From positions 1 through 58,632 of the IMG/VR virus record IMGVR_UViG_3300011118_002165: a stretch of DNA of 58,632 bases; one strand, given 5' to 3'. Below are positions 1 through 58,632 of the stretch, piece after piece. Under the pieces are notes generated by a model that saw nothing but the letters and a program-made list of their open reading frames with translations, searched no databases and was not told the origin of the DNA. The DNA comes from a virus. Lineage: Duplodnaviria; Caudoviricetes. Each line of letters begins with the position of its first letter. Within the stretch, counting starts at the first letter, position 1. The position numbers and the translations under genes are program-made.

Positions 1-36
1 TCGCCAGGAGGCGCTTTTGTCGAAGACAGCGGGCGA

Positions 37-62
37 TCCGCCTTCGCTGAAGCTACGGCGGA
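37..62. repeat. REP-like palindrome TCCGCCTTCGCTGAAGCTACGGCGGA
   Basis: TCCGCC/GGCGGA arms around an inner GCT-GA-AGC hairpin; resembles the widespread CCGCCTTCGCTAAAGCTACGGCGG extragenic palindrome family; single copy in window. Confidence 0.5.
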
Positions 63-550
63 CAGGTGAGATTTCGCTTCGCGGCGCCTTCGGCGTGAAC
101 TCACGACATTCACGTTGGCAACGGGGAACGGTGGTTTGTATCCGTTGTCCGTGTAAACCGTTATGGGAGGCGTCGCGACTCGGTGACCAACTTGGTGCCA
201 AGCCCGTATTCTCGGGCAAAGCACTGCATGAGAAGCGCTTAAGCACTAGGTCCGTGGAGCGCGCCAAGCTACGAATGACCGCTTCCGCTTGGGAAGGGGC
301 GGGCATCCGGATTACATGGCGCCCCACCCCGAGGTGGGGCAGTCTTGCTCGCCGTTGCCAGGCTGTGCCACGCGGACTGGGGGCAGACGAAGGCCAGAGG
401 CGTTCATGATCCCCGTTTCTCGTCTTTTTTTCTCGGCGATATGCATGGATTGGCACGCTGGCATATAGCGATCGCAAAAGCATAATAAACAAGGATTTGC
501 GTTCAATTCGGCAGTAGGGACGAGGTGGCTATGGGCAGCGAAGGCAATGG

Positions 551-569
551 TCAGTACATATGCTACTGA
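551..569. promoter_or_regulatory. Palindromic operator O1, TCAGTA-N7-TACTGA
   Basis: tcagta-catatgc-tactga; same arms recur at 611-629. Confidence 0.65.
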
Positions 570-580
570 CAACAACATGC

Positions 581-609
581 TTGACTGCGGCCGCCTCGGC
601 GTCTAGTAT
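581..609 (+). promoter_or_regulatory. sigma70 promoter of the defence operon, probably leaderless mRNA
   Basis: TTGACT (581-586), 17-nt spacer, TAGTAT (604-609); ATG at 616 lies 7 nt after the -10 with no SD. Confidence 0.7.
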
Positions 610-610
610 A

Positions 611-629
611 TCAGTATGACGCGTACTGA
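611..629. promoter_or_regulatory. Palindromic operator O2, TCAGTA-N7-TACTGA, over the start codon
   Basis: tcagta-tgacgcg-tactga overlapping the predicted TSS/ATG at 616. Confidence 0.65.
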
Positions 630-1224
630 CGACAGATCGGCGCCACGAGCTGAGTTGCTCGAAGTTGCTCACGTGCAACCGGGTTATCTGAGCCGTAGCC
701 GGGTCCGCGCCTTGCGGAGCGGCACGCACCGGCTTCTGCAAGCCAGAGACGTCTCGCCCGAGGGCGGGGTGCAGGTTGATGCCGCGATCCGCTTCCGGCC
801 CGAGCGGAACCCGGACCTCTACCGCGTCTCGCGGGGCGACATCCTTGTTGTGGCTCGGGGACAGGACCACCGGGCGTGCCTCGTCACGGTTGATCTGGTG
901 GACACGCTTGCATCCAGCGTCTTCTACATCATTCGGCCTCAGGAGCAGGTCGTGCTTCCAGGCTTCCTCGCGTGGTGGTTGAATCGGCCTCGCGTCCAGG
1001 CGGAGATCAGGTCACAGTCTCGCGGCACGGGGATTGGCTACATCAGCCGACAGACCATCGAGCACCTGCCGGTGGTGCTACCATCGCTCCGCGTGCAGCG
1101 GGGAATCTCGGAAGCTGTCAGTCTTTGGCAGAAGAAGCAGGTGCTTCAGGCCAGCCTCGACGAGAAGCGCGAGCAGTTGATCCACGCCATCTGCCGCCAG
1201 GCAGTTCGGCAGGACAAGGAATAG
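616..1224 (+). CDS. Type I R-M specificity-subunit-like protein (single TRD, half HsdS)
   Basis: GDILVVARG, FLAWWLN, GTGIGYISRQTIEHLPVVLPSLRVQRGI and C-terminal helix typical of an HsdS TRD plus conserved region; directly upstream of hsdM. Confidence 0.75.
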   Translation: MTRTDDRSAPRAELLEVAHVQPGYLSRSRVRALRSGTHRLLQARDVSPEGGVQVDAAIRFRPERNPDLYRVSRGDILVVARGQDHRACLVTVDLVDTLASSVFYIIRPQEQVVLPGFLAWWLNRPRVQAEIRSQSRGTGIGYISRQTIEHLPVVLPSLRVQRGISEAVSLWQKKQVLQASLDEKREQLIHAICRQAVRQDKE

Positions 1225-1227
1225 CCC

Positions 1228-2811
1228 ATGACCCAGACGGTATCCCAGAAAGAAATCAACGACATCCTCTGGCAGGCGTGCGACACTTTCCGGGGGACGC
1301 TCGACCCGACGCAGTACAAGGACTACATCCTTGTGATGTTGTTCATCAAGTACATGTCCGACCTCTGGAAGGACAAGCGCGAGCAGTACCTCAAGCAGTA
1401 CAGGGGGGACGAAAGACGCGTGGCGCGGGCCCTCGGCCGTGAGCGATTCGTCATGCCCCCCGTCGAGCTCAAGGACAAGAAGACCGGGGACGTCGAAGAG
1501 ACCTTTCCCGCCAGCTTCGATGCCCTCTACGATCGCCGCACGCGATCCAACATCGGCGAGCTGATCAACATCGCCCTTGAGGCCATCGAGGACGCTAACA
1601 AGGCGAAGCTAGAGAACGTCTTCCGCAACATCGACTTCAACTCTGAGCCGAACCTAGGCCAGGCCAAGGACCGCAACCGCCGGCTCAACCACCTGCTGGA
1701 GGACTTTGCCAAGCCGCAGCTCGACCTGCGCCCCAGCCGGATCGGCAACCAGGACGTCATCGGCAACGCCTACGAGTATCTGATCAGCCGTTTCGCCGCC
1801 GACTCCGGCAAGAAGGGCGGGGAATTCTACACCCCCGGCGAAGTCGCCACGCTCCTTGCCAGGCTGCTCAAGGCCGAGCCCGGCAACACGATCTGCGACC
1901 CCGCCTGCGGGTCCGGGTCTCTTCTTATCCGCGTGGCCAAGGAAATCGGCTCGCCCAACTTCGCTGTCTTCGGCCAGGAATCCAACGGCAGCACGTGGGC
2001 GCTGTGCCGGATGAACATGTTCCTCCACGCCATGGACAACGCCCGTATCGAGTGGTGCAACACCATCACCAGCCCCCACCTTGTCGAGGCCGATCGCCTG
2101 CTCAAGTTCAACGTGGTGGTCGCCAATCCGCCGTTCAGCCTCGACAAATGGGGCCAGGACCACGCCGAGAACGATCCGTATAACCGCTTCTGGCGCGGCA
2201 TCCCGCCCAAGAGCAAGGGCGACTACGCCTTCATCAGCCACATGGTGGAGACCGCCCTCGAAGATCAAGGGCGTGTTGGCGTGATCGTCCCCCACGGCGT
2301 GCTGTTCCGGGGTGGGGCCGAAGGCAAGATCCGCCAGAAGCTCATCGAGGACAACCTGCTGGAGGCCGTCATCGGCCTGCCGGCGAACCTGTTCTTCGGC
2401 ACGGGCATCCCGGCCGCCATCGTGGTCTTCAACAAAGCCCGCAAGCCGTGGGCCGGGGCCCGCTCCCAGCGCGACAAGCACATCCTCTTCATCGATGCCA
2501 GCAGGGAATACGAGGACATCAAGAACCAGAACCGCCTCCGGGACGAGGACATCGCCAAGATCGTCGCCACGTTCGACGCCTTCAAGCCGGTCGACAAATA
2601 CGCCTACCCCGCCACGCTCGCCGAGATCAAGGAGAACGAGTTCAACCTGAACATCCCGCGCTACGTGGACACCTTCGAGCCCGAGCCCGAGGTCGACATC
2701 CCGGCTGTGCAGAAGGAAATTGCCGCACTAGAGGGCGAACTCGCCGCCGTGGAGAAGGAACTGGCCGGGCATCTGAAGGAATTGGGCTTGGCCTCGAAAG
2801 GGGGAGCGTAG
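1228..2811 (+). CDS. hsdM: Type I R-M N6-adenine methyltransferase subunit
   Basis: LWQACDTFRG N-terminus, GEFYTP, DPACGSGSLL (motif I), NPPF (motif IV), FNLNIPRYVD. Confidence 0.97.
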   Translation: MTQTVSQKEINDILWQACDTFRGTLDPTQYKDYILVMLFIKYMSDLWKDKREQYLKQYRGDERRVARALGRERFVMPPVELKDKKTGDVEETFPASFDALYDRRTRSNIGELINIALEAIEDANKAKLENVFRNIDFNSEPNLGQAKDRNRRLNHLLEDFAKPQLDLRPSRIGNQDVIGNAYEYLISRFAADSGKKGGEFYTPGEVATLLARLLKAEPGNTICDPACGSGSLLIRVAKEIGSPNFAVFGQESNGSTWALCRMNMFLHAMDNARIEWCNTITSPHLVEADRLLKFNVVVANPPFSLDKWGQDHAENDPYNRFWRGIPPKSKGDYAFISHMVETALEDQGRVGVIVPHGVLFRGGAEGKIRQKLIEDNLLEAVIGLPANLFFGTGIPAAIVVFNKARKPWAGARSQRDKHILFIDASREYEDIKNQNRLRDEDIAKIVATFDAFKPVDKYAYPATLAEIKENEFNLNIPRYVDTFEPEPEVDIPAVQKEIAALEGELAAVEKELAGHLKELGLASKGGA

Positions 2812-2812
2812 C

Positions 2813-3958
2813 ATGGCCGCACGCCCGAAGATCAAGGAAGCGAAACGCTGCATGCTCTGGGGCCGAGCTGCGGGCCGATGCGAGCTCTGCAACCAGCCTG
2901 TCTCGTGGAATCCGCAGACCAAGGAGGACGTGAATGTCGCAGAGGCCGCGCACATCATCGGCTTCAGCGCGGATGGCCCACGCGGCGAAGACGACCTTTC
3001 CGTAGAGCTCGCCGAAGACCTCAGTAACCTCATGCTGATGTGCCGAGTGTGCCACAAGACCATCGACGCAAATCCTGACCAGTATCCAGTCGAGCGATTG
3101 CGCAGAATGAAGCGTGCCCACGAAGATCGCGTCGATCTCGTAACCGCCATCGGCCAGGAACGTGGCAGTCACATCCTTCTCTACGGGGCCAACGTCGGCG
3201 ATCACAACCCGCAGGTGTCATACCAAGTGACTGCCCCAGCACTGATTCCTGACGACCGCTATCCGGCCAGCCGAACGCCCCTCACCTTGAGCATGGCCAA
3301 CAGCACCTTCCGCGACCGAACCAGTGAGTTCTGGCGCATCGAATCGCAACAGCTTCGGGCGATGATCGTCCAGCAGGTAAAGCCGCGACTGCGACCCGGC
3401 GACATTGAGCATCTGTCGATCTTCGCCGTTGCCCCGCAACCTCTGCTGGTTCTCCTGGGTTACCTGCTCTGCGACATCAACTATAGCGCCCGCGTTTACC
3501 AACTCCACCGCGAGCCGCCCGGATGGGGCTGGCAGGGCCACCCGAACGGATTCGACTACACCATCGAGCGTCCCAGCGGCGCAACAGGCCAGCCCGCGCT
3601 GGTGCTGGCGCTCAGTGCCCCGGTCACAAACGACCGCGTGACGAGCAAGATCGGCGACGATGCCGCCATCTGGCGGGTCACGATCGACAATCCTGACAAC
3701 GATTATCTGAAATCCGCACTGCAGCTTCAGCAGTTTCGCAGGCTGGTCCCGGGGCTCCTTGATGAAATCAAGAACCACTACCCCGTCGGCACGCCGCTGA
3801 ACGTGTTCCCGGCCGCGCCGGTGTCGGTCTGCGTGGAACTCGGCCGGGCCATTCAGCCCAAAGCCCACATGCCCCTACGCCTGTGGGACGAAAACAAGAA
3901 CCTGGGCGGGTTCATCCACGCCTTTGACATCAACGCGACGAACGGGGGTGACCAATGA
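2813..3958 (+). CDS. CBASS effector, HNH endonuclease-SAVED fusion (Cap5-like)
   Basis: N-terminal CELC...EAAHII...NLMLMCRVCHKTID HNH; C-terminal SAVED motifs (SIFAVAPQPLLVLLG, YQLHREP.GW.W, VFPAAPVSVCVELGR); overlaps the CD-NTase start. Confidence 0.9.
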   Translation: MAARPKIKEAKRCMLWGRAAGRCELCNQPVSWNPQTKEDVNVAEAAHIIGFSADGPRGEDDLSVELAEDLSNLMLMCRVCHKTIDANPDQYPVERLRRMKRAHEDRVDLVTAIGQERGSHILLYGANVGDHNPQVSYQVTAPALIPDDRYPASRTPLTLSMANSTFRDRTSEFWRIESQQLRAMIVQQVKPRLRPGDIEHLSIFAVAPQPLLVLLGYLLCDINYSARVYQLHREPPGWGWQGHPNGFDYTIERPSGATGQPALVLALSAPVTNDRVTSKIGDDAAIWRVTIDNPDNDYLKSALQLQQFRRLVPGLLDEIKNHYPVGTPLNVFPAAPVSVCVELGRAIQPKAHMPLRLWDENKNLGGFIHAFDINATNGGDQ

Positions 3959-5640
3959 CTGTCCAAGAGCAGGTTCTCAACGACGTGCTGAATCAGGTCG
4001 CCATCGAGCTCGACATTCCGCCCCACAAATACAAAGAGGCGATGGAGCGATTCGATGCCATCAAGCGGCATCTTGAGGACGGTGACTACCCAGGCTCATC
4101 GCCGCCGCCCAGCATCTACCTTCAGGGCTCGTTCCGGTTGGGCACGGTCATCCGCCCGACCAAAGGCGGCAAAGACTGCGGCTTCGATATCGACATCGTC
4201 TGCGAGGTCAAGAGAAGCAAAGACGGAGACGACCCGGAGGAATTGAAGAATGATGTCGGTGACGAGGTGAAAGCCTATGCCAGGGCAAACAGCATGGCAC
4301 GCCCAAAGGACGGCCGGCGGTGCTGGGCCCTGAACTACGCACCTGACAGTGAAGGCATCGGGTTCCACGTCGATGTCCTTCCTTGCCTGCCGGATACTGC
4401 CGCTGGCAAGCAGATCCTGGAGGCGAACTCCGCTACCGGCGCGACCGGCTGGGCGTACCTTCAGACAACGGTCGCGATCACGAATCGCGATGACGATGCG
4501 AATCCGCCCGAGTACGACTGGCGATCTAGCAATCCCATTGGCTTTGCCAACTGGTTCAACGAAATCTGCCTACCGGGCTACGCCCATATAGACAACCGGC
4601 GACAGAAGGAGCTGCTGTTCGAAGCCCATGGCCAGCGACAGAACTTCCCCTTCAGCCGAGCCGACGACATCCCCGACGCCTTGGTTCGGACGCCCCTCCA
4701 GCGAGCCATCCAGATCATGAAGCGCCACCGCGATGTCCGTTTCAGCGGCTGCCAGGACGAGAAGCACAAGCCAATCTCCATGATCATCACGACGCTGGCT
4801 GCACGGCTCTATCAGGGGCGGGCCGATCTGTATCAGACGACTCGGTCAGTCCTCCAGTTCATTGTCGAGACTCTGGCGCAGCACGTAGCTCTCGTGGACA
4901 ACCGGGCCCTGCTAGAAGACATTGGCCGGATGCAGCTTATCCGGCGTGTTGGTGACAAGTGGTACATCCCCAACCCGGTGAATCCCCACAATCCTGGCGA
5001 CCCGGACGATAAGGGCGAGAACTTCGCCGACCGATGGCACGAAGACAACCACGCCAACGCCAAGGCCTTCTTCCAGTGGGTCGGCTGGCTTAAGGCCGAC
5101 CTCGACGGTCTGCTCAACAGCAGCGACCTCCGTGGCATGAAGGGCACGCTCAGTGAGGCCTTCGGCGATACCGTCGCAACCCGTACACTTGCCCGGCTTG
5201 GTGTCACGTCCAGCAGCGACAGGGCCGGTACATTGGTTCAGGCAAGTCCGACGGTTCTATCGAAGTTCGACGTCCCGCACCGTCAGAAGCCGACGTGGCC
5301 CAGCCGCTTCACGCATGACGTGACGATTGAGGGCCGGGCCACGCGGAACGGCTGGCGCACCCTAGTCTCCACCAGCGGATTCCGCAAGATCGCCAAACAC
5401 TACTCGCTCACATTCAAGGCCAAGACCAGTGTCCCGTGGCCGTACGAGGTGCACTGGCAGGTGGTAAACACCGGCGACGAGGCACGCCGGTGTAACCAAC
5501 TCCGTGGCACCATCTTCGCCGGGGATGACGTGCGCCATGAGCGCACCGAATACACCGGATTTCACTGGATCGAGTGCTTCATCGTCAAGGATGGCGTTCT
5601 CGTGGCGCGTAGCGGGGAGTTCGTGGTGAACATCGAGTAG
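3955..5640 (+). CDS. cGAS/DncV-like nucleotidyltransferase (CD-NTase, SMODS) with C-terminal AGS-C domain
   Basis: QGSFRLGTVIRP...FDIDIV, FHVDVLP, SNPIGFANWF, LQRAIQIMKRHRD, PISMIITTL, NPVNP..ENFADRW; C-terminal WQVVNTGDEA...LRG...ERTEYTGFHWIECFIVK. Confidence 0.93.
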   Translation: MTVQEQVLNDVLNQVAIELDIPPHKYKEAMERFDAIKRHLEDGDYPGSSPPPSIYLQGSFRLGTVIRPTKGGKDCGFDIDIVCEVKRSKDGDDPEELKNDVGDEVKAYARANSMARPKDGRRCWALNYAPDSEGIGFHVDVLPCLPDTAAGKQILEANSATGATGWAYLQTTVAITNRDDDANPPEYDWRSSNPIGFANWFNEICLPGYAHIDNRRQKELLFEAHGQRQNFPFSRADDIPDALVRTPLQRAIQIMKRHRDVRFSGCQDEKHKPISMIITTLAARLYQGRADLYQTTRSVLQFIVETLAQHVALVDNRALLEDIGRMQLIRRVGDKWYIPNPVNPHNPGDPDDKGENFADRWHEDNHANAKAFFQWVGWLKADLDGLLNSSDLRGMKGTLSEAFGDTVATRTLARLGVTSSSDRAGTLVQASPTVLSKFDVPHRQKPTWPSRFTHDVTIEGRATRNGWRTLVSTSGFRKIAKHYSLTFKAKTSVPWPYEVHWQVVNTGDEARRCNQLRGTIFAGDDVRHERTEYTGFHWIECFIVKDGVLVARSGEFVVNIE

Positions 5641-5647
5641 AGGGAAC

Positions 5648-6889
5648 ATGACCCAGCCGAAGCAACTCCATCTTGGCGACCTGTTCCGATCCCGTCGGCA
5701 GAAGGGACGGCGGGGCCTGCCCGTCCTGTCGGTGACGATGAACGATGGGCTGGTTCATCGCGATACGCTGGAGCGGAAGACCAACGGCACGCTCGCGCCC
5801 GAGGACCACCTGCTCATCCGCAAGGGCGACATCGCCTACAACATGATGCGGATGTGGCAGGGCGCGTCCGGCCTGGCTGAGCAAGACGGCATTGTCAGCC
5901 CGGCCTACGTTGTTGTTGCACGCAAAGACGGGATCGACCCGCTGTTCGCCTCGTATTGGTTCAAGTCCGCCCGGATGGTCTATCTATTCTGGGCCTACTC
6001 CTACGGCATCACCGGCGACCGCTTGCGGCTGTACTACAAGGACTTCGCCAAGATTCCCGTCACCATCCCACCCAAGCCGGAGCAGGAACGCGTCGGGCGG
6101 ATACTGGCCACGGTGGATCGGGCGATTGAGCGGACGGCCCGGCTCATCGCGGCCAAGCGAAGGCTCAAGAAAGGCCTCGCCCAGCAACTGCTCACCGGCC
6201 AACGACGATTGCCGGGGTTCGGTGAACCAGCTGTCGAAGGAGAGACCGGCAAGGAATCGAGGTGCGGCCGGATTCCCTCGGACTGGGAATGTGTTCATCT
6301 TCGGGACATCTCCCGTCTGAACCCGGTCACGCTGCCTGAGTCGACGCCGAATGACTACTCCTTCCGGTATGTGGATCTCAGCATGGTAAAAGAGGGCGCG
6401 GTCGCCTTCCCGCCGGAGCAGATTCGTTTTCGTGATGCGCCGAGCCGGGCGCGTCGTGTTGTTTCCAAGGGCGACATCACCATGTCTACGGTTCGTCCGA
6501 ACTTGCGGGGGTACGCGATCTGGCCTGGCGAAGTTCATGACGTGGTGTGTTCCACAGGCTTCGCCGTGATACGCGTGACAGACGCCTCTGCGCAGTTCGT
6601 CTACCAGTGGCTCTACTCTACGCAGGTCGCACGCTATTTCTATGCGTGCATTGCTGGCACCGGCTATCCAGCACTGAGTCCTCGAGATGTCGAGAATACC
6701 GCAGTCCCGCAGCCACCCCAGGGTGAGCAGGACCGCATCGCCGACGTGCTGAGCGCGGCCGACCGGGAGATTGCCCTGCTCGGGAAGAAGCTCGCGGCGC
6801 TTGGCGAGCTCAAACGCGGCCTGATGCAGAGGTTGCTGGCGATGCCGGTGCCTGCTGCCCCAACCGATGGAGGGAACGCCCGTGGTTGA
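5648..6889 (+). CDS. hsdS: Type I R-M specificity subunit (two TRDs)
   Basis: Two TRDs, each followed by P..PEQ.RI and LKKGL.QQLL conserved regions; IPSDW linker. Confidence 0.92.
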   Translation: MTQPKQLHLGDLFRSRRQKGRRGLPVLSVTMNDGLVHRDTLERKTNGTLAPEDHLLIRKGDIAYNMMRMWQGASGLAEQDGIVSPAYVVVARKDGIDPLFASYWFKSARMVYLFWAYSYGITGDRLRLYYKDFAKIPVTIPPKPEQERVGRILATVDRAIERTARLIAAKRRLKKGLAQQLLTGQRRLPGFGEPAVEGETGKESRCGRIPSDWECVHLRDISRLNPVTLPESTPNDYSFRYVDLSMVKEGAVAFPPEQIRFRDAPSRARRVVSKGDITMSTVRPNLRGYAIWPGEVHDVVCSTGFAVIRVTDASAQFVYQWLYSTQVARYFYACIAGTGYPALSPRDVENTAVPQPPQGEQDRIADVLSAADREIALLGKKLAALGELKRGLMQRLLAMPVPAAPTDGGNARG

Positions 6890-8366
6890 CCTCACCGACT
6901 ACTCCGATCGGATTCTGGCGGCTGAAGACCGGCCTCTTTTCGAGGACGCCGTTGCAGCCGGTAAGGTCGGCGCGCTGCGGGCCGCCTACGTGATGATCTG
7001 GCTGGCTTGCGCCGAGTCCCTGAAGCGGCGATTCCGCGAGGCGCAGAAGCGTGACAGTGCAGCGGGCAAGACCGTCGGGGAGATCGAGGACAAGGAGAGG
7101 GATCACAAGGCGGTCGACAAGTTCGTCCTGGACAAAGCCCACGAATACGGCTTCCTCTCCGACTCCGGCCACACGGTTCTGAATCACGTGTACGAGATGC
7201 GCTGCTTCTACGGCCATCCTTATGAAGAGGCCCCGTCCCAGGAGCAGGTCTCGCACGCGGCGGCTATGGCAGTGGAACATGTCCTGTCTCAGCCGGTCAA
7301 GCTGCGGCACGGCTTCGGGAAGCTGCTGCTCAAGAACTTGCTGGCGGATCGAAGCTACCTAGACGACCAGCGGGCCGCGGTGGAGGCGTTCGCCAAAGAC
7401 ATCATCCCGAGGCTTGATGACAGCGTTCACGGTTGGCTGCTGGACGCCTACTGGGTGGACCTTGAGAAGACTGCCGACGATCCGTCGATGGCGGTGTTCG
7501 TTCGCCGCGGTATTTGGTTCTGCCGCACGATGCTGACGGAAGTTGGCGTCGGCGTGTTCTCTCGGGATGAATGGCACGAAAGGGTCAGCCGACACGCGAA
7601 GACACTGATGCGCGTCTGCAGCATCGCCGAGGTCTTCAGCGAGATCGGCAGACGCGCGCAGGACTCACTGGTCGGCGCAATCCTGACCGAGGCCGTCACG
7701 CGCGCCAGTGTACTCAAGCACCTGGAGAGACTCAGCGATGCCGGAGCGCTGTCCGAGCGGCAGCAAGAACGGTTCGCCGAACACGTCGCGAAGACGAAAT
7801 CAAGCAACCTGCGTTCGGCAGGCCTGAGAACGAGGACTTGCTTCAAGAAGCTGATCTCCGCGATGGGCTCGCACGACTGGTACGTGCAGAACCCGGCAAT
7901 CGATCTGGTCGTGTCGAACGGGCCCGGCCAAGCGTCAGAGCTCAATGAGAAGCAGCAGGTCGAGCTGGGCCGCAACATACTCCAAGCAGCTGAAGGGACC
8001 GCGAACTCCGCCGAGGAGTTCCTCCGCGAGTTGGTCAAGAACGCGACAGCTTGGCCGCATCACGTGGTTCGCGGGATCGCCCTGGAGACGTTCACCAACG
8101 AGAAGGACGAGATCCGATTCAAAGACCGCCATCTGGACGAGGTCTTGTCCGCACTTGCTCAGCTCAAGGCCACGCCACGGAAGCAAGTCATCGCCGAGAT
8201 CGCAGCATCGGTGGATGCCGGCACTCCAAAGGGAAGGGTCGATGAAGACGACTTCGAGGAAGTCATCGAAGCTCTGGCAAGCCATGCGTGGGCCACACCA
8301 CTGAAGAAGAGCCTCAAAGCCAAGGCGGTGTCACTGCCCGCCGAGGATGACCACGATGAGTCATGA
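6882..8366 (+). CDS. Hypothetical protein with N-terminal HEPN-like domain and helical C-terminus; putative defence effector
   Basis: ALRAAYVMIWLACAESL helix and EMRCFYGHP (R-x4-H); GTG start after GGAGG; overlaps both hsdS and hsdR. Confidence 0.6.
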   Translation: MVDLTDYSDRILAAEDRPLFEDAVAAGKVGALRAAYVMIWLACAESLKRRFREAQKRDSAAGKTVGEIEDKERDHKAVDKFVLDKAHEYGFLSDSGHTVLNHVYEMRCFYGHPYEEAPSQEQVSHAAAMAVEHVLSQPVKLRHGFGKLLLKNLLADRSYLDDQRAAVEAFAKDIIPRLDDSVHGWLLDAYWVDLEKTADDPSMAVFVRRGIWFCRTMLTEVGVGVFSRDEWHERVSRHAKTLMRVCSIAEVFSEIGRRAQDSLVGAILTEAVTRASVLKHLERLSDAGALSERQQERFAEHVAKTKSSNLRSAGLRTRTCFKKLISAMGSHDWYVQNPAIDLVVSNGPGQASELNEKQQVELGRNILQAAEGTANSAEEFLRELVKNATAWPHHVVRGIALETFTNEKDEIRFKDRHLDEVLSALAQLKATPRKQVIAEIAASVDAGTPKGRVDEDDFEEVIEALASHAWATPLKKSLKAKAVSLPAEDDHDES

Positions 8367-11300
8367 CCTGCCCTCCTTCAAGGAGGACCACATCTCGCAG
8401 GTACCGGCGTTGGAGCTGCTTCAGAAGCTGCAACCCGGGTACGACTATCTCAGCCAGGCGAAAGTAGTTGAGCTGCGCGGTGGCCGGCTGGGCGGGGTGT
8501 TGCTCGAGACAGTGCTGGCTCAGCAGTTGCGGAAGATCAACGCCATTCGGTTCAAAGGACGAGAGTATCCCTTCAGTGAGGGTAACATCCTGGCGGCCGT
8601 GCAGGCGCTGAAGGACGTGGCCGACGGAGGACTGATCCAAGCCAACGAGAGAGTCTACGACCTGCTGACGCTGGGCAAGGCGATGCCCCAGTCCATCGAC
8701 GGGGACACCAAGAGCTTCCAGCTCGACTACATCGATTGGCGACACCCGGAGAACAACGTCTACCACGTGACCGAGGAGTTCGCAGTCGAACGGACCGGCA
8801 GCCATGAGACGCGCCGACCCGACGTGGTGCTGTTCGTCAACGGCATTCCCTTGGTCGTGATCGAGTGCAAACGCCCTGACCTGAAAGACCCGATCGAGCA
8901 GGCGGTCAGCCAGCAGATCCGCAACCAGCAGCGTGACCAGATCCCGCGGCTGTTTCACTACGCCCAGCTCCTGCTGGCGGTCTCGAAGAACGAGGCCACG
9001 TACGCCACCGTGGGCACGCCGGCGAAGTTTTGGTCTGTGTGGAAGGAGCATGGAGGCGAGGATGCGGCCGTGGCGGGAGTGATCGCCCGGCCGTTGGCCG
9101 AGCAGCAAAGAGGCCAGCTGTTCAGTGAGAGGTTCCGGTACGTGCGGGAGTACTTCGAGGCCTTGGAGCGCGATGGCCGGGAGGTAACGGAGCAAGACCG
9201 GGCCCTGCACGCGCTGTGCAGGCCGGAGCGGCTGCTGGAGTTGGTGTACCGGTTCATGCTCTACGATGCAGGGGAGAAGAAGGTCGCCCGGCATCAGCAA
9301 TACTTCTGCGTGAACAGGATCATGGACCGGATTCGCCGCAAGCAGCGCGACGGCACGCGTAGAGGCGGCGTGGTGTGGCACACCCAGGGCAGCGGCAAGA
9401 GCCTGACGATGGTCATGCTGGCCGAGGCGATCGCGTTGGAGGGCGGGATCGACGACTACAAGATCATCCTGGTGACCGACCGGGTGGACTTGGATGACCA
9501 GATCTACAAGACCTTCCACCACTGCGGCACGCTGCCTGTGCAGGCGAAGACCGGCAAGCATCTGGCCGAGCTTCTGCGGGACAACAAGGCCCGGATCATC
9601 ACCACGGTCATCGACAAGTTCGAGCTGGCGGTTGGCAAGGCAGGCGTGCGGGATGAGAGCCCGGACGTTTTCGTCCTGGTCGACGAGGGCCATCGGAGCC
9701 AGACGGGCAAGTTCGGGCAGTTTGGCACACTGCACACCAACATGCGTAAGGCGATGCCGAATGCCTGCTTCATCGCCTTCACCGGTACGCCGCTGCTGAA
9801 AGGCGAGAGGAACACGATCTCGACGTTTGGCGGTCTGATCGACACCTACACCATCGAGCAGGCGGTGAAGGACAGAGCGGTCGTGCCGTTGCTGTACGAA
9901 GGCCGGCATGTTGACCAGCGCGTCGACACGGAGTCCATCGATGAGTGGTTCGACCGCATCACAGAGAACCTGAGCAGGGAGCAGAAGGCCGACCTGAAGA
10001 AGAAGTTCGCTACCACCGACCAACTGAACAAAGCCCGGCAGAAGGTCATGCGGATCGCGTGGGACGTGGGCGAGCATTTCCGAGACAATTGGCAGGGAAC
10101 ACCGTACAAGGCACAGCTGGTGGCTCAGGACAAAGCGACGGCCCTGCTGTACAAGCGGTTCCTCGATGATTTCGGGATGGTCAGCAGTGAGGTACTCATC
10201 TCCGGGCCGGACGAGCGCGAAGGCGAGGAGGATGTCCACGAGGCGGCCAAAGACAAGGACGAAGAGGCCGCGAAGGATAAGGAGAGGATCAAAGCCTTCT
10301 GGACGGCGATGATGGCCAAGTATGGCAGTGAAAGGGAGTACAACCGCCAGGTCATCAGCGCCTTCAAGCATGCCGAGCAGCCTGAGATCATCATCGTCGT
10401 CGACAAGTTGTTGACCGGCTTCGATGCCCCCCGCAACACGGTGCTGTACCTGACCCGCAGGCTGACTGGCCACACGCTGCTCCAGGCTATCGCTCGCGTG
10501 AACCGGCTCTACGACGGTAAGGACTTCGGGTACATCATCGACTACCGGGGGGTGCTTCAGAATCTCGATGAAGCCCTGGACATCTACGGGCAGCTCGCCG
10601 AGTTCGACCGGGACGGGCTGGCCGACCTGTGCACGGCCCTGACGGATGTGGACGTCGAGGTGCAGAAGCTGCCCCAGCGACATTCAGACCTCTGGGATCT
10701 GTTCAAGGCCGTCCGGAACCGGCGGGATGAAGAGGCCTACGAGCGGCTGCTGGCCGACGAGGAGTTGCGGGCGAGGTTCTATGAGCGGCTGAGCGCCTAC
10801 TCCCGCGCGCTGGCGATTGCCCTGTCGTCATCGGCGTTCCTGGAGGAAACACCGGATGGCAAGCTCGCCAAGTACAGAGAGGACCTGCGGTTCTTCATGA
10901 AGCTCCGGACGTCGGTGCGGAAGCGCTACGCCGAGGTGGTGGATTTCAAGGAGTATGAGGCCCGCATCCAGAAGCTGGTGGACCAGCACGTCGGCACGGG
11001 CGAGGTGGAGAAGATCACCGACCTGGTGAACATCTTCGACGCCGACGCGTTCGCCAAGGAGGTCGAGAAGCTCGGCAGCACGGCCTCCAAGGCCGACACC
11101 ATTGCCTACCGCACGAAACGGACCATCCATGACCGCATGCAGGAAGACCCGGCGTTCTACCGGCGGTTCTCGGAGATGCTGGAGGACGCCATCCGGGCGT
11201 TTCGGGAGCAGCGGTTCTCCGACGCCGAGTATCTGCGCAAGGTCGCGGAGATCGCCGAGAAGGTGAAGAACCGGACCGGTGACGATGTTCCTGAGGCATT

Positions 11301-11604
11301 GGCACATCATGACGTGGCGAAGGCGTTCTTCGGAGTCCTGCAGGAGGTCTTCGCCGAGCACGAGGGGGACGGCTTCGAGCCCCGTTCGGCAGGTACGGCG
11401 GCGAGCCTTGCCATCGACGAGATCGTCCAGCGGAACCGCATTGTCAACTGGAAGAACAACACGGACGTGCAGAATCGGATGATGGGCGCGATTGAGGATT
11501 ACCTTTTCGAGTTGCAGGAGGAGCAAGGGCTGGAGCTGACCTTCGAGGACATCGACCGCATTCTGGAGATGGTCCTGGACATCGCACGGACACGGTATGC
11601 CTGA
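8356..11604 (+). CDS. hsdR: Type I R-M restriction endonuclease/translocase subunit
   Basis: RPDVVLFVNGIPLVVIECK nuclease, HTQGSGKS Walker A, DEGHRSQ, FTGTP, LLTGFDAP, QAIARVNR. Confidence 0.97.
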   Translation: MSHDLPSFKEDHISQVPALELLQKLQPGYDYLSQAKVVELRGGRLGGVLLETVLAQQLRKINAIRFKGREYPFSEGNILAAVQALKDVADGGLIQANERVYDLLTLGKAMPQSIDGDTKSFQLDYIDWRHPENNVYHVTEEFAVERTGSHETRRPDVVLFVNGIPLVVIECKRPDLKDPIEQAVSQQIRNQQRDQIPRLFHYAQLLLAVSKNEATYATVGTPAKFWSVWKEHGGEDAAVAGVIARPLAEQQRGQLFSERFRYVREYFEALERDGREVTEQDRALHALCRPERLLELVYRFMLYDAGEKKVARHQQYFCVNRIMDRIRRKQRDGTRRGGVVWHTQGSGKSLTMVMLAEAIALEGGIDDYKIILVTDRVDLDDQIYKTFHHCGTLPVQAKTGKHLAELLRDNKARIITTVIDKFELAVGKAGVRDESPDVFVLVDEGHRSQTGKFGQFGTLHTNMRKAMPNACFIAFTGTPLLKGERNTISTFGGLIDTYTIEQAVKDRAVVPLLYEGRHVDQRVDTESIDEWFDRITENLSREQKADLKKKFATTDQLNKARQKVMRIAWDVGEHFRDNWQGTPYKAQLVAQDKATALLYKRFLDDFGMVSSEVLISGPDEREGEEDVHEAAKDKDEEAAKDKERIKAFWTAMMAKYGSEREYNRQVISAFKHAEQPEIIIVVDKLLTGFDAPRNTVLYLTRRLTGHTLLQAIARVNRLYDGKDFGYIIDYRGVLQNLDEALDIYGQLAEFDRDGLADLCTALTDVDVEVQKLPQRHSDLWDLFKAVRNRRDEEAYERLLADEELRARFYERLSAYSRALAIALSSSAFLEETPDGKLAKYREDLRFFMKLRTSVRKRYAEVVDFKEYEARIQKLVDQHVGTGEVEKITDLVNIFDADAFAKEVEKLGSTASKADTIAYRTKRTIHDRMQEDPAFYRRFSEMLEDAIRAFREQRFSDAEYLRKVAEIAEKVKNRTGDDVPEALAHHDVAKAFFGVLQEVFAEHEGDGFEPRSAGTAASLAIDEIVQRNRIVNWKNNTDVQNRMMGAIEDYLFELQEEQGLELTFEDIDRILEMVLDIARTRYA

Positions 11605-12322
11605 TCCAGCCCGCCAAACCGTGTTTGTCGAGTACGGCGGACAGCACATCTCCGTGGACGTGGAATTCCGACTGCGGAAGCGACTATCGATTTCTGTGCA
11701 TCCGGATGGGTCGGTGACCGCGCTGGCCCCGTCGGATCGGTCCCTGGAAGACGTGCTTGCGCATCTGCGCCGTCGGCGGGCGTGGATCGCGAAGCAGCGT
11801 CGTCACTTCGAGAAGTACCAGCCTCTGCCGGAGGAGAAGCGGTACGTTTCCGGGGAGACGCACCTGTACCTAGGCCGACAGTACCGTCTCCGAATTCGGC
11901 AGGCGGATGAGGCCGCGGCGAAGCTCATCGGGCGGTTCTTCAACGTGCATGTGCCCCGCCCCGATGAGCCACAGGCCGTTGCCGCGGCCATGGATGCATG
12001 GTACCGGGAGCATGCGGAATCACTTTTGCGCGACCGACTGGATCGCTGCCTTGAGTCGGCGGCTTCGCTGAGGCTGACTGAGGTGAGCCTGCGAGTCAGG
12101 CCGATGAGACGACGCTGGGGGAGCTGCTCGGAGGCGGGCACAATCACACTCAACGTGGACCTGGTCAAAGCGCCGCTGCACTGCATCGACTACGTGATCA
12201 TGCATGAGCTGTGCCACCTGCGTGTTCACGACCACAGCCCAGCGTTCTTCCGATTGCTTGGCCGTTGCATGCCGGATTGGCAAGCAAGGAAGCAACGTCT
12301 GGAAACGGTTGTGCTGCGATAG
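11597..12322 (+). CDS. M48/SprT-like zinc metallopeptidase (YgjP/DUF45 family)
   Basis: RRWGSCS, DYVIMHELCH..HDHSPAF; usual position after hsdR. Confidence 0.9.
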   Translation: MPDPARQTVFVEYGGQHISVDVEFRLRKRLSISVHPDGSVTALAPSDRSLEDVLAHLRRRRAWIAKQRRHFEKYQPLPEEKRYVSGETHLYLGRQYRLRIRQADEAAAKLIGRFFNVHVPRPDEPQAVAAAMDAWYREHAESLLRDRLDRCLESAASLRLTEVSLRVRPMRRRWGSCSEAGTITLNVDLVKAPLHCIDYVIMHELCHLRVHDHSPAFFRLLGRCMPDWQARKQRLETVVLR

Positions 12323-12357
12323 CCATACTGCCTACGGCGTCCACGGGAAGCGGGAAG

Positions 12358-14820
12358 TCATTCGTGCTCGAAGTCCCACGCCGCGACGGCGTACCAGGTG
12401 GCGTAGGACGCCTCGTAGCCCCAGGTTCCGTCGGGCGGGAACTCGGTTGGGCGGTCGAGGGTGCCGAAGCGGTCGGTGCTGTAGTGCGGGTCGGCGGTCG
12501 GCACGTGCCAGTCGGTGCGCCAGAGGTTCTGCTTGTCCTGGACCCAGCCTTCGCCGAAGTGGTGGAAGGTCTCTTCGTACCACGGCTCGGTCGGCACGAA
12601 GAACCACTCCATCGTCGCGTACATGCCGGGATCCAGGCCGGTGACGCGGCCCCATGGGCTGCCGCGCCAGGCATAACCGTCGGCGTCTGTGCCCTCGTAT
12701 GGTCCCCAGCCGGACTCCCACGAGCTGGTCTCCCACCAGAGCGAGCCGCTTGGGAACCACGAGCGGCGGAGGATCGCGTCGCCGTCCGGGCCCTGGCCGA
12801 AGGTGCAGACGTGGCGGGTCTTCTTCAGGAGGGCGATGGCGGCGTGGAGTTCGTTGAAGACCCACGGGCCGATGAAGTCGCCGTGGCGGGCGCGGCCGTG
12901 GGTGGTCACGAGGTCGGGCTTGGCGGTCTGGTCGGCGGCGAGCCGCCAGGCCGTGCCGTCGTGCTCCATCAGCTTGCCGCTGAGATTCGCCCAGTCGTCG
13001 GCGGTGCGGAGGTGGTCGCGGCCGATGTACATCCGCCAGCTTGAGCCCTGAAGGCCAGGATGCACGCGGACGACGGTGCCCTCCGGGGCGTCGAGGAACG
13101 TCCAGCCGCCCGGGTCGTCGTCCCAGCGGGCGATCTTGCCGTCCTGACCTTCCCAGTCGCCCGTCGCGCCGAAGGCGATGGCGTAGTAGAAGCCGTCTTG
13201 TGGACTGGCTGGCGGCTTGTTGCGGATGGCGTCCACGAGGTAGTCCCACGTCTTCGCCCATGTCGCCAGCGACCCGTTGTTGTGGTAGGAGGGGAAGAGG
13301 TAGCGGAAGCCCGTCTCTCGCGGCAGGGCCATGTACGCCATCTGTGTGCCGGCGATCCGGTGGGCCTGGTAGTGGTCCGAGCCCTCTCCGCCGTACACCC
13401 AGTAGGAGCCGTTCCACCGGGCACGAAGGCCGCCCATGCCCTCCCAAGCGCCCGTGGCGCCCGCGGCGACGAGGTACACGTCCGACGTGTTTGGGCTGGC
13501 CGGCGGGTCGGTTCGCGGCGGTTCGGCCGAGATAAGGTAGCGCCACCAGTCGTCGGCGACGCGGGACCAGTAGCGGGCCTTCTGCCCGGCCACACCCGGG
13601 GCGCCGATCGCGGCGATCTCCCGCGGGAAGCGGCGCGTGAAGCCGGTGGGGTAGTTCTCCCACCGGCCGGCCTGCACGACGAGCGTGGCCTCGATGTCCC
13701 GCATGGGGTAGCTGTTGCCCGGCGGCGTCCACTGGCCGGTGCCGCCCGTGGCGTTGACCTGGACGGCGTGGCCATCGTCGGGCGTCTCGAACGTCCAGTA
13801 GTAGTAAGCGGGGTCGCCGTCGGGGTCGTAGACGCACTCGGCGATCTGATTGGCGTGGCCGGCCCAGTCGCCTGTCGGGGCCCACATGACGGCGAACCGC
13901 TCGCCGACGTGGGCGTAGCCGGGGCTGTACGGCGGCGCGAAGCCGTAGCCGGTGAGCACCTCGTTCACCGCGCGCAGCCCGGCCGCGGCGCGGAGGCGGT
14001 TCAGACTCATCATCGGGATCGCCGCGAGGATGCCGTCGATGTCGGCGGCTTGGGGAAAGTCCACCGTGTTGACGTACTTGCCGGCCCCGGCAAGCTCCTC
14101 GGTATGCGCCTGGAGCACCCCCCACGCGGTCTGGCCGAAGTGGTAGCTGTCGTACGGGCTGGCGCTCTGGACCTGCCAGCCTTGCCAGCGGGGCCCCGTG
14201 CTGTTGTACGTCAGGACGGACTCGTCGTCCGTGCGGACCGTGCAGTACGTCCCCGGCGTGGCGAGCTCCCAGCCGCCGGTGGTCTTCGTGGCGAGCGTGT
14301 GGCTGTGGCCGGCCCATTCGCTTTCCGCGTCGGCGTCGAGGACGGCGTACGTATCGCCAATCTCGGCATCCTCGGGCGGCCGGCGGGCCGCGGCCTTCAC
14401 GTCATGCGACGCGACGACCACGCGGTACCAATGCCCGCCTTCGCGCCACTGCCCGCCCGTCAGCCAGATGATCCGCCCATCGGGCAGCTCGTACCCTCCA
14501 TAGTTGTAGCCGCCGAACGTCCAGTAGCCGGGATCGCCGGCATGCCAGGTCGCGAGTGTGTTGGGGTGGCCCGCCCACGCGCCGGTCGGGGCGTCCGCTG
14601 TGGCGTACTGCGCCCCGTCGGCAGGCGCTCCGGGCGGGTCGTTCTGCCAGCCGTCCAGCCAGCCGTTGGCGGCGTAGGGGTTGTCGAGGTAGTCCCGCCA
14701 GTTCTTCTCGCGGCCGTACGCGGCCTTGTACCGCTCATTGAGGGCGTCTGCGAACTGACCGGTGAAGTCGATGTGCGTCCAGTCGGTTCCCGCGTTGGCA
14801 GGCAGGCCCGTCCATCCCAT
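12358..14820 (-). CDS. Distal tail/receptor-binding protein with about five DUF2793-like repeats
   Basis: Repeated PPxxPxxGxxYxVAxGATGxWxGxxxxIAxWxxxxWxF units; last gene of the tail operon; ATG 14820 preceded by GGGAG. Confidence 0.65.
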   Translation of the reverse strand: MGWTGLPANAGTDWTHIDFTGQFADALNERYKAAYGREKNWRDYLDNPYAANGWLDGWQNDPPGAPADGAQYATADAPTGAWAGHPNTLATWHAGDPGYWTFGGYNYGGYELPDGRIIWLTGGQWREGGHWYRVVVASHDVKAAARRPPEDAEIGDTYAVLDADAESEWAGHSHTLATKTTGGWELATPGTYCTVRTDDESVLTYNSTGPRWQGWQVQSASPYDSYHFGQTAWGVLQAHTEELAGAGKYVNTVDFPQAADIDGILAAIPMMSLNRLRAAAGLRAVNEVLTGYGFAPPYSPGYAHVGERFAVMWAPTGDWAGHANQIAECVYDPDGDPAYYYWTFETPDDGHAVQVNATGGTGQWTPPGNSYPMRDIEATLVVQAGRWENYPTGFTRRFPREIAAIGAPGVAGQKARYWSRVADDWWRYLISAEPPRTDPPASPNTSDVYLVAAGATGAWEGMGGLRARWNGSYWVYGGEGSDHYQAHRIAGTQMAYMALPRETGFRYLFPSYHNNGSLATWAKTWDYLVDAIRNKPPASPQDGFYYAIAFGATGDWEGQDGKIARWDDDPGGWTFLDAPEGTVVRVHPGLQGSSWRMYIGRDHLRTADDWANLSGKLMEHDGTAWRLAADQTAKPDLVTTHGRARHGDFIGPWVFNELHAAIALLKKTRHVCTFGQGPDGDAILRRSWFPSGSLWWETSSWESGWGPYEGTDADGYAWRGSPWGRVTGLDPGMYATMEWFFVPTEPWYEETFHHFGEGWVQDKQNLWRTDWHVPTADPHYSTDRFGTLDRPTEFPPDGTWGYEASYATWYAVAAWDFEHE

Positions 14821-14834
14821 GGCACACGTTCTCC

Positions 14835-15485
14835 CTACGACGGCGGGTTGCCGTGCATCCGCACGAAGTCCCAGACCTCTTTGACGCCTTCGCCCGTGCC
14901 CTGGGCCTGGAGGACCTCGTACTCGGCCGGGTCGGTCGGTCGCCAGGGCGCGACGCCCAACAGGACGACCGCCCATCGCTCTCCGACGCCCGGCTGCTTC
15001 CAGAGGACCCGAGCCGCGCCGTGCTGGCGGGAGGCCAGCTTCGCAACGCTTTCGTCGAGAACGTCGGCGTACGTGTGCGCCTCGTCGGTGACCTCGACCT
15101 TCACGGGCGTGAGGCCCTGGATGTAAGCCCGGCCGACCTTTTGGCCGGCGATGGGCTCGGTGAGGATGACGAACTGCCCGGCATGCTTGTCCTCGTCGGG
15201 TGTGCGGCCCTCGAAGGCGAACGGCTCGCGGAGAAAGGCGTCCTCGTCGTCCGTTGGGTCGAACAGCACGTCCTCGATGCCCAACACGGCGAAGCGGTCG
15301 CGATCGGCGTAACTGGTGTTCTTCACCGGGACCGTGATCGCACTGGGCGAGAAACGCAGCTCGCCGCCCGGCCGGCCGAACTGGCGGGCCAGGTGGGTAT
15401 TGGCGGCGTCGGCGAAGCTGTTCCAGTGTTCGGCCCGGAAGGTAATCTTCTGGCCGCGTTTGACCTTGGGAACCTGGTTCGCCAT
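14835..15485 (-). CDS. Phage minor tail protein (hypothetical)
   Basis: 216-aa ORF tightly packed in the tail operon downstream of the tape measure gene. Confidence 0.6.
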   Translation of the reverse strand: MANQVPKVKRGQKITFRAEHWNSFADAANTHLARQFGRPGGELRFSPSAITVPVKNTSYADRDRFAVLGIEDVLFDPTDDEDAFLREPFAFEGRTPDEDKHAGQFVILTEPIAGQKVGRAYIQGLTPVKVEVTDEAHTYADVLDESVAKLASRQHGAARVLWKQPGVGERWAVVLLGVAPWRPTDPAEYEVLQAQGTGEGVKEVWDFVRMHGNPPS

Positions 15486-15488
15486 CGC

Positions 15489-16328
15489 TTACCCTCCCGG
15501 CGCCTCGGGCGGTTCGAGATCCGCGAAGTCGCCGGCGTCGTACACCCGCTCGACGTGCACAGCCACGGGCCGCTTGACCAGGCGCTTGGGATTGGCCGAC
15601 TCGTCCACCTCCTCGGCGTACTCGACCCAGAGGTACTCCCAGCCCTTCTTGTCGATGTCGGAGATGTCACCGACGGTCAGGCCCGTGGCGTTGGGGCTGG
15701 CGGCGAAGCTGAAGGTGATCTCCCAGTCCCCACGGCCGCGCTTCGAGCCGCTGGCACCCAGGAACAGCACCTCGCCTTCGGCGAAGCCGCCCCAGGCGGC
15801 GTTGTTCGTCTTGCCCGTCAGGCGGAAGAGCTTGCCCTTGTACTCGTTCGTGACGCGGCTGTCGGCGATGAGGTGCGTCTCGCTGAACCGATAGACCGGC
15901 ACGGTGACGTCCACGCCCTCGATGCCGTCGGGCGTGACGCCGATCGCGCCCTTGTAGTCGGCGGCCGTCTTGTCCGGCGGGGCGAAGCTGGCGACGTGGG
16001 CCTTGGCCTGTGTGATGTGCTGGCTACCGCCGCCGGTGTCGAAGCTGTAGGACGACTCGCCTTCCTCCAACTCCTCGTCCGGCGGGCGGTACTGGACCGT
16101 CGCCTCCCAGTGCCACGGCCCGGCCGGCTCCAAGGTGATCTCGCCACGCTCCAGCTCGTTGTGCGTGGTCGGGGCCTGCTGGCGGACGGCCTGTGTCGCG
16201 AGAAGCTCGTCGTCGGTGCCCCTGACGAGGAAATGCCGCTCGACGGACAGGAGCTCCTGGTCCGCGTCGCCCTGGCCGCTGTCCTTCGTCGGGCGGCTGA
16301 GGTACTTTTCCTCGACGGTGATGGGCAT
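15489..16328 (-). CDS. Phage tail tip/distal tail protein (hypothetical)
   Basis: 279-aa beta-rich ORF immediately after the tape measure gene. Confidence 0.6.
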   Translation of the reverse strand: MPITVEEKYLSRPTKDSGQGDADQELLSVERHFLVRGTDDELLATQAVRQQAPTTHNELERGEITLEPAGPWHWEATVQYRPPDEELEEGESSYSFDTGGGSQHITQAKAHVASFAPPDKTAADYKGAIGVTPDGIEGVDVTVPVYRFSETHLIADSRVTNEYKGKLFRLTGKTNNAAWGGFAEGEVLFLGASGSKRGRGDWEITFSFAASPNATGLTVGDISDIDKKGWEYLWVEYAEEVDESANPKRLVKRPVAVHVERVYDAGDFADLEPPEAPGG

Positions 16329-16343
16329 CCGTGCCGTCCCTTC

Positions 16344-18302
16344 CTACGCGAACGACGAGCCGCCAAAGTCCTCCAGCAGCTCGCGCATCTTGCGGGTGTT
16401 CTTCTCCGTCCCTTCGGAGGCAACGGCGGTGCGTTCCATCGCCGAGCCCGCGCCGAAGCCCGACAGCCCGGCGGCGGCGTTGAACGTGCCGCGGACGGAA
16501 CGCTTGAGTTGGTCGCCCAACCCACCCGCTGCCGCTCGGATACGATTCAGCAGGTCGTCGGGCCCTTCGAGCTTGCCCGGCCCGGAGTCGGCATCTTCCT
16601 TCGCCTGGCGTTTGCCACGGGCATCGGCGAGGGCCTGCTTCCATTCGTCGCGGGCCGAGGCGAGCTCATCTTCCGCCGCCTTCATCCGATCGCGGTACTC
16701 GTCGGCCATCTCGTCGCGTTTGCGCTGGTGGGCCTGGCCGATCTGGAGCATCCGGGCCTGATGGCGGCGTTCTTCGGCTTCGCGCTTTTGCTCCCGCTGC
16801 TTCTCACGCTGGGCGATGGCGCGAGCCTGGTCACTGTCGATCCGGGCGATCGCCGCGTCCTTGGCCTTGTCGATCTGTGCGTACTCGGCATCGACGTTCA
16901 CCGAGTCGTCGAACAGGCTCTTGATCCAGGTCCACGCCTTCTGCGCCGCCGCCGACATCTGGTGCCAGGTGCGCTTGAAGAAGCCGACGAATCGGCTCCA
17001 CGTCTTCGACAGGAAGCTGGTGGTCTCGATCCAGCCGATCTCCAGCCCGTGCCAGATCAATTCCCCGAGCGCCAGCGCGCCGTACCATGTGCCGTAGACG
17101 AGCTTCAGGAAACCGTGCTTGAAGCCCAGCCACACGTCGAGCAGTGCCTGCACGCCGCGCTTCCACTGGACCTTCAGCGTCAGCCAGAGGATCTTCGCCG
17201 CCAAGCCGAGGTCGCCGGCGGCGAGCGCGTCGCCGATGCCCTGGTAGGCCGCGAGCGCGTCGTCCTTCAGCGTGGCGAACTTGCCGCCCAGCCAGTCCAG
17301 GGCCTTGCCGCCGGCCTCGGTCGAGGTCAGCAGGTACGCGCCCAGCGCCCCGACGGCGGTGATGACCATGACGATGGGAATCAACAGCCCGCCGAGGACC
17401 GTCGAGGCCACGCCGATCAGGCTGGAAAACAGCGTGACGGCCTTGCCCACGCCGACCAGCGCCGCCCCGGCGGCGACGACGCCGGCGGCGAGCTGTGCCA
17501 GCGAGACGATCAGGCCGCGGTTCTGCCCGATCCACGAGATGGCGGCCGACGCCCAGGCTGCCATGCCCTCGCCGATCTCGGTAAGGGCAGGCGCCAGCGC
17601 CGCCCCGACCTGGAAGACGACCATCTTGAGGACCTTCCAGAGTTTGTCGAAGGCGTCGGTGAGGTCCTCGGCTGCCTTGGCGTCTTTGCCGCTCATCGTC
17701 AGCCCTAGCCGTCGGGCCTCGGCCTGCATGGCCTCGATGCCCTTGGCGCCCTGGGCGAACATCGGCAGCAGGTTCGTACCCGTCCTGCCGAACAGCGACA
17801 TGGCGATGGCCGCCTTCTTGGTTGGATCGTCGATCTTCGAGATCGCCTCGGCCAGCAGCTTGAACTGCTGTTCGGGCGAGAGGCCGTCGAGGTCCTCGAA
17901 CCGCAGGCCCAGGTCAGCCAGGGCGTCGGTCTGGGTGGACAGGCCGCGGCCGGCGTCGTAGATCGACCGCTGCATCTTGCGGAAGGCCATCTCCAGCGAC
18001 GCGAACTCCGTTCCCGTCTGGCTGGCGACGAACCGCAGTTCCGAGAGCGTCTCGACCGACAGGCCCGTGCGCTTGGCCATCTTCGCGACCTGGTCACCCA
18101 TCTTCGCGAACGACTTAGCCGCCACGACGGCCGGGGCCGCGAAGGCGCTGCCGACGGCGAGAATGCGCGTGCCCCAGCGGGTCACGCCGGCTCCGAAGGC
18201 CCTCAGCCGGGCCTGGGCGCGCTTGAGCCCGGCCGTGAGCTTGTCGCCCACGCCGAGCTCGACGTACGCCCGCCCAGCCTTGATGCCCGTCGTGTTCGCC
18301 AC
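16344..18302 (-). CDS. Tail tape measure protein
   Basis: AGRAYVEL start, KMAKRTGLSVETLSEL, AMSLFGRTG, Ala/Gly-rich hydrophobic middle, periodic Trp, coiled-coil end. Confidence 0.9.
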   Translation of the reverse strand: MANTTGIKAGRAYVELGVGDKLTAGLKRAQARLRAFGAGVTRWGTRILAVGSAFAAPAVVAAKSFAKMGDQVAKMAKRTGLSVETLSELRFVASQTGTEFASLEMAFRKMQRSIYDAGRGLSTQTDALADLGLRFEDLDGLSPEQQFKLLAEAISKIDDPTKKAAIAMSLFGRTGTNLLPMFAQGAKGIEAMQAEARRLGLTMSGKDAKAAEDLTDAFDKLWKVLKMVVFQVGAALAPALTEIGEGMAAWASAAISWIGQNRGLIVSLAQLAAGVVAAGAALVGVGKAVTLFSSLIGVASTVLGGLLIPIVMVITAVGALGAYLLTSTEAGGKALDWLGGKFATLKDDALAAYQGIGDALAAGDLGLAAKILWLTLKVQWKRGVQALLDVWLGFKHGFLKLVYGTWYGALALGELIWHGLEIGWIETTSFLSKTWSRFVGFFKRTWHQMSAAAQKAWTWIKSLFDDSVNVDAEYAQIDKAKDAAIARIDSDQARAIAQREKQREQKREAEERRHQARMLQIGQAHQRKRDEMADEYRDRMKAAEDELASARDEWKQALADARGKRQAKEDADSGPGKLEGPDDLLNRIRAAAGGLGDQLKRSVRGTFNAAAGLSGFGAGSAMERTAVASEGTEKNTRKMRELLEDFGGSSFA

Positions 18303-18305
18303 GGA

Positions 18306-18548
18306 TCAGTCCTCGTACGCCACGCGGATGTTCTCGCGGTCGACCGCCGCGACGAACCGCCAGACGGCCCGCCGGGCGCCCGCCTTGCGGGTATACGCCT
18401 CTCCGCCGTCGGCAACGATCCGGCCGTTGGCCCGTACGGCGCGCCATCGCCAGCCGTCGGCGGCGCGGTAGATGCGGAAGGTGGTCGTCGTCAGTCGCGC
18501 GGGCCTCGGGGCCCGCTGGCGGTCGGCTTCGGTGAGTGTCTGCGTCAT
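18306..18548 (-). CDS. DUF1508/YegP-like small protein
   Basis: FRIYRAADGWRWRAVRANGRIVADGGEAYTRKAGARRAV matches the family pattern. Confidence 0.7.
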   Translation of the reverse strand: MTQTLTEADRQRAPRPARLTTTTFRIYRAADGWRWRAVRANGRIVADGGEAYTRKAGARRAVWRFVAAVDRENIRVAYED

Positions 18549-18556
18549 GGCCTTCC

Positions 18557-19015
18557 TCACTTCACGGAGTCCTTCCAGAGCTTCGGGAACTTCGGGGCTT
18601 CCTTCGCCAGGGCGGGCCCCATGAACGGGTGCGCCCTGATCCGGACGCGGCGCTTCCGGCGGCGCCGGCGCGTGCCTTCCACGACCACCGTCATTCCGCC
18701 GTGTTCCAGGGCGGCCGGAGCCGTGCCGGCCTTCTGGTTCAGCCGCATCGGCCCGACGACGACGGTCTTCCGCGCCGCGTCGTAGCCGAAGAAGATGAAC
18801 CGGCGCAACAGGCCCGTATGGGAGCTGGGCGGCTGGCCCGGCGGCGATGCGGCCTTGCGCTTGCGGATGCTGTGCTTCGCCGTGGTGCGGATGAAGGCGC
18901 CAGCCCTGGACAGGTTCTTCCGGTTGGCCCGGTCGGCAGCGCGGAGGACCACCTTCCGATCGAAGAACATCTCCAAGCTGACGGTCTTCATCCGCAGCAC
19001 GGCAGGATCATCCAA
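18557..19015 (-). CDS. Tail completion/morphogenesis protein (HK97 gp10-like)
   Basis: SPPGQPPSSHTGLLRR, LEHGG, HPFMGPAL. Confidence 0.7.
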   Translation of the reverse strand: MDDPAVLRMKTVSLEMFFDRKVVLRAADRANRKNLSRAGAFIRTTAKHSIRKRKAASPPGQPPSSHTGLLRRFIFFGYDAARKTVVVGPMRLNQKAGTAPAALEHGGMTVVVEGTRRRRRKRRVRIRAHPFMGPALAKEAPKFPKLWKDSVK

Positions 19016-19745
19016 CCCCGGCCTTGGCCTTCGTCTTGGTGATCGTGTCCTTCACCGTGCCGTACTGGCCCGTGGCGGTCGCGGCGCTGGCGATGGAGCC
19101 CTTTACGGCTGCCTGCGCGTCGGCAGGGGCGGCCTCCACGCCGCGGACGATCGCCGACAGGGCGGCCTTGGCCTTGCCGGCGAACTTGGCGTCCACCAGC
19201 CACCAGATGCCGACGCCCGCCACGGCGACCAGCGCGACCAGCAGCACCCAGGGGTAGACCTCGAACAGCACGCCGGCGGCGACCAGGGCGCCACCGCCCC
19301 CGGCGACTGCAAGCCCGAGCGTCACGCGCTTGGCCCATACGGCCAGAACGATGCCGGCGAGAACGGCCACGCCGCCCATCATGCACAGCAGGACCGGCCC
19401 GCGCCGCACCGCGTCGGTGATGCTCTCCATCCCGCCGCCGCTGAACGAACCGCCGCCGCCCTCGACCTCCACGCCGTCGCTTCGGAAGTCCGGCAGCTCG
19501 ATGCCGTCGGCCTGGAAAGGCTTGATGGCCGAGACCGTCTTCGCCGGGTCACTGCCCCACGGCGGGGCGATCACCGTTGTCTCCCGCCGGTACGTTCCGC
19601 CGTCGGCATCGTACGTCACGGCACTGCGGGCCGGCGTGATCTGCACCTTGCCGTCCTTTGCCGGGGCCGGCGCGTCCGCCCCCGGGCACGTCATCGCCAT
19701 CAGCGACACGACCAGCACCGCGATGATCCACGTTCCTGCCTTCAT
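19008..19745 (-). CDS. Membrane protein (signal peptide plus ~3 TM helices), possibly lysis-related
   Basis: MKAGTWIIAVLVVSLMAM signal-like start; three hydrophobic segments in the C-terminal half. Confidence 0.6.
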   Translation of the reverse strand: MKAGTWIIAVLVVSLMAMTCPGADAPAPAKDGKVQITPARSAVTYDADGGTYRRETTVIAPPWGSDPAKTVSAIKPFQADGIELPDFRSDGVEVEGGGGSFSGGGMESITDAVRRGPVLLCMMGGVAVLAGIVLAVWAKRVTLGLAVAGGGGALVAAGVLFEVYPWVLLVALVAVAGVGIWWLVDAKFAGKAKAALSAIVRGVEAAPADAQAAVKGSIASAATATGQYGTVKDTITKTKAKAGVG

Positions 19746-19780
19746 AGCTCTGCGTCTCCTTCCGTGGTTTGCAGGGGTAC

Positions 19781-20008
19781 TCACTTGATCTTGACGCGGG
19801 CGTACACCGTCTCGGTGTGCTCGGCGCCATCGGCGTCCACCCACCGGCCGGCGCCGACGGGCATGTAGCGGAAGCGCCCGTCCGTCGCCGGCGCGGCCTT
19901 GCTCACGCCCGCCTGGGGGCCATCCCACGCCTCGCTGAACTTCGCCCACTGGCAGCCGACCACCGTCAGCACCAGCAGCACCACCACGACCCATGCGATC
20001 CATCTCAT
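19781..20008 (-). CDS. Small lipoprotein
   Basis: MRWIAWVVVVLLVLTVVG-C lipobox; AGGAG upstream. Confidence 0.7.
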   Translation of the reverse strand: MRWIAWVVVVLLVLTVVGCQWAKFSEAWDGPQAGVSKAAPATDGRFRYMPVGAGRWVDADGAEHTETVYARVKIK

Positions 20009-20241
20009 CTCTGTGGCTCCTTCCTGCTTGGCCTTGCCTTGCCGGCCGGGCCGTCCACGAAGACCGTCTTGAGGATTCCGATGTTGTCCCTTGTGAGGGG
20101 AATGCCTTTGCTGCGCTTGCCGCCGCGCTCGTAGGGGTGGAGCTTGGCGGGGTCGATCATCTTGGTCCGGAACGCGCTGAGCGCCGCGGCCGCGATCGTG
20201 GCCGAGTGATCCCAGAGCCGGCGGTTGCGGCCCTCGGCCAT
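20005..20241 (-). CDS. Tail assembly chaperone, T-like part (may be made by -1 frameshift from the upstream gene)
   Basis: Frame is open upstream through the end of the G-like gene (WQLVWELAG..NPGPLTLRELLWMAEGR) and is -1 relative to it. Confidence 0.55.
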   Translation of the reverse strand: MAEGRNRRLWDHSATIAAAALSAFRTKMIDPAKLHPYERGGKRSKGIPLTRDNIGILKTVFVDGPAGKARPSRKEPQR

Positions 20242-20261
20242 CCACAGCAGCTCGCGGAGGG

Positions 20262-20792
20262 TCAGGGGTCCTGGATTCGTTCCGACGAAGCCGGCGAGCT
20301 CCCAGACGAGTTGCCACGGGCTGACGTTTCGGCGCCGAGGGCCAGCAGCGCGGCCTCCGCGGCGCGGTCCAACTCCGCGTCGGCCCGGGCGTCCAGCACG
20401 TCCTGTGCTCGGTCGATCAACTTCCACGTCGCGTCGATCACCTTGCGTGCCCGCGCCCGGTCGCGCGGGCTCGGGGTAAAATCCGCGAGCTCTTCCAGGA
20501 ACGCCCGCGTCGCGGCATCGATCACGTCGCCGGCCATCGCCCGGCCGAACTGCTCGTCCGTGACGTTGGCTCCGTCGGCCTGGTCCTTGCAGATGACGTA
20601 GAGCACGTCCACCAGCAGGACCGGGTCGGCGATCAACCGATACAGTAGGCCGTTGTCAGGCTTGGCTTCGTCGCCGCCGCTGTCAGAAAGGTCCAGCAGG
20701 TCCACGTTCAGCAGATCGCGGACCTTCTTCACCGCGTAGACGTTCAGCGTGATCGTCCAGGTCCGATTGGCGTTGTCCTTGAAGCTCCTCAT
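20262..20792 (-). CDS. Tail assembly chaperone, G-like
   Basis: Directly downstream of the tail tube gene; helical 176 aa with low-complexity Ser-rich end overlapping a -1 frame ORF. Confidence 0.65.
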   Translation of the reverse strand: MRSFKDNANRTWTITLNVYAVKKVRDLLNVDLLDLSDSGGDEAKPDNGLLYRLIADPVLLVDVLYVICKDQADGANVTDEQFGRAMAGDVIDAATRAFLEELADFTPSPRDRARARKVIDATWKLIDRAQDVLDARADAELDRAAEAALLALGAETSARGNSSGSSPASSERIQDP

Positions 20793-20795
20793 CGC

Positions 20796-21251
20796 TTAGC
20801 TCCCCGGTACGACGTACCAGTCGGTGAAACTCGACGGCTTCAGCGTGACGCTGACGGTCACCGCCTCCTCCAGCGGCTCGTTCCGCGTGAAGCTGGTCAC
20901 GGAGCAGTTGCTCGCCAGCCCCTGGTTGCCCGCCTCGTCGATCGCGCCGTCCAGGGCCGCGATGGCGATCTCGCCGGCGGCCAGCCAAGCGGCCAGGATG
21001 GCGGCGAAGGCCGCGTCGGAGGGCTTCCAGAGCATCTCGAACTCGATGGTCGCCTCCTTCAGCGTTGCGGCCGTCGCCCGCCAGCCGTTGTTGGCGCGGG
21101 TCGTGACGTCGGCCTCGCCGTTCTCCTGCTGGAGGTTGACGTCCTTGGCGTTGTCGATCTCCGTCCAGCCGGTGCCGTCGGGCGGCCCGGTCAGCAGGGC
21201 CGTCTTGAAGTACAGCTTGCAGTCCATCCCGAGCGTGAAGTTCTCACTCAT
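20796..21251 (-). CDS. Major tail tube protein
   Basis: LGMDCKLY, WTEIDNAKDVNL...EADVTTR..GW...LKEATIEFEM, FTRNEPLEEAVTVSVTLKP. Confidence 0.85.
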   Translation of the reverse strand: MSENFTLGMDCKLYFKTALLTGPPDGTGWTEIDNAKDVNLQQENGEADVTTRANNGWRATAATLKEATIEFEMLWKPSDAAFAAILAAWLAAGEIAIAALDGAIDEAGNQGLASNCSVTSFTRNEPLEEAVTVSVTLKPSSFTDWYVVPGS

Positions 21252-21283
21252 CTCTCAGGCCTCCTTGCCTGTCTGCGTGCCTG

Positions 21284-21535
21284 TCACTTGGCTTGAGCGG
21301 GTTCGCCGGCGGGCTCGGCCGCTTGGAGCTGCGCGAGCTTCGCGGCCAGATCGTCGCGCTCGACCTGGAGCCGGTCGACCTCGCCCTGCTGGGCGGTGAG
21401 CCGGCGGTCGAGGTTCGTCAGAATGCGGCCGAGGGCCACGACGTCCACTTCCTGCTGCCGGGCGTGGACTTCGCGGATGCGAAGCCGCTTGCCCTCGGCG
21501 GTGTCGATGATTTCGGTGGTGACTTCCCTTGCCAT
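21284..21535 (-). CDS. Small coiled-coil protein (possible fibre chaperone)
   Basis: Heptad LDRRLTAQQGEVDRLQVERDDLAAKLAQL; GGAG upstream. Confidence 0.55.
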   Translation of the reverse strand: MAREVTTEIIDTAEGKRLRIREVHARQQEVDVVALGRILTNLDRRLTAQQGEVDRLQVERDDLAAKLAQLQAAEPAGEPAQAK

Positions 21536-21547
21536 GGATGCGATCTC

Positions 21548-22087
21548 CTATCTGCGGCCTGGCTTGCCCCCGTGCCCGCACCAGCCGGCGCGGGCGATGG
21601 TGAAGCCGGCCTGCTTGACCTTGTTGGCGAAGTACGCGCACTCGCAGTGCGTCAGGGCTGTTCCATCCGGGGCGTGCCCGAAGGCGAACCACGGCGGGTC
21701 GATCCGCTCGAACACCGGGCGCCGCACCCGCACCAGCCCCATGTGGATCGCGGCCGGGTCGGCCCACGTCTCCATGTGCGGGACGGGGTACTCGCAGCCG
21801 ACCACGTCCGCGTCGGCGGCGAGGAACGGCATCGCCGCGGGGCCGGGGCGCATGTCCCGGTCCATGAAGACGAAGTCCGTGGTCTCAGTCGGGGACTTGA
21901 GCACGAGCTCGCGGACCGACAGGTTCCGCGCCGCGGTCAGGTCGGTGGCGCACAGCGCGAGCACGTTCTTCGGCGGGAGGATGTTGTAGAGCCACGCGGC
22001 CGCCTCCCACGTGATCGCGTGGTCGGGCCAGGTCAGCACGATCGCCCGGGTCTTGGCGGGGTCGATGTTGAGCTTGAGTTTTCGCAT
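21548..22087 (-). CDS. GT-A fold (GT2-like) glycosyltransferase homologue
   Basis: AARN, FVFMDRD (DxD), DVVG..Y, MGLVRVRRPVFERIDPPWF, E.AYF..K...GF, CGH. Confidence 0.65.
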   Translation of the reverse strand: MRKLKLNIDPAKTRAIVLTWPDHAITWEAAAWLYNILPPKNVLALCATDLTAARNLSVRELVLKSPTETTDFVFMDRDMRPGPAAMPFLAADADVVGCEYPVPHMETWADPAAIHMGLVRVRRPVFERIDPPWFAFGHAPDGTALTHCECAYFANKVKQAGFTIARAGWCGHGGKPGRR

Positions 22088-22099
22088 TCGGGAGGTCCC

Positions 22100-23167
22100 T
22101 TACACCGAGCCGTCGGCGTTGACGTAGTACCAGGAGCCGTTGCAGTAGAACTCCAGCCGGGAATTGCAGCTGCACCAGCGAAGCTCCCCGTTGGTCGAGC
22201 CGCTGTAGCACGTCGGGATGGTCAGCGGCGTGCACAGCGCCCATAGCGCGTAGGACGAGGAATTGCACAGATACGCGGGGCGATAGGCGCAGGAGTCCCA
22301 GTACAGCTCGCCGTCGTCGTTCCAGGGAATCGAGGTCGGCAGCGGGTTGGTCAGCAGACCGATCTCGTTGCTGCCGCAGTAGAAGGCCGGCCGGTAGTAG
22401 GAGGAATCCCACCACAGTTCGCCGTCGCAGGACCAGTTGTGGTAGTCCGGCAGGTAGAAGGCGTCGCCGAGCTCGTAATAGCCGCTCGACTCCAGGGAGT
22501 CGATTCGCGAGCAGTTGTCTTCGACGCAGGAGCAAACGTCACCGACGGTGCTGCACAAACTGTCAAACTCGTCGTATGTGGCCAGGCAATACGTCGACCC
22601 GCTGCAGTAAAAGGCGGGCCGGTAGTTGCCGGTGTCCCACCACAGCTCACCGTCCTGGCTGTAGGCGTGGCCCGTCGGCAGGTGGAAGTCGCTCCCGAGC
22701 AGATACCCGCTCTCTGTGATGCTCTGCCAGGACCCGTTGTAGAACTGGAGGACGGACGCGGAGCAGCAGTACCGCAGCCCGCCCGCTTCGCTGACCCCGC
22801 AACCGGCGCGAACGACGAAGCCGGCGTTGCCGCACGTGCGGACCTTGCCGGCAAAGTCGAAGCCGCTGCCGCCGTAGCAGAGCTTGCCGCCAGTGATCGA
22901 GGCGTTCAGGAGCTTGGCGTTGCCGATCTGGCCGTCGCTGATGTGCGAGCCAAAGACCTGCCCGGCCCCGATGTGCGCCGCGACGATGGCGCTGTCGGCG
23001 ATGTGGACCGTCTGGACGGCCCCCGCGTCGATCTTCATGTCGGTGACGGCGCCGTTGGCCAGCTTGCATGTGGTGACCGCGCCGTCGCAAAGGTCGATGG
23101 CGACGATGCTGCCGTCGGCCAGTTCGGCCGAGCCGATCACGCCGGTTGCGATGCCCCAGTAGCCCAT
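22100..23167 (-). CDS. Cysteine-rich fibre protein (neck/head/tail fibre)
   Basis: N-terminal 10-residue AVTxxKIAxG-type repeats; four DGELxWDxxxYRPAFYC-type repeats; 22 Cys in 355 aa. Confidence 0.65.
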   Translation of the reverse strand: MGYWGIATGVIGSAELADGSIVAIDLCDGAVTTCKLANGAVTDMKIDAGAVQTVHIADSAIVAAHIGAGQVFGSHISDGQIGNAKLLNASITGGKLCYGGSGFDFAGKVRTCGNAGFVVRAGCGVSEAGGLRYCCSASVLQFYNGSWQSITESGYLLGSDFHLPTGHAYSQDGELWWDTGNYRPAFYCSGSTYCLATYDEFDSLCSTVGDVCSCVEDNCSRIDSLESSGYYELGDAFYLPDYHNWSCDGELWWDSSYYRPAFYCGSNEIGLLTNPLPTSIPWNDDGELYWDSCAYRPAYLCNSSSYALWALCTPLTIPTCYSGSTNGELRWCSCNSRLEFYCNGSWYYVNADGSV

Positions 23168-23421
23168 TACCAGCTCCCGCCGACCACGGTGACCACGTCA
23201 CCGGGCGTGCCCTTGACCTCGATCCCGGCCAAGTCGATGGACCTGAACTGATGCCACTCGCCGGCGACCCAAGGCACGTCGGAGCCGTCATCGCCCTTGA
23301 ACAGCACGTTGCCGCCGTTCGCGGGCGGCGTGGAGATGGTCACCGACGCGACCAGGCTGGATGACACCAGCGGCTGGTACTCGCCCGTGACCGTGATCTT
23401 CCGCATGACGATGTTGTGCAT
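23167..23421 (-). CDS. Small virion-associated hypothetical protein
   Basis: 84-aa beta-rich ORF coupled (TAATG) to the fibre gene. Confidence 0.55.
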   Translation of the reverse strand: MHNIVMRKITVTGEYQPLVSSSLVASVTISTPPANGGNVLFKGDDGSDVPWVAGEWHQFRSIDLAGIEVKGTPGDVVTVVGGSW

Positions 23422-23437
23422 GGTTGCAGTCCTTGCC

Positions 23438-23866
23438 CTACTTCATGGCCCGGTACGTGACGGTCAGCACCGACGTGAACAGCCGCTTCTCGGCCAGATG
23501 CTCGGGCGAGTAGACCGGCTCGTTCGCGGTGCGCACCCACGCGGCGCCGCCCGCGTCGGCCAAGCGATGGCCCTTCAGGAAGGCCGCGATCTCCTCGACG
23601 AGGCCGCACAGGGCGGCGACCTCTGCGTCGAGGTCGCTTCCGAGCTTCTTCTGCACGCCCACATCGACCTGGACGTCGTGTTGGGACAGGCTGCGGGAGG
23701 CGCCCGCGATCTCCACGCCCTTCGGAACGACGGTGACCTTCAGGCCGGCCAGGTCCGCCAGCTCGAAGTCCGGCAGCACCCGCCGCTCGGGCGTGAACTC
23801 CTCCGAAAAGCTGCCGCCGGCCAGTTCGGCCGCCACGGCGTCCGCGATGTCGATCACCAGCGCCAC
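23438..23866 (-). CDS. Tail terminator/head-tail connector-like protein
   Basis: IADAVAAEL start, VQVDVGVQKK, FTSVLTVTY end; position after head closure gene. Confidence 0.6.
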   Translation of the reverse strand: MALVIDIADAVAAELAGGSFSEEFTPERRVLPDFELADLAGLKVTVVPKGVEIAGASRSLSQHDVQVDVGVQKKLGSDLDAEVAALCGLVEEIAAFLKGHRLADAGGAAWVRTANEPVYSPEHLAEKRLFTSVLTVTYRAMK

Positions 23867-23870
23867 GTTC

Positions 23871-24104
23871 TCAGCCTCCCAGGATCGCCTGCCGGATCGC
23901 CATCACGATGAGTGTCACGAGGGCGCCCACCACCAGCCACACGATGCGCCGGCGGACGGCCTCGGCGGCCTCGATCCGGTCCAGACGGCGCTGGATGCCG
24001 GGCTTGCCGTTGCCTCGGATCGCCTCGTCCAGCCGGTCGAGCTTCGCGTGAATCTCAGCGAACTCGCCCTTGCACACGTTCTCGTACTGGTCACTCGGGC
24101 ACAT
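23871..24104 (-). CDS. Coiled-coil plus C-terminal TM protein (holin/XhlA-like)
   Basis: IHAKLDRLDEAIRGNGKPGIQRRLDRIE then IVWLVVGALVTLIVMAI. Confidence 0.55.
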   Translation of the reverse strand: MCPSDQYENVCKGEFAEIHAKLDRLDEAIRGNGKPGIQRRLDRIEAAEAVRRRIVWLVVGALVTLIVMAIRQAILGG

Positions 24105-24109
24105 GGCCT

Positions 24110-24469
24110 TCACTCCGTCGCGATCTGCTTCGTGTGGATGCGTAGTGTCGCCTGGTGCGGGTCGCTCCACCGCCAGTGGCCCTGGCCCGCCAGGTCGAGC
24201 ACCTCGTACACAGTCCCGTCGGCCACGATTCGGTCGCCGGGCTCGGGCTCGTCGAAGGTGGGGGCGAAGTCGGCGGCCGCGATGAGGAAGTCCGTCATCG
24301 CCGCCCCGACCCGGACGCCGAACTGGTCCTCGACCTCGCGGTCGGGCCTGCCGAGCGTTGCGGCGAGGGCCAGTTCCGTCTCGCCGCGCTGGTAGGTGAC
24401 CTGGCTGGCGCAGTGCGCCCCGCGCATCTGCGCCAGCCATTGGCATCCCTGCCTCAGAAGGTCACCCAT
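24110..24469 (-). CDS. Head-tail joining protein (gpFII-like)
   Basis: VTYQRG, DFLI, EPEPGDRI...YEV, LRIHTK; follows the capsid decoration gene. Confidence 0.65.
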   Translation of the reverse strand: MGDLLRQGCQWLAQMRGAHCASQVTYQRGETELALAATLGRPDREVEDQFGVRVGAAMTDFLIAAADFAPTFDEPEPGDRIVADGTVYEVLDLAGQGHWRWSDPHQATLRIHTKQIATE

Positions 24470-24499
24470 CGCACGGGCCTCCTTGCCCTGAGCCTGCCG

Positions 24500-24841
24500 T
24501 TACTGGTTCAGCCGGACCCGGACCGTCGCGTCGTCGTCCCCGGCGGCCGCGATGGTCTTGCCTACAGCAACGTTCGCCCCGGACTCCGAGTCGACCTTGG
24601 CCTCGGAGTCCGCGACGTCCCAGTACACGTTCGCGCCGGCCGCGATAGCCGTGCTCTCGCCCGTGGCCTTGGGCAGATCGAACACGCCCGTCACGGCCAG
24701 ACTGCCGAGGGCATTGGCCGCAATGGGCGTTCGGGCGATGCCGATCAGGTCTTCCTGGACCACCACCGCGCCGGCGGCCACGTCGGCCTCGGGGGTGTAG
24801 TCGATGCTCTTGCCGTCATGAACGAAGGTTGCCGTTGCCAT
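24500..24841 (-). CDS. DUF2190 capsid cement/decoration protein
   Basis: FVHDGKSIDYT..ADVAAGAVVV..LIGIA...GVFDLPK...VYWD...VRVRLN. Confidence 0.85.
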   Translation of the reverse strand: MATATFVHDGKSIDYTPEADVAAGAVVVQEDLIGIARTPIAANALGSLAVTGVFDLPKATGESTAIAAGANVYWDVADSEAKVDSESGANVAVGKTIAAAGDDDATVRVRLNQ

Positions 24842-24897
24842 CTCTCAGTTCTCCTGTGCCTGTCGGGGGAGGAATCACCATGGGCCGGGGGCTAGGC

Positions 24898-26916
24898 TTA
24901 CGCCTCGCCCTTGGCCTTCACGCCGCCCTTGGGATCCTGCAGGGCCACGCCGAAGTCGTGGTAGCCGCGCATCTGCACGCCGAGGACGTTGAAGTCCGCC
25001 TCCGCCGTCTCGATCGTCGGCGACTCCTGGCCGTTGAGGAACGCGACCTCGATCACGGGCAGGTCGTTCGGGTCGGCCAGCAGGTACCACGCCTTGGCGC
25101 TGTTGCCGGTGTAACTGGCGTTGGCCAGGTAGCGGCTGACCTCGACGCGGTACTTGCCCTGGTGCGGGTTGGCCACGGGGTACTTCGTGCTGGCGGTGGT
25201 GTCCCGCAGTTCGAGGCTCTTGAAGAGCTGCGTCCCGAGGGCGCTGAGCCCGGTAGGCACCAGCATCAGCACCGGCATCACGCCGATGGGCTTGCCGTCG
25301 CCATCGACCTGGTCCATGAAGGTGACCTCGGCCTTCGTCAGCCCGTCGATGGTCAGGGCGGTGTCGGCGCCCGAGATGTAGTTCTTGTTGGCCGTCTTGA
25401 AGAAGGCCGAGTTGCCCAGGAAGATCGTCCAGAACACGTCGTTGATCTTCAGGCCGCTTCCCCGGCCGAGCTTGCGCGGCACGGTGGTGATGGCGCCCAG
25501 GTCGTCGTTGATGATGTCCCGCCGATCGACCGATAGCAGCAGGCCGTAGGTGTCGGCCTTGTTCGTGTACGACTCCTCGCCCAGCGTCCCGTGCTTGAGC
25601 TCGCCGCCGGGCGCGACGATCTCGTATTGGTCCTTGCCGATCAGCCGGTAGCTCGTGACCGTCTTGAAGTCGCTGACGTTGCGGACGGCACAGATGTTTC
25701 GCCAGACGCGCTCGACGCCGAAGAAGCCCTCCAGGAGGAACTTGTTGGCGACGTTCGACAGGATGCCGCCAACGTCGATCGTCGAGAACGCCGCCTCGAC
25801 GCGGTTGGCAAAGGCGAACCGCAGCACGGACCGGCTGTCGCGGAAGCTTCTGCCGGTGTAGCCGTTGGCCCACGCCGCCTCCAGCAGCAGCTCTTGGAGG
25901 CCGATCCCGCCCCGGAAGCGGGTGTCGGCGGCCTCGACGGTCTTCTCGCCGTGGGTCTTGAGCACGTCGTCGCCGGTGATCCCGCCGGTCATCAGGCACG
26001 CGGCCTCGAGCACCTGGCCCGTCACCCCGTCATCGTCGCGCACGTGCACGGCGGGCGCCTTCGGACGGGAAGCCCGAAGGACCTCCAGCTCGCAGCGCGT
26101 GGCGTCCCAGCCCTCCTCGATGGCCTTCGCCTCGATGTCGGCGTGCTGGCCGTCGCACACACCCCGGATGGCCGCGATCCGCTTGGTCTCGGCAGCGGCC
26201 CGGGCGCGCATATCGGCCACGGGATCGTCGATGGTGAGGGTCTGGGCCTCATCGGCCTTCGCCTCCACCTTGGTCGCCTCTTCCTGACCGCCGTCGGCGG
26301 TCTTCCTCTCGTCGTCCTTGACGTCGGTCTTCATGGTGGTCTCCTGGGTTGCTGCCGTCTTTGGCAGAGAATCCTGGGCGGCGACCTTGGCGGTCGTCCC
26401 GCCGTCGGCGCCGCTATCGACGAAGCTGATCTCCTTGAGCACGGCCTTGCGCACCACGTGCACGGGGCCCGTGAACTGCTGGCCGTTGACCTGCACCCGC
26501 CCGCCGGCGGGCACGAACTCGGCCTCGATGACCTGGGCCCCGATGCTCGCCTGCCAGGGGAACCCCTTCGCGCCGCTGCGGGCGACATCCCGGGCCCAGG
26601 ACGTGTCCCGGCTGATCAGCCCCTCGGCCAGCAGCTTGCCGTCCTCAATGGTGATCCGGCGGGTGTGCCCCACGCCCTGGCGGCGCTCGTGGTCCAGGCG
26701 GATCGGCAGGTTCTGCGCGGGGATCGCCAGGCCGGCGAGGTCCACGACTACCGGGTGCGGGAAGCCCGCGATCCGCATGGTCCCGCCGGTGTAGGCGACC
26801 ATGTTGAAGCGGGGCAGGTCGCCGGCGTCGCCCCCTGCCGCCTCGATGGTCGGCGAGGCGATCATGGTCACAAACTCAGGCTGCTTGACGTTTTTCGGCA
26901 TCGTCATCTTCGACAT
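24898..26916 (-). CDS. Fused prohead protease, scaffold and major capsid protein (Mu gpT-like capsid domain)
   Basis: N-terminal AYTGG..DHERRQGVG..WQASIG..LKEISFV protease; C-terminal VSDFK, GGELKHG, TYG..RRDIINDDLGA, IEVAFLNG, HDFGV; GGAGG upstream. Confidence 0.88.
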   Translation of the reverse strand: MSKMTMPKNVKQPEFVTMIASPTIEAAGGDAGDLPRFNMVAYTGGTMRIAGFPHPVVVDLAGLAIPAQNLPIRLDHERRQGVGHTRRITIEDGKLLAEGLISRDTSWARDVARSGAKGFPWQASIGAQVIEAEFVPAGGRVQVNGQQFTGPVHVVRKAVLKEISFVDSGADGGTTAKVAAQDSLPKTAATQETTMKTDVKDDERKTADGGQEEATKVEAKADEAQTLTIDDPVADMRARAAAETKRIAAIRGVCDGQHADIEAKAIEEGWDATRCELEVLRASRPKAPAVHVRDDDGVTGQVLEAACLMTGGITGDDVLKTHGEKTVEAADTRFRGGIGLQELLLEAAWANGYTGRSFRDSRSVLRFAFANRVEAAFSTIDVGGILSNVANKFLLEGFFGVERVWRNICAVRNVSDFKTVTSYRLIGKDQYEIVAPGGELKHGTLGEESYTNKADTYGLLLSVDRRDIINDDLGAITTVPRKLGRGSGLKINDVFWTIFLGNSAFFKTANKNYISGADTALTIDGLTKAEVTFMDQVDGDGKPIGVMPVLMLVPTGLSALGTQLFKSLELRDTTASTKYPVANPHQGKYRVEVSRYLANASYTGNSAKAWYLLADPNDLPVIEVAFLNGQESPTIETAEADFNVLGVQMRGYHDFGVALQDPKGGVKAKGEA

Positions 26917-28336
26917 CCGTGTCGTCCTCCAACTGGGCTGCCGGCGCGGCCGCGGCCGCCGAGAGCCCGAGCTCTTCCATGAGCTGCTTTTCCTTGGCCC
27001 GCTGGCGGAGCTGGACCTCCCAGTCCTTGCCCTGCTTGGCGTACTCATCCGCCAGCGTGGTGGTGTGGTTCTTGAGCCGCTTCTCCTGGGCCGACGCTTC
27101 CTTGGCGGGGTCGACGTGCTCCTGGCCGTCCCAGAACCACTGATGCGGCAGATGCCCCAGGCCCCGGAGGAATGCGAAGTCGTTGAGGAGCACTGCCTCA
27201 GCCAGCCAGGCCCTGAAGATACGGTTGCAGACGGCCTCGTCGAGGTGGGCCTGCTCGATGCGGATGCTCTTGAAGTAGACCTGGTGGTCCAGCCGCCCCG
27301 AGGCGTAGTTGTAGCCCGAGCTGTTGCCGGCGGCGACGTTGAACGGCAGGTTCAAGCAGCGAGCGATCTCGTTGAGGATCTCGCGTTTGAACTCGCTGTA
27401 AGTGGTGCCCGGCTGCTCGGCCTTGATCTGCCCGAGCTTCCAGCCGTCGGGCAGGACCGTGGCCATCCGCTTCTCCAGCTCGACCACGTCCATCGGCTCG
27501 ACCGCCGCGGCCTCGCCGGTGGCGGGTGCGTCGGTGAACAGGACGGCCGCGAAGTCGGCGGCGGTCTCTGCCGCACCGAGGACCGCCAGCGTGTAACGCC
27601 GCAGTTGCGCGAACAACGGCAGCGCCGGCGTGATCTCGGGAATGCCCCGATGCTGACCCGGCCGGTCGGGGCGGTACCAGTGGATGACGCTCTCGGCCGG
27701 CACGCGATCGTATGACCCTACGGGCGACCACAGCGTTCGGGCGCCGGGGTGCTGGCGGAGGATCGTATAGGCGATCGGGTTGCCGAACGGGTCGAAAGCG
27801 ATCCCGTCGACCTCGTTGGTATTGCCCTTGAGCAGCAGCGGCGTGGACACTCGGTCGGCCTCGACGAGCTGCACGTCGAGCTTCACTGCCGCGTCCAGTC
27901 GGGGGTTGGCCGTCAGCATCGCGAAGGCCTCCCCGTCGGTCGCCTTCGCCATCCGCAGCGTCCGCAGCTTGCTCGCCAGCCCGGTCGCCTGGCACCACTG
28001 CGAGAAGGCCGCCTCGACTGTTCGGTTGATCTCGGCATCCTCGGTCAGCAGCTGAAGCCGCGGCCCGGTACCGACGCAGTCGTTGGCCAGCGTCAGGACG
28101 ATGCCTTTGGCATAGGAGTTGTTCGCGACCTCATAGCGGCTGCGGTTGCGGAGGATCCGCCGGATGTTCGCCGACGCCGCCGCGTCGGCCGAGAGGCCGT
28201 CGGCGTTGGCCCAGTGCCTGGCGTTCTCGGAGTTGGTGACTGCCGCGTCGAACCGGGCGCGAATGAACCGCGCGACCTGCCGCGCCGTCTGCTTGGCCCG
28301 TCTCTTCGTGCCGAATTGTCTCAGCCAGTCGAACAT
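26876..28336 (-). CDS. Portal protein, lambda family
   Basis: LRNRSRYEVANNSYAKG, VGTGPRLQ, DGEAF, RPGQHRGIP, NYASGRLD, HVDPAKE. Confidence 0.93.
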   Translation of the reverse strand: MFDWLRQFGTKRRAKQTARQVARFIRARFDAAVTNSENARHWANADGLSADAAASANIRRILRNRSRYEVANNSYAKGIVLTLANDCVGTGPRLQLLTEDAEINRTVEAAFSQWCQATGLASKLRTLRMAKATDGEAFAMLTANPRLDAAVKLDVQLVEADRVSTPLLLKGNTNEVDGIAFDPFGNPIAYTILRQHPGARTLWSPVGSYDRVPAESVIHWYRPDRPGQHRGIPEITPALPLFAQLRRYTLAVLGAAETAADFAAVLFTDAPATGEAAAVEPMDVVELEKRMATVLPDGWKLGQIKAEQPGTTYSEFKREILNEIARCLNLPFNVAAGNSSGYNYASGRLDHQVYFKSIRIEQAHLDEAVCNRIFRAWLAEAVLLNDFAFLRGLGHLPHQWFWDGQEHVDPAKEASAQEKRLKNHTTTLADEYAKQGKDWEVQLRQRAKEKQLMEELGLSAAAAAPAAQLEDDTDVEDDDAEKRQAA

Positions 28337-28388
28337 CCGTGTCCTTCTCGGGCCAGACCCGTCCGCCGAAGCCTCCGGCGAAGGCGGA

Positions 28389-28586
28389 TCACGCCGTCCC
28401 TCCCGGCGAGAGCTTCACCAGCTTGACGCCCAGCCCCTTGCCGGCCGTCGCCGCCTTGCTGGCTAGGTGCTTGTCTGCGGCGATCTGGTCGGCGAGGGGG
28501 TGCTGCTCGGCGCTGACGCCATCCGCGCTGGCCCGCTTGGGCCCTTCGGCGTTCTGGCGAATCGCATTGTCCAAGTCTTCAGCCAT
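28389..28586 (-). CDS. Head completion protein (gpW-like position and size)
   Basis: 65 aa between terminase and portal. Confidence 0.55.
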   Translation of the reverse strand: MAEDLDNAIRQNAEGPKRASADGVSAEQHPLADQIAADKHLASKAATAGKGLGVKLVKLSPGGTA

Positions 28587-28599
28587 GAGACGGTCCCTC

Positions 28600-28643
28600 T
28601 TCCTGCACCCTCTACATCTGCAGTCAGGCCGATTCTGTCGCGC
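28600..28643 (-). promoter_or_regulatory. 44-bp conserved phage promoter-like motif, copy A (head/tail operon)
   Basis: GCGCGACAGAATCGG-N6-TGCAGATGTAGAGGGTGCNGGAA; same motif at 45242-45285 and 51409-51452. Confidence 0.8.
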
Positions 28644-28658
28644 TGATTCCCCGGATTC

Positions 28659-30926
28659 TCACCCCCGGTGCGTCCGTTGGATTTCAGATAGCTTGATGCG
28701 CCGCCGCGGCGCCGAGGTCTTGGCATCGGTGCCTGGCAGGACGGCCCCGTGGATGGAGGCCGCCACGGCGCAGCCGACCAGGCAGTCCAGCCAGTGGTTG
28801 TCCGGATGCCCGGCCCGGAGCTTCCATTCATCCACCACGCGGCCCCGCGCCTCGGTCCGCACCCGGTACTCGGCGGTGACGTGCTCGGCCAGGAGCTGAT
28901 GTGCGGCGGGCTTGCGGCCGAACAGCGACAAACAGCCCGGGTCACCCATGGCGACCGCCAGGCGCGCGTGACAAAAACTCTTCCAGTAGTTCGTGTCGAT
29001 CAGGACGTGGCGCACCTGCCGGCGGCCATGGACGTTGGGGATGCGCCAGTGGTGGCCGATGCGCTCGCCGCGCTTGCGCTTGTACTCGCTGAACGGCACG
29101 CTGGACGCTCCGACGTAGCGCCCGTGGCTGGGCATCACGATGGCCGAGTGGGCGCTCTGGCGGCAGAACTGGTAGACGACGTCCGTGCTCTGGCCCCAGT
29201 TGGCGTCGATGAGACAGCGCTCGATCTGCAGCTCCGCCCCGTCGTCGCGCCGCCAGCGGCGGGACAGGTAGTCCCCGGTGAGGTCCTCCAGCCCGGCGTA
29301 GACTGAGCCCTCCAGGCCCGCCCCGGGCGCGGCCTGGCCGAGCGTTTTCTGCACGTCGCGTAGCGTGAACAGCGCCCGCCGCTGCTCGGGATACGCGCCA
29401 TACTCGAGCACGTAGCCGGTGAAGTCGTCCTCCCACGCTACGACGGTGTGGAACAACAGCTTGCCCTGCACGTCGATGAACATCGTCAGGTGGCTGGCCG
29501 CCAGGGGCACCTCGCCCGGGGCGTGGCCGTTGACCTTCGCGGCGACTTGCTCGGCCGTGAGTTGGTCCACGTCGCCCTCGTCCTCCGGCAGCGGCTCATT
29601 CTGATACTCCGCCCAGAAGGCCCGTTCATCCTGAAGCTTGAGGTTCATCGCGTGCTGAATGGCCGAGAGCTCGTCCTCGTTGTGGCGCTGCGGCCAGGCC
29701 ACGACAGAGCCGGCGTCCATCTGGTCGCGATGCTCGCGGTAGAACTCGGTGGCCTCGTGGCCGTCGCCGTCGCTGCGGAAGCTGTCAGCGCGGATCTGAG
29801 CGTACCGCTCCCACAGCTTCTCGTTGGCCGGGAAGGCGTAGACGAGTTTGGTGCGCTGGCCCTGCCAAGTGGGGTGCTTGTCGCGGTCGAGGATCTGGTC
29901 AGCCATGTCCCCCGGACGGATCACCGTGCACGGCATGATCCCCGAAATCTTCTGGCCCGGCCCGGCGAGGTTCAGGATCGCGCCGTTGAGCGTGTCCATC
30001 CGGGCGCCCGTCTGCGGATCGCTCCGGGCCGACTCGTCCGTCTGCGGATCGTCCAGCACCACCAGGGACGGGCGCACGGCACGGCCGTCGGCTCGCTTGA
30101 ACTTCATACCGCGGATCCGGCTCTCGATACCCGCCACGCGGATGATGGCGCCTGACGCCTTCGAATCGGGGATCGTCGGCAGGACGATCTCGTCGGCCGT
30201 CCAGACGATCCGCGTGTGCTGGCCGCCACATAGCTGGCCCTTCGCCCGGTTGTGGATGCGTTCCAGGGCGTGGATCGGGTACACCGCCTCGGGATAGTCC
30301 TCCAGCAGGGCGTCATTGGTCTCGAACTCGACCTTGATGCTCTCCAGCATGCTGCGGGCGTGCCCGGCGTCCGAACCGATCAGGCAGACGAACTCCCGCG
30401 CGCCGGTCAGCATCGCCCAGATGCACGCCGTCTCGGCCAGCGTCGTTTTGCCGCTGCCGCGCGGCATCGCCATGGCGAACAGCCCGCCGCGAAGCACCGC
30501 CTGCTCGATCTTGCCGATCACCTTCAGGTGGTCGTCCGACCATGGCAGGTTGAACGCCTGCGGGAAGTACGCCTCGCAGAAGAACCGGAAGTCGGTCTCG
30601 GCGTGGGCCTTCCGCTCGGGATCGACCACCTGCGGGATCGGGCCGATGTCCCGGCCGGTGGCGGAGATCTCCGCATTGCGCGCCCGCGCTGCCTCCTTGA
30701 TCGCCTCGTAGTCGGCCGGCGCCTTTGCCGGCGCGGGGTCGTGGCGCAGCCACGCCAGCCAGGCGACGTAGCGGAACAGGTCCACGTGCCGGTCATCCCC
30801 GATCCGGTAGCCAGCGCGGTTGCGGTGCCGGCGGAGTTGGCGCTCGCTGATCACCTCGCCCAGCGGCGTGGAGTTCAGCATCCGCGTCAACATCGATGGG
30901 CGAAGGTTGCGCGGGTCAATCGCCAC
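28659..30926 (-). CDS. Terminase large subunit (GpA-like) with extra N-terminal wHTH-like domain
   Basis: MPRGSGKTT Walker A, VVLDDPQ Walker B, FIDVQ and DNHWLDC nuclease motifs. Confidence 0.92.
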   Translation of the reverse strand: MAIDPRNLRPSMLTRMLNSTPLGEVISERQLRRHRNRAGYRIGDDRHVDLFRYVAWLAWLRHDPAPAKAPADYEAIKEAARARNAEISATGRDIGPIPQVVDPERKAHAETDFRFFCEAYFPQAFNLPWSDDHLKVIGKIEQAVLRGGLFAMAMPRGSGKTTLAETACIWAMLTGAREFVCLIGSDAGHARSMLESIKVEFETNDALLEDYPEAVYPIHALERIHNRAKGQLCGGQHTRIVWTADEIVLPTIPDSKASGAIIRVAGIESRIRGMKFKRADGRAVRPSLVVLDDPQTDESARSDPQTGARMDTLNGAILNLAGPGQKISGIMPCTVIRPGDMADQILDRDKHPTWQGQRTKLVYAFPANEKLWERYAQIRADSFRSDGDGHEATEFYREHRDQMDAGSVVAWPQRHNEDELSAIQHAMNLKLQDERAFWAEYQNEPLPEDEGDVDQLTAEQVAAKVNGHAPGEVPLAASHLTMFIDVQGKLLFHTVVAWEDDFTGYVLEYGAYPEQRRALFTLRDVQKTLGQAAPGAGLEGSVYAGLEDLTGDYLSRRWRRDDGAELQIERCLIDANWGQSTDVVYQFCRQSAHSAIVMPSHGRYVGASSVPFSEYKRKRGERIGHHWRIPNVHGRRQVRHVLIDTNYWKSFCHARLAVAMGDPGCLSLFGRKPAAHQLLAEHVTAEYRVRTEARGRVVDEWKLRAGHPDNHWLDCLVGCAVAASIHGAVLPGTDAKTSAPRRRIKLSEIQRTHRG

Positions 30927-31116
30927 TGGCCACCTCCCGCACGAGCCACGCCGCGTAGTGCACCAGGTTCAGCGTGCCGTCGGCGTTGACGGGTGCCCCG
31001 GCGTCGACGTCCGCGCGGAGCATCTCCTCGGTGATCCGCCGCCCGCCGGCGGCGCTCAGAACCTTCGCCGCCTGGGGGGGCGTCAGGGCCGTGATTCTGG
31101 GGGTTTCGGCGGTCAT
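30916..31116 (-). CDS. Small terminase-like (Nu1 DNA-binding domain-like) protein
   Basis: 66 aa overlapping the large terminase start; GAPVNADGTLNLVHYAAWL. Confidence 0.6.
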   Translation of the reverse strand: MTAETPRITALTPPQAAKVLSAAGGRRITEEMLRADVDAGAPVNADGTLNLVHYAAWLVREVASGD

Positions 31117-31181
31117 ATCTCTAGCCCCCTTGCCAGCTTGCGATAAGCTGTAACTTCTTTTTAAACAGGCGTTTAATTGCC

Positions 31182-31209
31182 TTGATGTGTCCGGGGTTCG
31201 AGGTAACAT
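31182..31209 (+). promoter_or_regulatory. Possible sigma70 promoter of the opposite-strand small-gene cluster
   Basis: TTGATG-16 nt-TAACAT after an AT-rich tract (31150-31180). Confidence 0.4.
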
Positions 31210-31258
31210 GTGTCTGTCGAATGACAAACGTAAACGACTGCCAGAGAAGGAGATAACG

Positions 31259-31450
31259 ATGAACGAGCGACGCAGAACAGCCAAACGCGACGCTGCCCTG
31301 GCCGAGATCGCCCGCGACGTCCTGGGCATCGAGACGCTCGAGACCCGCAAAAGCGACGACCTCGACTTCCACGACCTGGCGGTCTGGAGCATCGAGAAGG
31401 CCCTGAAGATCGCCTACGAGGCCGGACGCCTCGCTGGCCTGGGCGAGTAA
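31259..31450 (+). CDS. DUF6900-like small protein
   Basis: IARDVLGIETLETRKSDDLDFHDLAVWSIEKALKIAYEAG; AAGGAG RBS. Confidence 0.75.
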   Translation: MNERRRTAKRDAALAEIARDVLGIETLETRKSDDLDFHDLAVWSIEKALKIAYEAGRLAGLGE

Positions 31451-31477
31451 CCACCACCCACCGCAAAGGAGCCAACC

Positions 31478-31768
31478 ATGCGAATCAGCGCGATCGAACT
31501 GGCCGGAAGCAGCAAGACGACGCTCCGCGACGGCAGCCCGGGCCTGGCCCGAGCCTTCGCCCGGATCGAGCGAGACCGGGGTGCGGACGTTATCCGCATC
31601 ACGTTCTTCCAGCCGAACCAGCCCGAGGATGTCCACGAGGTCTTGGCCGACGACGAGGGAGACCAGCGATGCGCGGCCGAGATGCTGCAGCGCGCACTGG
31701 ACGGCTACGAGGGCACGAACAGCGAGGTCCACGACTACCTGCGGATCCTCCAGTACCTCGCGGACTAA
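31478..31768 (+). CDS. Hypothetical protein
   Basis: AAGGAG RBS, GC3-rich codons, co-oriented cluster. Confidence 0.7.
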   Translation: MRISAIELAGSSKTTLRDGSPGLARAFARIERDRGADVIRITFFQPNQPEDVHEVLADDEGDQRCAAEMLQRALDGYEGTNSEVHDYLRILQYLAD

Positions 31769-31786
31769 GCGCGGAAGGACCGAACC

Positions 31787-31999
31787 ATGGCAGCGAAGAA
31801 GACCAACACCGAGACGCACGAATGGCTGATGGCCCAAGGCCGAGACGGCCGCCGCCGCATCGAGAAGCTCGGCTGGCGACGCCTCGCACGCATCTACCTC
31901 GCGGCCAGGCCCGGCAGCGCCATCCGCAAGGCGATCAACGCCGAGGCCCGCCGTTGCGGGTACACGCCGAGGACCATCCTCGCGCTGCACGCCGAGTAG
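31787..31999 (+). CDS. Hypothetical basic protein
   Basis: AAGGA RBS, co-oriented cluster. Confidence 0.65.
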   Translation: MAAKKTNTETHEWLMAQGRDGRRRIEKLGWRRLARIYLAARPGSAIRKAINAEARRCGYTPRTILALHAE

Positions 32000-32011
32000 A
32001 AGGAACCCACC

Positions 32012-32215
32012 ATGCAGATCGAAGGCATCGAATTCGGCACGGCCCACGAGGCCATCCAGTACACCGACGCCGCCGGGTGGGGCGTCGCCATCCGCGTCGA
32101 TCGCAAGAACCTGGTCGTCCGCGAAGCTGACGCCCAACGCATGAGCGCCGCCGGTGTCGAGTTCGCCTACCTGTGCGACCACAAGGGACGCATCGTCCAC
32201 ATCCCCGTGAACTGA
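32012..32215 (+). CDS. Hypothetical protein
   Basis: AAGGA RBS, co-oriented cluster. Confidence 0.65.
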   Translation: MQIEGIEFGTAHEAIQYTDAAGWGVAIRVDRKNLVVREADAQRMSAAGVEFAYLCDHKGRIVHIPVN

Positions 32216-32227
32216 AAGGACCACGAC

Positions 32228-32407
32228 ATGAACGAGATCGAGATGGAGACCATGCTGTACGAGACGCTTCAGGACGAGGAGATCGTCCCGGAGGTCGCCA
32301 GCGTCCGAACGTTCGAGGAGGCCGGCGTGCTGACATGCAACCGCGGCGTCGTGGTGCGGTGCAAGGACGGCAGCAGCTTCCAGGTGACCGTGGTGCAGAG
32401 CCGGTAG
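32228..32407 (+). CDS. Hypothetical 59-aa protein (not in the ORF track)
   Basis: Translated by hand: MNEIEMETMLYETLQDEEIVPEVASVRTFEEAGVLTCNRGVVVRCKDGSSFQVTVVQSR; AAGGA RBS. Confidence 0.7.
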   Translation: MNEIEMETMLYETLQDEEIVPEVASVRTFEEAGVLTCNRGVVVRCKDGSSFQVTVVQSR

Positions 32408-32422
32408 GCAGGAGAAGCCCCC

Positions 32423-32701
32423 ATGAAACGCAAGAGACCGAGAACCTACGAAGCGGACGCGGGCGACCGAAAGGTCCGCGTCACCGTGCCGGAAGACGCC
32501 AAGCCCGAGGACGCGTTGGCAGATGCCATCCGCGACAACCTCAGCCCGAAGGCCGTGGCGACGATCGTGGCCTTCCTCCAGCCGGTCCGGACGAACGACC
32601 ACGACGTCGACGAACAGGTCCGCTGGTTCGCCGAGCAGCTGGTCGAGGCCCTGGGCGGTTACGAGGCCCAGAGCCGACTGGCCGAGGAGGTGGGCCTGTG
32701 A
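32423..32701 (+). CDS. Hypothetical protein
   Basis: AGGAG RBS, co-oriented cluster. Confidence 0.65.
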   Translation: MKRKRPRTYEADAGDRKVRVTVPEDAKPEDALADAIRDNLSPKAVATIVAFLQPVRTNDHDVDEQVRWFAEQLVEALGGYEAQSRLAEEVGL

Positions 32702-32886
32702 ACCGGTGCAAGGACAAGCCCCTGAGCATTCGCCAGGCCAACCGCCTCGCCGCCGGGCGGGTGCATGTATCACGCGACCCGGTCGACCCGACGCTCTGGC
32801 GGGTCGAGGACGAAGACGCCTGCGAAGCACACGAACCGATGACGGCCAGCGCGTGGCTGGCCTTCCTGAACGACTGGGCCGCGTAG
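32698..32886 (+). CDS. Hypothetical protein
   Basis: GTGA overlap with the upstream gene, GGAGG RBS. Confidence 0.55.
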   Translation: MNRCKDKPLSIRQANRLAAGRVHVSRDPVDPTLWRVEDEDACEAHEPMTASAWLAFLNDWAA

Positions 32887-32911
32887 GCCCCCAACACGAG
32901 GAGCGAGAGCG

Positions 32912-33502
32912 ATGAAGAAGAACGAAGTCAAGACGGGCAAGTACTACACCGCCAAGGTGTCGAACCGCATGGCCACCATCCGGATCGACGCCGAGAACCC
33001 CAACGGCGGGTGGGACGCGACGAACATCACCACGGGCAAGAAGGTCCGCATCAAGAGCGCCCAGCGCCTGCGACGCGAGACGCGCGGACCGGGCGGGAAG
33101 GCCAAACCCGACGTGGCGAAGACGGTCGAGGCCGTCGAGAAGGGCGACCTCGCCGAGGGCGTGACGGTGCCGACGGCCAAGAAGAAGCGCCGCGGCGGCG
33201 GCATCACCGAGGCCAACAAGGCCGACGCCGTCAACGAGGCAATGCAGGCGGTCGCGGCCGACAAGAAGAAGCGTGTCAGCGGCCTGGACGCCGCCGCGCA
33301 GGTGCTTGCCGAGGCCGGCGAGCCGCTGAACACCAAAACGATGGTCGAACGCATGCTCGCCCAGGGCCTCTGGCAGACCAACGGCAAGACGCCGGCGGCG
33401 ACGATCTACGCCGCCATCTTGCGCGAGATCAACACCAAGGGCAGCGACGCCCGGTTCCGCAAGGTCGCCCGTGGCCAGTTCGAGTTGGCCAAGGAGGCCT
33501 GA
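32912..33502 (+). CDS. HARE-HTH (HB1/ASXL/restriction endonuclease wHTH) domain protein
   Basis: SGLDAAAQVLAEAGEPL...GLWQTNGKTPAATIYAAILREI...RFRKVARGQFEL. Confidence 0.8.
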   Translation: MKKNEVKTGKYYTAKVSNRMATIRIDAENPNGGWDATNITTGKKVRIKSAQRLRRETRGPGGKAKPDVAKTVEAVEKGDLAEGVTVPTAKKKRRGGGITEANKADAVNEAMQAVAADKKKRVSGLDAAAQVLAEAGEPLNTKTMVERMLAQGLWQTNGKTPAATIYAAILREINTKGSDARFRKVARGQFELAKEA

Positions 33503-33505
33503 GCG

Positions 33506-33856
33506 ATGCGACGGCGCTACCGCGACGACCAGCGCGACGTGCGGTTCGAGGTGCTCGACGGGCGCCTCGTCCGCACGGTCGTCCTGCCGGGCGACCGTAG
33601 CTACGTCCACCGCTGCACGCGGGAGGTCTTGGAGGCCGTCGCCCACGCCGTCGAGCAGCGGGCGGCCGAGGGCGTCACGCTCGATCCGCTGGCCCAGGCC
33701 CTGGACGCCCCGGCCACGCAGGTCAACGTCGCCCTGGAGTTCCTCAAGGAACGCGGCTGCGTGGTCACCCGCTGCCGGCGCAACTACCCCGCCTCGGACG
33801 TCCTGTTCGAGGACGCCATGACGGAGTTCTGCTACCTGCGCGACCTGCCGTACTGA
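33506..33856 (+). CDS. Hypothetical protein, winged-helix-like C-terminus
   Basis: VTLDPLAQALDAPATQVNVALEFLKERGCV. Confidence 0.6.
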   Translation: MRRRYRDDQRDVRFEVLDGRLVRTVVLPGDRSYVHRCTREVLEAVAHAVEQRAAEGVTLDPLAQALDAPATQVNVALEFLKERGCVVTRCRRNYPASDVLFEDAMTEFCYLRDLPY

Positions 33857-33858
33857 CA

Positions 33859-34095
33859 TCAAGCCGACACCCCTTCCTGCGCCCCGGCCGACGACGCCGG
33901 GGCGCTCTCAGCCACCAGGTTCCCTCGCGGGATCACCACCACACGCCCGTCGATCTCCACGCCGACGTTGCGCGGGCCGGGGCCAGCGGCGGCGACCCGC
34001 ACGACGCCGCGCTTGCCGTGGTGCGGCATGACGGCCGCCGCCCGTTTGGCGTAATGCACGCGGACCCGCTGTCCGATTCGCGGGTGGAAGATCAC
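33859..34095 (-). CDS. Hypothetical SH3-like small protein
   Basis: PRIGQRVRVHY...GKRGVV...NVGVEIDG..VVIPRGNL; GTGA overlap with upstream gene. Confidence 0.55.
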   Translation of the reverse strand: MIFHPRIGQRVRVHYAKRAAAVMPHHGKRGVVRVAAAGPGPRNVGVEIDGRVVVIPRGNLVAESAPASSAGAQEGVSA

Positions 34096-34514
34096 TTCGG
34101 CCTCCAGAGACCGTGGGGGAAGAAGTCGGCCAGGATCCGCTGCTGCTCGGAGTAGCCGTAGCTCTCGATCGACCGGGCGAAGTGGTCGCGGCAGAGCAGG
34201 TACCGGGCGCGCATGATGCGGACAGACTCCGGGCCGAAGAGGTCGAACGTCGGCCCGGCGGGTGTCTGCCGCCGCGCCTCGTAGCGCCGGTCGTCGCGCT
34301 TCACCAGCGTGGTGACCCGCAACTGCTCCAGCCTCGGCCAGTCGCCGTCGACCGGGTGCTCGATCACCGGGCTGTACGCCACGGCGAGATCGACGAAGTC
34401 CAGCACGTCCGCCAGCGGCACGCCGCCGATGACCTCCCTGCGGAGCTCGGCGTCCACGAAGCGCTCCAGCACCTGGACGACGTCCGCCGGCCCGTCCTTT
34501 GCTGGGCGGCTCAC
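34092..34514 (-). CDS. Hypothetical protein
   Basis: GTG start overlapping the MTase stop, GGAGG RBS. Confidence 0.55.
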   Translation of the reverse strand: MSRPAKDGPADVVQVLERFVDAELRREVIGGVPLADVLDFVDLAVAYSPVIEHPVDGDWPRLEQLRVTTLVKRDDRRYEARRQTPAGPTFDLFGPESVRIMRARYLLCRDHFARSIESYGYSEQQRILADFFPHGLWRPK

Positions 34515-35863
34515 GCTGCAGCCTCCTCGGTCGCCGCGCCGATGCGCTCGGCCTTTTTGCCGGTGAACTGCTCCCACCGCTGGACGATTACGTCGCAGTA
34601 GAGCGCGTCGATCTCCATCAGGTACGCCCGCCGGCCCGTCTGCTCGCAGCCGATCAGCGTCGAGCCGCTGCCGCCGAAGAGGTCCAGAACGTTCTCGCCC
34701 GGCAGCGAGCTGAACTGGATCGACCGAACGGCCAACTCGACGGGTTTCTCGGTCAGGTGGACCATCGCCTGGGGGTTGACCTTCTTGACGTGCCAAAGGT
34801 CGGTGGCGTTGTTAGGCCCGTAATAGCAATGACCTGCGCCTTCCTTCCACCCGTAGAAGCAGATCTCGAACGCCCCCATGAAGTCCTTGCGTGTGAGCAC
34901 CGGGTGCTGCTTGTCCCACACGATCCCCTGGCTGAAGTACAGCCCCGAAGCCTTGAGCGGCGCGGGGTAGTTGCCGAGGTTCGCATACCCGCCCCAGATG
35001 TAGAACGAGCCCCCCGGCTTGAGCACGCGCGAGGCGTTGCCAAACCATGCCAGCAACATCTCGTCGAACGCCTCGTCGGTGACGAAATCGTTCTCCAGCG
35101 GCCGGTCCTTGGCTCGCATCTTCTTGCGGGCCTTCTTCGGGTCGGTCACGCCGCGCGCTACGTCGAAGCCCTGGTGGTGCATTTTGCCAGAAGACTGCGA
35201 CAGGTCCGGGTGGGAGCTGTTGCCCGCTGCGATGGCCGTGCTGCTGCGCGGCTCGACGCGGACATTGTACGGCGGGTCCATCGAGACCAGGTCGATGGTC
35301 GCGCCGTCCAGCAGAAGGTCCAAGTCGGCCTGGCTGGCGCTGTCTCCGCACATCAGGCGGTGGTTGCCCAGCACCCAGACGTCCCCGCGCTGGGTGATCG
35401 CCTCGTCGGGCGGCTCGGGCACCGCGTCAGGGTCGGTCAGGCCCTCAGCCGTCTCGCCGTCGAGCAGCTTGGCCAGTTCCGTGTCGTCGAAGCCCAGCAG
35501 GCTCAGGTCGTAGTCGGCGCCCTGGAGGTCCTTCAGCTCGATCGGCAACAGGTCGAAGTCCCACTCGGCCAGCGACGCGGTCTGGTTATCCGCGATCCTG
35601 TATGCCTTGATCTGTTCGGGCGACAGGTCCGTGGCCACGTGGACGGGCACCTTGGCCAGGCCCAGCTTCCGCGCTGCCTTCCACCGTGTGTGGCCGACGA
35701 TGATCACACTGTCGGCGTCGACCACGATGGGCTGGCGAAAGCCGAATTCCTTCAGGCTGGCAGCAACCGCATCTACGGCCTGATCGTTGACGCGCGGGTT
35801 GGCCTCGTACGGCCGGATGGCGTCGATGGGTCGCAGCTCAACGTCGTAGGTCTTCGTCGTCAT
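34511..35863 (-). CDS. ParB-like N-terminal domain fused to N4/N6 DNA methyltransferase
   Basis: PYEANPR..SLKEFGFRQPIVVD..GHTR..YRIADN; DPPY, H.TEKPVEL, DLFGGSGST. Confidence 0.93.
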   Translation of the reverse strand: MTTKTYDVELRPIDAIRPYEANPRVNDQAVDAVAASLKEFGFRQPIVVDADSVIIVGHTRWKAARKLGLAKVPVHVATDLSPEQIKAYRIADNQTASLAEWDFDLLPIELKDLQGADYDLSLLGFDDTELAKLLDGETAEGLTDPDAVPEPPDEAITQRGDVWVLGNHRLMCGDSASQADLDLLLDGATIDLVSMDPPYNVRVEPRSSTAIAAGNSSHPDLSQSSGKMHHQGFDVARGVTDPKKARKKMRAKDRPLENDFVTDEAFDEMLLAWFGNASRVLKPGGSFYIWGGYANLGNYPAPLKASGLYFSQGIVWDKQHPVLTRKDFMGAFEICFYGWKEGAGHCYYGPNNATDLWHVKKVNPQAMVHLTEKPVELAVRSIQFSSLPGENVLDLFGGSGSTLIGCEQTGRRAYLMEIDALYCDVIVQRWEQFTGKKAERIGAATEEAAA

Positions 35864-35984
35864 GGGTGCACCTCCGTGCGCTTGGGGTCACGTGGAAAAA
35901 CCGGACAGCACGCAACAAACTCTGCCTATGGGCGCGACTGTTCCCGCTGGCGTCAGGAGTAGCCCGGGCGGGGTAGGACCCATC

Positions 35985-36254
35985 GAATCCTTCACGCGAA
36001 TCCCTCACGGGCCCCTCATACGCGTGCACACGCGCCTCGCGCGGGGGTGGGCGTGAACGCGTGAAGGATTCATATAGAAGAGAGAGTGTGTGTTGTTATT
36101 ACTATACTTATAGCCCGCCGAATCCTTCCCGAATCCTTCACAACGGCCCGTGAAGGATTGTGAAGGATTCGCCGTCCAACGCCGAGTATTCAGGGAATCG
36201 CCGTCGAATCCTTCACGCCCGCGTGAAGGATTGGGAAGGATCTGTGAATGATTC
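35985..36254. repeat. Iteron-like array, ~11 copies of GAATCCTTCAC in both orientations around an AT-rich core (putative origin)
   Basis: Forward copies at 35985, 35998, 36120, 36131, 36206; reverse at 36061, 36150, 36160, 36223, 36233, 36244; AT-rich 36072-36112; directly after the primase-helicase stop. Confidence 0.8.
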
Positions 36255-36267
36255 CGGAGGGCGGTGG

Positions 36268-38655
36268 TCATGCCAGCTGGTACCCGTGTGCCGTCTTGGT
36301 CTTGGTCGGGATGTCTACCGGGAGGATCTCACCTTGCTGAATCAGGGTGGCCACCAGTTGGTCGAAGTCTGCGGCCTTGCACCGCATCACACGCAGCAGG
36401 TGCTGGCGCTGCATGCGACGCCCGGGCGCTTCGGAGAGCCTGCGGGTGAGCTTCAGGCACTCGGCGTGGAACGGGTTCTCCGCCACGTACGTCGCTGCCA
36501 AGTAGAGCTGGCGCCGGGTCTGGTGCATGGCGAAGGCGGTTGCCCACTCGATGGCGGGCAGGCCGATGACCGGATCCTCGTGGTTCTCGCTGCAGGCGTA
36601 GAGCAGGGCGAGCTTCTTCGCGTTCTCGCACGTACGCGCCCAGGCGACCTTTCCGGTCGCGTCGCCGCGGTCCTCTGACCTGGCGTACTCGTCTTCCGTC
36701 ATGCGCTGGAGAGCGTCCACGGCCTCCTGGGCCTCGGGCGTCGTGGGGACCACGCGTGGCTCGGGATGGATTGCGAACAGGTCCTTGCGGACCGAGCCGG
36801 GCTGGAACTCGGCCCACCAACGGGCCGTTTGGAGGATCGCCTCGGGCACGTTGCGGGCGGAGCCGGGCCTCTGGCCACGGCCGCGCTTGCCGATGTCGAC
36901 GATGATCAGCCTGGCGAAGAAGCCGTTGGTGAGCATGCGGTAGGACAGCGCCTCGTAGAAGTACTGGGGCGTGGCGGTCCCGAACAGGGCCAGGTGCGGC
37001 TGGTCGATGTGCCCCATCTCCTTCTGCCCGGCCTTGACGCGGATGGGGTAGACGTCGCTGGCCGACGTGCTCATCGTCAGCAGGATGCTGTGGATCGACT
37101 CGGTCTTGCCCTCGCGGTCCAGGTTGATCTGGCGCAGGACGCCGTCCATCTCGTCGTTCTGGAACAGCATGGCCGGCGAACGCGCCAGCGCGTCCTGGAT
37201 GCCCTGCCCACTGGCAAACTTGTCGCCGAGGGCGTGGACGAGCCCGATCTCGAACAGGATCCGGGCGTTGACCTTGCGCGGGAAGTCCTTGCCCGTGCCG
37301 GAGCCGGCCAGGGCGAGGATCATGATGTTGGTGCGCAGGTCGTCGCCGTTGCACACCTTCCGCCCGGTCAGCAGCGACATCAGGGCCATCGCGCCGCAGA
37401 ACGCCAGGCCACCGTTCGGGTACGGGGCCTTGGCCAGCGAGAAGTCCATGACCTGCGAGACGAAGCCGGGTACCTCGAAGAGGCGCTCGGGGATCGGACC
37501 CGGGTCGGCCATGTGCAACGCGGCGCCGCCCGTGTCGGTGGTGTCCGGCAGGCAGGCGTCCGCCTTCGCCACGATGGCTGAGGTGTCGACGTCGCTGTCG
37601 TCCGGCTCGTCACTGCCGTAGCCCTCCGCCCGTAGCGCGCGGGCGGCCTGCTCGAAGTCGCCGCCATGTTCCAGCAGCGCGTAAACGGCGAACGGTGAGT
37701 ACGCCTGGTTGGGTTCGAACGGGGCGGCATTCGACGAGAAGACGTAGAACACGCCGTCCTTCAGCGTGGCCGACGTGCCCGTCTGCTTGCCCGGCCGGCG
37801 CCAGTACTCGTTCTCGCCGCCCTTGACGCACACCCAGCCGTGCTGTTGGAGCACGGCCCGCACGTCGCCACGGGCGTTGAAGTCGTCGCCAGGGCGAAGA
37901 TCGCCGCCGCTTGGCGCACCGGCCGCCGGACCGCCCCCGGTCGCCCCAGGGGCCAACGTGTGGCCACGTGGGGCGGCCCGGGCCCTGCAGTCCGCCGCGG
38001 GGGGCACGTATTCGTTCAAGTCCCACGCACACCGGAGCAGGATGTCGCGCTCCTCGGCGGTCAGGACAGGCAACTTGCGGAAGTCGCCTTGGACGAGCGC
38101 GTAGCCCTCGGTTGGGTCGCACAGGAACAACCCGCCTTCACCCCGCGTCTCGATCAGCGTAATGATCACGGACCTCGAGCCGTCGTCGTCGGTGCGGACG
38201 AGGTACTCCTTGCCGTGGAGCACGACGACTTCCTTGCCCTTCTTGTTGAGCGTGATCTCCTCGTCCCGGACGGCGCGCTTGCGCTGGGCGAGCTTCAGGC
38301 TGCCGCAGACCTCCTCCTCTACGCGACAGGCCGTGTGCCATCCGTCGGACTGGCTCCCCTCGATGACGAGCTTCTCCAGCAGCCCCGGCGCAGCCGTCCG
38401 GACGCGCTTGCACCACGGGTCGAACAGCTCCCCCGCGAAGTCGAAGTCCGTCATCTCCAGGTTGCCGGAGACCTCGCCGCAGACCAGGCACACTCCGTCG
38501 TGGTCATTGGCGAACCATGCATCCACCTCGGCTGCGGTGGGCAGCCGCGTCTTGTACGGCTCCCACTTGCCTTTGATAGCCGGCCGCTTCTCGGCCCGAT
38601 GAGCCGGCAGGACGCACAAGCCGGCGTCGAGATATGCACGGGCGGCCTGCTTCAC
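36268..38655 (-). CDS. Primase-polymerase (Prim-Pol) fused to DUF3987/YfjI-like helicase
   Basis: AYLDAGLCVLP..EKRP, CGEVSGNLEMTDFD, IETRGEGG; WRRPGK; AGSGTGKD, NDEMD, LTNGFFAR. Confidence 0.88.
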   Translation of the reverse strand: MKQAARAYLDAGLCVLPAHRAEKRPAIKGKWEPYKTRLPTAAEVDAWFANDHDGVCLVCGEVSGNLEMTDFDFAGELFDPWCKRVRTAAPGLLEKLVIEGSQSDGWHTACRVEEEVCGSLKLAQRKRAVRDEEITLNKKGKEVVVLHGKEYLVRTDDDGSRSVIITLIETRGEGGLFLCDPTEGYALVQGDFRKLPVLTAEERDILLRCAWDLNEYVPPAADCRARAAPRGHTLAPGATGGGPAAGAPSGGDLRPGDDFNARGDVRAVLQQHGWVCVKGGENEYWRRPGKQTGTSATLKDGVFYVFSSNAAPFEPNQAYSPFAVYALLEHGGDFEQAARALRAEGYGSDEPDDSDVDTSAIVAKADACLPDTTDTGGAALHMADPGPIPERLFEVPGFVSQVMDFSLAKAPYPNGGLAFCGAMALMSLLTGRKVCNGDDLRTNIMILALAGSGTGKDFPRKVNARILFEIGLVHALGDKFASGQGIQDALARSPAMLFQNDEMDGVLRQINLDREGKTESIHSILLTMSTSASDVYPIRVKAGQKEMGHIDQPHLALFGTATPQYFYEALSYRMLTNGFFARLIIVDIGKRGRGQRPGSARNVPEAILQTARWWAEFQPGSVRKDLFAIHPEPRVVPTTPEAQEAVDALQRMTEDEYARSEDRGDATGKVAWARTCENAKKLALLYACSENHEDPVIGLPAIEWATAFAMHQTRRQLYLAATYVAENPFHAECLKLTRRLSEAPGRRMQRQHLLRVMRCKAADFDQLVATLIQQGEILPVDIPTKTKTAHGYQLA

Positions 38656-39077
38656 GCGATGACCCCCGTCTCGATGTCCCAGGGCTCCCAGGTCTCGGCC
38701 ATGGCGTCGATCACGGGCCGGGGTACGTCATGGACGTTGCGTTGGTCAGACAGGGCCGGCGTGATGTCCAGGTCTGTGACGCGCACGCGGTAGCCATGTC
38801 GGCGGGCCAGGTTCACCCAGTAGGCGACGTCCTCGCGGCGCGGCAGGACTTCGGCGATCGCCAGGTCGACGCTGGCCTCCATGGCCAGCAGAGCTACCTT
38901 CGTGGACCAGCCGATCGCCTCGACGTCCTGGCCCTCGCGGAACCGGTAGGCGCCACCGCGCGTGGCGTACATGTCCTGGGGCGAGATCACCAGGCAGCCG
39001 AGTCGGGCGGCGCGGGTGCTCTTGCCGGCCCCGGGCAGGCCGCGGATGATGTGGCAGATCGGTTGCTTGCCGCCCAT
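38652..39077 (-). CDS. P-loop kinase (AAA_33/polynucleotide kinase-like)
   Basis: IIRGLPGAGKST, RNVHDVP..VIDAM...WEP. Confidence 0.8.
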   Translation of the reverse strand: MGGKQPICHIIRGLPGAGKSTRAARLGCLVISPQDMYATRGGAYRFREGQDVEAIGWSTKVALLAMEASVDLAIAEVLPRREDVAYWVNLARRHGYRVRVTDLDITPALSDQRNVHDVPRPVIDAMAETWEPWDIETGVIA

Positions 39078-39087
39078 GGCTTCTCCC

Positions 39088-40818
39088 TCAGAAGGGAATC
39101 TCGTCGTCATCGATCCAGTCGTGGGGATCGGCGCGAACAGGCGTTTCCCGCTCGTCGCTGCCGTCCAGCCGCGGAGGGACGGGCCCAAGTTGGTGCTTCA
39201 CGATCCGGTCGTACTTCTCGCCTGCGACGGAGCGGACGGTGATGGCCAGCGTGGGTGCGAGGCCCCCGGCCTCTGCGATGTCCACGGCCTGCTCGATCAT
39301 CTCGGGAACCGGCTCGTGGCTGCGGGCCTTCCACCACGCCTCGGCTTTCTGCCGAGCGTAGCCGTCGTGCTCGAAGCAGACCCACTCGCTGTGGTAGTCG
39401 TTGAGGCCGCAGCGGTAGTCGACCCGCAGACTGCGCGGGTGGTCCTCTGGGGCGTCCCGCTTGACGTGGACGCTGTAGTAGACCTCGCTGACCTCGTAGT
39501 CGGTCTCAGTGACCTCGCCGGAGAGGATGCCCGCCGTCTCGGCCTTGTCGCTGTGCTTCTGGCGCTCCGGCGGCGGGAACTCATACCCGCACTCGGGGCA
39601 GACAGCGTAGGCGGCATGGATCACCGCCTGGCACTCGGGGCACTCCTTGGCCGGCGCTTCGCCAGTGCCGCCAGCACGGTCCTTGATCTGCAGCGCATCG
39701 ACCGGCCCGTGGCGCAGGATGTTGCCGCCGAAGTCCAAGACGAGGCAGTCGTCCTTCGACGGGTGGAGACGGAAGCCGCGACCGACCATCTGGTAGTAGA
39801 GGCCCGGGGAGTTCGTGGGCCGCAGCAGCGCCACGCAGTCGATGTTGGGCGCGTCGAAGCCCGTGGTCAGGACGTTGACGTTCACCAAGTACTTCAGCTC
39901 GCCGTCCTTGAACTGTTTCAGCGTCTCTGCACGCTCAAAGGGCAGCGTCTCGCCACAGACGAACCCGCACTCGTGGCCCGACTCGCTCAGGACGCGTTGG
40001 ACATGCTGGGCATGCTGCACGCCGGCGGCGAAGATCAGAACCGAGTGGCGATCCCGCGTGTGGTCCACGATCTCTCGGCAGGCGGAACGCACCAGCGAGT
40101 CGTCGTCCATCAGTGCCTCGACCTCGCCAGCGATGAACTCTCCGCCCCGGATGTGCAGATTCGACGTGTCGGCCTTCCGCCGGCCCGCCTTGGACTTCAG
40201 GGGGCACAGGAAGCCCTGGACGATCAGCTCGCGGACGCCCACCTCGTAGCAGACGTGGTTCAGCAGGTTGTCGGGCCCGCAGATCATGCCCGTGGTCATG
40301 CGATACGGCGTGGCCGTCAGCCCGATCAGGCGCAGGTTCGGATTGACCACCTGCGCTTCGGCCAGGAACGTGCGGTACATGCCCTCGCCGTCCGGCGGGA
40401 GCATGTGCGATTCGTCCAGAAGGATCAGATCGAAGGCATCGAGCTCCGCCGCCCTCTTGTAGACGCTCTGGATGCCGGCGACGATGATCGGGTGGTCGGT
40501 GTCGCGGCTCTTGAGCCCGGCCGAGTAGACGCCGATCCGGTTCCACAGGTCCGGCGCCATCGCGTGGAGCTTCTCGACGGCCTGTTCGAGCAGCTCCTTC
40601 ACGTGCGCCAGGATCAGCACGCGCCCGTTCCACTTCTGTACGGCGTCGCGGCAGATGGCGGCCATGACGGGCGTCTTGCCCCCGGCCGTGGGGATCACCA
40701 CGCATGGGTTGTCATCCCGGCGGCGCAGGTGGTCGTAGACGGCGTCGACCGCCTCGGTCTGGTACGGCCGCAGCACGATTGGCGGCGTCTTCGGCGGTGC
40801 GAACAGCCCTCCCGTCAT
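39088..40818 (-). CDS. SF2 helicase, RadD/YejH-like, with zinc ribbon
   Basis: LRPYQ, PTAGGKT, DESH, GLTATP, VLTTGFD, QMVGRG.R, CPEC..CPECG. Confidence 0.92.
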   Translation of the reverse strand: MTGGLFAPPKTPPIVLRPYQTEAVDAVYDHLRRRDDNPCVVIPTAGGKTPVMAAICRDAVQKWNGRVLILAHVKELLEQAVEKLHAMAPDLWNRIGVYSAGLKSRDTDHPIIVAGIQSVYKRAAELDAFDLILLDESHMLPPDGEGMYRTFLAEAQVVNPNLRLIGLTATPYRMTTGMICGPDNLLNHVCYEVGVRELIVQGFLCPLKSKAGRRKADTSNLHIRGGEFIAGEVEALMDDDSLVRSACREIVDHTRDRHSVLIFAAGVQHAQHVQRVLSESGHECGFVCGETLPFERAETLKQFKDGELKYLVNVNVLTTGFDAPNIDCVALLRPTNSPGLYYQMVGRGFRLHPSKDDCLVLDFGGNILRHGPVDALQIKDRAGGTGEAPAKECPECQAVIHAAYAVCPECGYEFPPPERQKHSDKAETAGILSGEVTETDYEVSEVYYSVHVKRDAPEDHPRSLRVDYRCGLNDYHSEWVCFEHDGYARQKAEAWWKARSHEPVPEMIEQAVDIAEAGGLAPTLAITVRSVAGEKYDRIVKHQLGPVPPRLDGSDERETPVRADPHDWIDDDEIPF

Positions 40819-41585
40819 GCCGCGACCTCCGCACCGTCGGGCAGGATGCACCGCCCCCCGAGGATGGGGATCGTGTAGAGCGTGTCGCTGCGCCGGCCAA
40901 GGTAGCCGAGGATGAAGGCGTTGACCCACTCGACGGGCCGGCCCGTGCCATACAGCGGGATCGGCTTGCATAGACAGCCGGAGCTGCGGGCCTGGATGAC
41001 CTTCCCCGGTGACCAGATGTTCTGCATGATGCTGGCGTCGGCGCGGTGTGTGTGCCCGTGGATGACGCTCTTGCCCTGACTGATCTGGAGGTGGTTCTTC
41101 GTCGCGTGCTTGGCGTAGGACCAGCCGTGCACGGCGATCACGCGGCCGTTGAGCTGGTAGTGCGGGTACCGCCCCGCGACCGAGCCGTAGGGCACGTACG
41201 TGCACTTCGACCGGCCCTTGGTCAGCCGGATGCGCGGCGCAAGCATCGAGTACGCCCCGCGCCCCTCGGCTGTCGCGGCCGCCCAGCGGTCGAGGCGATA
41301 CTCGTGATTGCCCTCGACCATCACCAGCCGGTCGCACGTCGCCTGGAGGCGGTCGAGCAACTCGTTGGCCAGGCGGAGATCTTCCACGTAGTCGGTGTCC
41401 GGCATGCCGTAGGTCGGCGGATGCGTCGAGAATTGCCCGCAGTCGAGCAGGTCGCCCAGGCACACGATCACGTCGGGCCGAATGCACTCGGGCGCCTGAC
41501 AGAAGACCTCCAGGGCCGGGCCGTTCTGATGGGGCACGTGCACGTCGCCGAAGGCCAGGAATGTCTTGCTGTGCGCCTTCGCCAT
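40815..41585 (-). CDS. Calcineurin-like metallophosphoesterase
   Basis: GDVH, GDLLD, GNHE, HG, HGHTH. Confidence 0.9.
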   Translation of the reverse strand: MAKAHSKTFLAFGDVHVPHQNGPALEVFCQAPECIRPDVIVCLGDLLDCGQFSTHPPTYGMPDTDYVEDLRLANELLDRLQATCDRLVMVEGNHEYRLDRWAAATAEGRGAYSMLAPRIRLTKGRSKCTYVPYGSVAGRYPHYQLNGRVIAVHGWSYAKHATKNHLQISQGKSVIHGHTHRADASIMQNIWSPGKVIQARSSGCLCKPIPLYGTGRPVEWVNAFILGYLGRRSDTLYTIPILGGRCILPDGAEVAA

Positions 41586-42244
41586 CACTCGTCCCCGACA
41601 ACCATAGCGGCCGTGCGGGCGTACCCGGCGATGTCCACTAGGTTGTCGCGCTTGTGCCGGTGGGCCTGGCGGGCGAGCTTGACGGCGATCATGCACAGCG
41701 GGATGTCCATGGGCGTGACGTGCTGGCCGTCGCGCAGTCGCCCGGCGAGGATGCCCGTCCAGAGCATCGCCGTGCGTGTGAAGTCCGCCAGCGGATGCCC
41801 GTAGTCCTGCTGCCGGTCGGCGGTGGTGATACGCTTCGCCTCGTCGAGCAGGGATTCGGACGCCTCCGCCGGTGCCTCGCGCACGACGGCGAGTCGGTGA
41901 AGGTTGACGCCGGGGGTGGGCGGGCGCTCCAGCGAGTCCAGCGTCTGCGTGTCGAGGACGGGCATGCCCAACTCCCAGGCGATCAGGTACTCGAGCTTCG
42001 CGCCGCGTGAGTCCTCCCAGCCAGGCAGCATGGCGACAGCGTCGCACGTGGCGAGCAGCTCGATGTCGGCGCGGAGGTACGTCTCGCGAGGCAGGTCCGT
42101 GCGCCCGTCGAAGTTCTCGGCCGGGTTGACCGTCTCCCACCCGGCCTCCTGGAGCCGCTTGGCGGCCGCGTGGAAGGCCGGGAAGTTGTGCTCGGGCAGG
42201 CCGGTCATCGGCCCGGCGATGTAGATGCGCTTGGGTTGGTCCAT
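41585..42244 (-). CDS. DUF4406 (deoxyribosyltransferase-like) fused to DUF6378-like domain
   Basis: IYIAGPMTGLPEHNFPAF..NPA..CDAVAMLPGWEDSRGAKLE; LDEA..DRQQDYGHP..F..A.LW..KLAR..DNLVDIAGYA. Confidence 0.8.
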   Translation of the reverse strand: MDQPKRIYIAGPMTGLPEHNFPAFHAAAKRLQEAGWETVNPAENFDGRTDLPRETYLRADIELLATCDAVAMLPGWEDSRGAKLEYLIAWELGMPVLDTQTLDSLERPPTPGVNLHRLAVVREAPAEASESLLDEAKRITTADRQQDYGHPLADFTRTAMLWTGILAGRLRDGQHVTPMDIPLCMIAVKLARQAHRHKRDNLVDIAGYARTAAMVVGDE

Positions 42245-42246
42245 CG

Positions 42247-42645
42247 TCAGTTGGCCTCCGCAGGGATAGTGCCGCCACAGAGCGGACAGCGGCGCAGTGG
42301 CATGTCATCGAGCCGGACTTCCAGCCTGCCGCCCTTGACGGGCTCTCGCCGGCGCGTGACCAGCAGGTCCACCTGACTGTCATCCTCGTAGATGCCTGCG
42401 TGCTCGAACACGTCGAGGACGGGCTTGGCGATGTTGTCGAGGTCGCGCCGGCGCCGGTCGGGCGGGAAGGCGTCCATCGCCAGTGCGACCCGCCCGCCGG
42501 CCGGGGGCTTCCGAGGCCCGCCGCCGCCAAGGAGGGCACAGACGTTCCTGCGGAATGTCCGGCCCTCCCGGCTGATCAGCGTGCGGGGGCCGACCCGGCG
42601 CCAGTAGTGGTTGATGCTCGGTGGCCAGGGCAGCGTGAAGATCAT
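42247..42645 (-). CDS. rusA: RusA-family Holliday junction resolvase
   Basis: LPWPPSINHYWR, PPDRRRRDLDNIAK..LD, YEDDSQV. Confidence 0.9.
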   Translation of the reverse strand: MIFTLPWPPSINHYWRRVGPRTLISREGRTFRRNVCALLGGGGPRKPPAGGRVALAMDAFPPDRRRRDLDNIAKPVLDVFEHAGIYEDDSQVDLLVTRRREPVKGGRLEVRLDDMPLRRCPLCGGTIPAEAN

Positions 42646-42929
42646 GCCGCCTCTCGTTCGAAGGGGATCTCGGCACCGACGTCGCCGGCCTCCTGCTCGC
42701 GGCGCCACCCCAGGAACTTCTCGAGTTCGCATGTCGCTTCCACGCGGCTGGCGAACTCCTTCCGGCAACTGGCGTCCTTGGTCCAGATCAGCCCGTCGAA
42801 CGGCTCAATGCTCATCCAGAGGCCGAATTCGGGATCGTGGATGCAGTAGAAAGTGCGGGTGACGACGTCGTCGCATGCTTCGGTGAATTTCACGACTCGT
42901 TCGTTGGAGTTTGTCTCCTTGGTCTTCAT
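42642..42929 (-). CDS. Hypothetical protein
   Basis: AGGAGG RBS; ATGA overlap with rusA. Confidence 0.6.
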   Translation of the reverse strand: MKTKETNSNERVVKFTEACDDVVTRTFYCIHDPEFGLWMSIEPFDGLIWTKDASCRKEFASRVEATCELEKFLGWRREQEAGDVGAEIPFEREAA

Positions 42930-42942
42930 GGTCGCGAGCCTC

Positions 42943-43401
42943 CTATCGCTTCCAGGGCGGGGTGCTGTTCGTGGCGGGCGCCTGCTGCGGCTGGCCGGCG
43001 GCGGAGGCCTTCGACTCGTAGCCCTTGATCTCGTTGGTCAACTCGCCGGTGTCCTGGCGCTTCTTGAGCTTCACGACGATGACCAGCGGGATGTTGTGCA
43101 GCTCGACGCTGTCTTTCGGCTGCATCACCCCGATGGCCCGGCAGATGGCCGACAGCTCGCCGCGGGCGATCTTGACCGCCGTGGCATTGGGGTTGTTGAG
43201 GTTCAGACGGGCCCAGAGCACGCGGTTCTTGCAGTCGCCCTCGACGATCGTGAAGGTGAACTGGAGATAGCTGCCGCTGCCGCTCTTGGTCGGCTTCATC
43301 TCCGACTCGGTGATCGCCGCGAGGTACTTGCCCGCCGGGATCGGGTCGAAGCTCGTGGTGGGCTCGACTTCGTTCGCATTGAATCCGTTCAGGTTTGCCA
43401 T
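42943..43401 (-). CDS. DUF669 family protein (phage SSB-like)
   Basis: FDPIPAGKY.A.ITESEMKPTKSG.G.YL, NEIKGY, PPW tail. Confidence 0.85.
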   Translation of the reverse strand: MANLNGFNANEVEPTTSFDPIPAGKYLAAITESEMKPTKSGSGSYLQFTFTIVEGDCKNRVLWARLNLNNPNATAVKIARGELSAICRAIGVMQPKDSVELHNIPLVIVVKLKKRQDTGELTNEIKGYESKASAAGQPQQAPATNSTPPWKR

Positions 43402-43405
43402 GGGG

Positions 43406-44200
43406 TCAGTTCTCCTTGCTGTCGGGGTTGGTCCCGGGGTTCGGGGCGCCGATCAGGGCCTGCATCAGGTCGGCCCATGCCAGGGGCAGCTCGGCCGGCA
43501 GGTCGAAGCGGTTCTTCGCCACGCAGGCCGGACTGCCAACGCACCGCAGAATGCGCTCGCCGCCGTCGGTGCCCAGCCCGGCGGCGGTGGTCCGCTTGCG
43601 GTTGAAGCCGGCCTCCTCGGTCGTGGTGATGATCTTGCGGGTCGCGAACAGCACGGCGTCGACCCACTCGGTGATCAGGGCCGTCGCGTGCTTGTGAAGG
43701 CGGGGCGAGTAGCGGTCGTAGGCCGAGTGCTCGGGGTCCTCGAACTTCTCGACCTTGGCGTGTGCCAGCAGGATCACGCACATGCCCCGCTGGGTCCGGA
43801 GGGCGTTGAGGTCGTTGAGGATCGACCGCCAGGGCGTCAGGGCGTGGGTGTAGCCCTTGGCGTAGCCGCCGTCGACCTTCTCGATGCTGGTTACCCCGTA
43901 CTGCTCGCACAGGGAATCCCAGATCAGGCGTTCGAGCCAGTCGACCGAGTCGAGAACGACGGTCTCGAAGTCATGGGGCTCCTGGAGCAGGGCCTGAATC
44001 GCCCCCTGGACGTCAGCCAGCGTGCGGGCCAGCGGGAAGGAGTGGCAGTCGATCTGGTCCAGGCCATCCTCGGTTGGGATGAAGACGGGCCTGGGCGCCT
44101 GGGCCGCCGTGGTGGATTTGCCGATGCCCTCGGTTCCGTAGATCAGCAGTCTCGGTGGTGAGTGGCGTCGGCCGCTGTGGACTTGCTTCATCAAGCTCAT
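43406..44200 (-). CDS. AAA_24 ATPase (Sak4-like recombinase)
   Basis: IYGTEGIGKST, TVVLDSVDWLE, LLAH, EWVDAVLF, AKNRF. Confidence 0.85.
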   Translation of the reverse strand: MSLMKQVHSGRRHSPPRLLIYGTEGIGKSTTAAQAPRPVFIPTEDGLDQIDCHSFPLARTLADVQGAIQALLQEPHDFETVVLDSVDWLERLIWDSLCEQYGVTSIEKVDGGYAKGYTHALTPWRSILNDLNALRTQRGMCVILLAHAKVEKFEDPEHSAYDRYSPRLHKHATALITEWVDAVLFATRKIITTTEEAGFNRKRTTAAGLGTDGGERILRCVGSPACVAKNRFDLPAELPLAWADLMQALIGAPNPGTNPDSKEN

Positions 44201-44258
44201 GGGCAGTTCCTCTTGCTCGTGGGTCTCGTGTTCTGTCACACCATGGCTGGCCAGCCAC

Positions 44259-44329
44259 TGGCAGGTGCGGGAGTCGAACCCGCGTTCCGAGGCCCTTCCT
44301 GCGAAGAGCCCCGGCAGCCCGGCCCTGCC
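44259..44329 (-). ncRNA. tRNA-like element 2 (acceptor stem and T-arm, no D-arm, long central helix)
   Basis: GGCAGG/CCTGCC-A acceptor, GCGGG-TTCGACT-CCCGC T-arm, CCGGGGCTCTTC-GCAG-GAAGGGCCTCGG helix; 71 nt. Confidence 0.6.
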
Positions 44330-44335
44330 GGATGT

Positions 44336-44402
44336 GCCCCGGGCGGGGGCCGGAATCGAACCGGCTGACAGGCCGCAGCCAACAACCAGTCCCGCCCGGG
44401 GC
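44336..44402 (-). ncRNA. tRNA-like element 1 (extended acceptor stem and T-arm)
   Basis: GCCCCGGGCGGG/CCCGCCCGGGGC 12-bp stem enclosing GCCGG-TTCGATT-CCGGC; 67 nt. Confidence 0.55.
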
Positions 44403-44412
44403 GATTGGGACG

Positions 44413-45234
44413 CTATGCCGCGTCCAGCATGCGAATCTCCTCGTAGCCCGTGGGCCAGCGGTCCAACTCGCCGCAGCGGACGAGCCGCCGGATCGCGGCC
44501 TCGTTCTCCTGGCGGGCGATGGCGAGGGTGTTCTCGGTGACGCGCCAGACGCCGCAGCGGAAGGGCTCGGCCTTCTCGACGGCGATGAGATGCACGGGGA
44601 CGTGCTCGTCGACGGCCTCAGCGAACACCGACTGATAGAAGGCGACCTGGTTGTGATAGCGGCGCCGCCGGGCGTCGGCCTCGAACCAAGTCAGGTCCGC
44701 AGTGGTCTTCAGGTCGACGATGCCCCGGAAGGGATGGACCCAGTCGATGCGAATCTGGCACGGCGTGCCGCAGTACCGTGCCCGGACAACGCCTTCGGAT
44801 CGGCCGTACAGGAGCAGCTCGACGACCTCATCGTTCATGGCCACACCGCCGGCCATCTGCTCGATGAGCTCGACTTGGTCCTCCGACAAGACCGGCTTGC
44901 CCTGAGCGGCCGCCCACTCGGCGAACGCCTTCGTGTTGGCCCCGAAGGGCCGGCCCGTCCGGGGGTTGATGGGGCCGCCGAGGGTAAACTGGCTCTCGTA
45001 GGCTTCCCGCCCCTCCAGGATGCGGCAATGCGCGCCGCGGCCGACGAGCAGCGCCGGCGTCTCAACGTCCTTGATCAGGCCCAGCCACTTCTTGTGGTAC
45101 AGCCACGGGCAGGCCATGAAGTCCAGCAGCTGGTGGCTGCTGAGGTACTCGCCGGCGAGGGCGTGGTACTCCTCGGCCGGCTCGGCTTCGAGGACACTCA
45201 GGTCGATGTGGAGGGCGTCGTCCATGGTTCGCAT
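44413..45234 (-). CDS. PD-(D/E)XK exonuclease (DUF3799/RecE-like)
   Basis: EEYH..LSSHQL, G.GAH..ILEG, SEGV, QIRIDW, IVDLKTT, YHNQVAFYQ, IAVEK.EP. Confidence 0.88.
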   Translation of the reverse strand: MRTMDDALHIDLSVLEAEPAEEYHALAGEYLSSHQLLDFMACPWLYHKKWLGLIKDVETPALLVGRGAHCRILEGREAYESQFTLGGPINPRTGRPFGANTKAFAEWAAAQGKPVLSEDQVELIEQMAGGVAMNDEVVELLLYGRSEGVVRARYCGTPCQIRIDWVHPFRGIVDLKTTADLTWFEADARRRRYHNQVAFYQSVFAEAVDEHVPVHLIAVEKAEPFRCGVWRVTENTLAIARQENEAAIRRLVRCGELDRWPTGYEEIRMLDAA

Positions 45235-45241
45235 CGCTCCT

Positions 45242-45285
45242 TTCCGGCACCCTCTACATCTGCACCTGAGCCGATTCTGTCGCGC
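45242..45285 (-). promoter_or_regulatory. 44-bp conserved phage promoter-like motif, copy B (recombination/replication operon)
   Basis: Same motif as 28600-28643; overlaps the sigma gene stop; ends 8 nt before ATG 45234. Confidence 0.8.
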
Positions 45286-45910
45286 TGTTCCCTGGGATTC
45301 GCAGGCCTGCGGCGGCCAGGTACGGGCGGATCTCGGCGATATTGCGGTAGATGGACCCGCGACAGACGCCCAGTTTTTCAGCCACCTCGGGGGGGGCAAA
45401 CACCATAAGCAAGCGACACACCCGACGCAGCCGCTTGGGCATTCCGGCCAGCGCCGCCTCCAGGTCCAGCCGGAGCTCGCGCTGGGCCTGCTCGTCCAGC
45501 TCGCCGGCGCGCGTCTCGTTCACGACGGGCTGGAAGCCCAAGGCGACGTCGTCCAAGCCGAGGGGGCTGTCGCACGGACGGCGCTGTTGCGTGCACCGGA
45601 TGCGCGTGGCGTACTTGACGAACTTGTCCAGCACGCGGTTGACGAAGGTCTCGCGTTTCGCCTTGGCGGGATCGAACCGCTGGAAGGCCGTAAGCAGCTC
45701 GACCACCATGTCATGACGGCAGTCTTCCTGCTCGGCCTCCGACAGGTCGAACTGGCTGGTCAGCACGCGGATGCGGAAACTGATCCGCTCCAGAGCGTAC
45801 TCGTCGATCAACTGCTCCGCCGTGAGCTGGCTGACCTGCTGCTGGGAGTGGGAGGGGGAGGTTTCGCGGTCCGGGGAGACCGCCCGCCGGTCGAAGGACG
45901 TGCTCTTCAC
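45254..45910 (-). CDS. Phage sigma70/ECF-like sigma factor (sigma-1)
   Basis: EQEDCRHDM..L..FQRFDPAKAKRETFVNRVL (region 2); DLEAALAGMP..LRRVC..PEVAEKLGVCRGSIYRNIAEIR (region 4). Confidence 0.85.
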   Translation of the reverse strand: MKSTSFDRRAVSPDRETSPSHSQQQVSQLTAEQLIDEYALERISFRIRVLTSQFDLSEAEQEDCRHDMVVELLTAFQRFDPAKAKRETFVNRVLDKFVKYATRIRCTQQRRPCDSPLGLDDVALGFQPVVNETRAGELDEQAQRELRLDLEAALAGMPKRLRRVCRLLMVFAPPEVAEKLGVCRGSIYRNIAEIRPYLAAAGLRIPGNSATESAQVQM

Positions 45911-45941
45911 GGGTCACGCCTTTCTCGCGCCCGAGGGCGCG

Positions 45942-45987
45942 AAAAAGGCCCGCTGAAGAACACCGGCGGGAGCGCTTCAGCGGGCCT
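45942..45987 (-). terminator. Intrinsic terminator/attenuator in the sigma-1 leader
   Basis: 13-bp arms AGGCCCGCTGAAG/CTTCAGCGGGCCT (45946-45958, 45975-45987), 16-nt loop, T-run on the minus strand. Confidence 0.6.
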
Positions 45988-46034
45988 CGGTCTGTGACGT
46001 TGCCTCGCCGGCTTTCGCTCTTCGCCGGCGGGGC

Positions 46035-46071
46035 GTCACATTTGGCGTGACCAAGTCACGTTTGGCGTGAC
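46035..46071. promoter_or_regulatory. Tandem operator, 2 x GTCAC(A/G)TTTGGCGTGAC
   Basis: 17-bp GTCAC-N7-GTGAC palindromes at 46035-46051 and 46055-46071 (20-bp period). Confidence 0.7.
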
Positions 46072-46086
46072 TTCAGGTTTTTCTTC

Positions 46087-47352
46087 TCACTCCAGCGCCC
46101 AGTCGATGGGGCGGTCGGGCGCGTAAGACATGTTGATATGTGTCCTTATCGAGTTCCGAAGGTGAGTTGCGAGATCGGGATCGTTCTCCTCGATCTTGTC
46201 GATAGCTATGTTGATGACGCGGGCTATCCGCCGTCGCACCTTCGAGACGTCGTCGAGGGCCTTCCGCGACTTACCGCCCAAACCCAACGACGCCGACAGG
46301 TACGCAGCGATCTTCCCTATCTCCCCTTGGATGTCTGCGAGTCGTGCCTTGTCCCCCGTTCGACGGGCCTCCTCCCGCTCGACCTCAAGCTCCTCATACC
46401 TCTCCCGACATTCGCGGATCGTCGTCTCGTCCGCGAGGTCGCCGCCATCGCTCGCAGCAAGCTCCAGCCCCTCCGCCTCGGGAGTGACCCGGGCGCGCTC
46501 TGCGCCGGCAACATCGGCCATCACGCGGATGACGTGGGTTTCCTGCCCTTGGTGCCGGATCAGGTAGTGCATGAACGCGGCGCCCTTCAGGTCCCCGTCC
46601 AGGTAGGTGTCCTTACCAGCGAACCGCAGTACCCACATCCCTCGCCTGGCAAACTGATACTCCGGCTGCGCCGGGGCCATCCGGTCGGCCATGTGCCGTT
46701 GGCAGTAGGCATTCCGGTAGGTCTCCCAGGTGGGCAAGGCCGAGAACCGCCCCGCGGAGTCGCATGCGATGGTCTCTGCCAGCGGAACGATCGCTGCCTC
46801 CCGACGCTGGAGCTGAACCTGGAGCGAGTTCGGCAGCCTGGGGTGTCTGGGAACAAAGAGGAGGAACCCCTGGTCGAGCTCGGACAGAAGCCTGGCGACC
46901 TCCGACGTCAGCAGCCGTGTGGTTGGCGGCAACATCATGAACGCAGGAACGCCGGCGCCCGGGATGGGGGCCCATGTCCCAACCGCAAACGCCCGAGGCA
47001 CCCCCCGTACTGGCTGCGGATCTGGTGTGATGCCCAAAGCCTCGGCAACCACGGAGCGGAATGCCGTGACGTTCAGCCGATAGACTTTGACATCCGTTTC
47101 GGCAAGGCCTACCTGCTCGAGGTTGCCGGTCGCGGGGCAGACGAGTCCGTAAGTGCCCCTCGACATGGGCACGACGTGAAGTGCTCGCCCGTCGGCACCA
47201 GCGTATGTGCTGGCGATCCCATCGCCGACAAACAGCCGGTTACGGAGATCTCTCCAGGCACGGTCGCCGAGGGCCCGCCGCCATTCACCTGCACCGGCCG
47301 TCAGGCCGGGCCGGAAAGAGATCAAGTCCCAGAGCCCGTCCAGGCAGCTCAC
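46087..47352 (-). CDS. Putative transcriptional activator with C-terminal wHTH/coiled-coil DNA-binding domain
   Basis: C-terminus KG..MHYLI..G.E.H...ECRERYEELE.E.EEA...D......LGLGG..R....R..I...I..AI.KI...P.LA.HL.NSIRT....SY.P resembles the C-terminal domain of large AAA/TPR-type regulators. Confidence 0.55.
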   Translation of the reverse strand: MSCLDGLWDLISFRPGLTAGAGEWRRALGDRAWRDLRNRLFVGDGIASTYAGADGRALHVVPMSRGTYGLVCPATGNLEQVGLAETDVKVYRLNVTAFRSVVAEALGITPDPQPVRGVPRAFAVGTWAPIPGAGVPAFMMLPPTTRLLTSEVARLLSELDQGFLLFVPRHPRLPNSLQVQLQRREAAIVPLAETIACDSAGRFSALPTWETYRNAYCQRHMADRMAPAQPEYQFARRGMWVLRFAGKDTYLDGDLKGAAFMHYLIRHQGQETHVIRVMADVAGAERARVTPEAEGLELAASDGGDLADETTIRECRERYEELEVEREEARRTGDKARLADIQGEIGKIAAYLSASLGLGGKSRKALDDVSKVRRRIARVINIAIDKIEENDPDLATHLRNSIRTHINMSYAPDRPIDWALE

Positions 47353-48542
47353 GGTTGCCCAGCCCCGTTGCGCGGGAGGATGAACCCCTGGCTGACCAGA
47401 AACTGGTGGGCGAACTCCGCATCGGATTCATGGTCGTAAACCGAGACGTTCGGGGCGTAGAGCCTGACGGTTCTTTCGCCGCCCAGCCCGCCCTTCGGCG
47501 TCAGCTTCACGCCCATGCACACCAGCTCGGCCTCCTCGGGAATCTGATCGCCCAGATCCTCCAGCCCGGCGAAGACATCCTCGGCTCTGTGCGTCACGCA
47601 GTGTCTGTTGTGCCCGTTGAACTGGTACCGCAGATGGGTCAGCCGGGCCGCATCGAGTTCGGGGACATTGGTACAGTCCATGGCGGCCCGGCCCTTGGTG
47701 CGCAGCGGCTCCAGCGTGTATTTCCTGGCGTCAGCCCGCTCGAAGAACTCCGGGTCGCCGAACAGGTTCCTGCCGAGATAGGTGCAGTAAGCCCGACGCT
47801 CCTTTATGCCCCTGCTGTCGTTGTAGATGGCCAACTCGCCCTGCTGATGGTAGTAGATGAGCAGGTCGTAGGCCTCCGGGCGGTAGAAGACGACGTGCGG
47901 CTCGCCGTTCTCGAGGGCGTTCTCCCGCTTGAACGTGCCGCCGTGGCGAACGATGAGCCACGCGGCACCCGTCTTCTCGATGATCGAGACGCGCGTGCCC
48001 CGCCCCTTCTTCTGGCCGTCGTACCACATGTCCATGTCCTGTGCGAACGAGTCCAGGACGCCCTGGGCGGGCTTGCGCCACGGGGGCAGCCGTTTGACGG
48101 TGGCGAAGTAGGACAGGAAACGCTTCTTTTTCCGAAGCAGACCATGGGCGTGATAGACGGCATGGAGGTCTTCGAGCGCCTCGGGCGCACCGAGTCGCAC
48201 GAGCAGCGCCGCGTCCTCGATGGTGACCTTGTCCCCGTAGCTGATCCCATGGCGGGCCGCGATGTCGTTGAGGTCCTCGATGTGACCCATCTCCGCGACC
48301 TCGTCCCAGTAGAACAGGTCCGCCATGAGGTGGGCGGGCATCTGCTCGTCGGGTACGGCGAGGACCAGCGCCAGCCTGTCGCAGTCGATCTTGTCCGGCG
48401 ATGGCGGAAGGACGCCCTCGGCCGCGAAGAACGTCCTGTACTTACTGAGCAGCCGGTAGAGAGCCTTCGGATTGACGCGTTGGAGGATGTGCGGCGAGGA
48501 GATACGGTGCGGAGTGAACGTGCTGGCCATGGGGGCCTCCAT
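47349..48542 (-). CDS. Conserved hypothetical protein, coupled to the activator-like gene
   Basis: 397-aa ORF, GTGA overlap with 46087-47352; no catalytic motif recognised. Confidence 0.7.
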   Translation of the reverse strand: MEAPMASTFTPHRISSPHILQRVNPKALYRLLSKYRTFFAAEGVLPPSPDKIDCDRLALVLAVPDEQMPAHLMADLFYWDEVAEMGHIEDLNDIAARHGISYGDKVTIEDAALLVRLGAPEALEDLHAVYHAHGLLRKKKRFLSYFATVKRLPPWRKPAQGVLDSFAQDMDMWYDGQKKGRGTRVSIIEKTGAAWLIVRHGGTFKRENALENGEPHVVFYRPEAYDLLIYYHQQGELAIYNDSRGIKERRAYCTYLGRNLFGDPEFFERADARKYTLEPLRTKGRAAMDCTNVPELDAARLTHLRYQFNGHNRHCVTHRAEDVFAGLEDLGDQIPEEAELVCMGVKLTPKGGLGGERTVRLYAPNVSVYDHESDAEFAHQFLVSQGFILPRNGAGQP

Positions 48543-48891
48543 GCACTAGCCGGGAGCGCCGGCAACCGAGATTCGCCTGATCGACAGGCCCCGTCCGTGG
48601 TCCTGTCCCGAGACTAATTGCAAATAGCATGCCATCGACATTCTGTCGCGGATAACGAACGCATGAACAAGGGTTTGTGCCATGTCCGCCGCCGCCCAGC
48701 CACCTGCCACGAACAGCTCCCAAGGGACGTTCGCCTGCCTCGATGGCCGGCTCTGCCGCCTTCTCAGCCATCTCGCTCAGTCGCAGGGCACGTCCACCTG
48801 GCGCAACGGCTCCGTCGCGCCTCCAGTCGACGCCATCGGCGGGAGCCAGCCTGTCCCTACGACAACGACGTTCTTTTCGTGGGCGGGCTTC

Positions 48892-49119
48892 TTACCCTAT
48901 GGGCGGGAAGGGGTCGTTCCCGTGGCTGTCGCGGGCCTGAATCTGGCCATTCTGACCGTGGATGAACAGCTCGGTCCCTTGGTTCCGGCTGATCTCCCTG
49001 GCCGCGTCCACGGCATCGGCCTTGGTCCGGGAGTGCCCGCTGATGCGATCAGCGCCGCCTCGGCGAACATTCCATCCGCCATCCGGGCCTGGAACAACAT
49101 GATGCGATTTTGCTGCCAT
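48892..49119 (-). CDS. DUF2188 family protein
   Basis: HHVVP..GGWNVRR.GA.R.S...TK..A..AAREISRNQ..EL.IH..NGQI..RDSHGNDP.PP. Confidence 0.85.
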   Translation of the reverse strand: MAAKSHHVVPGPDGGWNVRRGGADRISGHSRTKADAVDAAREISRNQGTELFIHGQNGQIQARDSHGNDPFPPIG

Positions 49120-49284
49120 GATTTCGCTCCTCAAGCATCTGGCTTACCTGTGTACCGGCTCATTGGCCGGCCTCGATCGGTCCGTCTTGTCGTCGGTCGA
49201 GTTGGCCACCCCTTGCGGGCAAGCCATCTCTCGGTAAGATCGATGGGGCGAAACCGTCTCGCCACACCGTCTCCTTACTGACAA

Positions 49285-49359
49285 ATACGACCGGCCGTTA
49301 CAGCTCTTGGCGGTCTGCCGCCCGAACCGGGGCGACCCGTCTGTAACGCCTAGTCGTAT
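49285..49359. promoter_or_regulatory. Divergent pair of CTGTAACG-N5-TCGTAT motifs (ECF-type promoters or operators)
   Basis: Minus copy 49285-49303 points at DUF2188; plus copy 49341-49359 points at the sigma-2 ATG (49398). Confidence 0.6.
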
Positions 49360-49397
49360 GTGCTTACGGCCCGAGGCGGACGCAAGGGTAAGCCAGG

Positions 49398-50030
49398 ATG
49401 GACGACGCGACAGCAAGAAGTACGGATACGGATCTGCACGAAGACATCGCAGTCAAGCTCGTGTGCGGGGATGAGTCCGTCTACGAGGAGATCGTGCGGA
49501 ACTACGCTCCCACGATCCAGGCTTGGCTTCTCGCGCTTCCCTTCGGCCTCACCCGAGACGACGCGGAGGACATCGTCTGCGAGGCCATCATGCGGCTCTG
49601 GGAGAAACGCGAGCAGTTCGATGACTCTCAAGGCAGCAACGTGAGGAACTACCTCTACAAGATCGCGAAGAACCTGTTGCTCGACCGCCCGAAGACCCGT
49701 CGCTTCAAGACAATGTGCCGGGAGCGTCAGGTCAGCGACGAGTACCTCAAGAACCTTGCCGCCCCAAAGAAGAAGTCCGAGACCCGATCTCCCGAGAATC
49801 CCGAAACGCCGATCCTGACCGCTGTGCGAGAAGCCCTTCGGGAGTTGCCGGAGGCATACCGGACGGTTCTGCTCGAGGATGCGGGAGCGACCGTGGAGAT
49901 GCCTGCCGCGGAGCTGGGCAGGATCCTCGGCGGCATACCAGCGGGAACGATCCGGCAGCACCGGAAGCGTGGCAGGGATGCACTTCGGCGGAAACTCGCG
50001 GAACGTGGTTTCAGCGGCACAGAACGCTAG
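49398..50030 (+). CDS. ECF sigma factor (sigma-2)
   Basis: GDESVYEEIVRNY, DAEDIVCEAIMRLW...FD, YLYKIAKNLLLD, ALRELPEAYRTVL, ELGRILG.IPAGTIRQHRKRGRDALR. Confidence 0.9.
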   Translation: MDDATARSTDTDLHEDIAVKLVCGDESVYEEIVRNYAPTIQAWLLALPFGLTRDDAEDIVCEAIMRLWEKREQFDDSQGSNVRNYLYKIAKNLLLDRPKTRRFKTMCRERQVSDEYLKNLAAPKKKSETRSPENPETPILTAVREALRELPEAYRTVLLEDAGATVEMPAAELGRILGGIPAGTIRQHRKRGRDALRRKLAERGFSGTER

Positions 50031-50038
50031 GTGCAACC

Positions 50039-50410
50039 ATGGCTGAATATACGGACAGAGAAGTCAACGAACTCCTCTTCAGGGCCATCGTACCCAGGGG
50101 GCTCAGGCCTGAGACGCCAGAGGAGATCGACGCCATGCTGGACGCCATCGGGGGCGAAGCACTGCCTGAGGCCACGGTTCAGCGCATGTTGCGCAAGATC
50201 CGCGGCGAAGAACCATTGGCCGATCCCCAGGCCGGGCACGACGTGAGGAGGATGGACGATACGGCGGCGGGCCTCCCTGCTGCGGAACTCGCCCTTTATC
50301 GCAACCGAAACGAAGAAATGCCTCCGGAGATCGAGAAGCTGTTGGAGGAGATGGAAGAGGAAGCGCTTGAGGACGGGGAAGAAGACGGCGTGGACGACGA
50401 AGATGCGTAA
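50039..50410 (+). CDS. Small acidic protein, candidate anti-sigma/protease substrate
   Basis: 123 aa, soluble, helical N-terminus, very acidic tail; sits between ECF sigma and IrrE peptidase and overlaps the latter. Confidence 0.6.
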   Translation: MAEYTDREVNELLFRAIVPRGLRPETPEEIDAMLDAIGGEALPEATVQRMLRKIRGEEPLADPQAGHDVRRMDDTAAGLPAAELALYRNRNEEMPPEIEKLLEEMEEEALEDGEEDGVDDEDA

Positions 50411-51320
50411 GCCCACCTGGAAGGAGCTGCAGGGCCACCGCGACTGGGCAAACGACCAGGGCGAGGGAATCGCTGCGGTCCTCGGTTGCTCGAACCACCC
50501 CATTGATCCCTTCGCCATCGCGGCGGCGGAACCTGTCATCTTCCTGAAGGGCGCCGATCTCGGTGATGAGTTCGATGGCAGGCTGAGTTACTGCCCGCGC
50601 CGGAAGGCGACTCAGCGGGACCGCTTCCTCCTGGCCTACAACACGCGGTATGACCACATCTGCCAGTACGACGGCGAACACTGCCCCAAGGTGCGGTTCA
50701 CGATCGCGCATGAGCTCGGGCATTACTTCATGGATCGCCATCGTCATCACCTGCAGGAAGGCGGCCAAGCGTATACATGCTACACCGAGTCCTACTGCGA
50801 GATGGTGATGGAGCTTGAGGCGGATTCATTTGCTGCCGGCCTTCTCATGCCGTCGTCTCTGCTGGCGCCGGTCATCAATCGCCAGGTCGCGGAGGAACCC
50901 AGCCTCGATGACATTCGCTACGTGGCACGCGACTTCCAGATCTCGCTCACGAGCATGATGGTCAGGTGGACGAAGCTCTCTGATTTTCCCTGCGCAGTCT
51001 TCTCCGTTGCTGAGAACGAGGGGAAGCTCGGGATCCGTTGGGGGTGGGTATCGGAAGCGTTCGCGAACGTCGGGGCGTACTGGCGGCTGTACGGGCAATT
51101 CCGATCGCGGGATGCCCGTGGCTTCCTCGGCCAGGCCCCCGACTTCTCTCAGTGGCAGTGCGGCTCCGGTCTCGGCACGATGGCCGACTGGGTCGAAACC
51201 GACCATCGGATCAGCGTCAAGGAGCACTACGCTGTCATCCCGTACGCCCGGCATCTGCTTGTGTTCCTCACCGCCGCCGAAGATGAACTGAGCGACTGCC
51301 GCCCACTACGTCAGTACTGA
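50403..51320 (+). CDS. ImmA/IrrE (M78) metallopeptidase with C-terminal extension (CapP/IrrE-like)
   Basis: PIDPFAIA, FDGRL, RFTIAHELGHY, ELEADSFAAGLLMP, ARDFQISLTS..R. Confidence 0.9.
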   Translation: MRKPTWKELQGHRDWANDQGEGIAAVLGCSNHPIDPFAIAAAEPVIFLKGADLGDEFDGRLSYCPRRKATQRDRFLLAYNTRYDHICQYDGEHCPKVRFTIAHELGHYFMDRHRHHLQEGGQAYTCYTESYCEMVMELEADSFAAGLLMPSSLLAPVINRQVAEEPSLDDIRYVARDFQISLTSMMVRWTKLSDFPCAVFSVAENEGKLGIRWGWVSEAFANVGAYWRLYGQFRSRDARGFLGQAPDFSQWQCGSGLGTMADWVETDHRISVKEHYAVIPYARHLLVFLTAAEDELSDCRPLRQY

Positions 51321-51408
51321 CGCCAACAGCCATGGGGGGATCGAGGGCACGTCAGCAGGCTACCACGTCGATCTCCCCAGCGCGCTGCGCCTGCGATCCG
51401 CACGTTTG

Positions 51409-51452
51409 GCGCGACAGAATCGGGACAGCTGCAGATGTAGAGGGTGCCGGAA
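51409..51452 (+). promoter_or_regulatory. 44-bp conserved phage promoter-like motif, copy C (xis-int)
   Basis: GCGCGACAGAATCGG-gacagc-TGCAGATGTAGAGGGTGCCGGAA upstream of the excisionase. Confidence 0.8.
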
Positions 51453-51508
51453 GACGGCGGTTGTCAGCCGTTGACAGACGCTCTCGTTGTTAAGCAAGGA
51501 CTGTCCCG

Positions 51509-51745
51509 ATGCCGAGTCAAGAGACGTGCCCGCTGCCTCTCGCCCCGTCGGCCGCTGCCATCATGCTCACCATCGATGGCGTGGCCGCCATGCTGGCCTG
51601 CTCCCCGAGGACGGTCCATCGCCTCGTGGATACCGGGCGTATCCCCCGCCCAGTCCGTCTCGGCGGCATGATCCGCTGGCCCCGAGAGCCGTTCGAGCGG
51701 TGGGTCGCCCAGGGATGCCCAAAGCCTTCCAAGAACATCGCTTAG
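51509..51745 (+). CDS. xis: Excisionase/AlpA-family HTH protein
   Basis: MLTIDGVAAMLACSPRTVHRLVDTGRIPRPVRLGGMIRW...ERWV; just upstream of the integrase (start may be 51563). Confidence 0.82.
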   Translation: MPSQETCPLPLAPSAAAIMLTIDGVAAMLACSPRTVHRLVDTGRIPRPVRLGGMIRWPREPFERWVAQGCPKPSKNIA

Positions 51746-51851
51746 CGATGGAGTTCTTTCTGCGGAATCCCCATAAACTCGCTTGAGCTGTTCGCGACCC
51801 CGCCGCTCAGTGTGAGGGCGGGCGAGGCGATGCCCGCGGAAGGGAGCGAAG

Positions 51852-53318
51852 ATGGCCACCATCTACAAGAAGAAGTACCCGATGGCCATGCCCGACGGCG
51901 CGGAGGTCGTCGAGCGGCAGGGCAGGAAGATCGCCCGGTGGGCGACCAGCCGGGGCCAAGTCCGCACGGCCGAGGTCCTCGACGATGGGCGCGTGCAGTT
52001 CGTCTCGGACTGCTGGTACATCCGGTATCGCGACGCCGAGGGCAAGATGCAGCGGCGGTCCACCGGCTGCCGGGGGAAGCAGGCCGCTCAGCAGGTCCTG
52101 GCCGACGCCGTGGCGGAGGTCGAGAAGGTCAAGTCGGGCATCATCACCGCCAAGGAGAAGATGGTTGCCGACCAGGCCGGCCGGCCGCTGGCTGAGCACA
52201 TGGCGGCCTACCTCGAGCACCTTGGCCGCAAGCGCATACGGGGCCGCAAGGTCACGCCAGCCTACTGCCGGAACGTCAAGGGGCGCCTGAAGCGGGTGTT
52301 TGACGAGGCATCCATGCGGTATCTGCCCGACATCACGCGCGAGGACACGGAGAAGTGGCTGGAGAAGGCGGAAGGGGCGGACCTCGGGCCCGCCACGCGG
52401 AATGAGTACCTCACGTCGGTAAAAGCGTTCTGCAACTGGGCGGTCCGGACCGGCCGGCTGGCCGCGAGCCCCGTCGCCGGCATCGGCAAGGCCGACCGCG
52501 AGAGCGACCGGCGGCGCGTTCGCCGAGCCTTGACGGCCGAGGAAGTCGCCCGTCTCCTCGACGCTGCCCGCCGCCGGCCCATCGCCATGCTTGCCCGCAA
52601 GACCGTATCCCTGCCCGAAGAGGACAAGGTCGGCCGCAGCTCCTGGACATACGAGGCCGTCACTAGCGAGAACCTCGACCGCTGCTACCGTGACGGACTC
52701 AAGCGGCTCGAAGCCGACCCCGAACGCCGGGCCCGCCTCGAACGCCTCGGCCGCGAACGAGCCCTGTTCTACCTGCTCGCCGTCTCGACCGGCCTGCGCC
52801 GCAAGGAACTCGCCAGCCTCACAGTCGGCCGCCTGCACCTCGACGCGGCACCGACGCCCTTCCTCGAACTCCAGGCCGCCGACGCCAAGAACGCCAAGGC
52901 CGCCAACCTGCCCCTGCGGGCCGATGTGGTCGCCGAGGTGAAACGCCACCTGGCCCTTCGACAGGGCTCAGGGCAAGCCGACCAAGAGGCCCTGTCCCTG
53001 GGCGCGAAGCTCTTCACCCGCGCGCCCGCCATCCGCGTCTTCGACGCCGACATCCGGGCGGCCGGAATCCCGAAGACCGACCACCGCGGCCGCGTCGTCG
53101 ACCTCCACGCCCTCCGCCACACGTTCGGCACCCACCTCTCTGCTGCCGGCGTTCATCCCCGTACGGCCATGGCCGCCATGCGCCACAGCCGGATCGAGCT
53201 GACAATGAACCTCTATACCGACCCGGTTCTGCTCGACGTGGCTGGGGCAGTAGAAGCACTCCCCAACTTTGCCGCGGCGCATAAAACCACCACACCCTCC
53301 GCCGCCGCCGGAGCGTAA
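51852..53318 (+). CDS. int: Tyrosine recombinase/integrase
   Basis: STGLRRKELASL (R), AKN (K), HALRHTFGT (HxxR), MRHS..LTMNLY (H, Y). Confidence 0.95.
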   Translation: MATIYKKKYPMAMPDGAEVVERQGRKIARWATSRGQVRTAEVLDDGRVQFVSDCWYIRYRDAEGKMQRRSTGCRGKQAAQQVLADAVAEVEKVKSGIITAKEKMVADQAGRPLAEHMAAYLEHLGRKRIRGRKVTPAYCRNVKGRLKRVFDEASMRYLPDITREDTEKWLEKAEGADLGPATRNEYLTSVKAFCNWAVRTGRLAASPVAGIGKADRESDRRRVRRALTAEEVARLLDAARRRPIAMLARKTVSLPEEDKVGRSSWTYEAVTSENLDRCYRDGLKRLEADPERRARLERLGRERALFYLLAVSTGLRRKELASLTVGRLHLDAAPTPFLELQAADAKNAKAANLPLRADVVAEVKRHLALRQGSGQADQEALSLGAKLFTRAPAIRVFDADIRAAGIPKTDHRGRVVDLHALRHTFGTHLSAAGVHPRTAMAAMRHSRIELTMNLYTDPVLLDVAGAVEALPNFAAAHKTTTPSAAAGA

Positions 53319-53383
53319 GGCTGCCAGCAGAGATTGGCTACGGCAAAGCCCGGCTGACGTCTGTCGGCCCCTTCCTTGGGAGC

Positions 53384-53995
53384 CTATCGCCGCCTCCGAC
53401 GGCGCAAGGCGGCAATCCCGCCCACTGCCATGAGAGCCAACGAGGTCGGTTCGGGGACGATGATTGTGGCAGAAGCCCCCGTGTAATCGCCACCGAGGTC
53501 GCCCCCCCAAGTCTGAAAATCGGGATCGGCGAAGTCAGACGAATCCGGGCGGACAAAGACATCGGTCTCGCCATTGGCTAATCCGGTCACGTCCAGACTG
53601 AAGATGCGGACCTTGCTACCGATGCCTAGTTCCGTGTCGTCATCCTCCGAATCGTAGACGCCCTGGAGGCCCCAAGCCTTCGGGCTGCCCGGACTGGACG
53701 ACAGTGGGTCATTCCACCAACCGCTACGGTCCACGGAGGGCAAGTCAACAGAGACGATGTTGGGATCGTCGATGACGAAGTCCAAGGCCCACGAGAAGAC
53801 GCCGTTGCCGGCGTTGGCATGGTTTCCCTTGAGCCGCGCGTAGAAGGTCAACGTCGCAGGTTCACCGATGTCGATCTTCCCGTCGCTCGGATCAACCGCA
53901 ACCGTCACATCGATCACCGGCTGAGCCCAGGCCGGCAAGGCAAGGAATCCTAGCATGAGCAAGGCAAGCGATTTCACGGCATACTTACTGAGCAT
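53384..53995 (-). CDS. PEP-CTERM surface protein with cohesin-like beta-sandwich
   Basis: Signal peptide ending AWA; C-terminal VPEPTSLALMAVGGIAALRRRRRR; FSLDVTGLANGETDV strand pattern. Confidence 0.85.
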   Translation of the reverse strand: MLSKYAVKSLALLMLGFLALPAWAQPVIDVTVAVDPSDGKIDIGEPATLTFYARLKGNHANAGNGVFSWALDFVIDDPNIVSVDLPSVDRSGWWNDPLSSSPGSPKAWGLQGVYDSEDDDTELGIGSKVRIFSLDVTGLANGETDVFVRPDSSDFADPDFQTWGGDLGGDYTGASATIIVPEPTSLALMAVGGIAALRRRRRR

Positions 53996-54129
53996 TGAAT
54001 GTCTCCTCTCTTGTTTCTCCTGATGAGCATTGTCACTGAGCACTTTCTCCGGGCCCACGCGGCCCGGTTGACACATTCTGAGCTACTAGTCCTGCGCTCC
54101 GAAGTAAGCCGCAGGGCCGCACATCGTTC

Positions 54130-57100
54130 CTACACGGCGATCAGGTCAAGCAGATCAACGACGCCATCACCATTGCGGTCTTCCCGGAACTCCGAGATTC
54201 TCCCATCAAGCACGCGGAAACGGAACAGATAGTCTCCCGGCATGGGCAGGTCATTGGCCGTAACCTCGTCGGCGCTCAAAGTGCCTTGGCAGAAGCCGTC
54301 CTCGACGGCAACCATGGTCCAGGATGCTGTTCTCGTCACCGGCTCGTACCGGAACGCGGACACAGCCTCCGTCTGCTTAAGTCCGGTTTCGCGGGCAAGT
54401 TCCAGGGCACTTGCCCTCACCGACACGCTCTTTCTGAACGCGGCCCTAATAGTGACCCCAGTGGCGCCGGCTACGGGGAGGGCCTGCACTTCAACACGCT
54501 CGATGGTTGGGGCGGCATTCATGAGTAGTGCCGAGGAGGTCGGCGATCCAGACCCGTCAGCGGCGATTCCGGCCGGTGCCATCCCTGCCGGGGCGGCAAG
54601 GGGAGCCGGCATCGAGATCATGTTGATGCCTTGCCGGTAGTTCTGGCGTACGGCCAAGAGATCGATGGAGTTGATCACGCCGTCCGTGTTGAAGTCCGCG
54701 GCCGGATAGGCGGACGCAGGTCCTCGGTAGTTCTGACGCACCTTCAGCAAGTCCTGCGAATTCGTCACGCCGTCGCCGGTGGCGTCACCGGGCATGTTAC
54801 CGAAGCAGAAGACGCCATCCTGATCCAGGCCAGTCGCGTCGCCGGCCTTGACGGTCACCTTGAGCCACTGCTTCTGGATGGCGTTGTCCGCCCAGATGAG
54901 CGTTACGCGGTCGCTGCCATCGTCGCCCTCACCAAGGCGGACATCAACCTCCACCGGGGCAGGGGCGGACGACCAATTCCCGGGATCGTCTGAGTTACCC
55001 ACTTCGAAACCGAAGTAACTACCAATGGTCGCCAGGTTGAGGCCGCCGGGGTCGGACAGCCCGTCAATGTCCACCATGATTCCGTTGAGACCCTTGCTGT
55101 AGGCCGTGCAGTTCGCCACACCGCCTGTATTGCCGGGCGTGAGGGCGTGCTTGTCGTCGTCGATGGCATTGTCGTCCGCCGCGGATGCCCCGGGCGTGTT
55201 GCCATCCATCAAAGAATTGTTGTAGAAGACGTGACGCCCAACAATGTCCGCCTGGACATGGAGGACAGCGACCACAGGATCCGACCAACTGCCCTCATCA
55301 TCCTCAACGCGGTACTGCAGCGTGTGCTGGCCAGGAGACGCCGGAGCCGTCAGCTGGTAAGCTCCCGGCATTGGGCTGGCCACCAAACTCCCATCAAGCA
55401 GTAACTGCCCGCCGACAATGCTCTGGCCGTTCTCATCATTGTCGTGGCCACCCAGCAGCAGCTCGATTGTGCTCCCGCCGGACACGGGAGATCCTGGAGT
55501 CCCCGAGATCTCTGCTGTCGGCAGAGCGTTGCTTACGATCAACTCTCGGACGGCTGGGGGGGCAGACGGTAGTCCCTCGTCATCCCATACGCGGAACGAT
55601 ATCTCGTGCGAGCCTACGGTCAAGGTGTTTGAGGACGTGGTCCAGTCCTCGGTAGTGCTTAAGACATCATCCAGATCCGAACGCCACTCCCACGCTGTTA
55701 CCTGCCCGTCCTCATCCCTACTACCCCCATCAAACTGGATCACATCCACCGGGGGCTGGGCTGGATTCGGCGTGATGGCCTCGATCCAGGCCTCCGGGGG
55801 CAGCGGCCCGGCTAGCACGCGAGTCTCAATGTGAACCTGTGCTTCGACACCGATTCCATTCCTGGCAAGAAGGATGCACGTATTGACGCCAGCCGGCGTT
55901 CCTGTCGGCGGACTCCAGGTCAGTGTGCGTGTTGCCGGGTCGAAGGTCAACCCATCCGGGACTTCACCGGAGAGCACCAGCTCCGGGGTTGGGTCGCCCG
56001 AAACACTCACCACGTGTTTGACGCTGCTCCCGGCCTCTGCCTCCAAGACGATACAGCCGCCATAGGACTCATCGAACCGAGGCGCGTCACTGGTCGCCAG
56101 CTCGAAAAGCCCTTGCGACAGCCTGATCTGATAGAGCCTCGGATCCTCCTGGTAGGAGTCCATTGGCGAACCCGTCTTGTAGTTGAGCCTCACCTGATAG
56201 GTGGCCGGCCCGGTCCCCTCGGGCCAGAAGCAGTAGACATGACTGGTATCAACGGCCTCGCCAACTTGGGCATCCCAATACCATTGCTGAAGGCGTTGGA
56301 GTCCGATCTCCAGCCCAACGCCAATAACGCCGCCGAGCATGTTCGCCGCCAGCCCCTTCGTAGTTGTGCTGACGGCATGGCTGAACCAATCACTGTCTGT
56401 CAGCTTGTCTGCTGCAGCCTGTGCGGCTACGTCTACGGCTCCATCAATCACCGCCTTGACAGCCGCGCGCGTAGGCTCGTCCGTCTCCTGCCACTCCTGG
56501 AAGAAGCTCACTGACGAGACGATGAGGAACTCACCGGCGTAGCTCACGTCGACTTCGTCCGGATCCACGTGCCATATGTCACCAACTCCGGCGTTCTCGT
56601 TGATCTGATTGCACATCTCCGCATACGCGGCCTTGTAGGCTGATCGCAGTCCCTCCTTCGCCTCAGCGTCAACTACGCGCTCCCCGAGTAAGGCGGGCCA
56701 CCATACCCTCATGAGCTCGCCATTCTTCCCGGGAGTCATCTCACTATATGCATTTTCTGTCAGATCGCGCCCACCCGTCACGTCACGAACGGTCAAATCG
56801 AAGCCGGGCTGTGATGACCCAGCCAGCGAGGGCCCATGTACCTCGATGAATAGAGGGCTGCCTTCATTGACGATCGGATCGTACTGGATGGTGTACAATG
56901 CCGGCGCTTGGGTGTCAGGCGGAAGATCCTGCTCTGGCAGGATCATCGCCGGATCGCCGCCAGCGTATCGGTACGTAAATGGCGCGGGACGAGTGAGCCC
57001 GCCGCCCGCGTTATGCAGAACAATGAAGTCGCTCACACCCACACCAGGGACAATCGACGGCGCCCGGAGATTGATTGAGCGAAACTCCCCGGCGGGAACG

Positions 57101-58632
57101 TTAGGCAGGGCAATTGATGCGACGCCGATCTCGTAGTTATCGGCCTCGGTCGGCCAGAGCATGGGGGTCAGAATATCATGCGCCGTGCTAGCAACAAAGC
57201 CGGTGACAGCAGCGCCAGCGACTGCTGCTCCATAGGCGAGCTGTCCGCCCACTGGCACCGCATTTACAATTGCGGTGGCAATCGCAGCGCCGGCAGCGCT
57301 AGTCGCAGCACTTGTGAACGCGCCAGACGCGATCGAGCATGTCGCATCCCACCAATCCCCGCCCTTCTGCACAGTAAATGATTCGACCTCCGTGACGTAG
57401 TTGCCATAGGCATCCTGGATTACGACGTCATATGGGTCGATCGTGAAATCCCGCGGCCCAAGCACTGTTAGGTACAGATCGGCTGGCTCAGTGGAATCGT
57501 TTTCCACTACAAGCGTTGTCTTTCCATTCAGCGTCATGCCCCAGTCGATATCATAAGGGCTGTCTTCGCTGAACGCCTTGAGAGTAGTCCGATTGTCAAA
57601 GAGACTTGCTGCGCCGGAAATAAGGTATGAGTGTACGTCGCTCTGCCCTTCGATACCGACGGAATTCTCACCAATGACCTGATAATGCAAGCGACTACCA
57701 TCTGTGACCTCTGGCACGGGGATCGTGGCCCCAAAGGTCATCACTTCTGAGCTGAAGTCCAGGAGCATGGATGCCACGTCCCAGGGGCTGAAGGGCAGCC
57801 TAGCCATATCGACTTCAGTCGCGGGGAGGTCGTTGAGCCAGTAGCGCAGATGGACTGTGTCGTCATCCACGCCGCTGATGTCAAAGGCGGCAGTGCCTAC
57901 TGGCAAGGTCTCCCCCGGTGCGACGATGTCGCTTGTCCCCGCCCAGCAGGTGAACGCCGGGCCGGTGGTTCTGTCGATGGTGACGTTCATAACGTCAGCA
58001 TCACCAACGATCGCAGTGCCGGTGCCGACGTGGGGGGCTTCAGCGCGGATCTCGTCACCTGTTTCGAGGCCGGTTATGCGGGCTGAGGGAACGAGGCTGT
58101 CGAATATGTTCCATGCAGTCGTGCCTAGCTTAGTGTCATCCCTGTAGATGTCGACTCCCGCGAGTGGGAACGTTCCTGCTTCGGGAGTCGCAAAGACGAG
58201 CTTGGAGTGCAGATAGAGAGGTGTGAAGTTATTGTCGAATGGTCCATTCGGGCTGGCATTGCCAGCTTCGTCGACGGCGGTTACACACCACGTGTAGTCA
58301 CGATCCCAGACAAACTCGACAGGGAGAAGGACTTCCGAGGCCCCGGAGACGTCGCTTTCCCAGAGAAGCTCCTCGCCGCCAAGAGCATTGTACCACCATA
58401 CTCGTGGATGGTAGTAGTCAATACCTGACTCGTCCGTGACCTCACTCCATGCAAGAAGGGGATTCTGAGAGCCGGCATTGCCATGCGGCGTCAGTTCACC
58501 GGGCTTGGGCGGCGCTTCCGTATCGATGGTGAAGGTGATGCTCGACTCGAAGCCCGCCTGATGGTAGTCCGAGTCGTCTACTGCGCGGACACGCAGCGTG
58601 TAATCCCCGTCCTCAATGCCCGCCAGACCCCA
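54130..58632 (-). CDS. Large extracellular Ig/Fn3/PKD-like repeat protein with dockerin-type domain (5' end outside window)
   Basis: Frame translated by hand stays open from 57990 to the window edge (DGDYTLRVRAVD, VTAVDEAGN); GDATGDGVTNSQD...DFNTDGVINSID duplicated Ca-loop; planctomycete-type GRHVFYNNS...KGLNGIMVDI domain. Confidence 0.85.
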   Translation of the reverse strand, partial: WGLAGIEDGDYTLRVRAVDDSDYHQAGFESSITFTIDTEAPPKPGELTPHGNAGSQNPLLAWSEVTDESGIDYYHPRVWWYNALGGEELLWESDVSGASEVLLPVEFVWDRDYTWCVTAVDEAGNASPNGPFDNNFTPLYLHSKLVFATPEAGTFPLAGVDIYRDDTKLGTTAWNIFDSLVPSARITGLETGDEIRAEAPHVGTGTAIVGDADVMNVTIDRTTGPAFTCWAGTSDIVAPGETLPVGTAAFDISGVDDDTVHLRYWLNDLPATEVDMARLPFSPWDVASMLLDFSSEVMTFGATIPVPEVTDGSRLHYQVIGENSVGIEGQSDVHSYLISGAASLFDNRTTLKAFSEDSPYDIDWGMTLNGKTTLVVENDSTEPADLYLTVLGPRDFTIDPYDVVIQDAYGNYVTEVESFTVQKGGDWWDATCSIASGAFTSAATSAAGAAIATAIVNAVPVGGQLAYGAAVAGAAVTGFVASTAHDILTPMLWPTEADNYEIGVASIALPNVPAGEFRSINLRAPSIVPGVGVSDFIVLHNAGGGLTRPAPFTYRYAGGDPAMILPEQDLPPDTQAPALYTIQYDPIVNEGSPLFIEVHGPSLAGSSQPGFDLTVRDVTGGRDLTENAYSEMTPGKNGELMRVWWPALLGERVVDAEAKEGLRSAYKAAYAEMCNQINENAGVGDIWHVDPDEVDVSYAGEFLIVSSVSFFQEWQETDEPTRAAVKAVIDGAVDVAAQAAADKLTDSDWFSHAVSTTTKGLAANMLGGVIGVGLEIGLQRLQQWYWDAQVGEAVDTSHVYCFWPEGTGPATYQVRLNYKTGSPMDSYQEDPRLYQIRLSQGLFELATSDAPRFDESYGGCIVLEAEAGSSVKHVVSVSGDPTPELVLSGEVPDGLTFDPATRTLTWSPPTGTPAGVNTCILLARNGIGVEAQVHIETRVLAGPLPPEAWIEAITPNPAQPPVDVIQFDGGSRDEDGQVTAWEWRSDLDDVLSTTEDWTTSSNTLTVGSHEISFRVWDDEGLPSAPPAVRELIVSNALPTAEISGTPGSPVSGGSTIELLLGGHDNDENGQSIVGGQLLLDGSLVASPMPGAYQLTAPASPGQHTLQYRVEDDEGSWSDPVVAVLHVQADIVGRHVFYNNSLMDGNTPGASAADDNAIDDDKHALTPGNTGGVANCTAYSKGLNGIMVDIDGLSDPGGLNLATIGSYFGFEVGNSDDPGNWSSAPAPVEVDVRLGEGDDGSDRVTLIWADNAIQKQWLKVTVKAGDATGLDQDGVFCFGNMPGDATGDGVTNSQDLLKVRQNYRGPASAYPAADFNTDGVINSIDLLAVRQNYRQGINMISMPAPLAAPAGMAPAGIAADGSGSPTSSALLMNAAPTIERVEVQALPVAGATGVTIRAAFRKSVSVRASALELARETGLKQTEAVSAFRYEPVTRTASWTMVAVEDGFCQGTLSADEVTANDLPMPGDYLFRFRVLDGRISEFREDRNGDGVVDLLDLIAV

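What the first reader, a model, noticed from the sequence alone, without database searches (positions are those of the whole stretch)
28600..51452. One 44-bp motif heads the three lytic operons: a phage-sigma regulon
Seen: GCGCGACAGAATCGG-N6-TGCAGATGTAGAGGGTGCNGGAA, 37 of 44 positions invariant, at 28600-28643 (-, head/tail genes), 45242-45285 (-, recombination/replication genes, overlapping the sigma-1 stop codon) and 51409-51452 (+, xis-int). It is always oriented with the downstream gene. A partial copy (CGCGACAGAAT, -) lies near 48640-48650. The two conserved blocks with a variable spacer fit an alternative-sigma -35/-10 promoter. Inference: one phage sigma, most simply sigma-1, switches on excision, replication and morphogenesis together instead of N/Q antitermination.
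Basis: partly seen in the sequence, partly recalled or inferred. Interest (0 to 1): 0.85.

Follow-up and report, generated by a model that had tools for sequence, protein, structure and literature searches.

The report
Phage sigma factor's promoter motif
A prophage of a planctomycete-type bacterium carries three near-identical copies of a two-part DNA signal that most likely is the promoter read by the phage's own sigma factor, switching on its excision, replication and head-tail genes together.

Summary
Three copies of the 44-bp motif sit at the stated coordinates (0 of 100 shuffles give any), and the next-best site in the window scores 4.8 bits against 50-57.

'Sigma-1' (45254-45910, -) is a real but divergent two-domain ECF-like sigma.

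All 36 loci fetched by sigma-1 homology, down to 32% identity, carry the motif at the sigma gene's 3' end. There it is non-coding or read in either of two frames, so the DNA is what is conserved.

Further copies recur between terL and the portal genes, before xis-int, or before a serine-recombinase operon. In four whole genomes, hits occur only in prophage-like clusters.

Copies within one phage share lineage-specific variants, and the second sigma of the window is present in only 2 of 36 loci.

Best reading (about 0.7): a -35 GCGACA / 17 nt / -10 GATGTA promoter of sigma-1.

- Copy A lies downstream of the terminase genes.
- The 11-nt partial copy is not conserved.

No transcript data exist. 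This is a new variant of a known kind (phage-encoded sigma regulons).

The parts
45242..45285 (-). Motif copy B ('S' site). Proposed -35 GCGACA at 45278-45283, 17-nt spacer, proposed -10 GATGTA at 45255-45260. It overlaps the TAG stop of sigma-1 (45254-45256). Inferred start site about 45246-45248.
   Evidence: The same position holds the motif in 36 of 36 sigma-1-homologue loci.
28600..28643 (-). Motif copy A ('T' site), in the 72-nt gap between the terL stop (28659) and the 65-codon ORF plus portal. Inferred start site about 28604-28606.
   Evidence: The same terL|small-ORF|portal junction carries the motif in L012, L047, L049, L054, L056, L061 and L063, in 8 further viral contigs and in 7 metagenome stretches.
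51409..51452 (+). Motif copy C ('X' site), 57 nt upstream of the excisionase-like gene. Inferred start site about 51446-51448.
   Evidence: The same position before xis-int homologues holds the motif in L004, L005, L013, L014 and L030 and in L087 and L131.
45254..45910 (-). sigma-1 (P0001, 218 aa): a divergent two-domain ECF-like sigma factor, and the proposed reader of the motif.
   Evidence: No Pfam sigma hit for this protein itself. 20 of 27 family members hit Sigma70_r2 and 5 hit Sigma70_r4_2. PHROG 1740 'RNA polymerase sigma factor' 3.5e-9. All 11 PDB profile hits at E<=1 are sigma factors. AlphaFold model with two helical domains (pLDDT 72.7); every listed Foldseek hit is a sigma chain or sigma-containing RNAP complex, with ECF SigE first and ECF sigmas as 8 of the first 10.
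33859..45225 (-). Recombination/replication operon downstream of copy B. It holds a DUF3799 PD-(D/E)XK nuclease, AAA_24, DUF669, DUF4406/DUF6378, a helicase, a Prim-Pol/DUF3987 protein and a ParB-methylase.
   Evidence: The gene starts are my reading.
12358..28586 (-). Head and tail genes downstream of copy A: the 65-codon ORF, a lambda-type portal, a protease-capsid fusion, then tail genes not individually annotated here.
51509..53318 (+). Excisionase-like HTH_17 gene (51509-51745) and tyrosine integrase (51852-53318), downstream of copy C.
45942..46071 (-). Likely control region of sigma-1. It has two tandem GTCAC-N7-GTGAC palindromes (46055-46071, 46035-46051) and a 12-bp GC-rich hairpin with a T-run (45942-45986), just upstream of the sigma-1 start.
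   Evidence: Sequence read. Nearly identical in L004 although the flanking proteins are 78% identical. Its function is inferred.
48640..48650 (-). 11-nt partial copy (first block only), upstream of the unknown gene 47349-48542. Probably chance or a relic.
   Evidence: Not conserved in L004.

Best explanation
The motif is the cognate promoter of the phage's own sigma factor, sigma-1.

Sigma-1 is a divergent two-domain (sigma2 + sigma4) ECF-like protein. Bound to host core RNA polymerase, its sigma4 domain would read the first block (consensus GYGCGACA, hexamer GCGACA). Its sigma2 domain would read the second block (TGCAGATRTAGAGGG, with GATGTA placed exactly 17 nt after GCGACA). Transcription would start 7-9 nt further on, about 28604-28606, 45246-48 and 51446-48. 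This would give short leaders carrying the ribosome-binding sites.

Once sigma-1 is made, it would drive three units together:
- the recombination/replication operon that begins inside its own 3' end;
- the head-tail genes, from an internal promoter just after terL;
- xis-int on the other strand.

In the prophage state, sigma-1 synthesis is presumably blocked at the operator pair and hairpin just upstream of its gene.

Shown here: the anatomy, the sigma identity, the conservation and co-occurrence, the confinement to prophages, and the concerted variation.

Inferred: that it is a promoter, which bases are -35 and -10, the start sites, that sigma-1 rather than another factor reads it, and how sigma-1 is controlled.
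For: (1) Bipartite architecture. Among 77 distinct sites, information is concentrated in positions 5-12 and 26-40, with a low-information spacer between them (the sites were chosen by a matrix, so core invariance is partly by construction). The spacing between blocks is 14 nt in 108 of 119 distinct contexts holding block 2, 18 nt in 1, and no hexamer matched my pattern in 10 (partly circular, because loci were fetched with a fixed-spacing pattern).

(2) Sigma-1 is a sigma factor.

(3) Co-occurrence. 36 of 36 loci fetched by sigma-1 homology (21 genome and 15 viral contigs, 30 distinct site sequences, identity down to 32%) carry the motif at the gene's 3' end. A 37th homologue found later, L083, also carries it.

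(4) The constraint is on the DNA. Among the 30 distinct loci, the sigma stop codon is the TAG inside the core in 8. It lies 5-33 nt upstream of the core in 14, leaving the core non-coding. The ORF reads through the core in another frame (AADVEG...) in 8, one of which runs on for 855 nt.

(5) Conserved positions, always co-oriented with the next gene. These are the sigma 3' end followed by nuclease/AAA_24, terL followed by the small ORF and portal, ahead of xis-int, or ahead of DUF2924 plus a large serine recombinase. In 24 of 27 S sites followed by the nuclease, the blastx match starts 9-33 nt after the 44-mer.

(6) Non-circular sampling by DNA pattern alone. In viral contigs, 12 instances in 10 new contigs were 8 T, 3 S and 1 probable U. 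In metagenomes, 54 stretches were 10 S, 7 T, 2 X and 35 unplaced.

(7) Confinement to prophages. Four whole genomes of 7.4, 6.1, 3.1 and 2.8 Mb hold 8, 3, 4 and 3 hits. The hits lie in clusters on one strand. The reversed control pattern gave 0 hits.

(8) Concerted variation. Sites of one phage share lineage-specific variants (GCAACA, GAGACA, GGGACA, CGCAG, GATATA). The mean is 17.23 of 21 variable positions within a phage against 14.25 between phages, and 0 of 2000 label shuffles reach that.

(9) Other candidate readers are dispensable. By tblastn at 1e-5, the second sigma is found in 2 of 36 loci, M78 in 3, P0004 in 19 and P0003 in 15. L005 has S and X sites but none of these four.

(10) The promoters of the phage sigma gp36 of phiEco32 have the consensus AATGTA centred at -11.5 (passages of PMC12276001). 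This resembles GATGTA here.

(11) No sigma70-type promoter-like site was found in 44000-52000 or 28000-34500.
Against: - There are no transcript data of any kind. No start site, no sigma dependence and no RNA polymerase binding is shown.
- The second block is conserved over about 15 nt, longer than the -10 element usually described for ECF sigmas (recalled). Something more than sigma2 contact may therefore constrain it.
- The blocks do not match the commonest ECF consensus (AAC at -35, CGT at -10; recalled).
- Copies A and B lie inside co-directional gene arrays with no terminator in front of them. A promoter there is not strictly needed.
- Co-occurrence with sigma-1 is partly by construction, because the loci were chosen by sigma-1.
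- One genome (G004) holds three motif copies with no sigma-1 homologue detected nearby. One is a T site, one lies beside a truncated relic ORF, and one is unplaced.
- Concerted variation could also arise by gene conversion between copies.
- 12 of the 54 metagenome hits look like chance matches.
Confidence: 0.7

Rival explanations
1. The motif is a promoter, but it is read by the host housekeeping sigma together with a phage activator, or by the window's second sigma (49398-50030, canonical ECF by Pfam), and not by sigma-1.
For: GCGACA shares 4 of 6 bases with TTGACA. In the GATATA variants, TATAGA resembles TATAAT. The second sigma lies on the same strand upstream of copy C. The long conserved second block could hold an activator site.
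Against: The second sigma is detectable in 2 of 36 motif-bearing loci. No conserved activator candidate is present in all loci: P0003 is in 15 of 36, P0004 in 19 of 36, and L005 has neither. The hits in four genomes lie only in prophage-like clusters, so this is not a general host promoter type. The simple sigma70 scan does not call it.
Confidence: 0.12
2. The motif is the binding site (operator) of a non-sigma phage DNA-binding protein, for example a master repressor that shuts the three lytic units in the lysogen.
For: The site sits immediately upstream of each lytic unit. Block 2 is conserved more strongly and over a longer stretch than a typical -10 element. Variation is concerted with a phage-encoded factor.
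Against: The motif is asymmetric, with no dyad or direct repeat. It has two blocks at a fixed promoter-like spacing. The only protein gene always beside it is the sigma. Separate palindromic operator-like repeats exist elsewhere (46035-46071 and 49285-49359).
Confidence: 0.1
3. The motif acts in RNA, for example as a processing, stability or antitermination signal inside polycistronic transcripts. This would explain why copies A and B lie within co-directional gene arrays.
For: Copies A and B have no terminator upstream and sit between genes of one strand. Orientation is always that of the transcript.
Against: RNAalifold on 77 aligned sites gives no consensus structure (open chain, 0.0 kcal/mol). 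The spacer varies freely without pairing partners. Copy C and the U sites lie at operon starts facing divergent genes. The two-block geometry fits DNA recognition.
Confidence: 0.05
4. The copies are recombination or packaging sites (att-, cos- or pac-like).
For: One copy is next to the terminase gene and one is next to the integrase genes.
Against: There are three to four copies per prophage, all internal, and none lies at the prophage ends. Positions are tied to gene starts, and the orientation follows transcription. The S site is unrelated to packaging or integration. The same motif precedes both tyrosine- and serine-recombinase modules. The terminase-side copy is downstream of terL, not upstream of terS.
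Confidence: 0.03

Closest known systems
Phage phiEco32 gp36, a divergent phage sigma, and its middle/late promoters (passages of PMC12276001 read)
   Same: A phage-encoded distant sigma homologue redirects host core RNA polymerase to phage promoters. The N-terminal domain reads a -10-like element and the C-terminal domain reads the -35 region. The promoter core AATGTA, centred at -11.5, resembles GATGTA here.
   Different: phiEco32 is a lytic coliphage, and gp36 needs the co-factor gp79. The phage here is temperate. The element has a strong, fixed -35-type block, and the regulon includes excision/integration genes. One promoter lies inside the sigma gene's own 3' end. No sequence homology between gp36 and sigma-1 was tested here.
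Bacterial ECF (group 4) sigma factors and their bipartite promoters, often autoregulated (recalled from general knowledge; structures of SigE/SigH/SigL complexes listed)
   Same: Two-domain sigma2 + sigma4 architecture and similar length. The promoter has two blocks at fixed spacing. In relatives a copy heads the operon that contains the sigma gene itself (U sites), which resembles ECF autoregulation.
   Different: The blocks are GCGACA and GATGTA, not the common AAC and CGT (recalled). No anti-sigma partner was identified. The sigma is phage-borne and drives a viral lytic programme. Pfam models miss this particular protein.
Late-gene activators of Gram-positive temperate phages, RinA/ArpU/LtrA-C (PMC3753634: passages read, abstract start; PMC3152322: abstract start only)
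   Same: [quoted passage not shown] It switches on morphogenesis genes. One family shows similarity to sigma region 4.
   Different: Those proteins bind direct repeats upstream of terS and activate a single late promoter. A terminator follows the activator gene. Here there is a full two-domain sigma and a non-repeated bipartite motif. There are three to four targets, none upstream of terS, and no terminator between the sigma gene and its target.
Sigma cascades of lytic phages: SPO1 gp28 and gp33/34, T4 gp55 (recalled, no call)
   Same: Phage-encoded sigma-like proteins give temporal control by changing the promoter specificity of host RNA polymerase.
   Different: Those phages are virulent and use several factors for successive classes. 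Here a single factor appears to serve replication, morphogenesis and excision in a prophage.
Lambda-type N/Q antitermination (recalled, no call)
   Same: It fills the same role in the life cycle: coupling induction to delayed-early and late gene expression.
   Different: The mechanism is terminator read-through from few promoters. Here independent promoters appear to sit at each unit. I did not search for N/Q-like genes, so their absence is not shown.

Membership tests
Sigma-70 family, ECF-like (for sigma-1, 45254-45910) | Region 2 (sigma2) domain | tested here: met
   P0001 itself has no Pfam hit. However, 20 of 27 aligned family members hit PF04542 at E<=0.01, best 2.2e-7. The PDB profile aligns CnrH region 2. 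PHROG 1740 matches at 3.5e-9. The AF2 N-terminal helical domain has pLDDT 85-95.
Sigma-70 family, ECF-like (for sigma-1) | Region 4 (sigma4) helix-turn-helix domain | tested here: met
   5 of 27 members hit PF08281 and 2 of 27 hit PF07638. The best PDB profile hit is FliA region 4 at E 5e-4. The AF2 C-terminal helical domain has pLDDT 87-91. Every Foldseek hit listed is a sigma chain or a sigma-containing RNAP complex; TM-scores are low (0.24-0.28) because the two domains are placed differently.
Sigma-70 family, ECF-like (for sigma-1) | Binds core RNA polymerase and confers promoter specificity | not testable with these tools
   The record holds no host rpoB/rpoC, so no complex prediction was attempted. 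This needs biochemistry.
Sigma-70 family, ECF-like (for sigma-1) | Cognate anti-sigma factor encoded nearby (common in ECF groups but not universal; recalled) | tested here: inconclusive
   The conserved upstream neighbours P0003 and P0004 have no Pfam or PHROG hit. The atlas gives only hypothetical-protein clusters for both. The P0003 model has no PDB fold match at E<=0.001.
Sigma-dependent bipartite promoter (for the motif) | Two conserved blocks separated by a variable spacer of fixed length, compatible with a -35/-10 arrangement | tested here: met
   Information profile of 77 sites. GCGACA, 17 nt, GATGTA. The spacing is invariant in 108 of 119 contexts (partly circular).
Sigma-dependent bipartite promoter (for the motif) | Oriented toward, and a short distance upstream of, the transcribed genes | tested here: met
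   This holds for all three window copies and for every placed site in relatives.
Sigma-dependent bipartite promoter (for the motif) | Transcription start just downstream, dependent on the sigma | not testable with these tools
   No RNA holder is listed for the stretch, and read laying was not used.
Canonical ECF promoter consensus (AAC in -35, CGT in -10; recalled) | AAC and CGT core elements | tested here: not met
   The consensus here is GCGACA and GATRTA. The motif therefore works like an ECF-type promoter but does not carry the common consensus.
RinA/Ltr-type late activator system | Direct repeats distal to the activator gene, upstream of terS, preceded by a terminator (PMC3753634 passages) | tested here: not met
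   The motif has no internal repeat. No copy lies upstream of terS/terL. No terminator separates sigma-1 from copy B, because they overlap.

The most novel reading that the evidence does not exclude
Sigma-1 is the single master switch of a whole family of Planctomycetota (mostly Phycisphaerae) temperate phages.

On this reading the lysis-lysogeny decision reduces to whether sigma-1 is made, gated by the operator pair and hairpin in front of its gene. One sigma then fires excision or integration, replication and morphogenesis from three to four private promoters.

One of these promoters is built into the sigma gene's own 3' end. Sigma and promoter would therefore travel as one portable cassette, while the recombinase module is swapped between tyrosine and serine types.

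Each lineage would have co-evolved its own sigma/promoter code (GCGACA, GCAACA, GGGACA, GAGACA; GATGTA or GATATA). That would insulate co-resident prophages from one another and provide a natural set of orthogonal sigma-promoter pairs.
Probability: 0.3. Interest if true: 0.75.

Novelty: new variant of a known kind. Interest (0 to 1): 0.6.

Why it matters
Phage-encoded sigma factors are textbook for virulent phages. I know of no described temperate phage in which one phage sigma appears to run excision, replication and virion genes from a shared promoter.

None of the five literature searches in the held library turned up this system or any Planctomycetota phage regulon.

The family is widespread. 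It appears in 21 species genomes, 15 viral contigs and dozens of metagenome contigs. Its hosts have almost no genetic tools or characterised phages.

The motif gives three practical returns:
- a simple marker for finding and delimiting these prophages;
- predicted start sites that can be tested directly;
- if confirmed, a set of naturally co-varying sigma/promoter pairs.

The promoter embedded in the sigma gene's 3' end is conserved as non-coding DNA or in two different reading frames. That is a clean example of a DNA signal overriding protein-coding constraint.

Tried and rejected
Steps that gave nothing or were set aside:

- RNA evidence. The look-up of sequencing runs listed no RNA holder. 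Three runs of one study were returned, with shares 0.06, 0.00 and 0.00, all kept as contigs. I did not use read laying, because contigs cannot show starts.
- Exact 32-nt window version of the motif in viral contigs: 0 stretches. A looser pattern was needed.
- attL/attR search between 11-13.5 kb and 53-54.5 kb. The only shared word was a 14-mer at 11033/53038. The prophage ends were therefore not defined beyond the GC shift. No tRNA gene was found.
- Sigma70-type promoter scan: 0 sites in 44000-52000 and 0 in 28000-34500.
- Weak fourth copy upstream of terS/terL: none. The next best matrix score was 4.8 bits.
- The partial copy at 48640 read as a real site: rejected as unsupported.
- RNA structure in the motif: none.
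- P0003/P0004 as an RNA polymerase, anti-sigma factor or known regulator. There were no Pfam or PHROG hits, the atlas gave only hypothetical clusters, and the P0003 model had no PDB match at E<=0.001. The pdb_via_wide library was not tried.
- The L005 345-codon ORF as a P0003 relative: no.
- Complex prediction was not used, because the record holds no host RNA polymerase gene.
- Supplementary files of papers were not consulted. The supplementary figures of PMC3753634 and PMC9429907 may hold details on activator sites and on phage sigma clades that I did not see.
- Sigma4/sigma2 residue covariation with the motif variants was considered but not attempted, because it is confounded with phylogeny.

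Full report
THE OBSERVATION

The 44-nt pattern occurs exactly three times, with no mismatch, at 28600-28643 (-), 45242-45285 (-) and 51409-51452 (+). None of 100 dinucleotide-preserving shuffles gave a match. The copies differ only in the 6-nt spacer and at one further position.

A matrix built from relatives scores the three copies at 50.4-57.0 bits. The next best site in the window scores 4.8 bits, and the best of 20 shuffles was 12.9.

The 11-nt partial copy at 48640-48650 (-) exists. It lacks the second block at the right distance, and the closest relative does not have it. I treat it as chance or a relic.

THE SETTING

The window is a whole 58.6-kb virus record. A block of about 41 kb (roughly 12.3-53.5 kb) has 65-71% G+C, against about 61% in the flanks. 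Its genes, run from left to right as follows:
- Tail and head genes on the minus strand, including a protease-capsid fusion (24898-27048), a lambda-type portal (26876-28336) and a 65-codon ORF (28389-28586).
- Copy A.
- terL of the gpA type (28659-30926).
- A small plus-strand module (about 31.2-33.9 kb).
- A minus-strand replication/recombination operon (33859-45225), with ParB-methylase, Prim-Pol/DUF3987, helicase, DUF4406, DUF669, AAA_24 and a DUF3799 nuclease.
- Copy B, overlapping the stop of 'sigma-1' (45254-45910).
- Two unknown genes, P0003 (46087-47352) and P0004 (47349-48542).
- A DUF2188 gene.
- On the plus strand, a canonical ECF sigma (49398-50030; Sigma70_r2 5.8e-12) and an M78 peptidase protein (50367-51320).
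- Copy C.
- An HTH_17 excisionase-like gene (51509-51745) and a tyrosine integrase (51852-53318).

Each copy therefore faces the next gene on its strand. However, copy A lies after terL and not at the head of the morphogenesis cluster. No terminator-like site lies between terL and copy A.

IS SIGMA-1 A SIGMA FACTOR?

Pfam does not recognise this protein directly, but five other lines of evidence agree:
- Among 43 homologues, seven carry a precomputed Sigma70_r2 hit. Five are named by their sources as sigma-70 family, ECF-subfamily or sigma24 proteins, and two records name Phycisphaerae or Phycisphaeraceae as the organism.
- Of 27 aligned members, 20 hit Sigma70_r2, 5 hit Sigma70_r4_2 and 2 hit Sigma70_ECF.
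- A profile of the alignment hits only sigma factors in the PDB (11 of 11 at E<=1, best FliA at 5e-4).
- PHROG 1740 'RNA polymerase sigma factor' matches at 3.5e-9.
- The AlphaFold model has two confident helical domains joined by a disordered linker. Every Foldseek hit listed is a sigma chain or a sigma-containing RNA polymerase complex. ECF SigE is first, and ECF sigmas make up 8 of the first 10.

I conclude that it is a divergent two-domain, ECF-like sigma.

THE MOTIF IN RELATIVES

I fetched 36 loci by sigma-1 homology: 21 species genomes, mostly titled Phycisphaerae or Planctomycetota, and 15 viral contigs. Two of the genome titles name other phyla. All 36 carry the motif at the 3' end of the sigma gene, down to 32% protein identity.

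The relation to the reading frame varies. Among 30 distinct loci:
- The stop codon is the TAG inside ATGTAG in 8.
- The gene stops 5-33 nt before the core in 14.
- The ORF runs through the core in a different frame in 8, giving the peptide AADVEG.

The same nucleotides are thus kept as non-coding DNA and in two coding frames. This rules out conservation through the protein.

OTHER COPIES

A matrix scan of the loci, plus a pattern scan of four whole genomes, shows recurring site classes:
- S: sigma 3' end, followed by the nuclease or AAA_24 gene.
- T: between terL and the small ORF plus portal. This class is seen in L012, L047, L049, L054, L056, L061 and L063.
- X: before xis-int on the opposite strand. 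This class is seen in the window and in L004, L005, L013, L014 and L030.
- U: 5-6 kb upstream of S on the same strand. In L064 (G006), where it was checked by Pfam, it heads an operon with DUF2924, a large serine recombinase, a P0004-like gene and the sigma itself. L065 (G004) shows the same layout by ORF inspection.

In the four genomes (7.4, 6.1, 3.1 and 2.8 Mb) the pattern gave 8, 3, 4 and 3 hits. The hits lie in clusters on one strand, and the reversed control pattern gave none.

SAMPLING WITHOUT REFERENCE TO THE SIGMA

A DNA-pattern scan of viral contigs gave 17 stretches. The 12 instances in 10 new contigs were 8 T, 3 S and 1 probable U.

The same scan of metagenome contigs gave 54 stretches with 41 distinct site sequences. 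They were 10 S, 7 T, 2 X and 35 that my window-protein blast could not place. Of those 35, 23 keep at least 5 of 7 consensus positions that were not part of the pattern, as do 18 of the 19 placed sites. The other 12 keep 3 or fewer and are probably chance hits in a very large database.

Several unplaced but good sites lie beside homologues of other genes of this prophage, for example after a g32912 homologue or before a ParB-methylase. The regulon therefore has further members in relatives.

ANATOMY OF THE SIGNAL

Across 77 distinct sites, information sits in GYGCGACA (positions 5-12) and in TGCAGATRTAGAGGG (positions 26-40), with a weakly conserved spacer between them. The sites were selected with the matrix, so the invariance of the core is partly by construction.

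GCGACA is followed after exactly 17 nt by GATGTA. The distance between the hexamer and GCAG is 14 nt in 108 of 119 distinct contexts and 18 nt in one. In 10 contexts my hexamer pattern did not match. This count is partly circular, because the loci were fetched with fixed spacing.

The motif has no dyad or internal repeat. RNAalifold finds no consensus structure in the 56-nt alignment.

The middle and late promoters of phiEco32, read by the phage sigma gp36, have the consensus AATGTA centred at -11.5 (passages of PMC12276001). By analogy I place the start sites 7-9 nt after GATGTA. This is inference only.

WHICH FACTOR READS IT?

By tblastn at 1e-5, the window's canonical ECF sigma has homologues in only 2 of 36 loci. 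M78 is found in 3, P0004 in 19 and P0003 in 15. L005 has S and X sites and a sigma-1 homologue but none of those four genes; it is a fragment, so this is not proof.

Sites within one phage share lineage-specific variants. Examples are GCAACA in all G004 copies, GAGACA with GTAGTA in L016, a C before GCAG in G005, and GATATA in G006, G007 and L030. Within-phage pairs agree at 17.23 of 21 variable positions against 14.25 between phages, and 0 of 2000 label shuffles reach this.

Because the S, T, U and X positions are orthologous across phages, independent drift would not produce this pattern. It points to co-evolution with a phage-encoded reader, or to gene conversion.

A distant sigma paralogue (25% identity) sits in the same gene position in another G004 prophage. 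It lacks the motif (best 5.0 bits) and is followed by a different two-block sequence, GGACA, 18 nt, TATGTA. The terL-side site of that prophage is also divergent. This is one case and is only suggestive.

POINTS AGAINST

- There are no transcript data.
- The second block is longer than a usual -10 element.
- The common ECF consensus is not met.
- Copies A and B lie within co-directional arrays.
- G004 has three motif copies with no sigma-1 homologue nearby: one T site, one beside a truncated ORF that ends in the motif-encoded peptide, and one unplaced.

CONTROL OF SIGMA-1 (INFERENCE)

Between P0003 and sigma-1 lie two tandem GTCAC-N7-GTGAC palindromes and a 12-bp hairpin with a T-run. This stretch is almost identical in L004, although the neighbouring proteins are 78% identical. 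It is a plausible point at which the prophage keeps sigma-1 off.

COMPARISON WITH KNOWN SYSTEMS AND NOVELTY

The system works like the phage sigma regulons of phiEco32, SPO1 and T4, and like autoregulated ECF sigmas. It plays the role that RinA/Ltr activators or lambda N/Q play in other temperate phages.

It differs from these in five ways:
- It is temperate.
- It uses one sigma for excision, replication and virion genes.
- It places one promoter inside the sigma gene's 3' end.
- It has its morphogenesis promoter after terL.
- Its hosts are Planctomycetota.

Five literature searches of the held library found no description of it.

VERDICT

- It is a new variant of a known kind.
- Interest is 0.6.

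Noticed in passing
window 45942-46071 (-): Two tandem GTCAC-N7-GTGAC palindromes (46055-46071, 46035-46051) and a 12-bp GC hairpin with a T-run (45942-45986) lie between P0003 and the sigma-1 start. The stretch is almost identical in L004 although the flanking proteins are 78% identical. It is a candidate operator/attenuator controlling sigma-1.
   Followed up: partly
window 49285-49303 and 49341-49359: A 19-nt inverted pair (ATACGAC..GTTACAG / CTGTAAC..GTCGTAT) lies in the divergent region between the DUF2188 gene and the second (canonical ECF) sigma. It is conserved in L004 and L041. It may be the operator set of the lysogeny module (ECF sigma + M78 peptidase).
   Followed up: partly
window 46087-48542 (-): P0004 and P0003 (397 and 421 aa) form a conserved pair directly upstream of sigma-1, in 19 and 15 of 36 loci. 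They have no Pfam or PHROG hit and only hypothetical atlas clusters. The P0003 model (pLDDT 79) has no PDB fold match at E<=0.001. Their function is unknown; an anti-sigma or co-factor role is possible.
   Followed up: partly
L064 (G006) and L065 (G004); L080: In relatives with a large serine recombinase in place of xis plus tyrosine integrase, a motif copy heads the operon DUF2924 - serine recombinase - ... - P0004-like - sigma. The recombinase module was swapped, but it stays under the motif, and the sigma would then be autoregulated.
   Followed up: partly
L084/L085 (G004, about 2.83-2.87 Mb): A prophage with the same gene order carries a sigma paralogue only 25% identical to sigma-1. It lacks the motif and has different two-block sequences that keep a TGTA core, both at the sigma 3' end and near the small ORF before the portal. 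About 800 bp are inserted between terL and that site.
   Followed up: partly
L016 9063-9106 and 9499-9542: There is a tandem duplication of the sigma 3' end with its motif: two identical S sites lie 436 bp apart.
   Followed up: no
L090, L091, L120, L137, L140; L117, L134: Good motif copies occur in contexts not seen in the window: after homologues of the plus-strand genes 32423-32701 and 32912-33502, and about 370 nt before a ParB-methylase homologue. The regulon therefore has further members in relatives.
   Followed up: no
window 30918-31115 (-): A roughly 65-codon ORF overlaps the terL start. It is preceded by an AT-rich divergent intergenic region with a CAGCTTATCGCAAGCTG palindrome (31134-31150). 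It may be a small terminase subunit. This rests on reading only, and the longer ORF 30916-31392 has no Pfam or PHROG hit.
   Followed up: no
G004 3007617 and 3039927 (L058, L060): These are orphan motif copies without a sigma gene. In L060 an 86-codon ORF ends with the motif-encoded peptide (..DADIEG..) after a P0003-like gene, which looks like a decayed sigma cassette. L058 and L060 share downstream sequence.
   Followed up: partly
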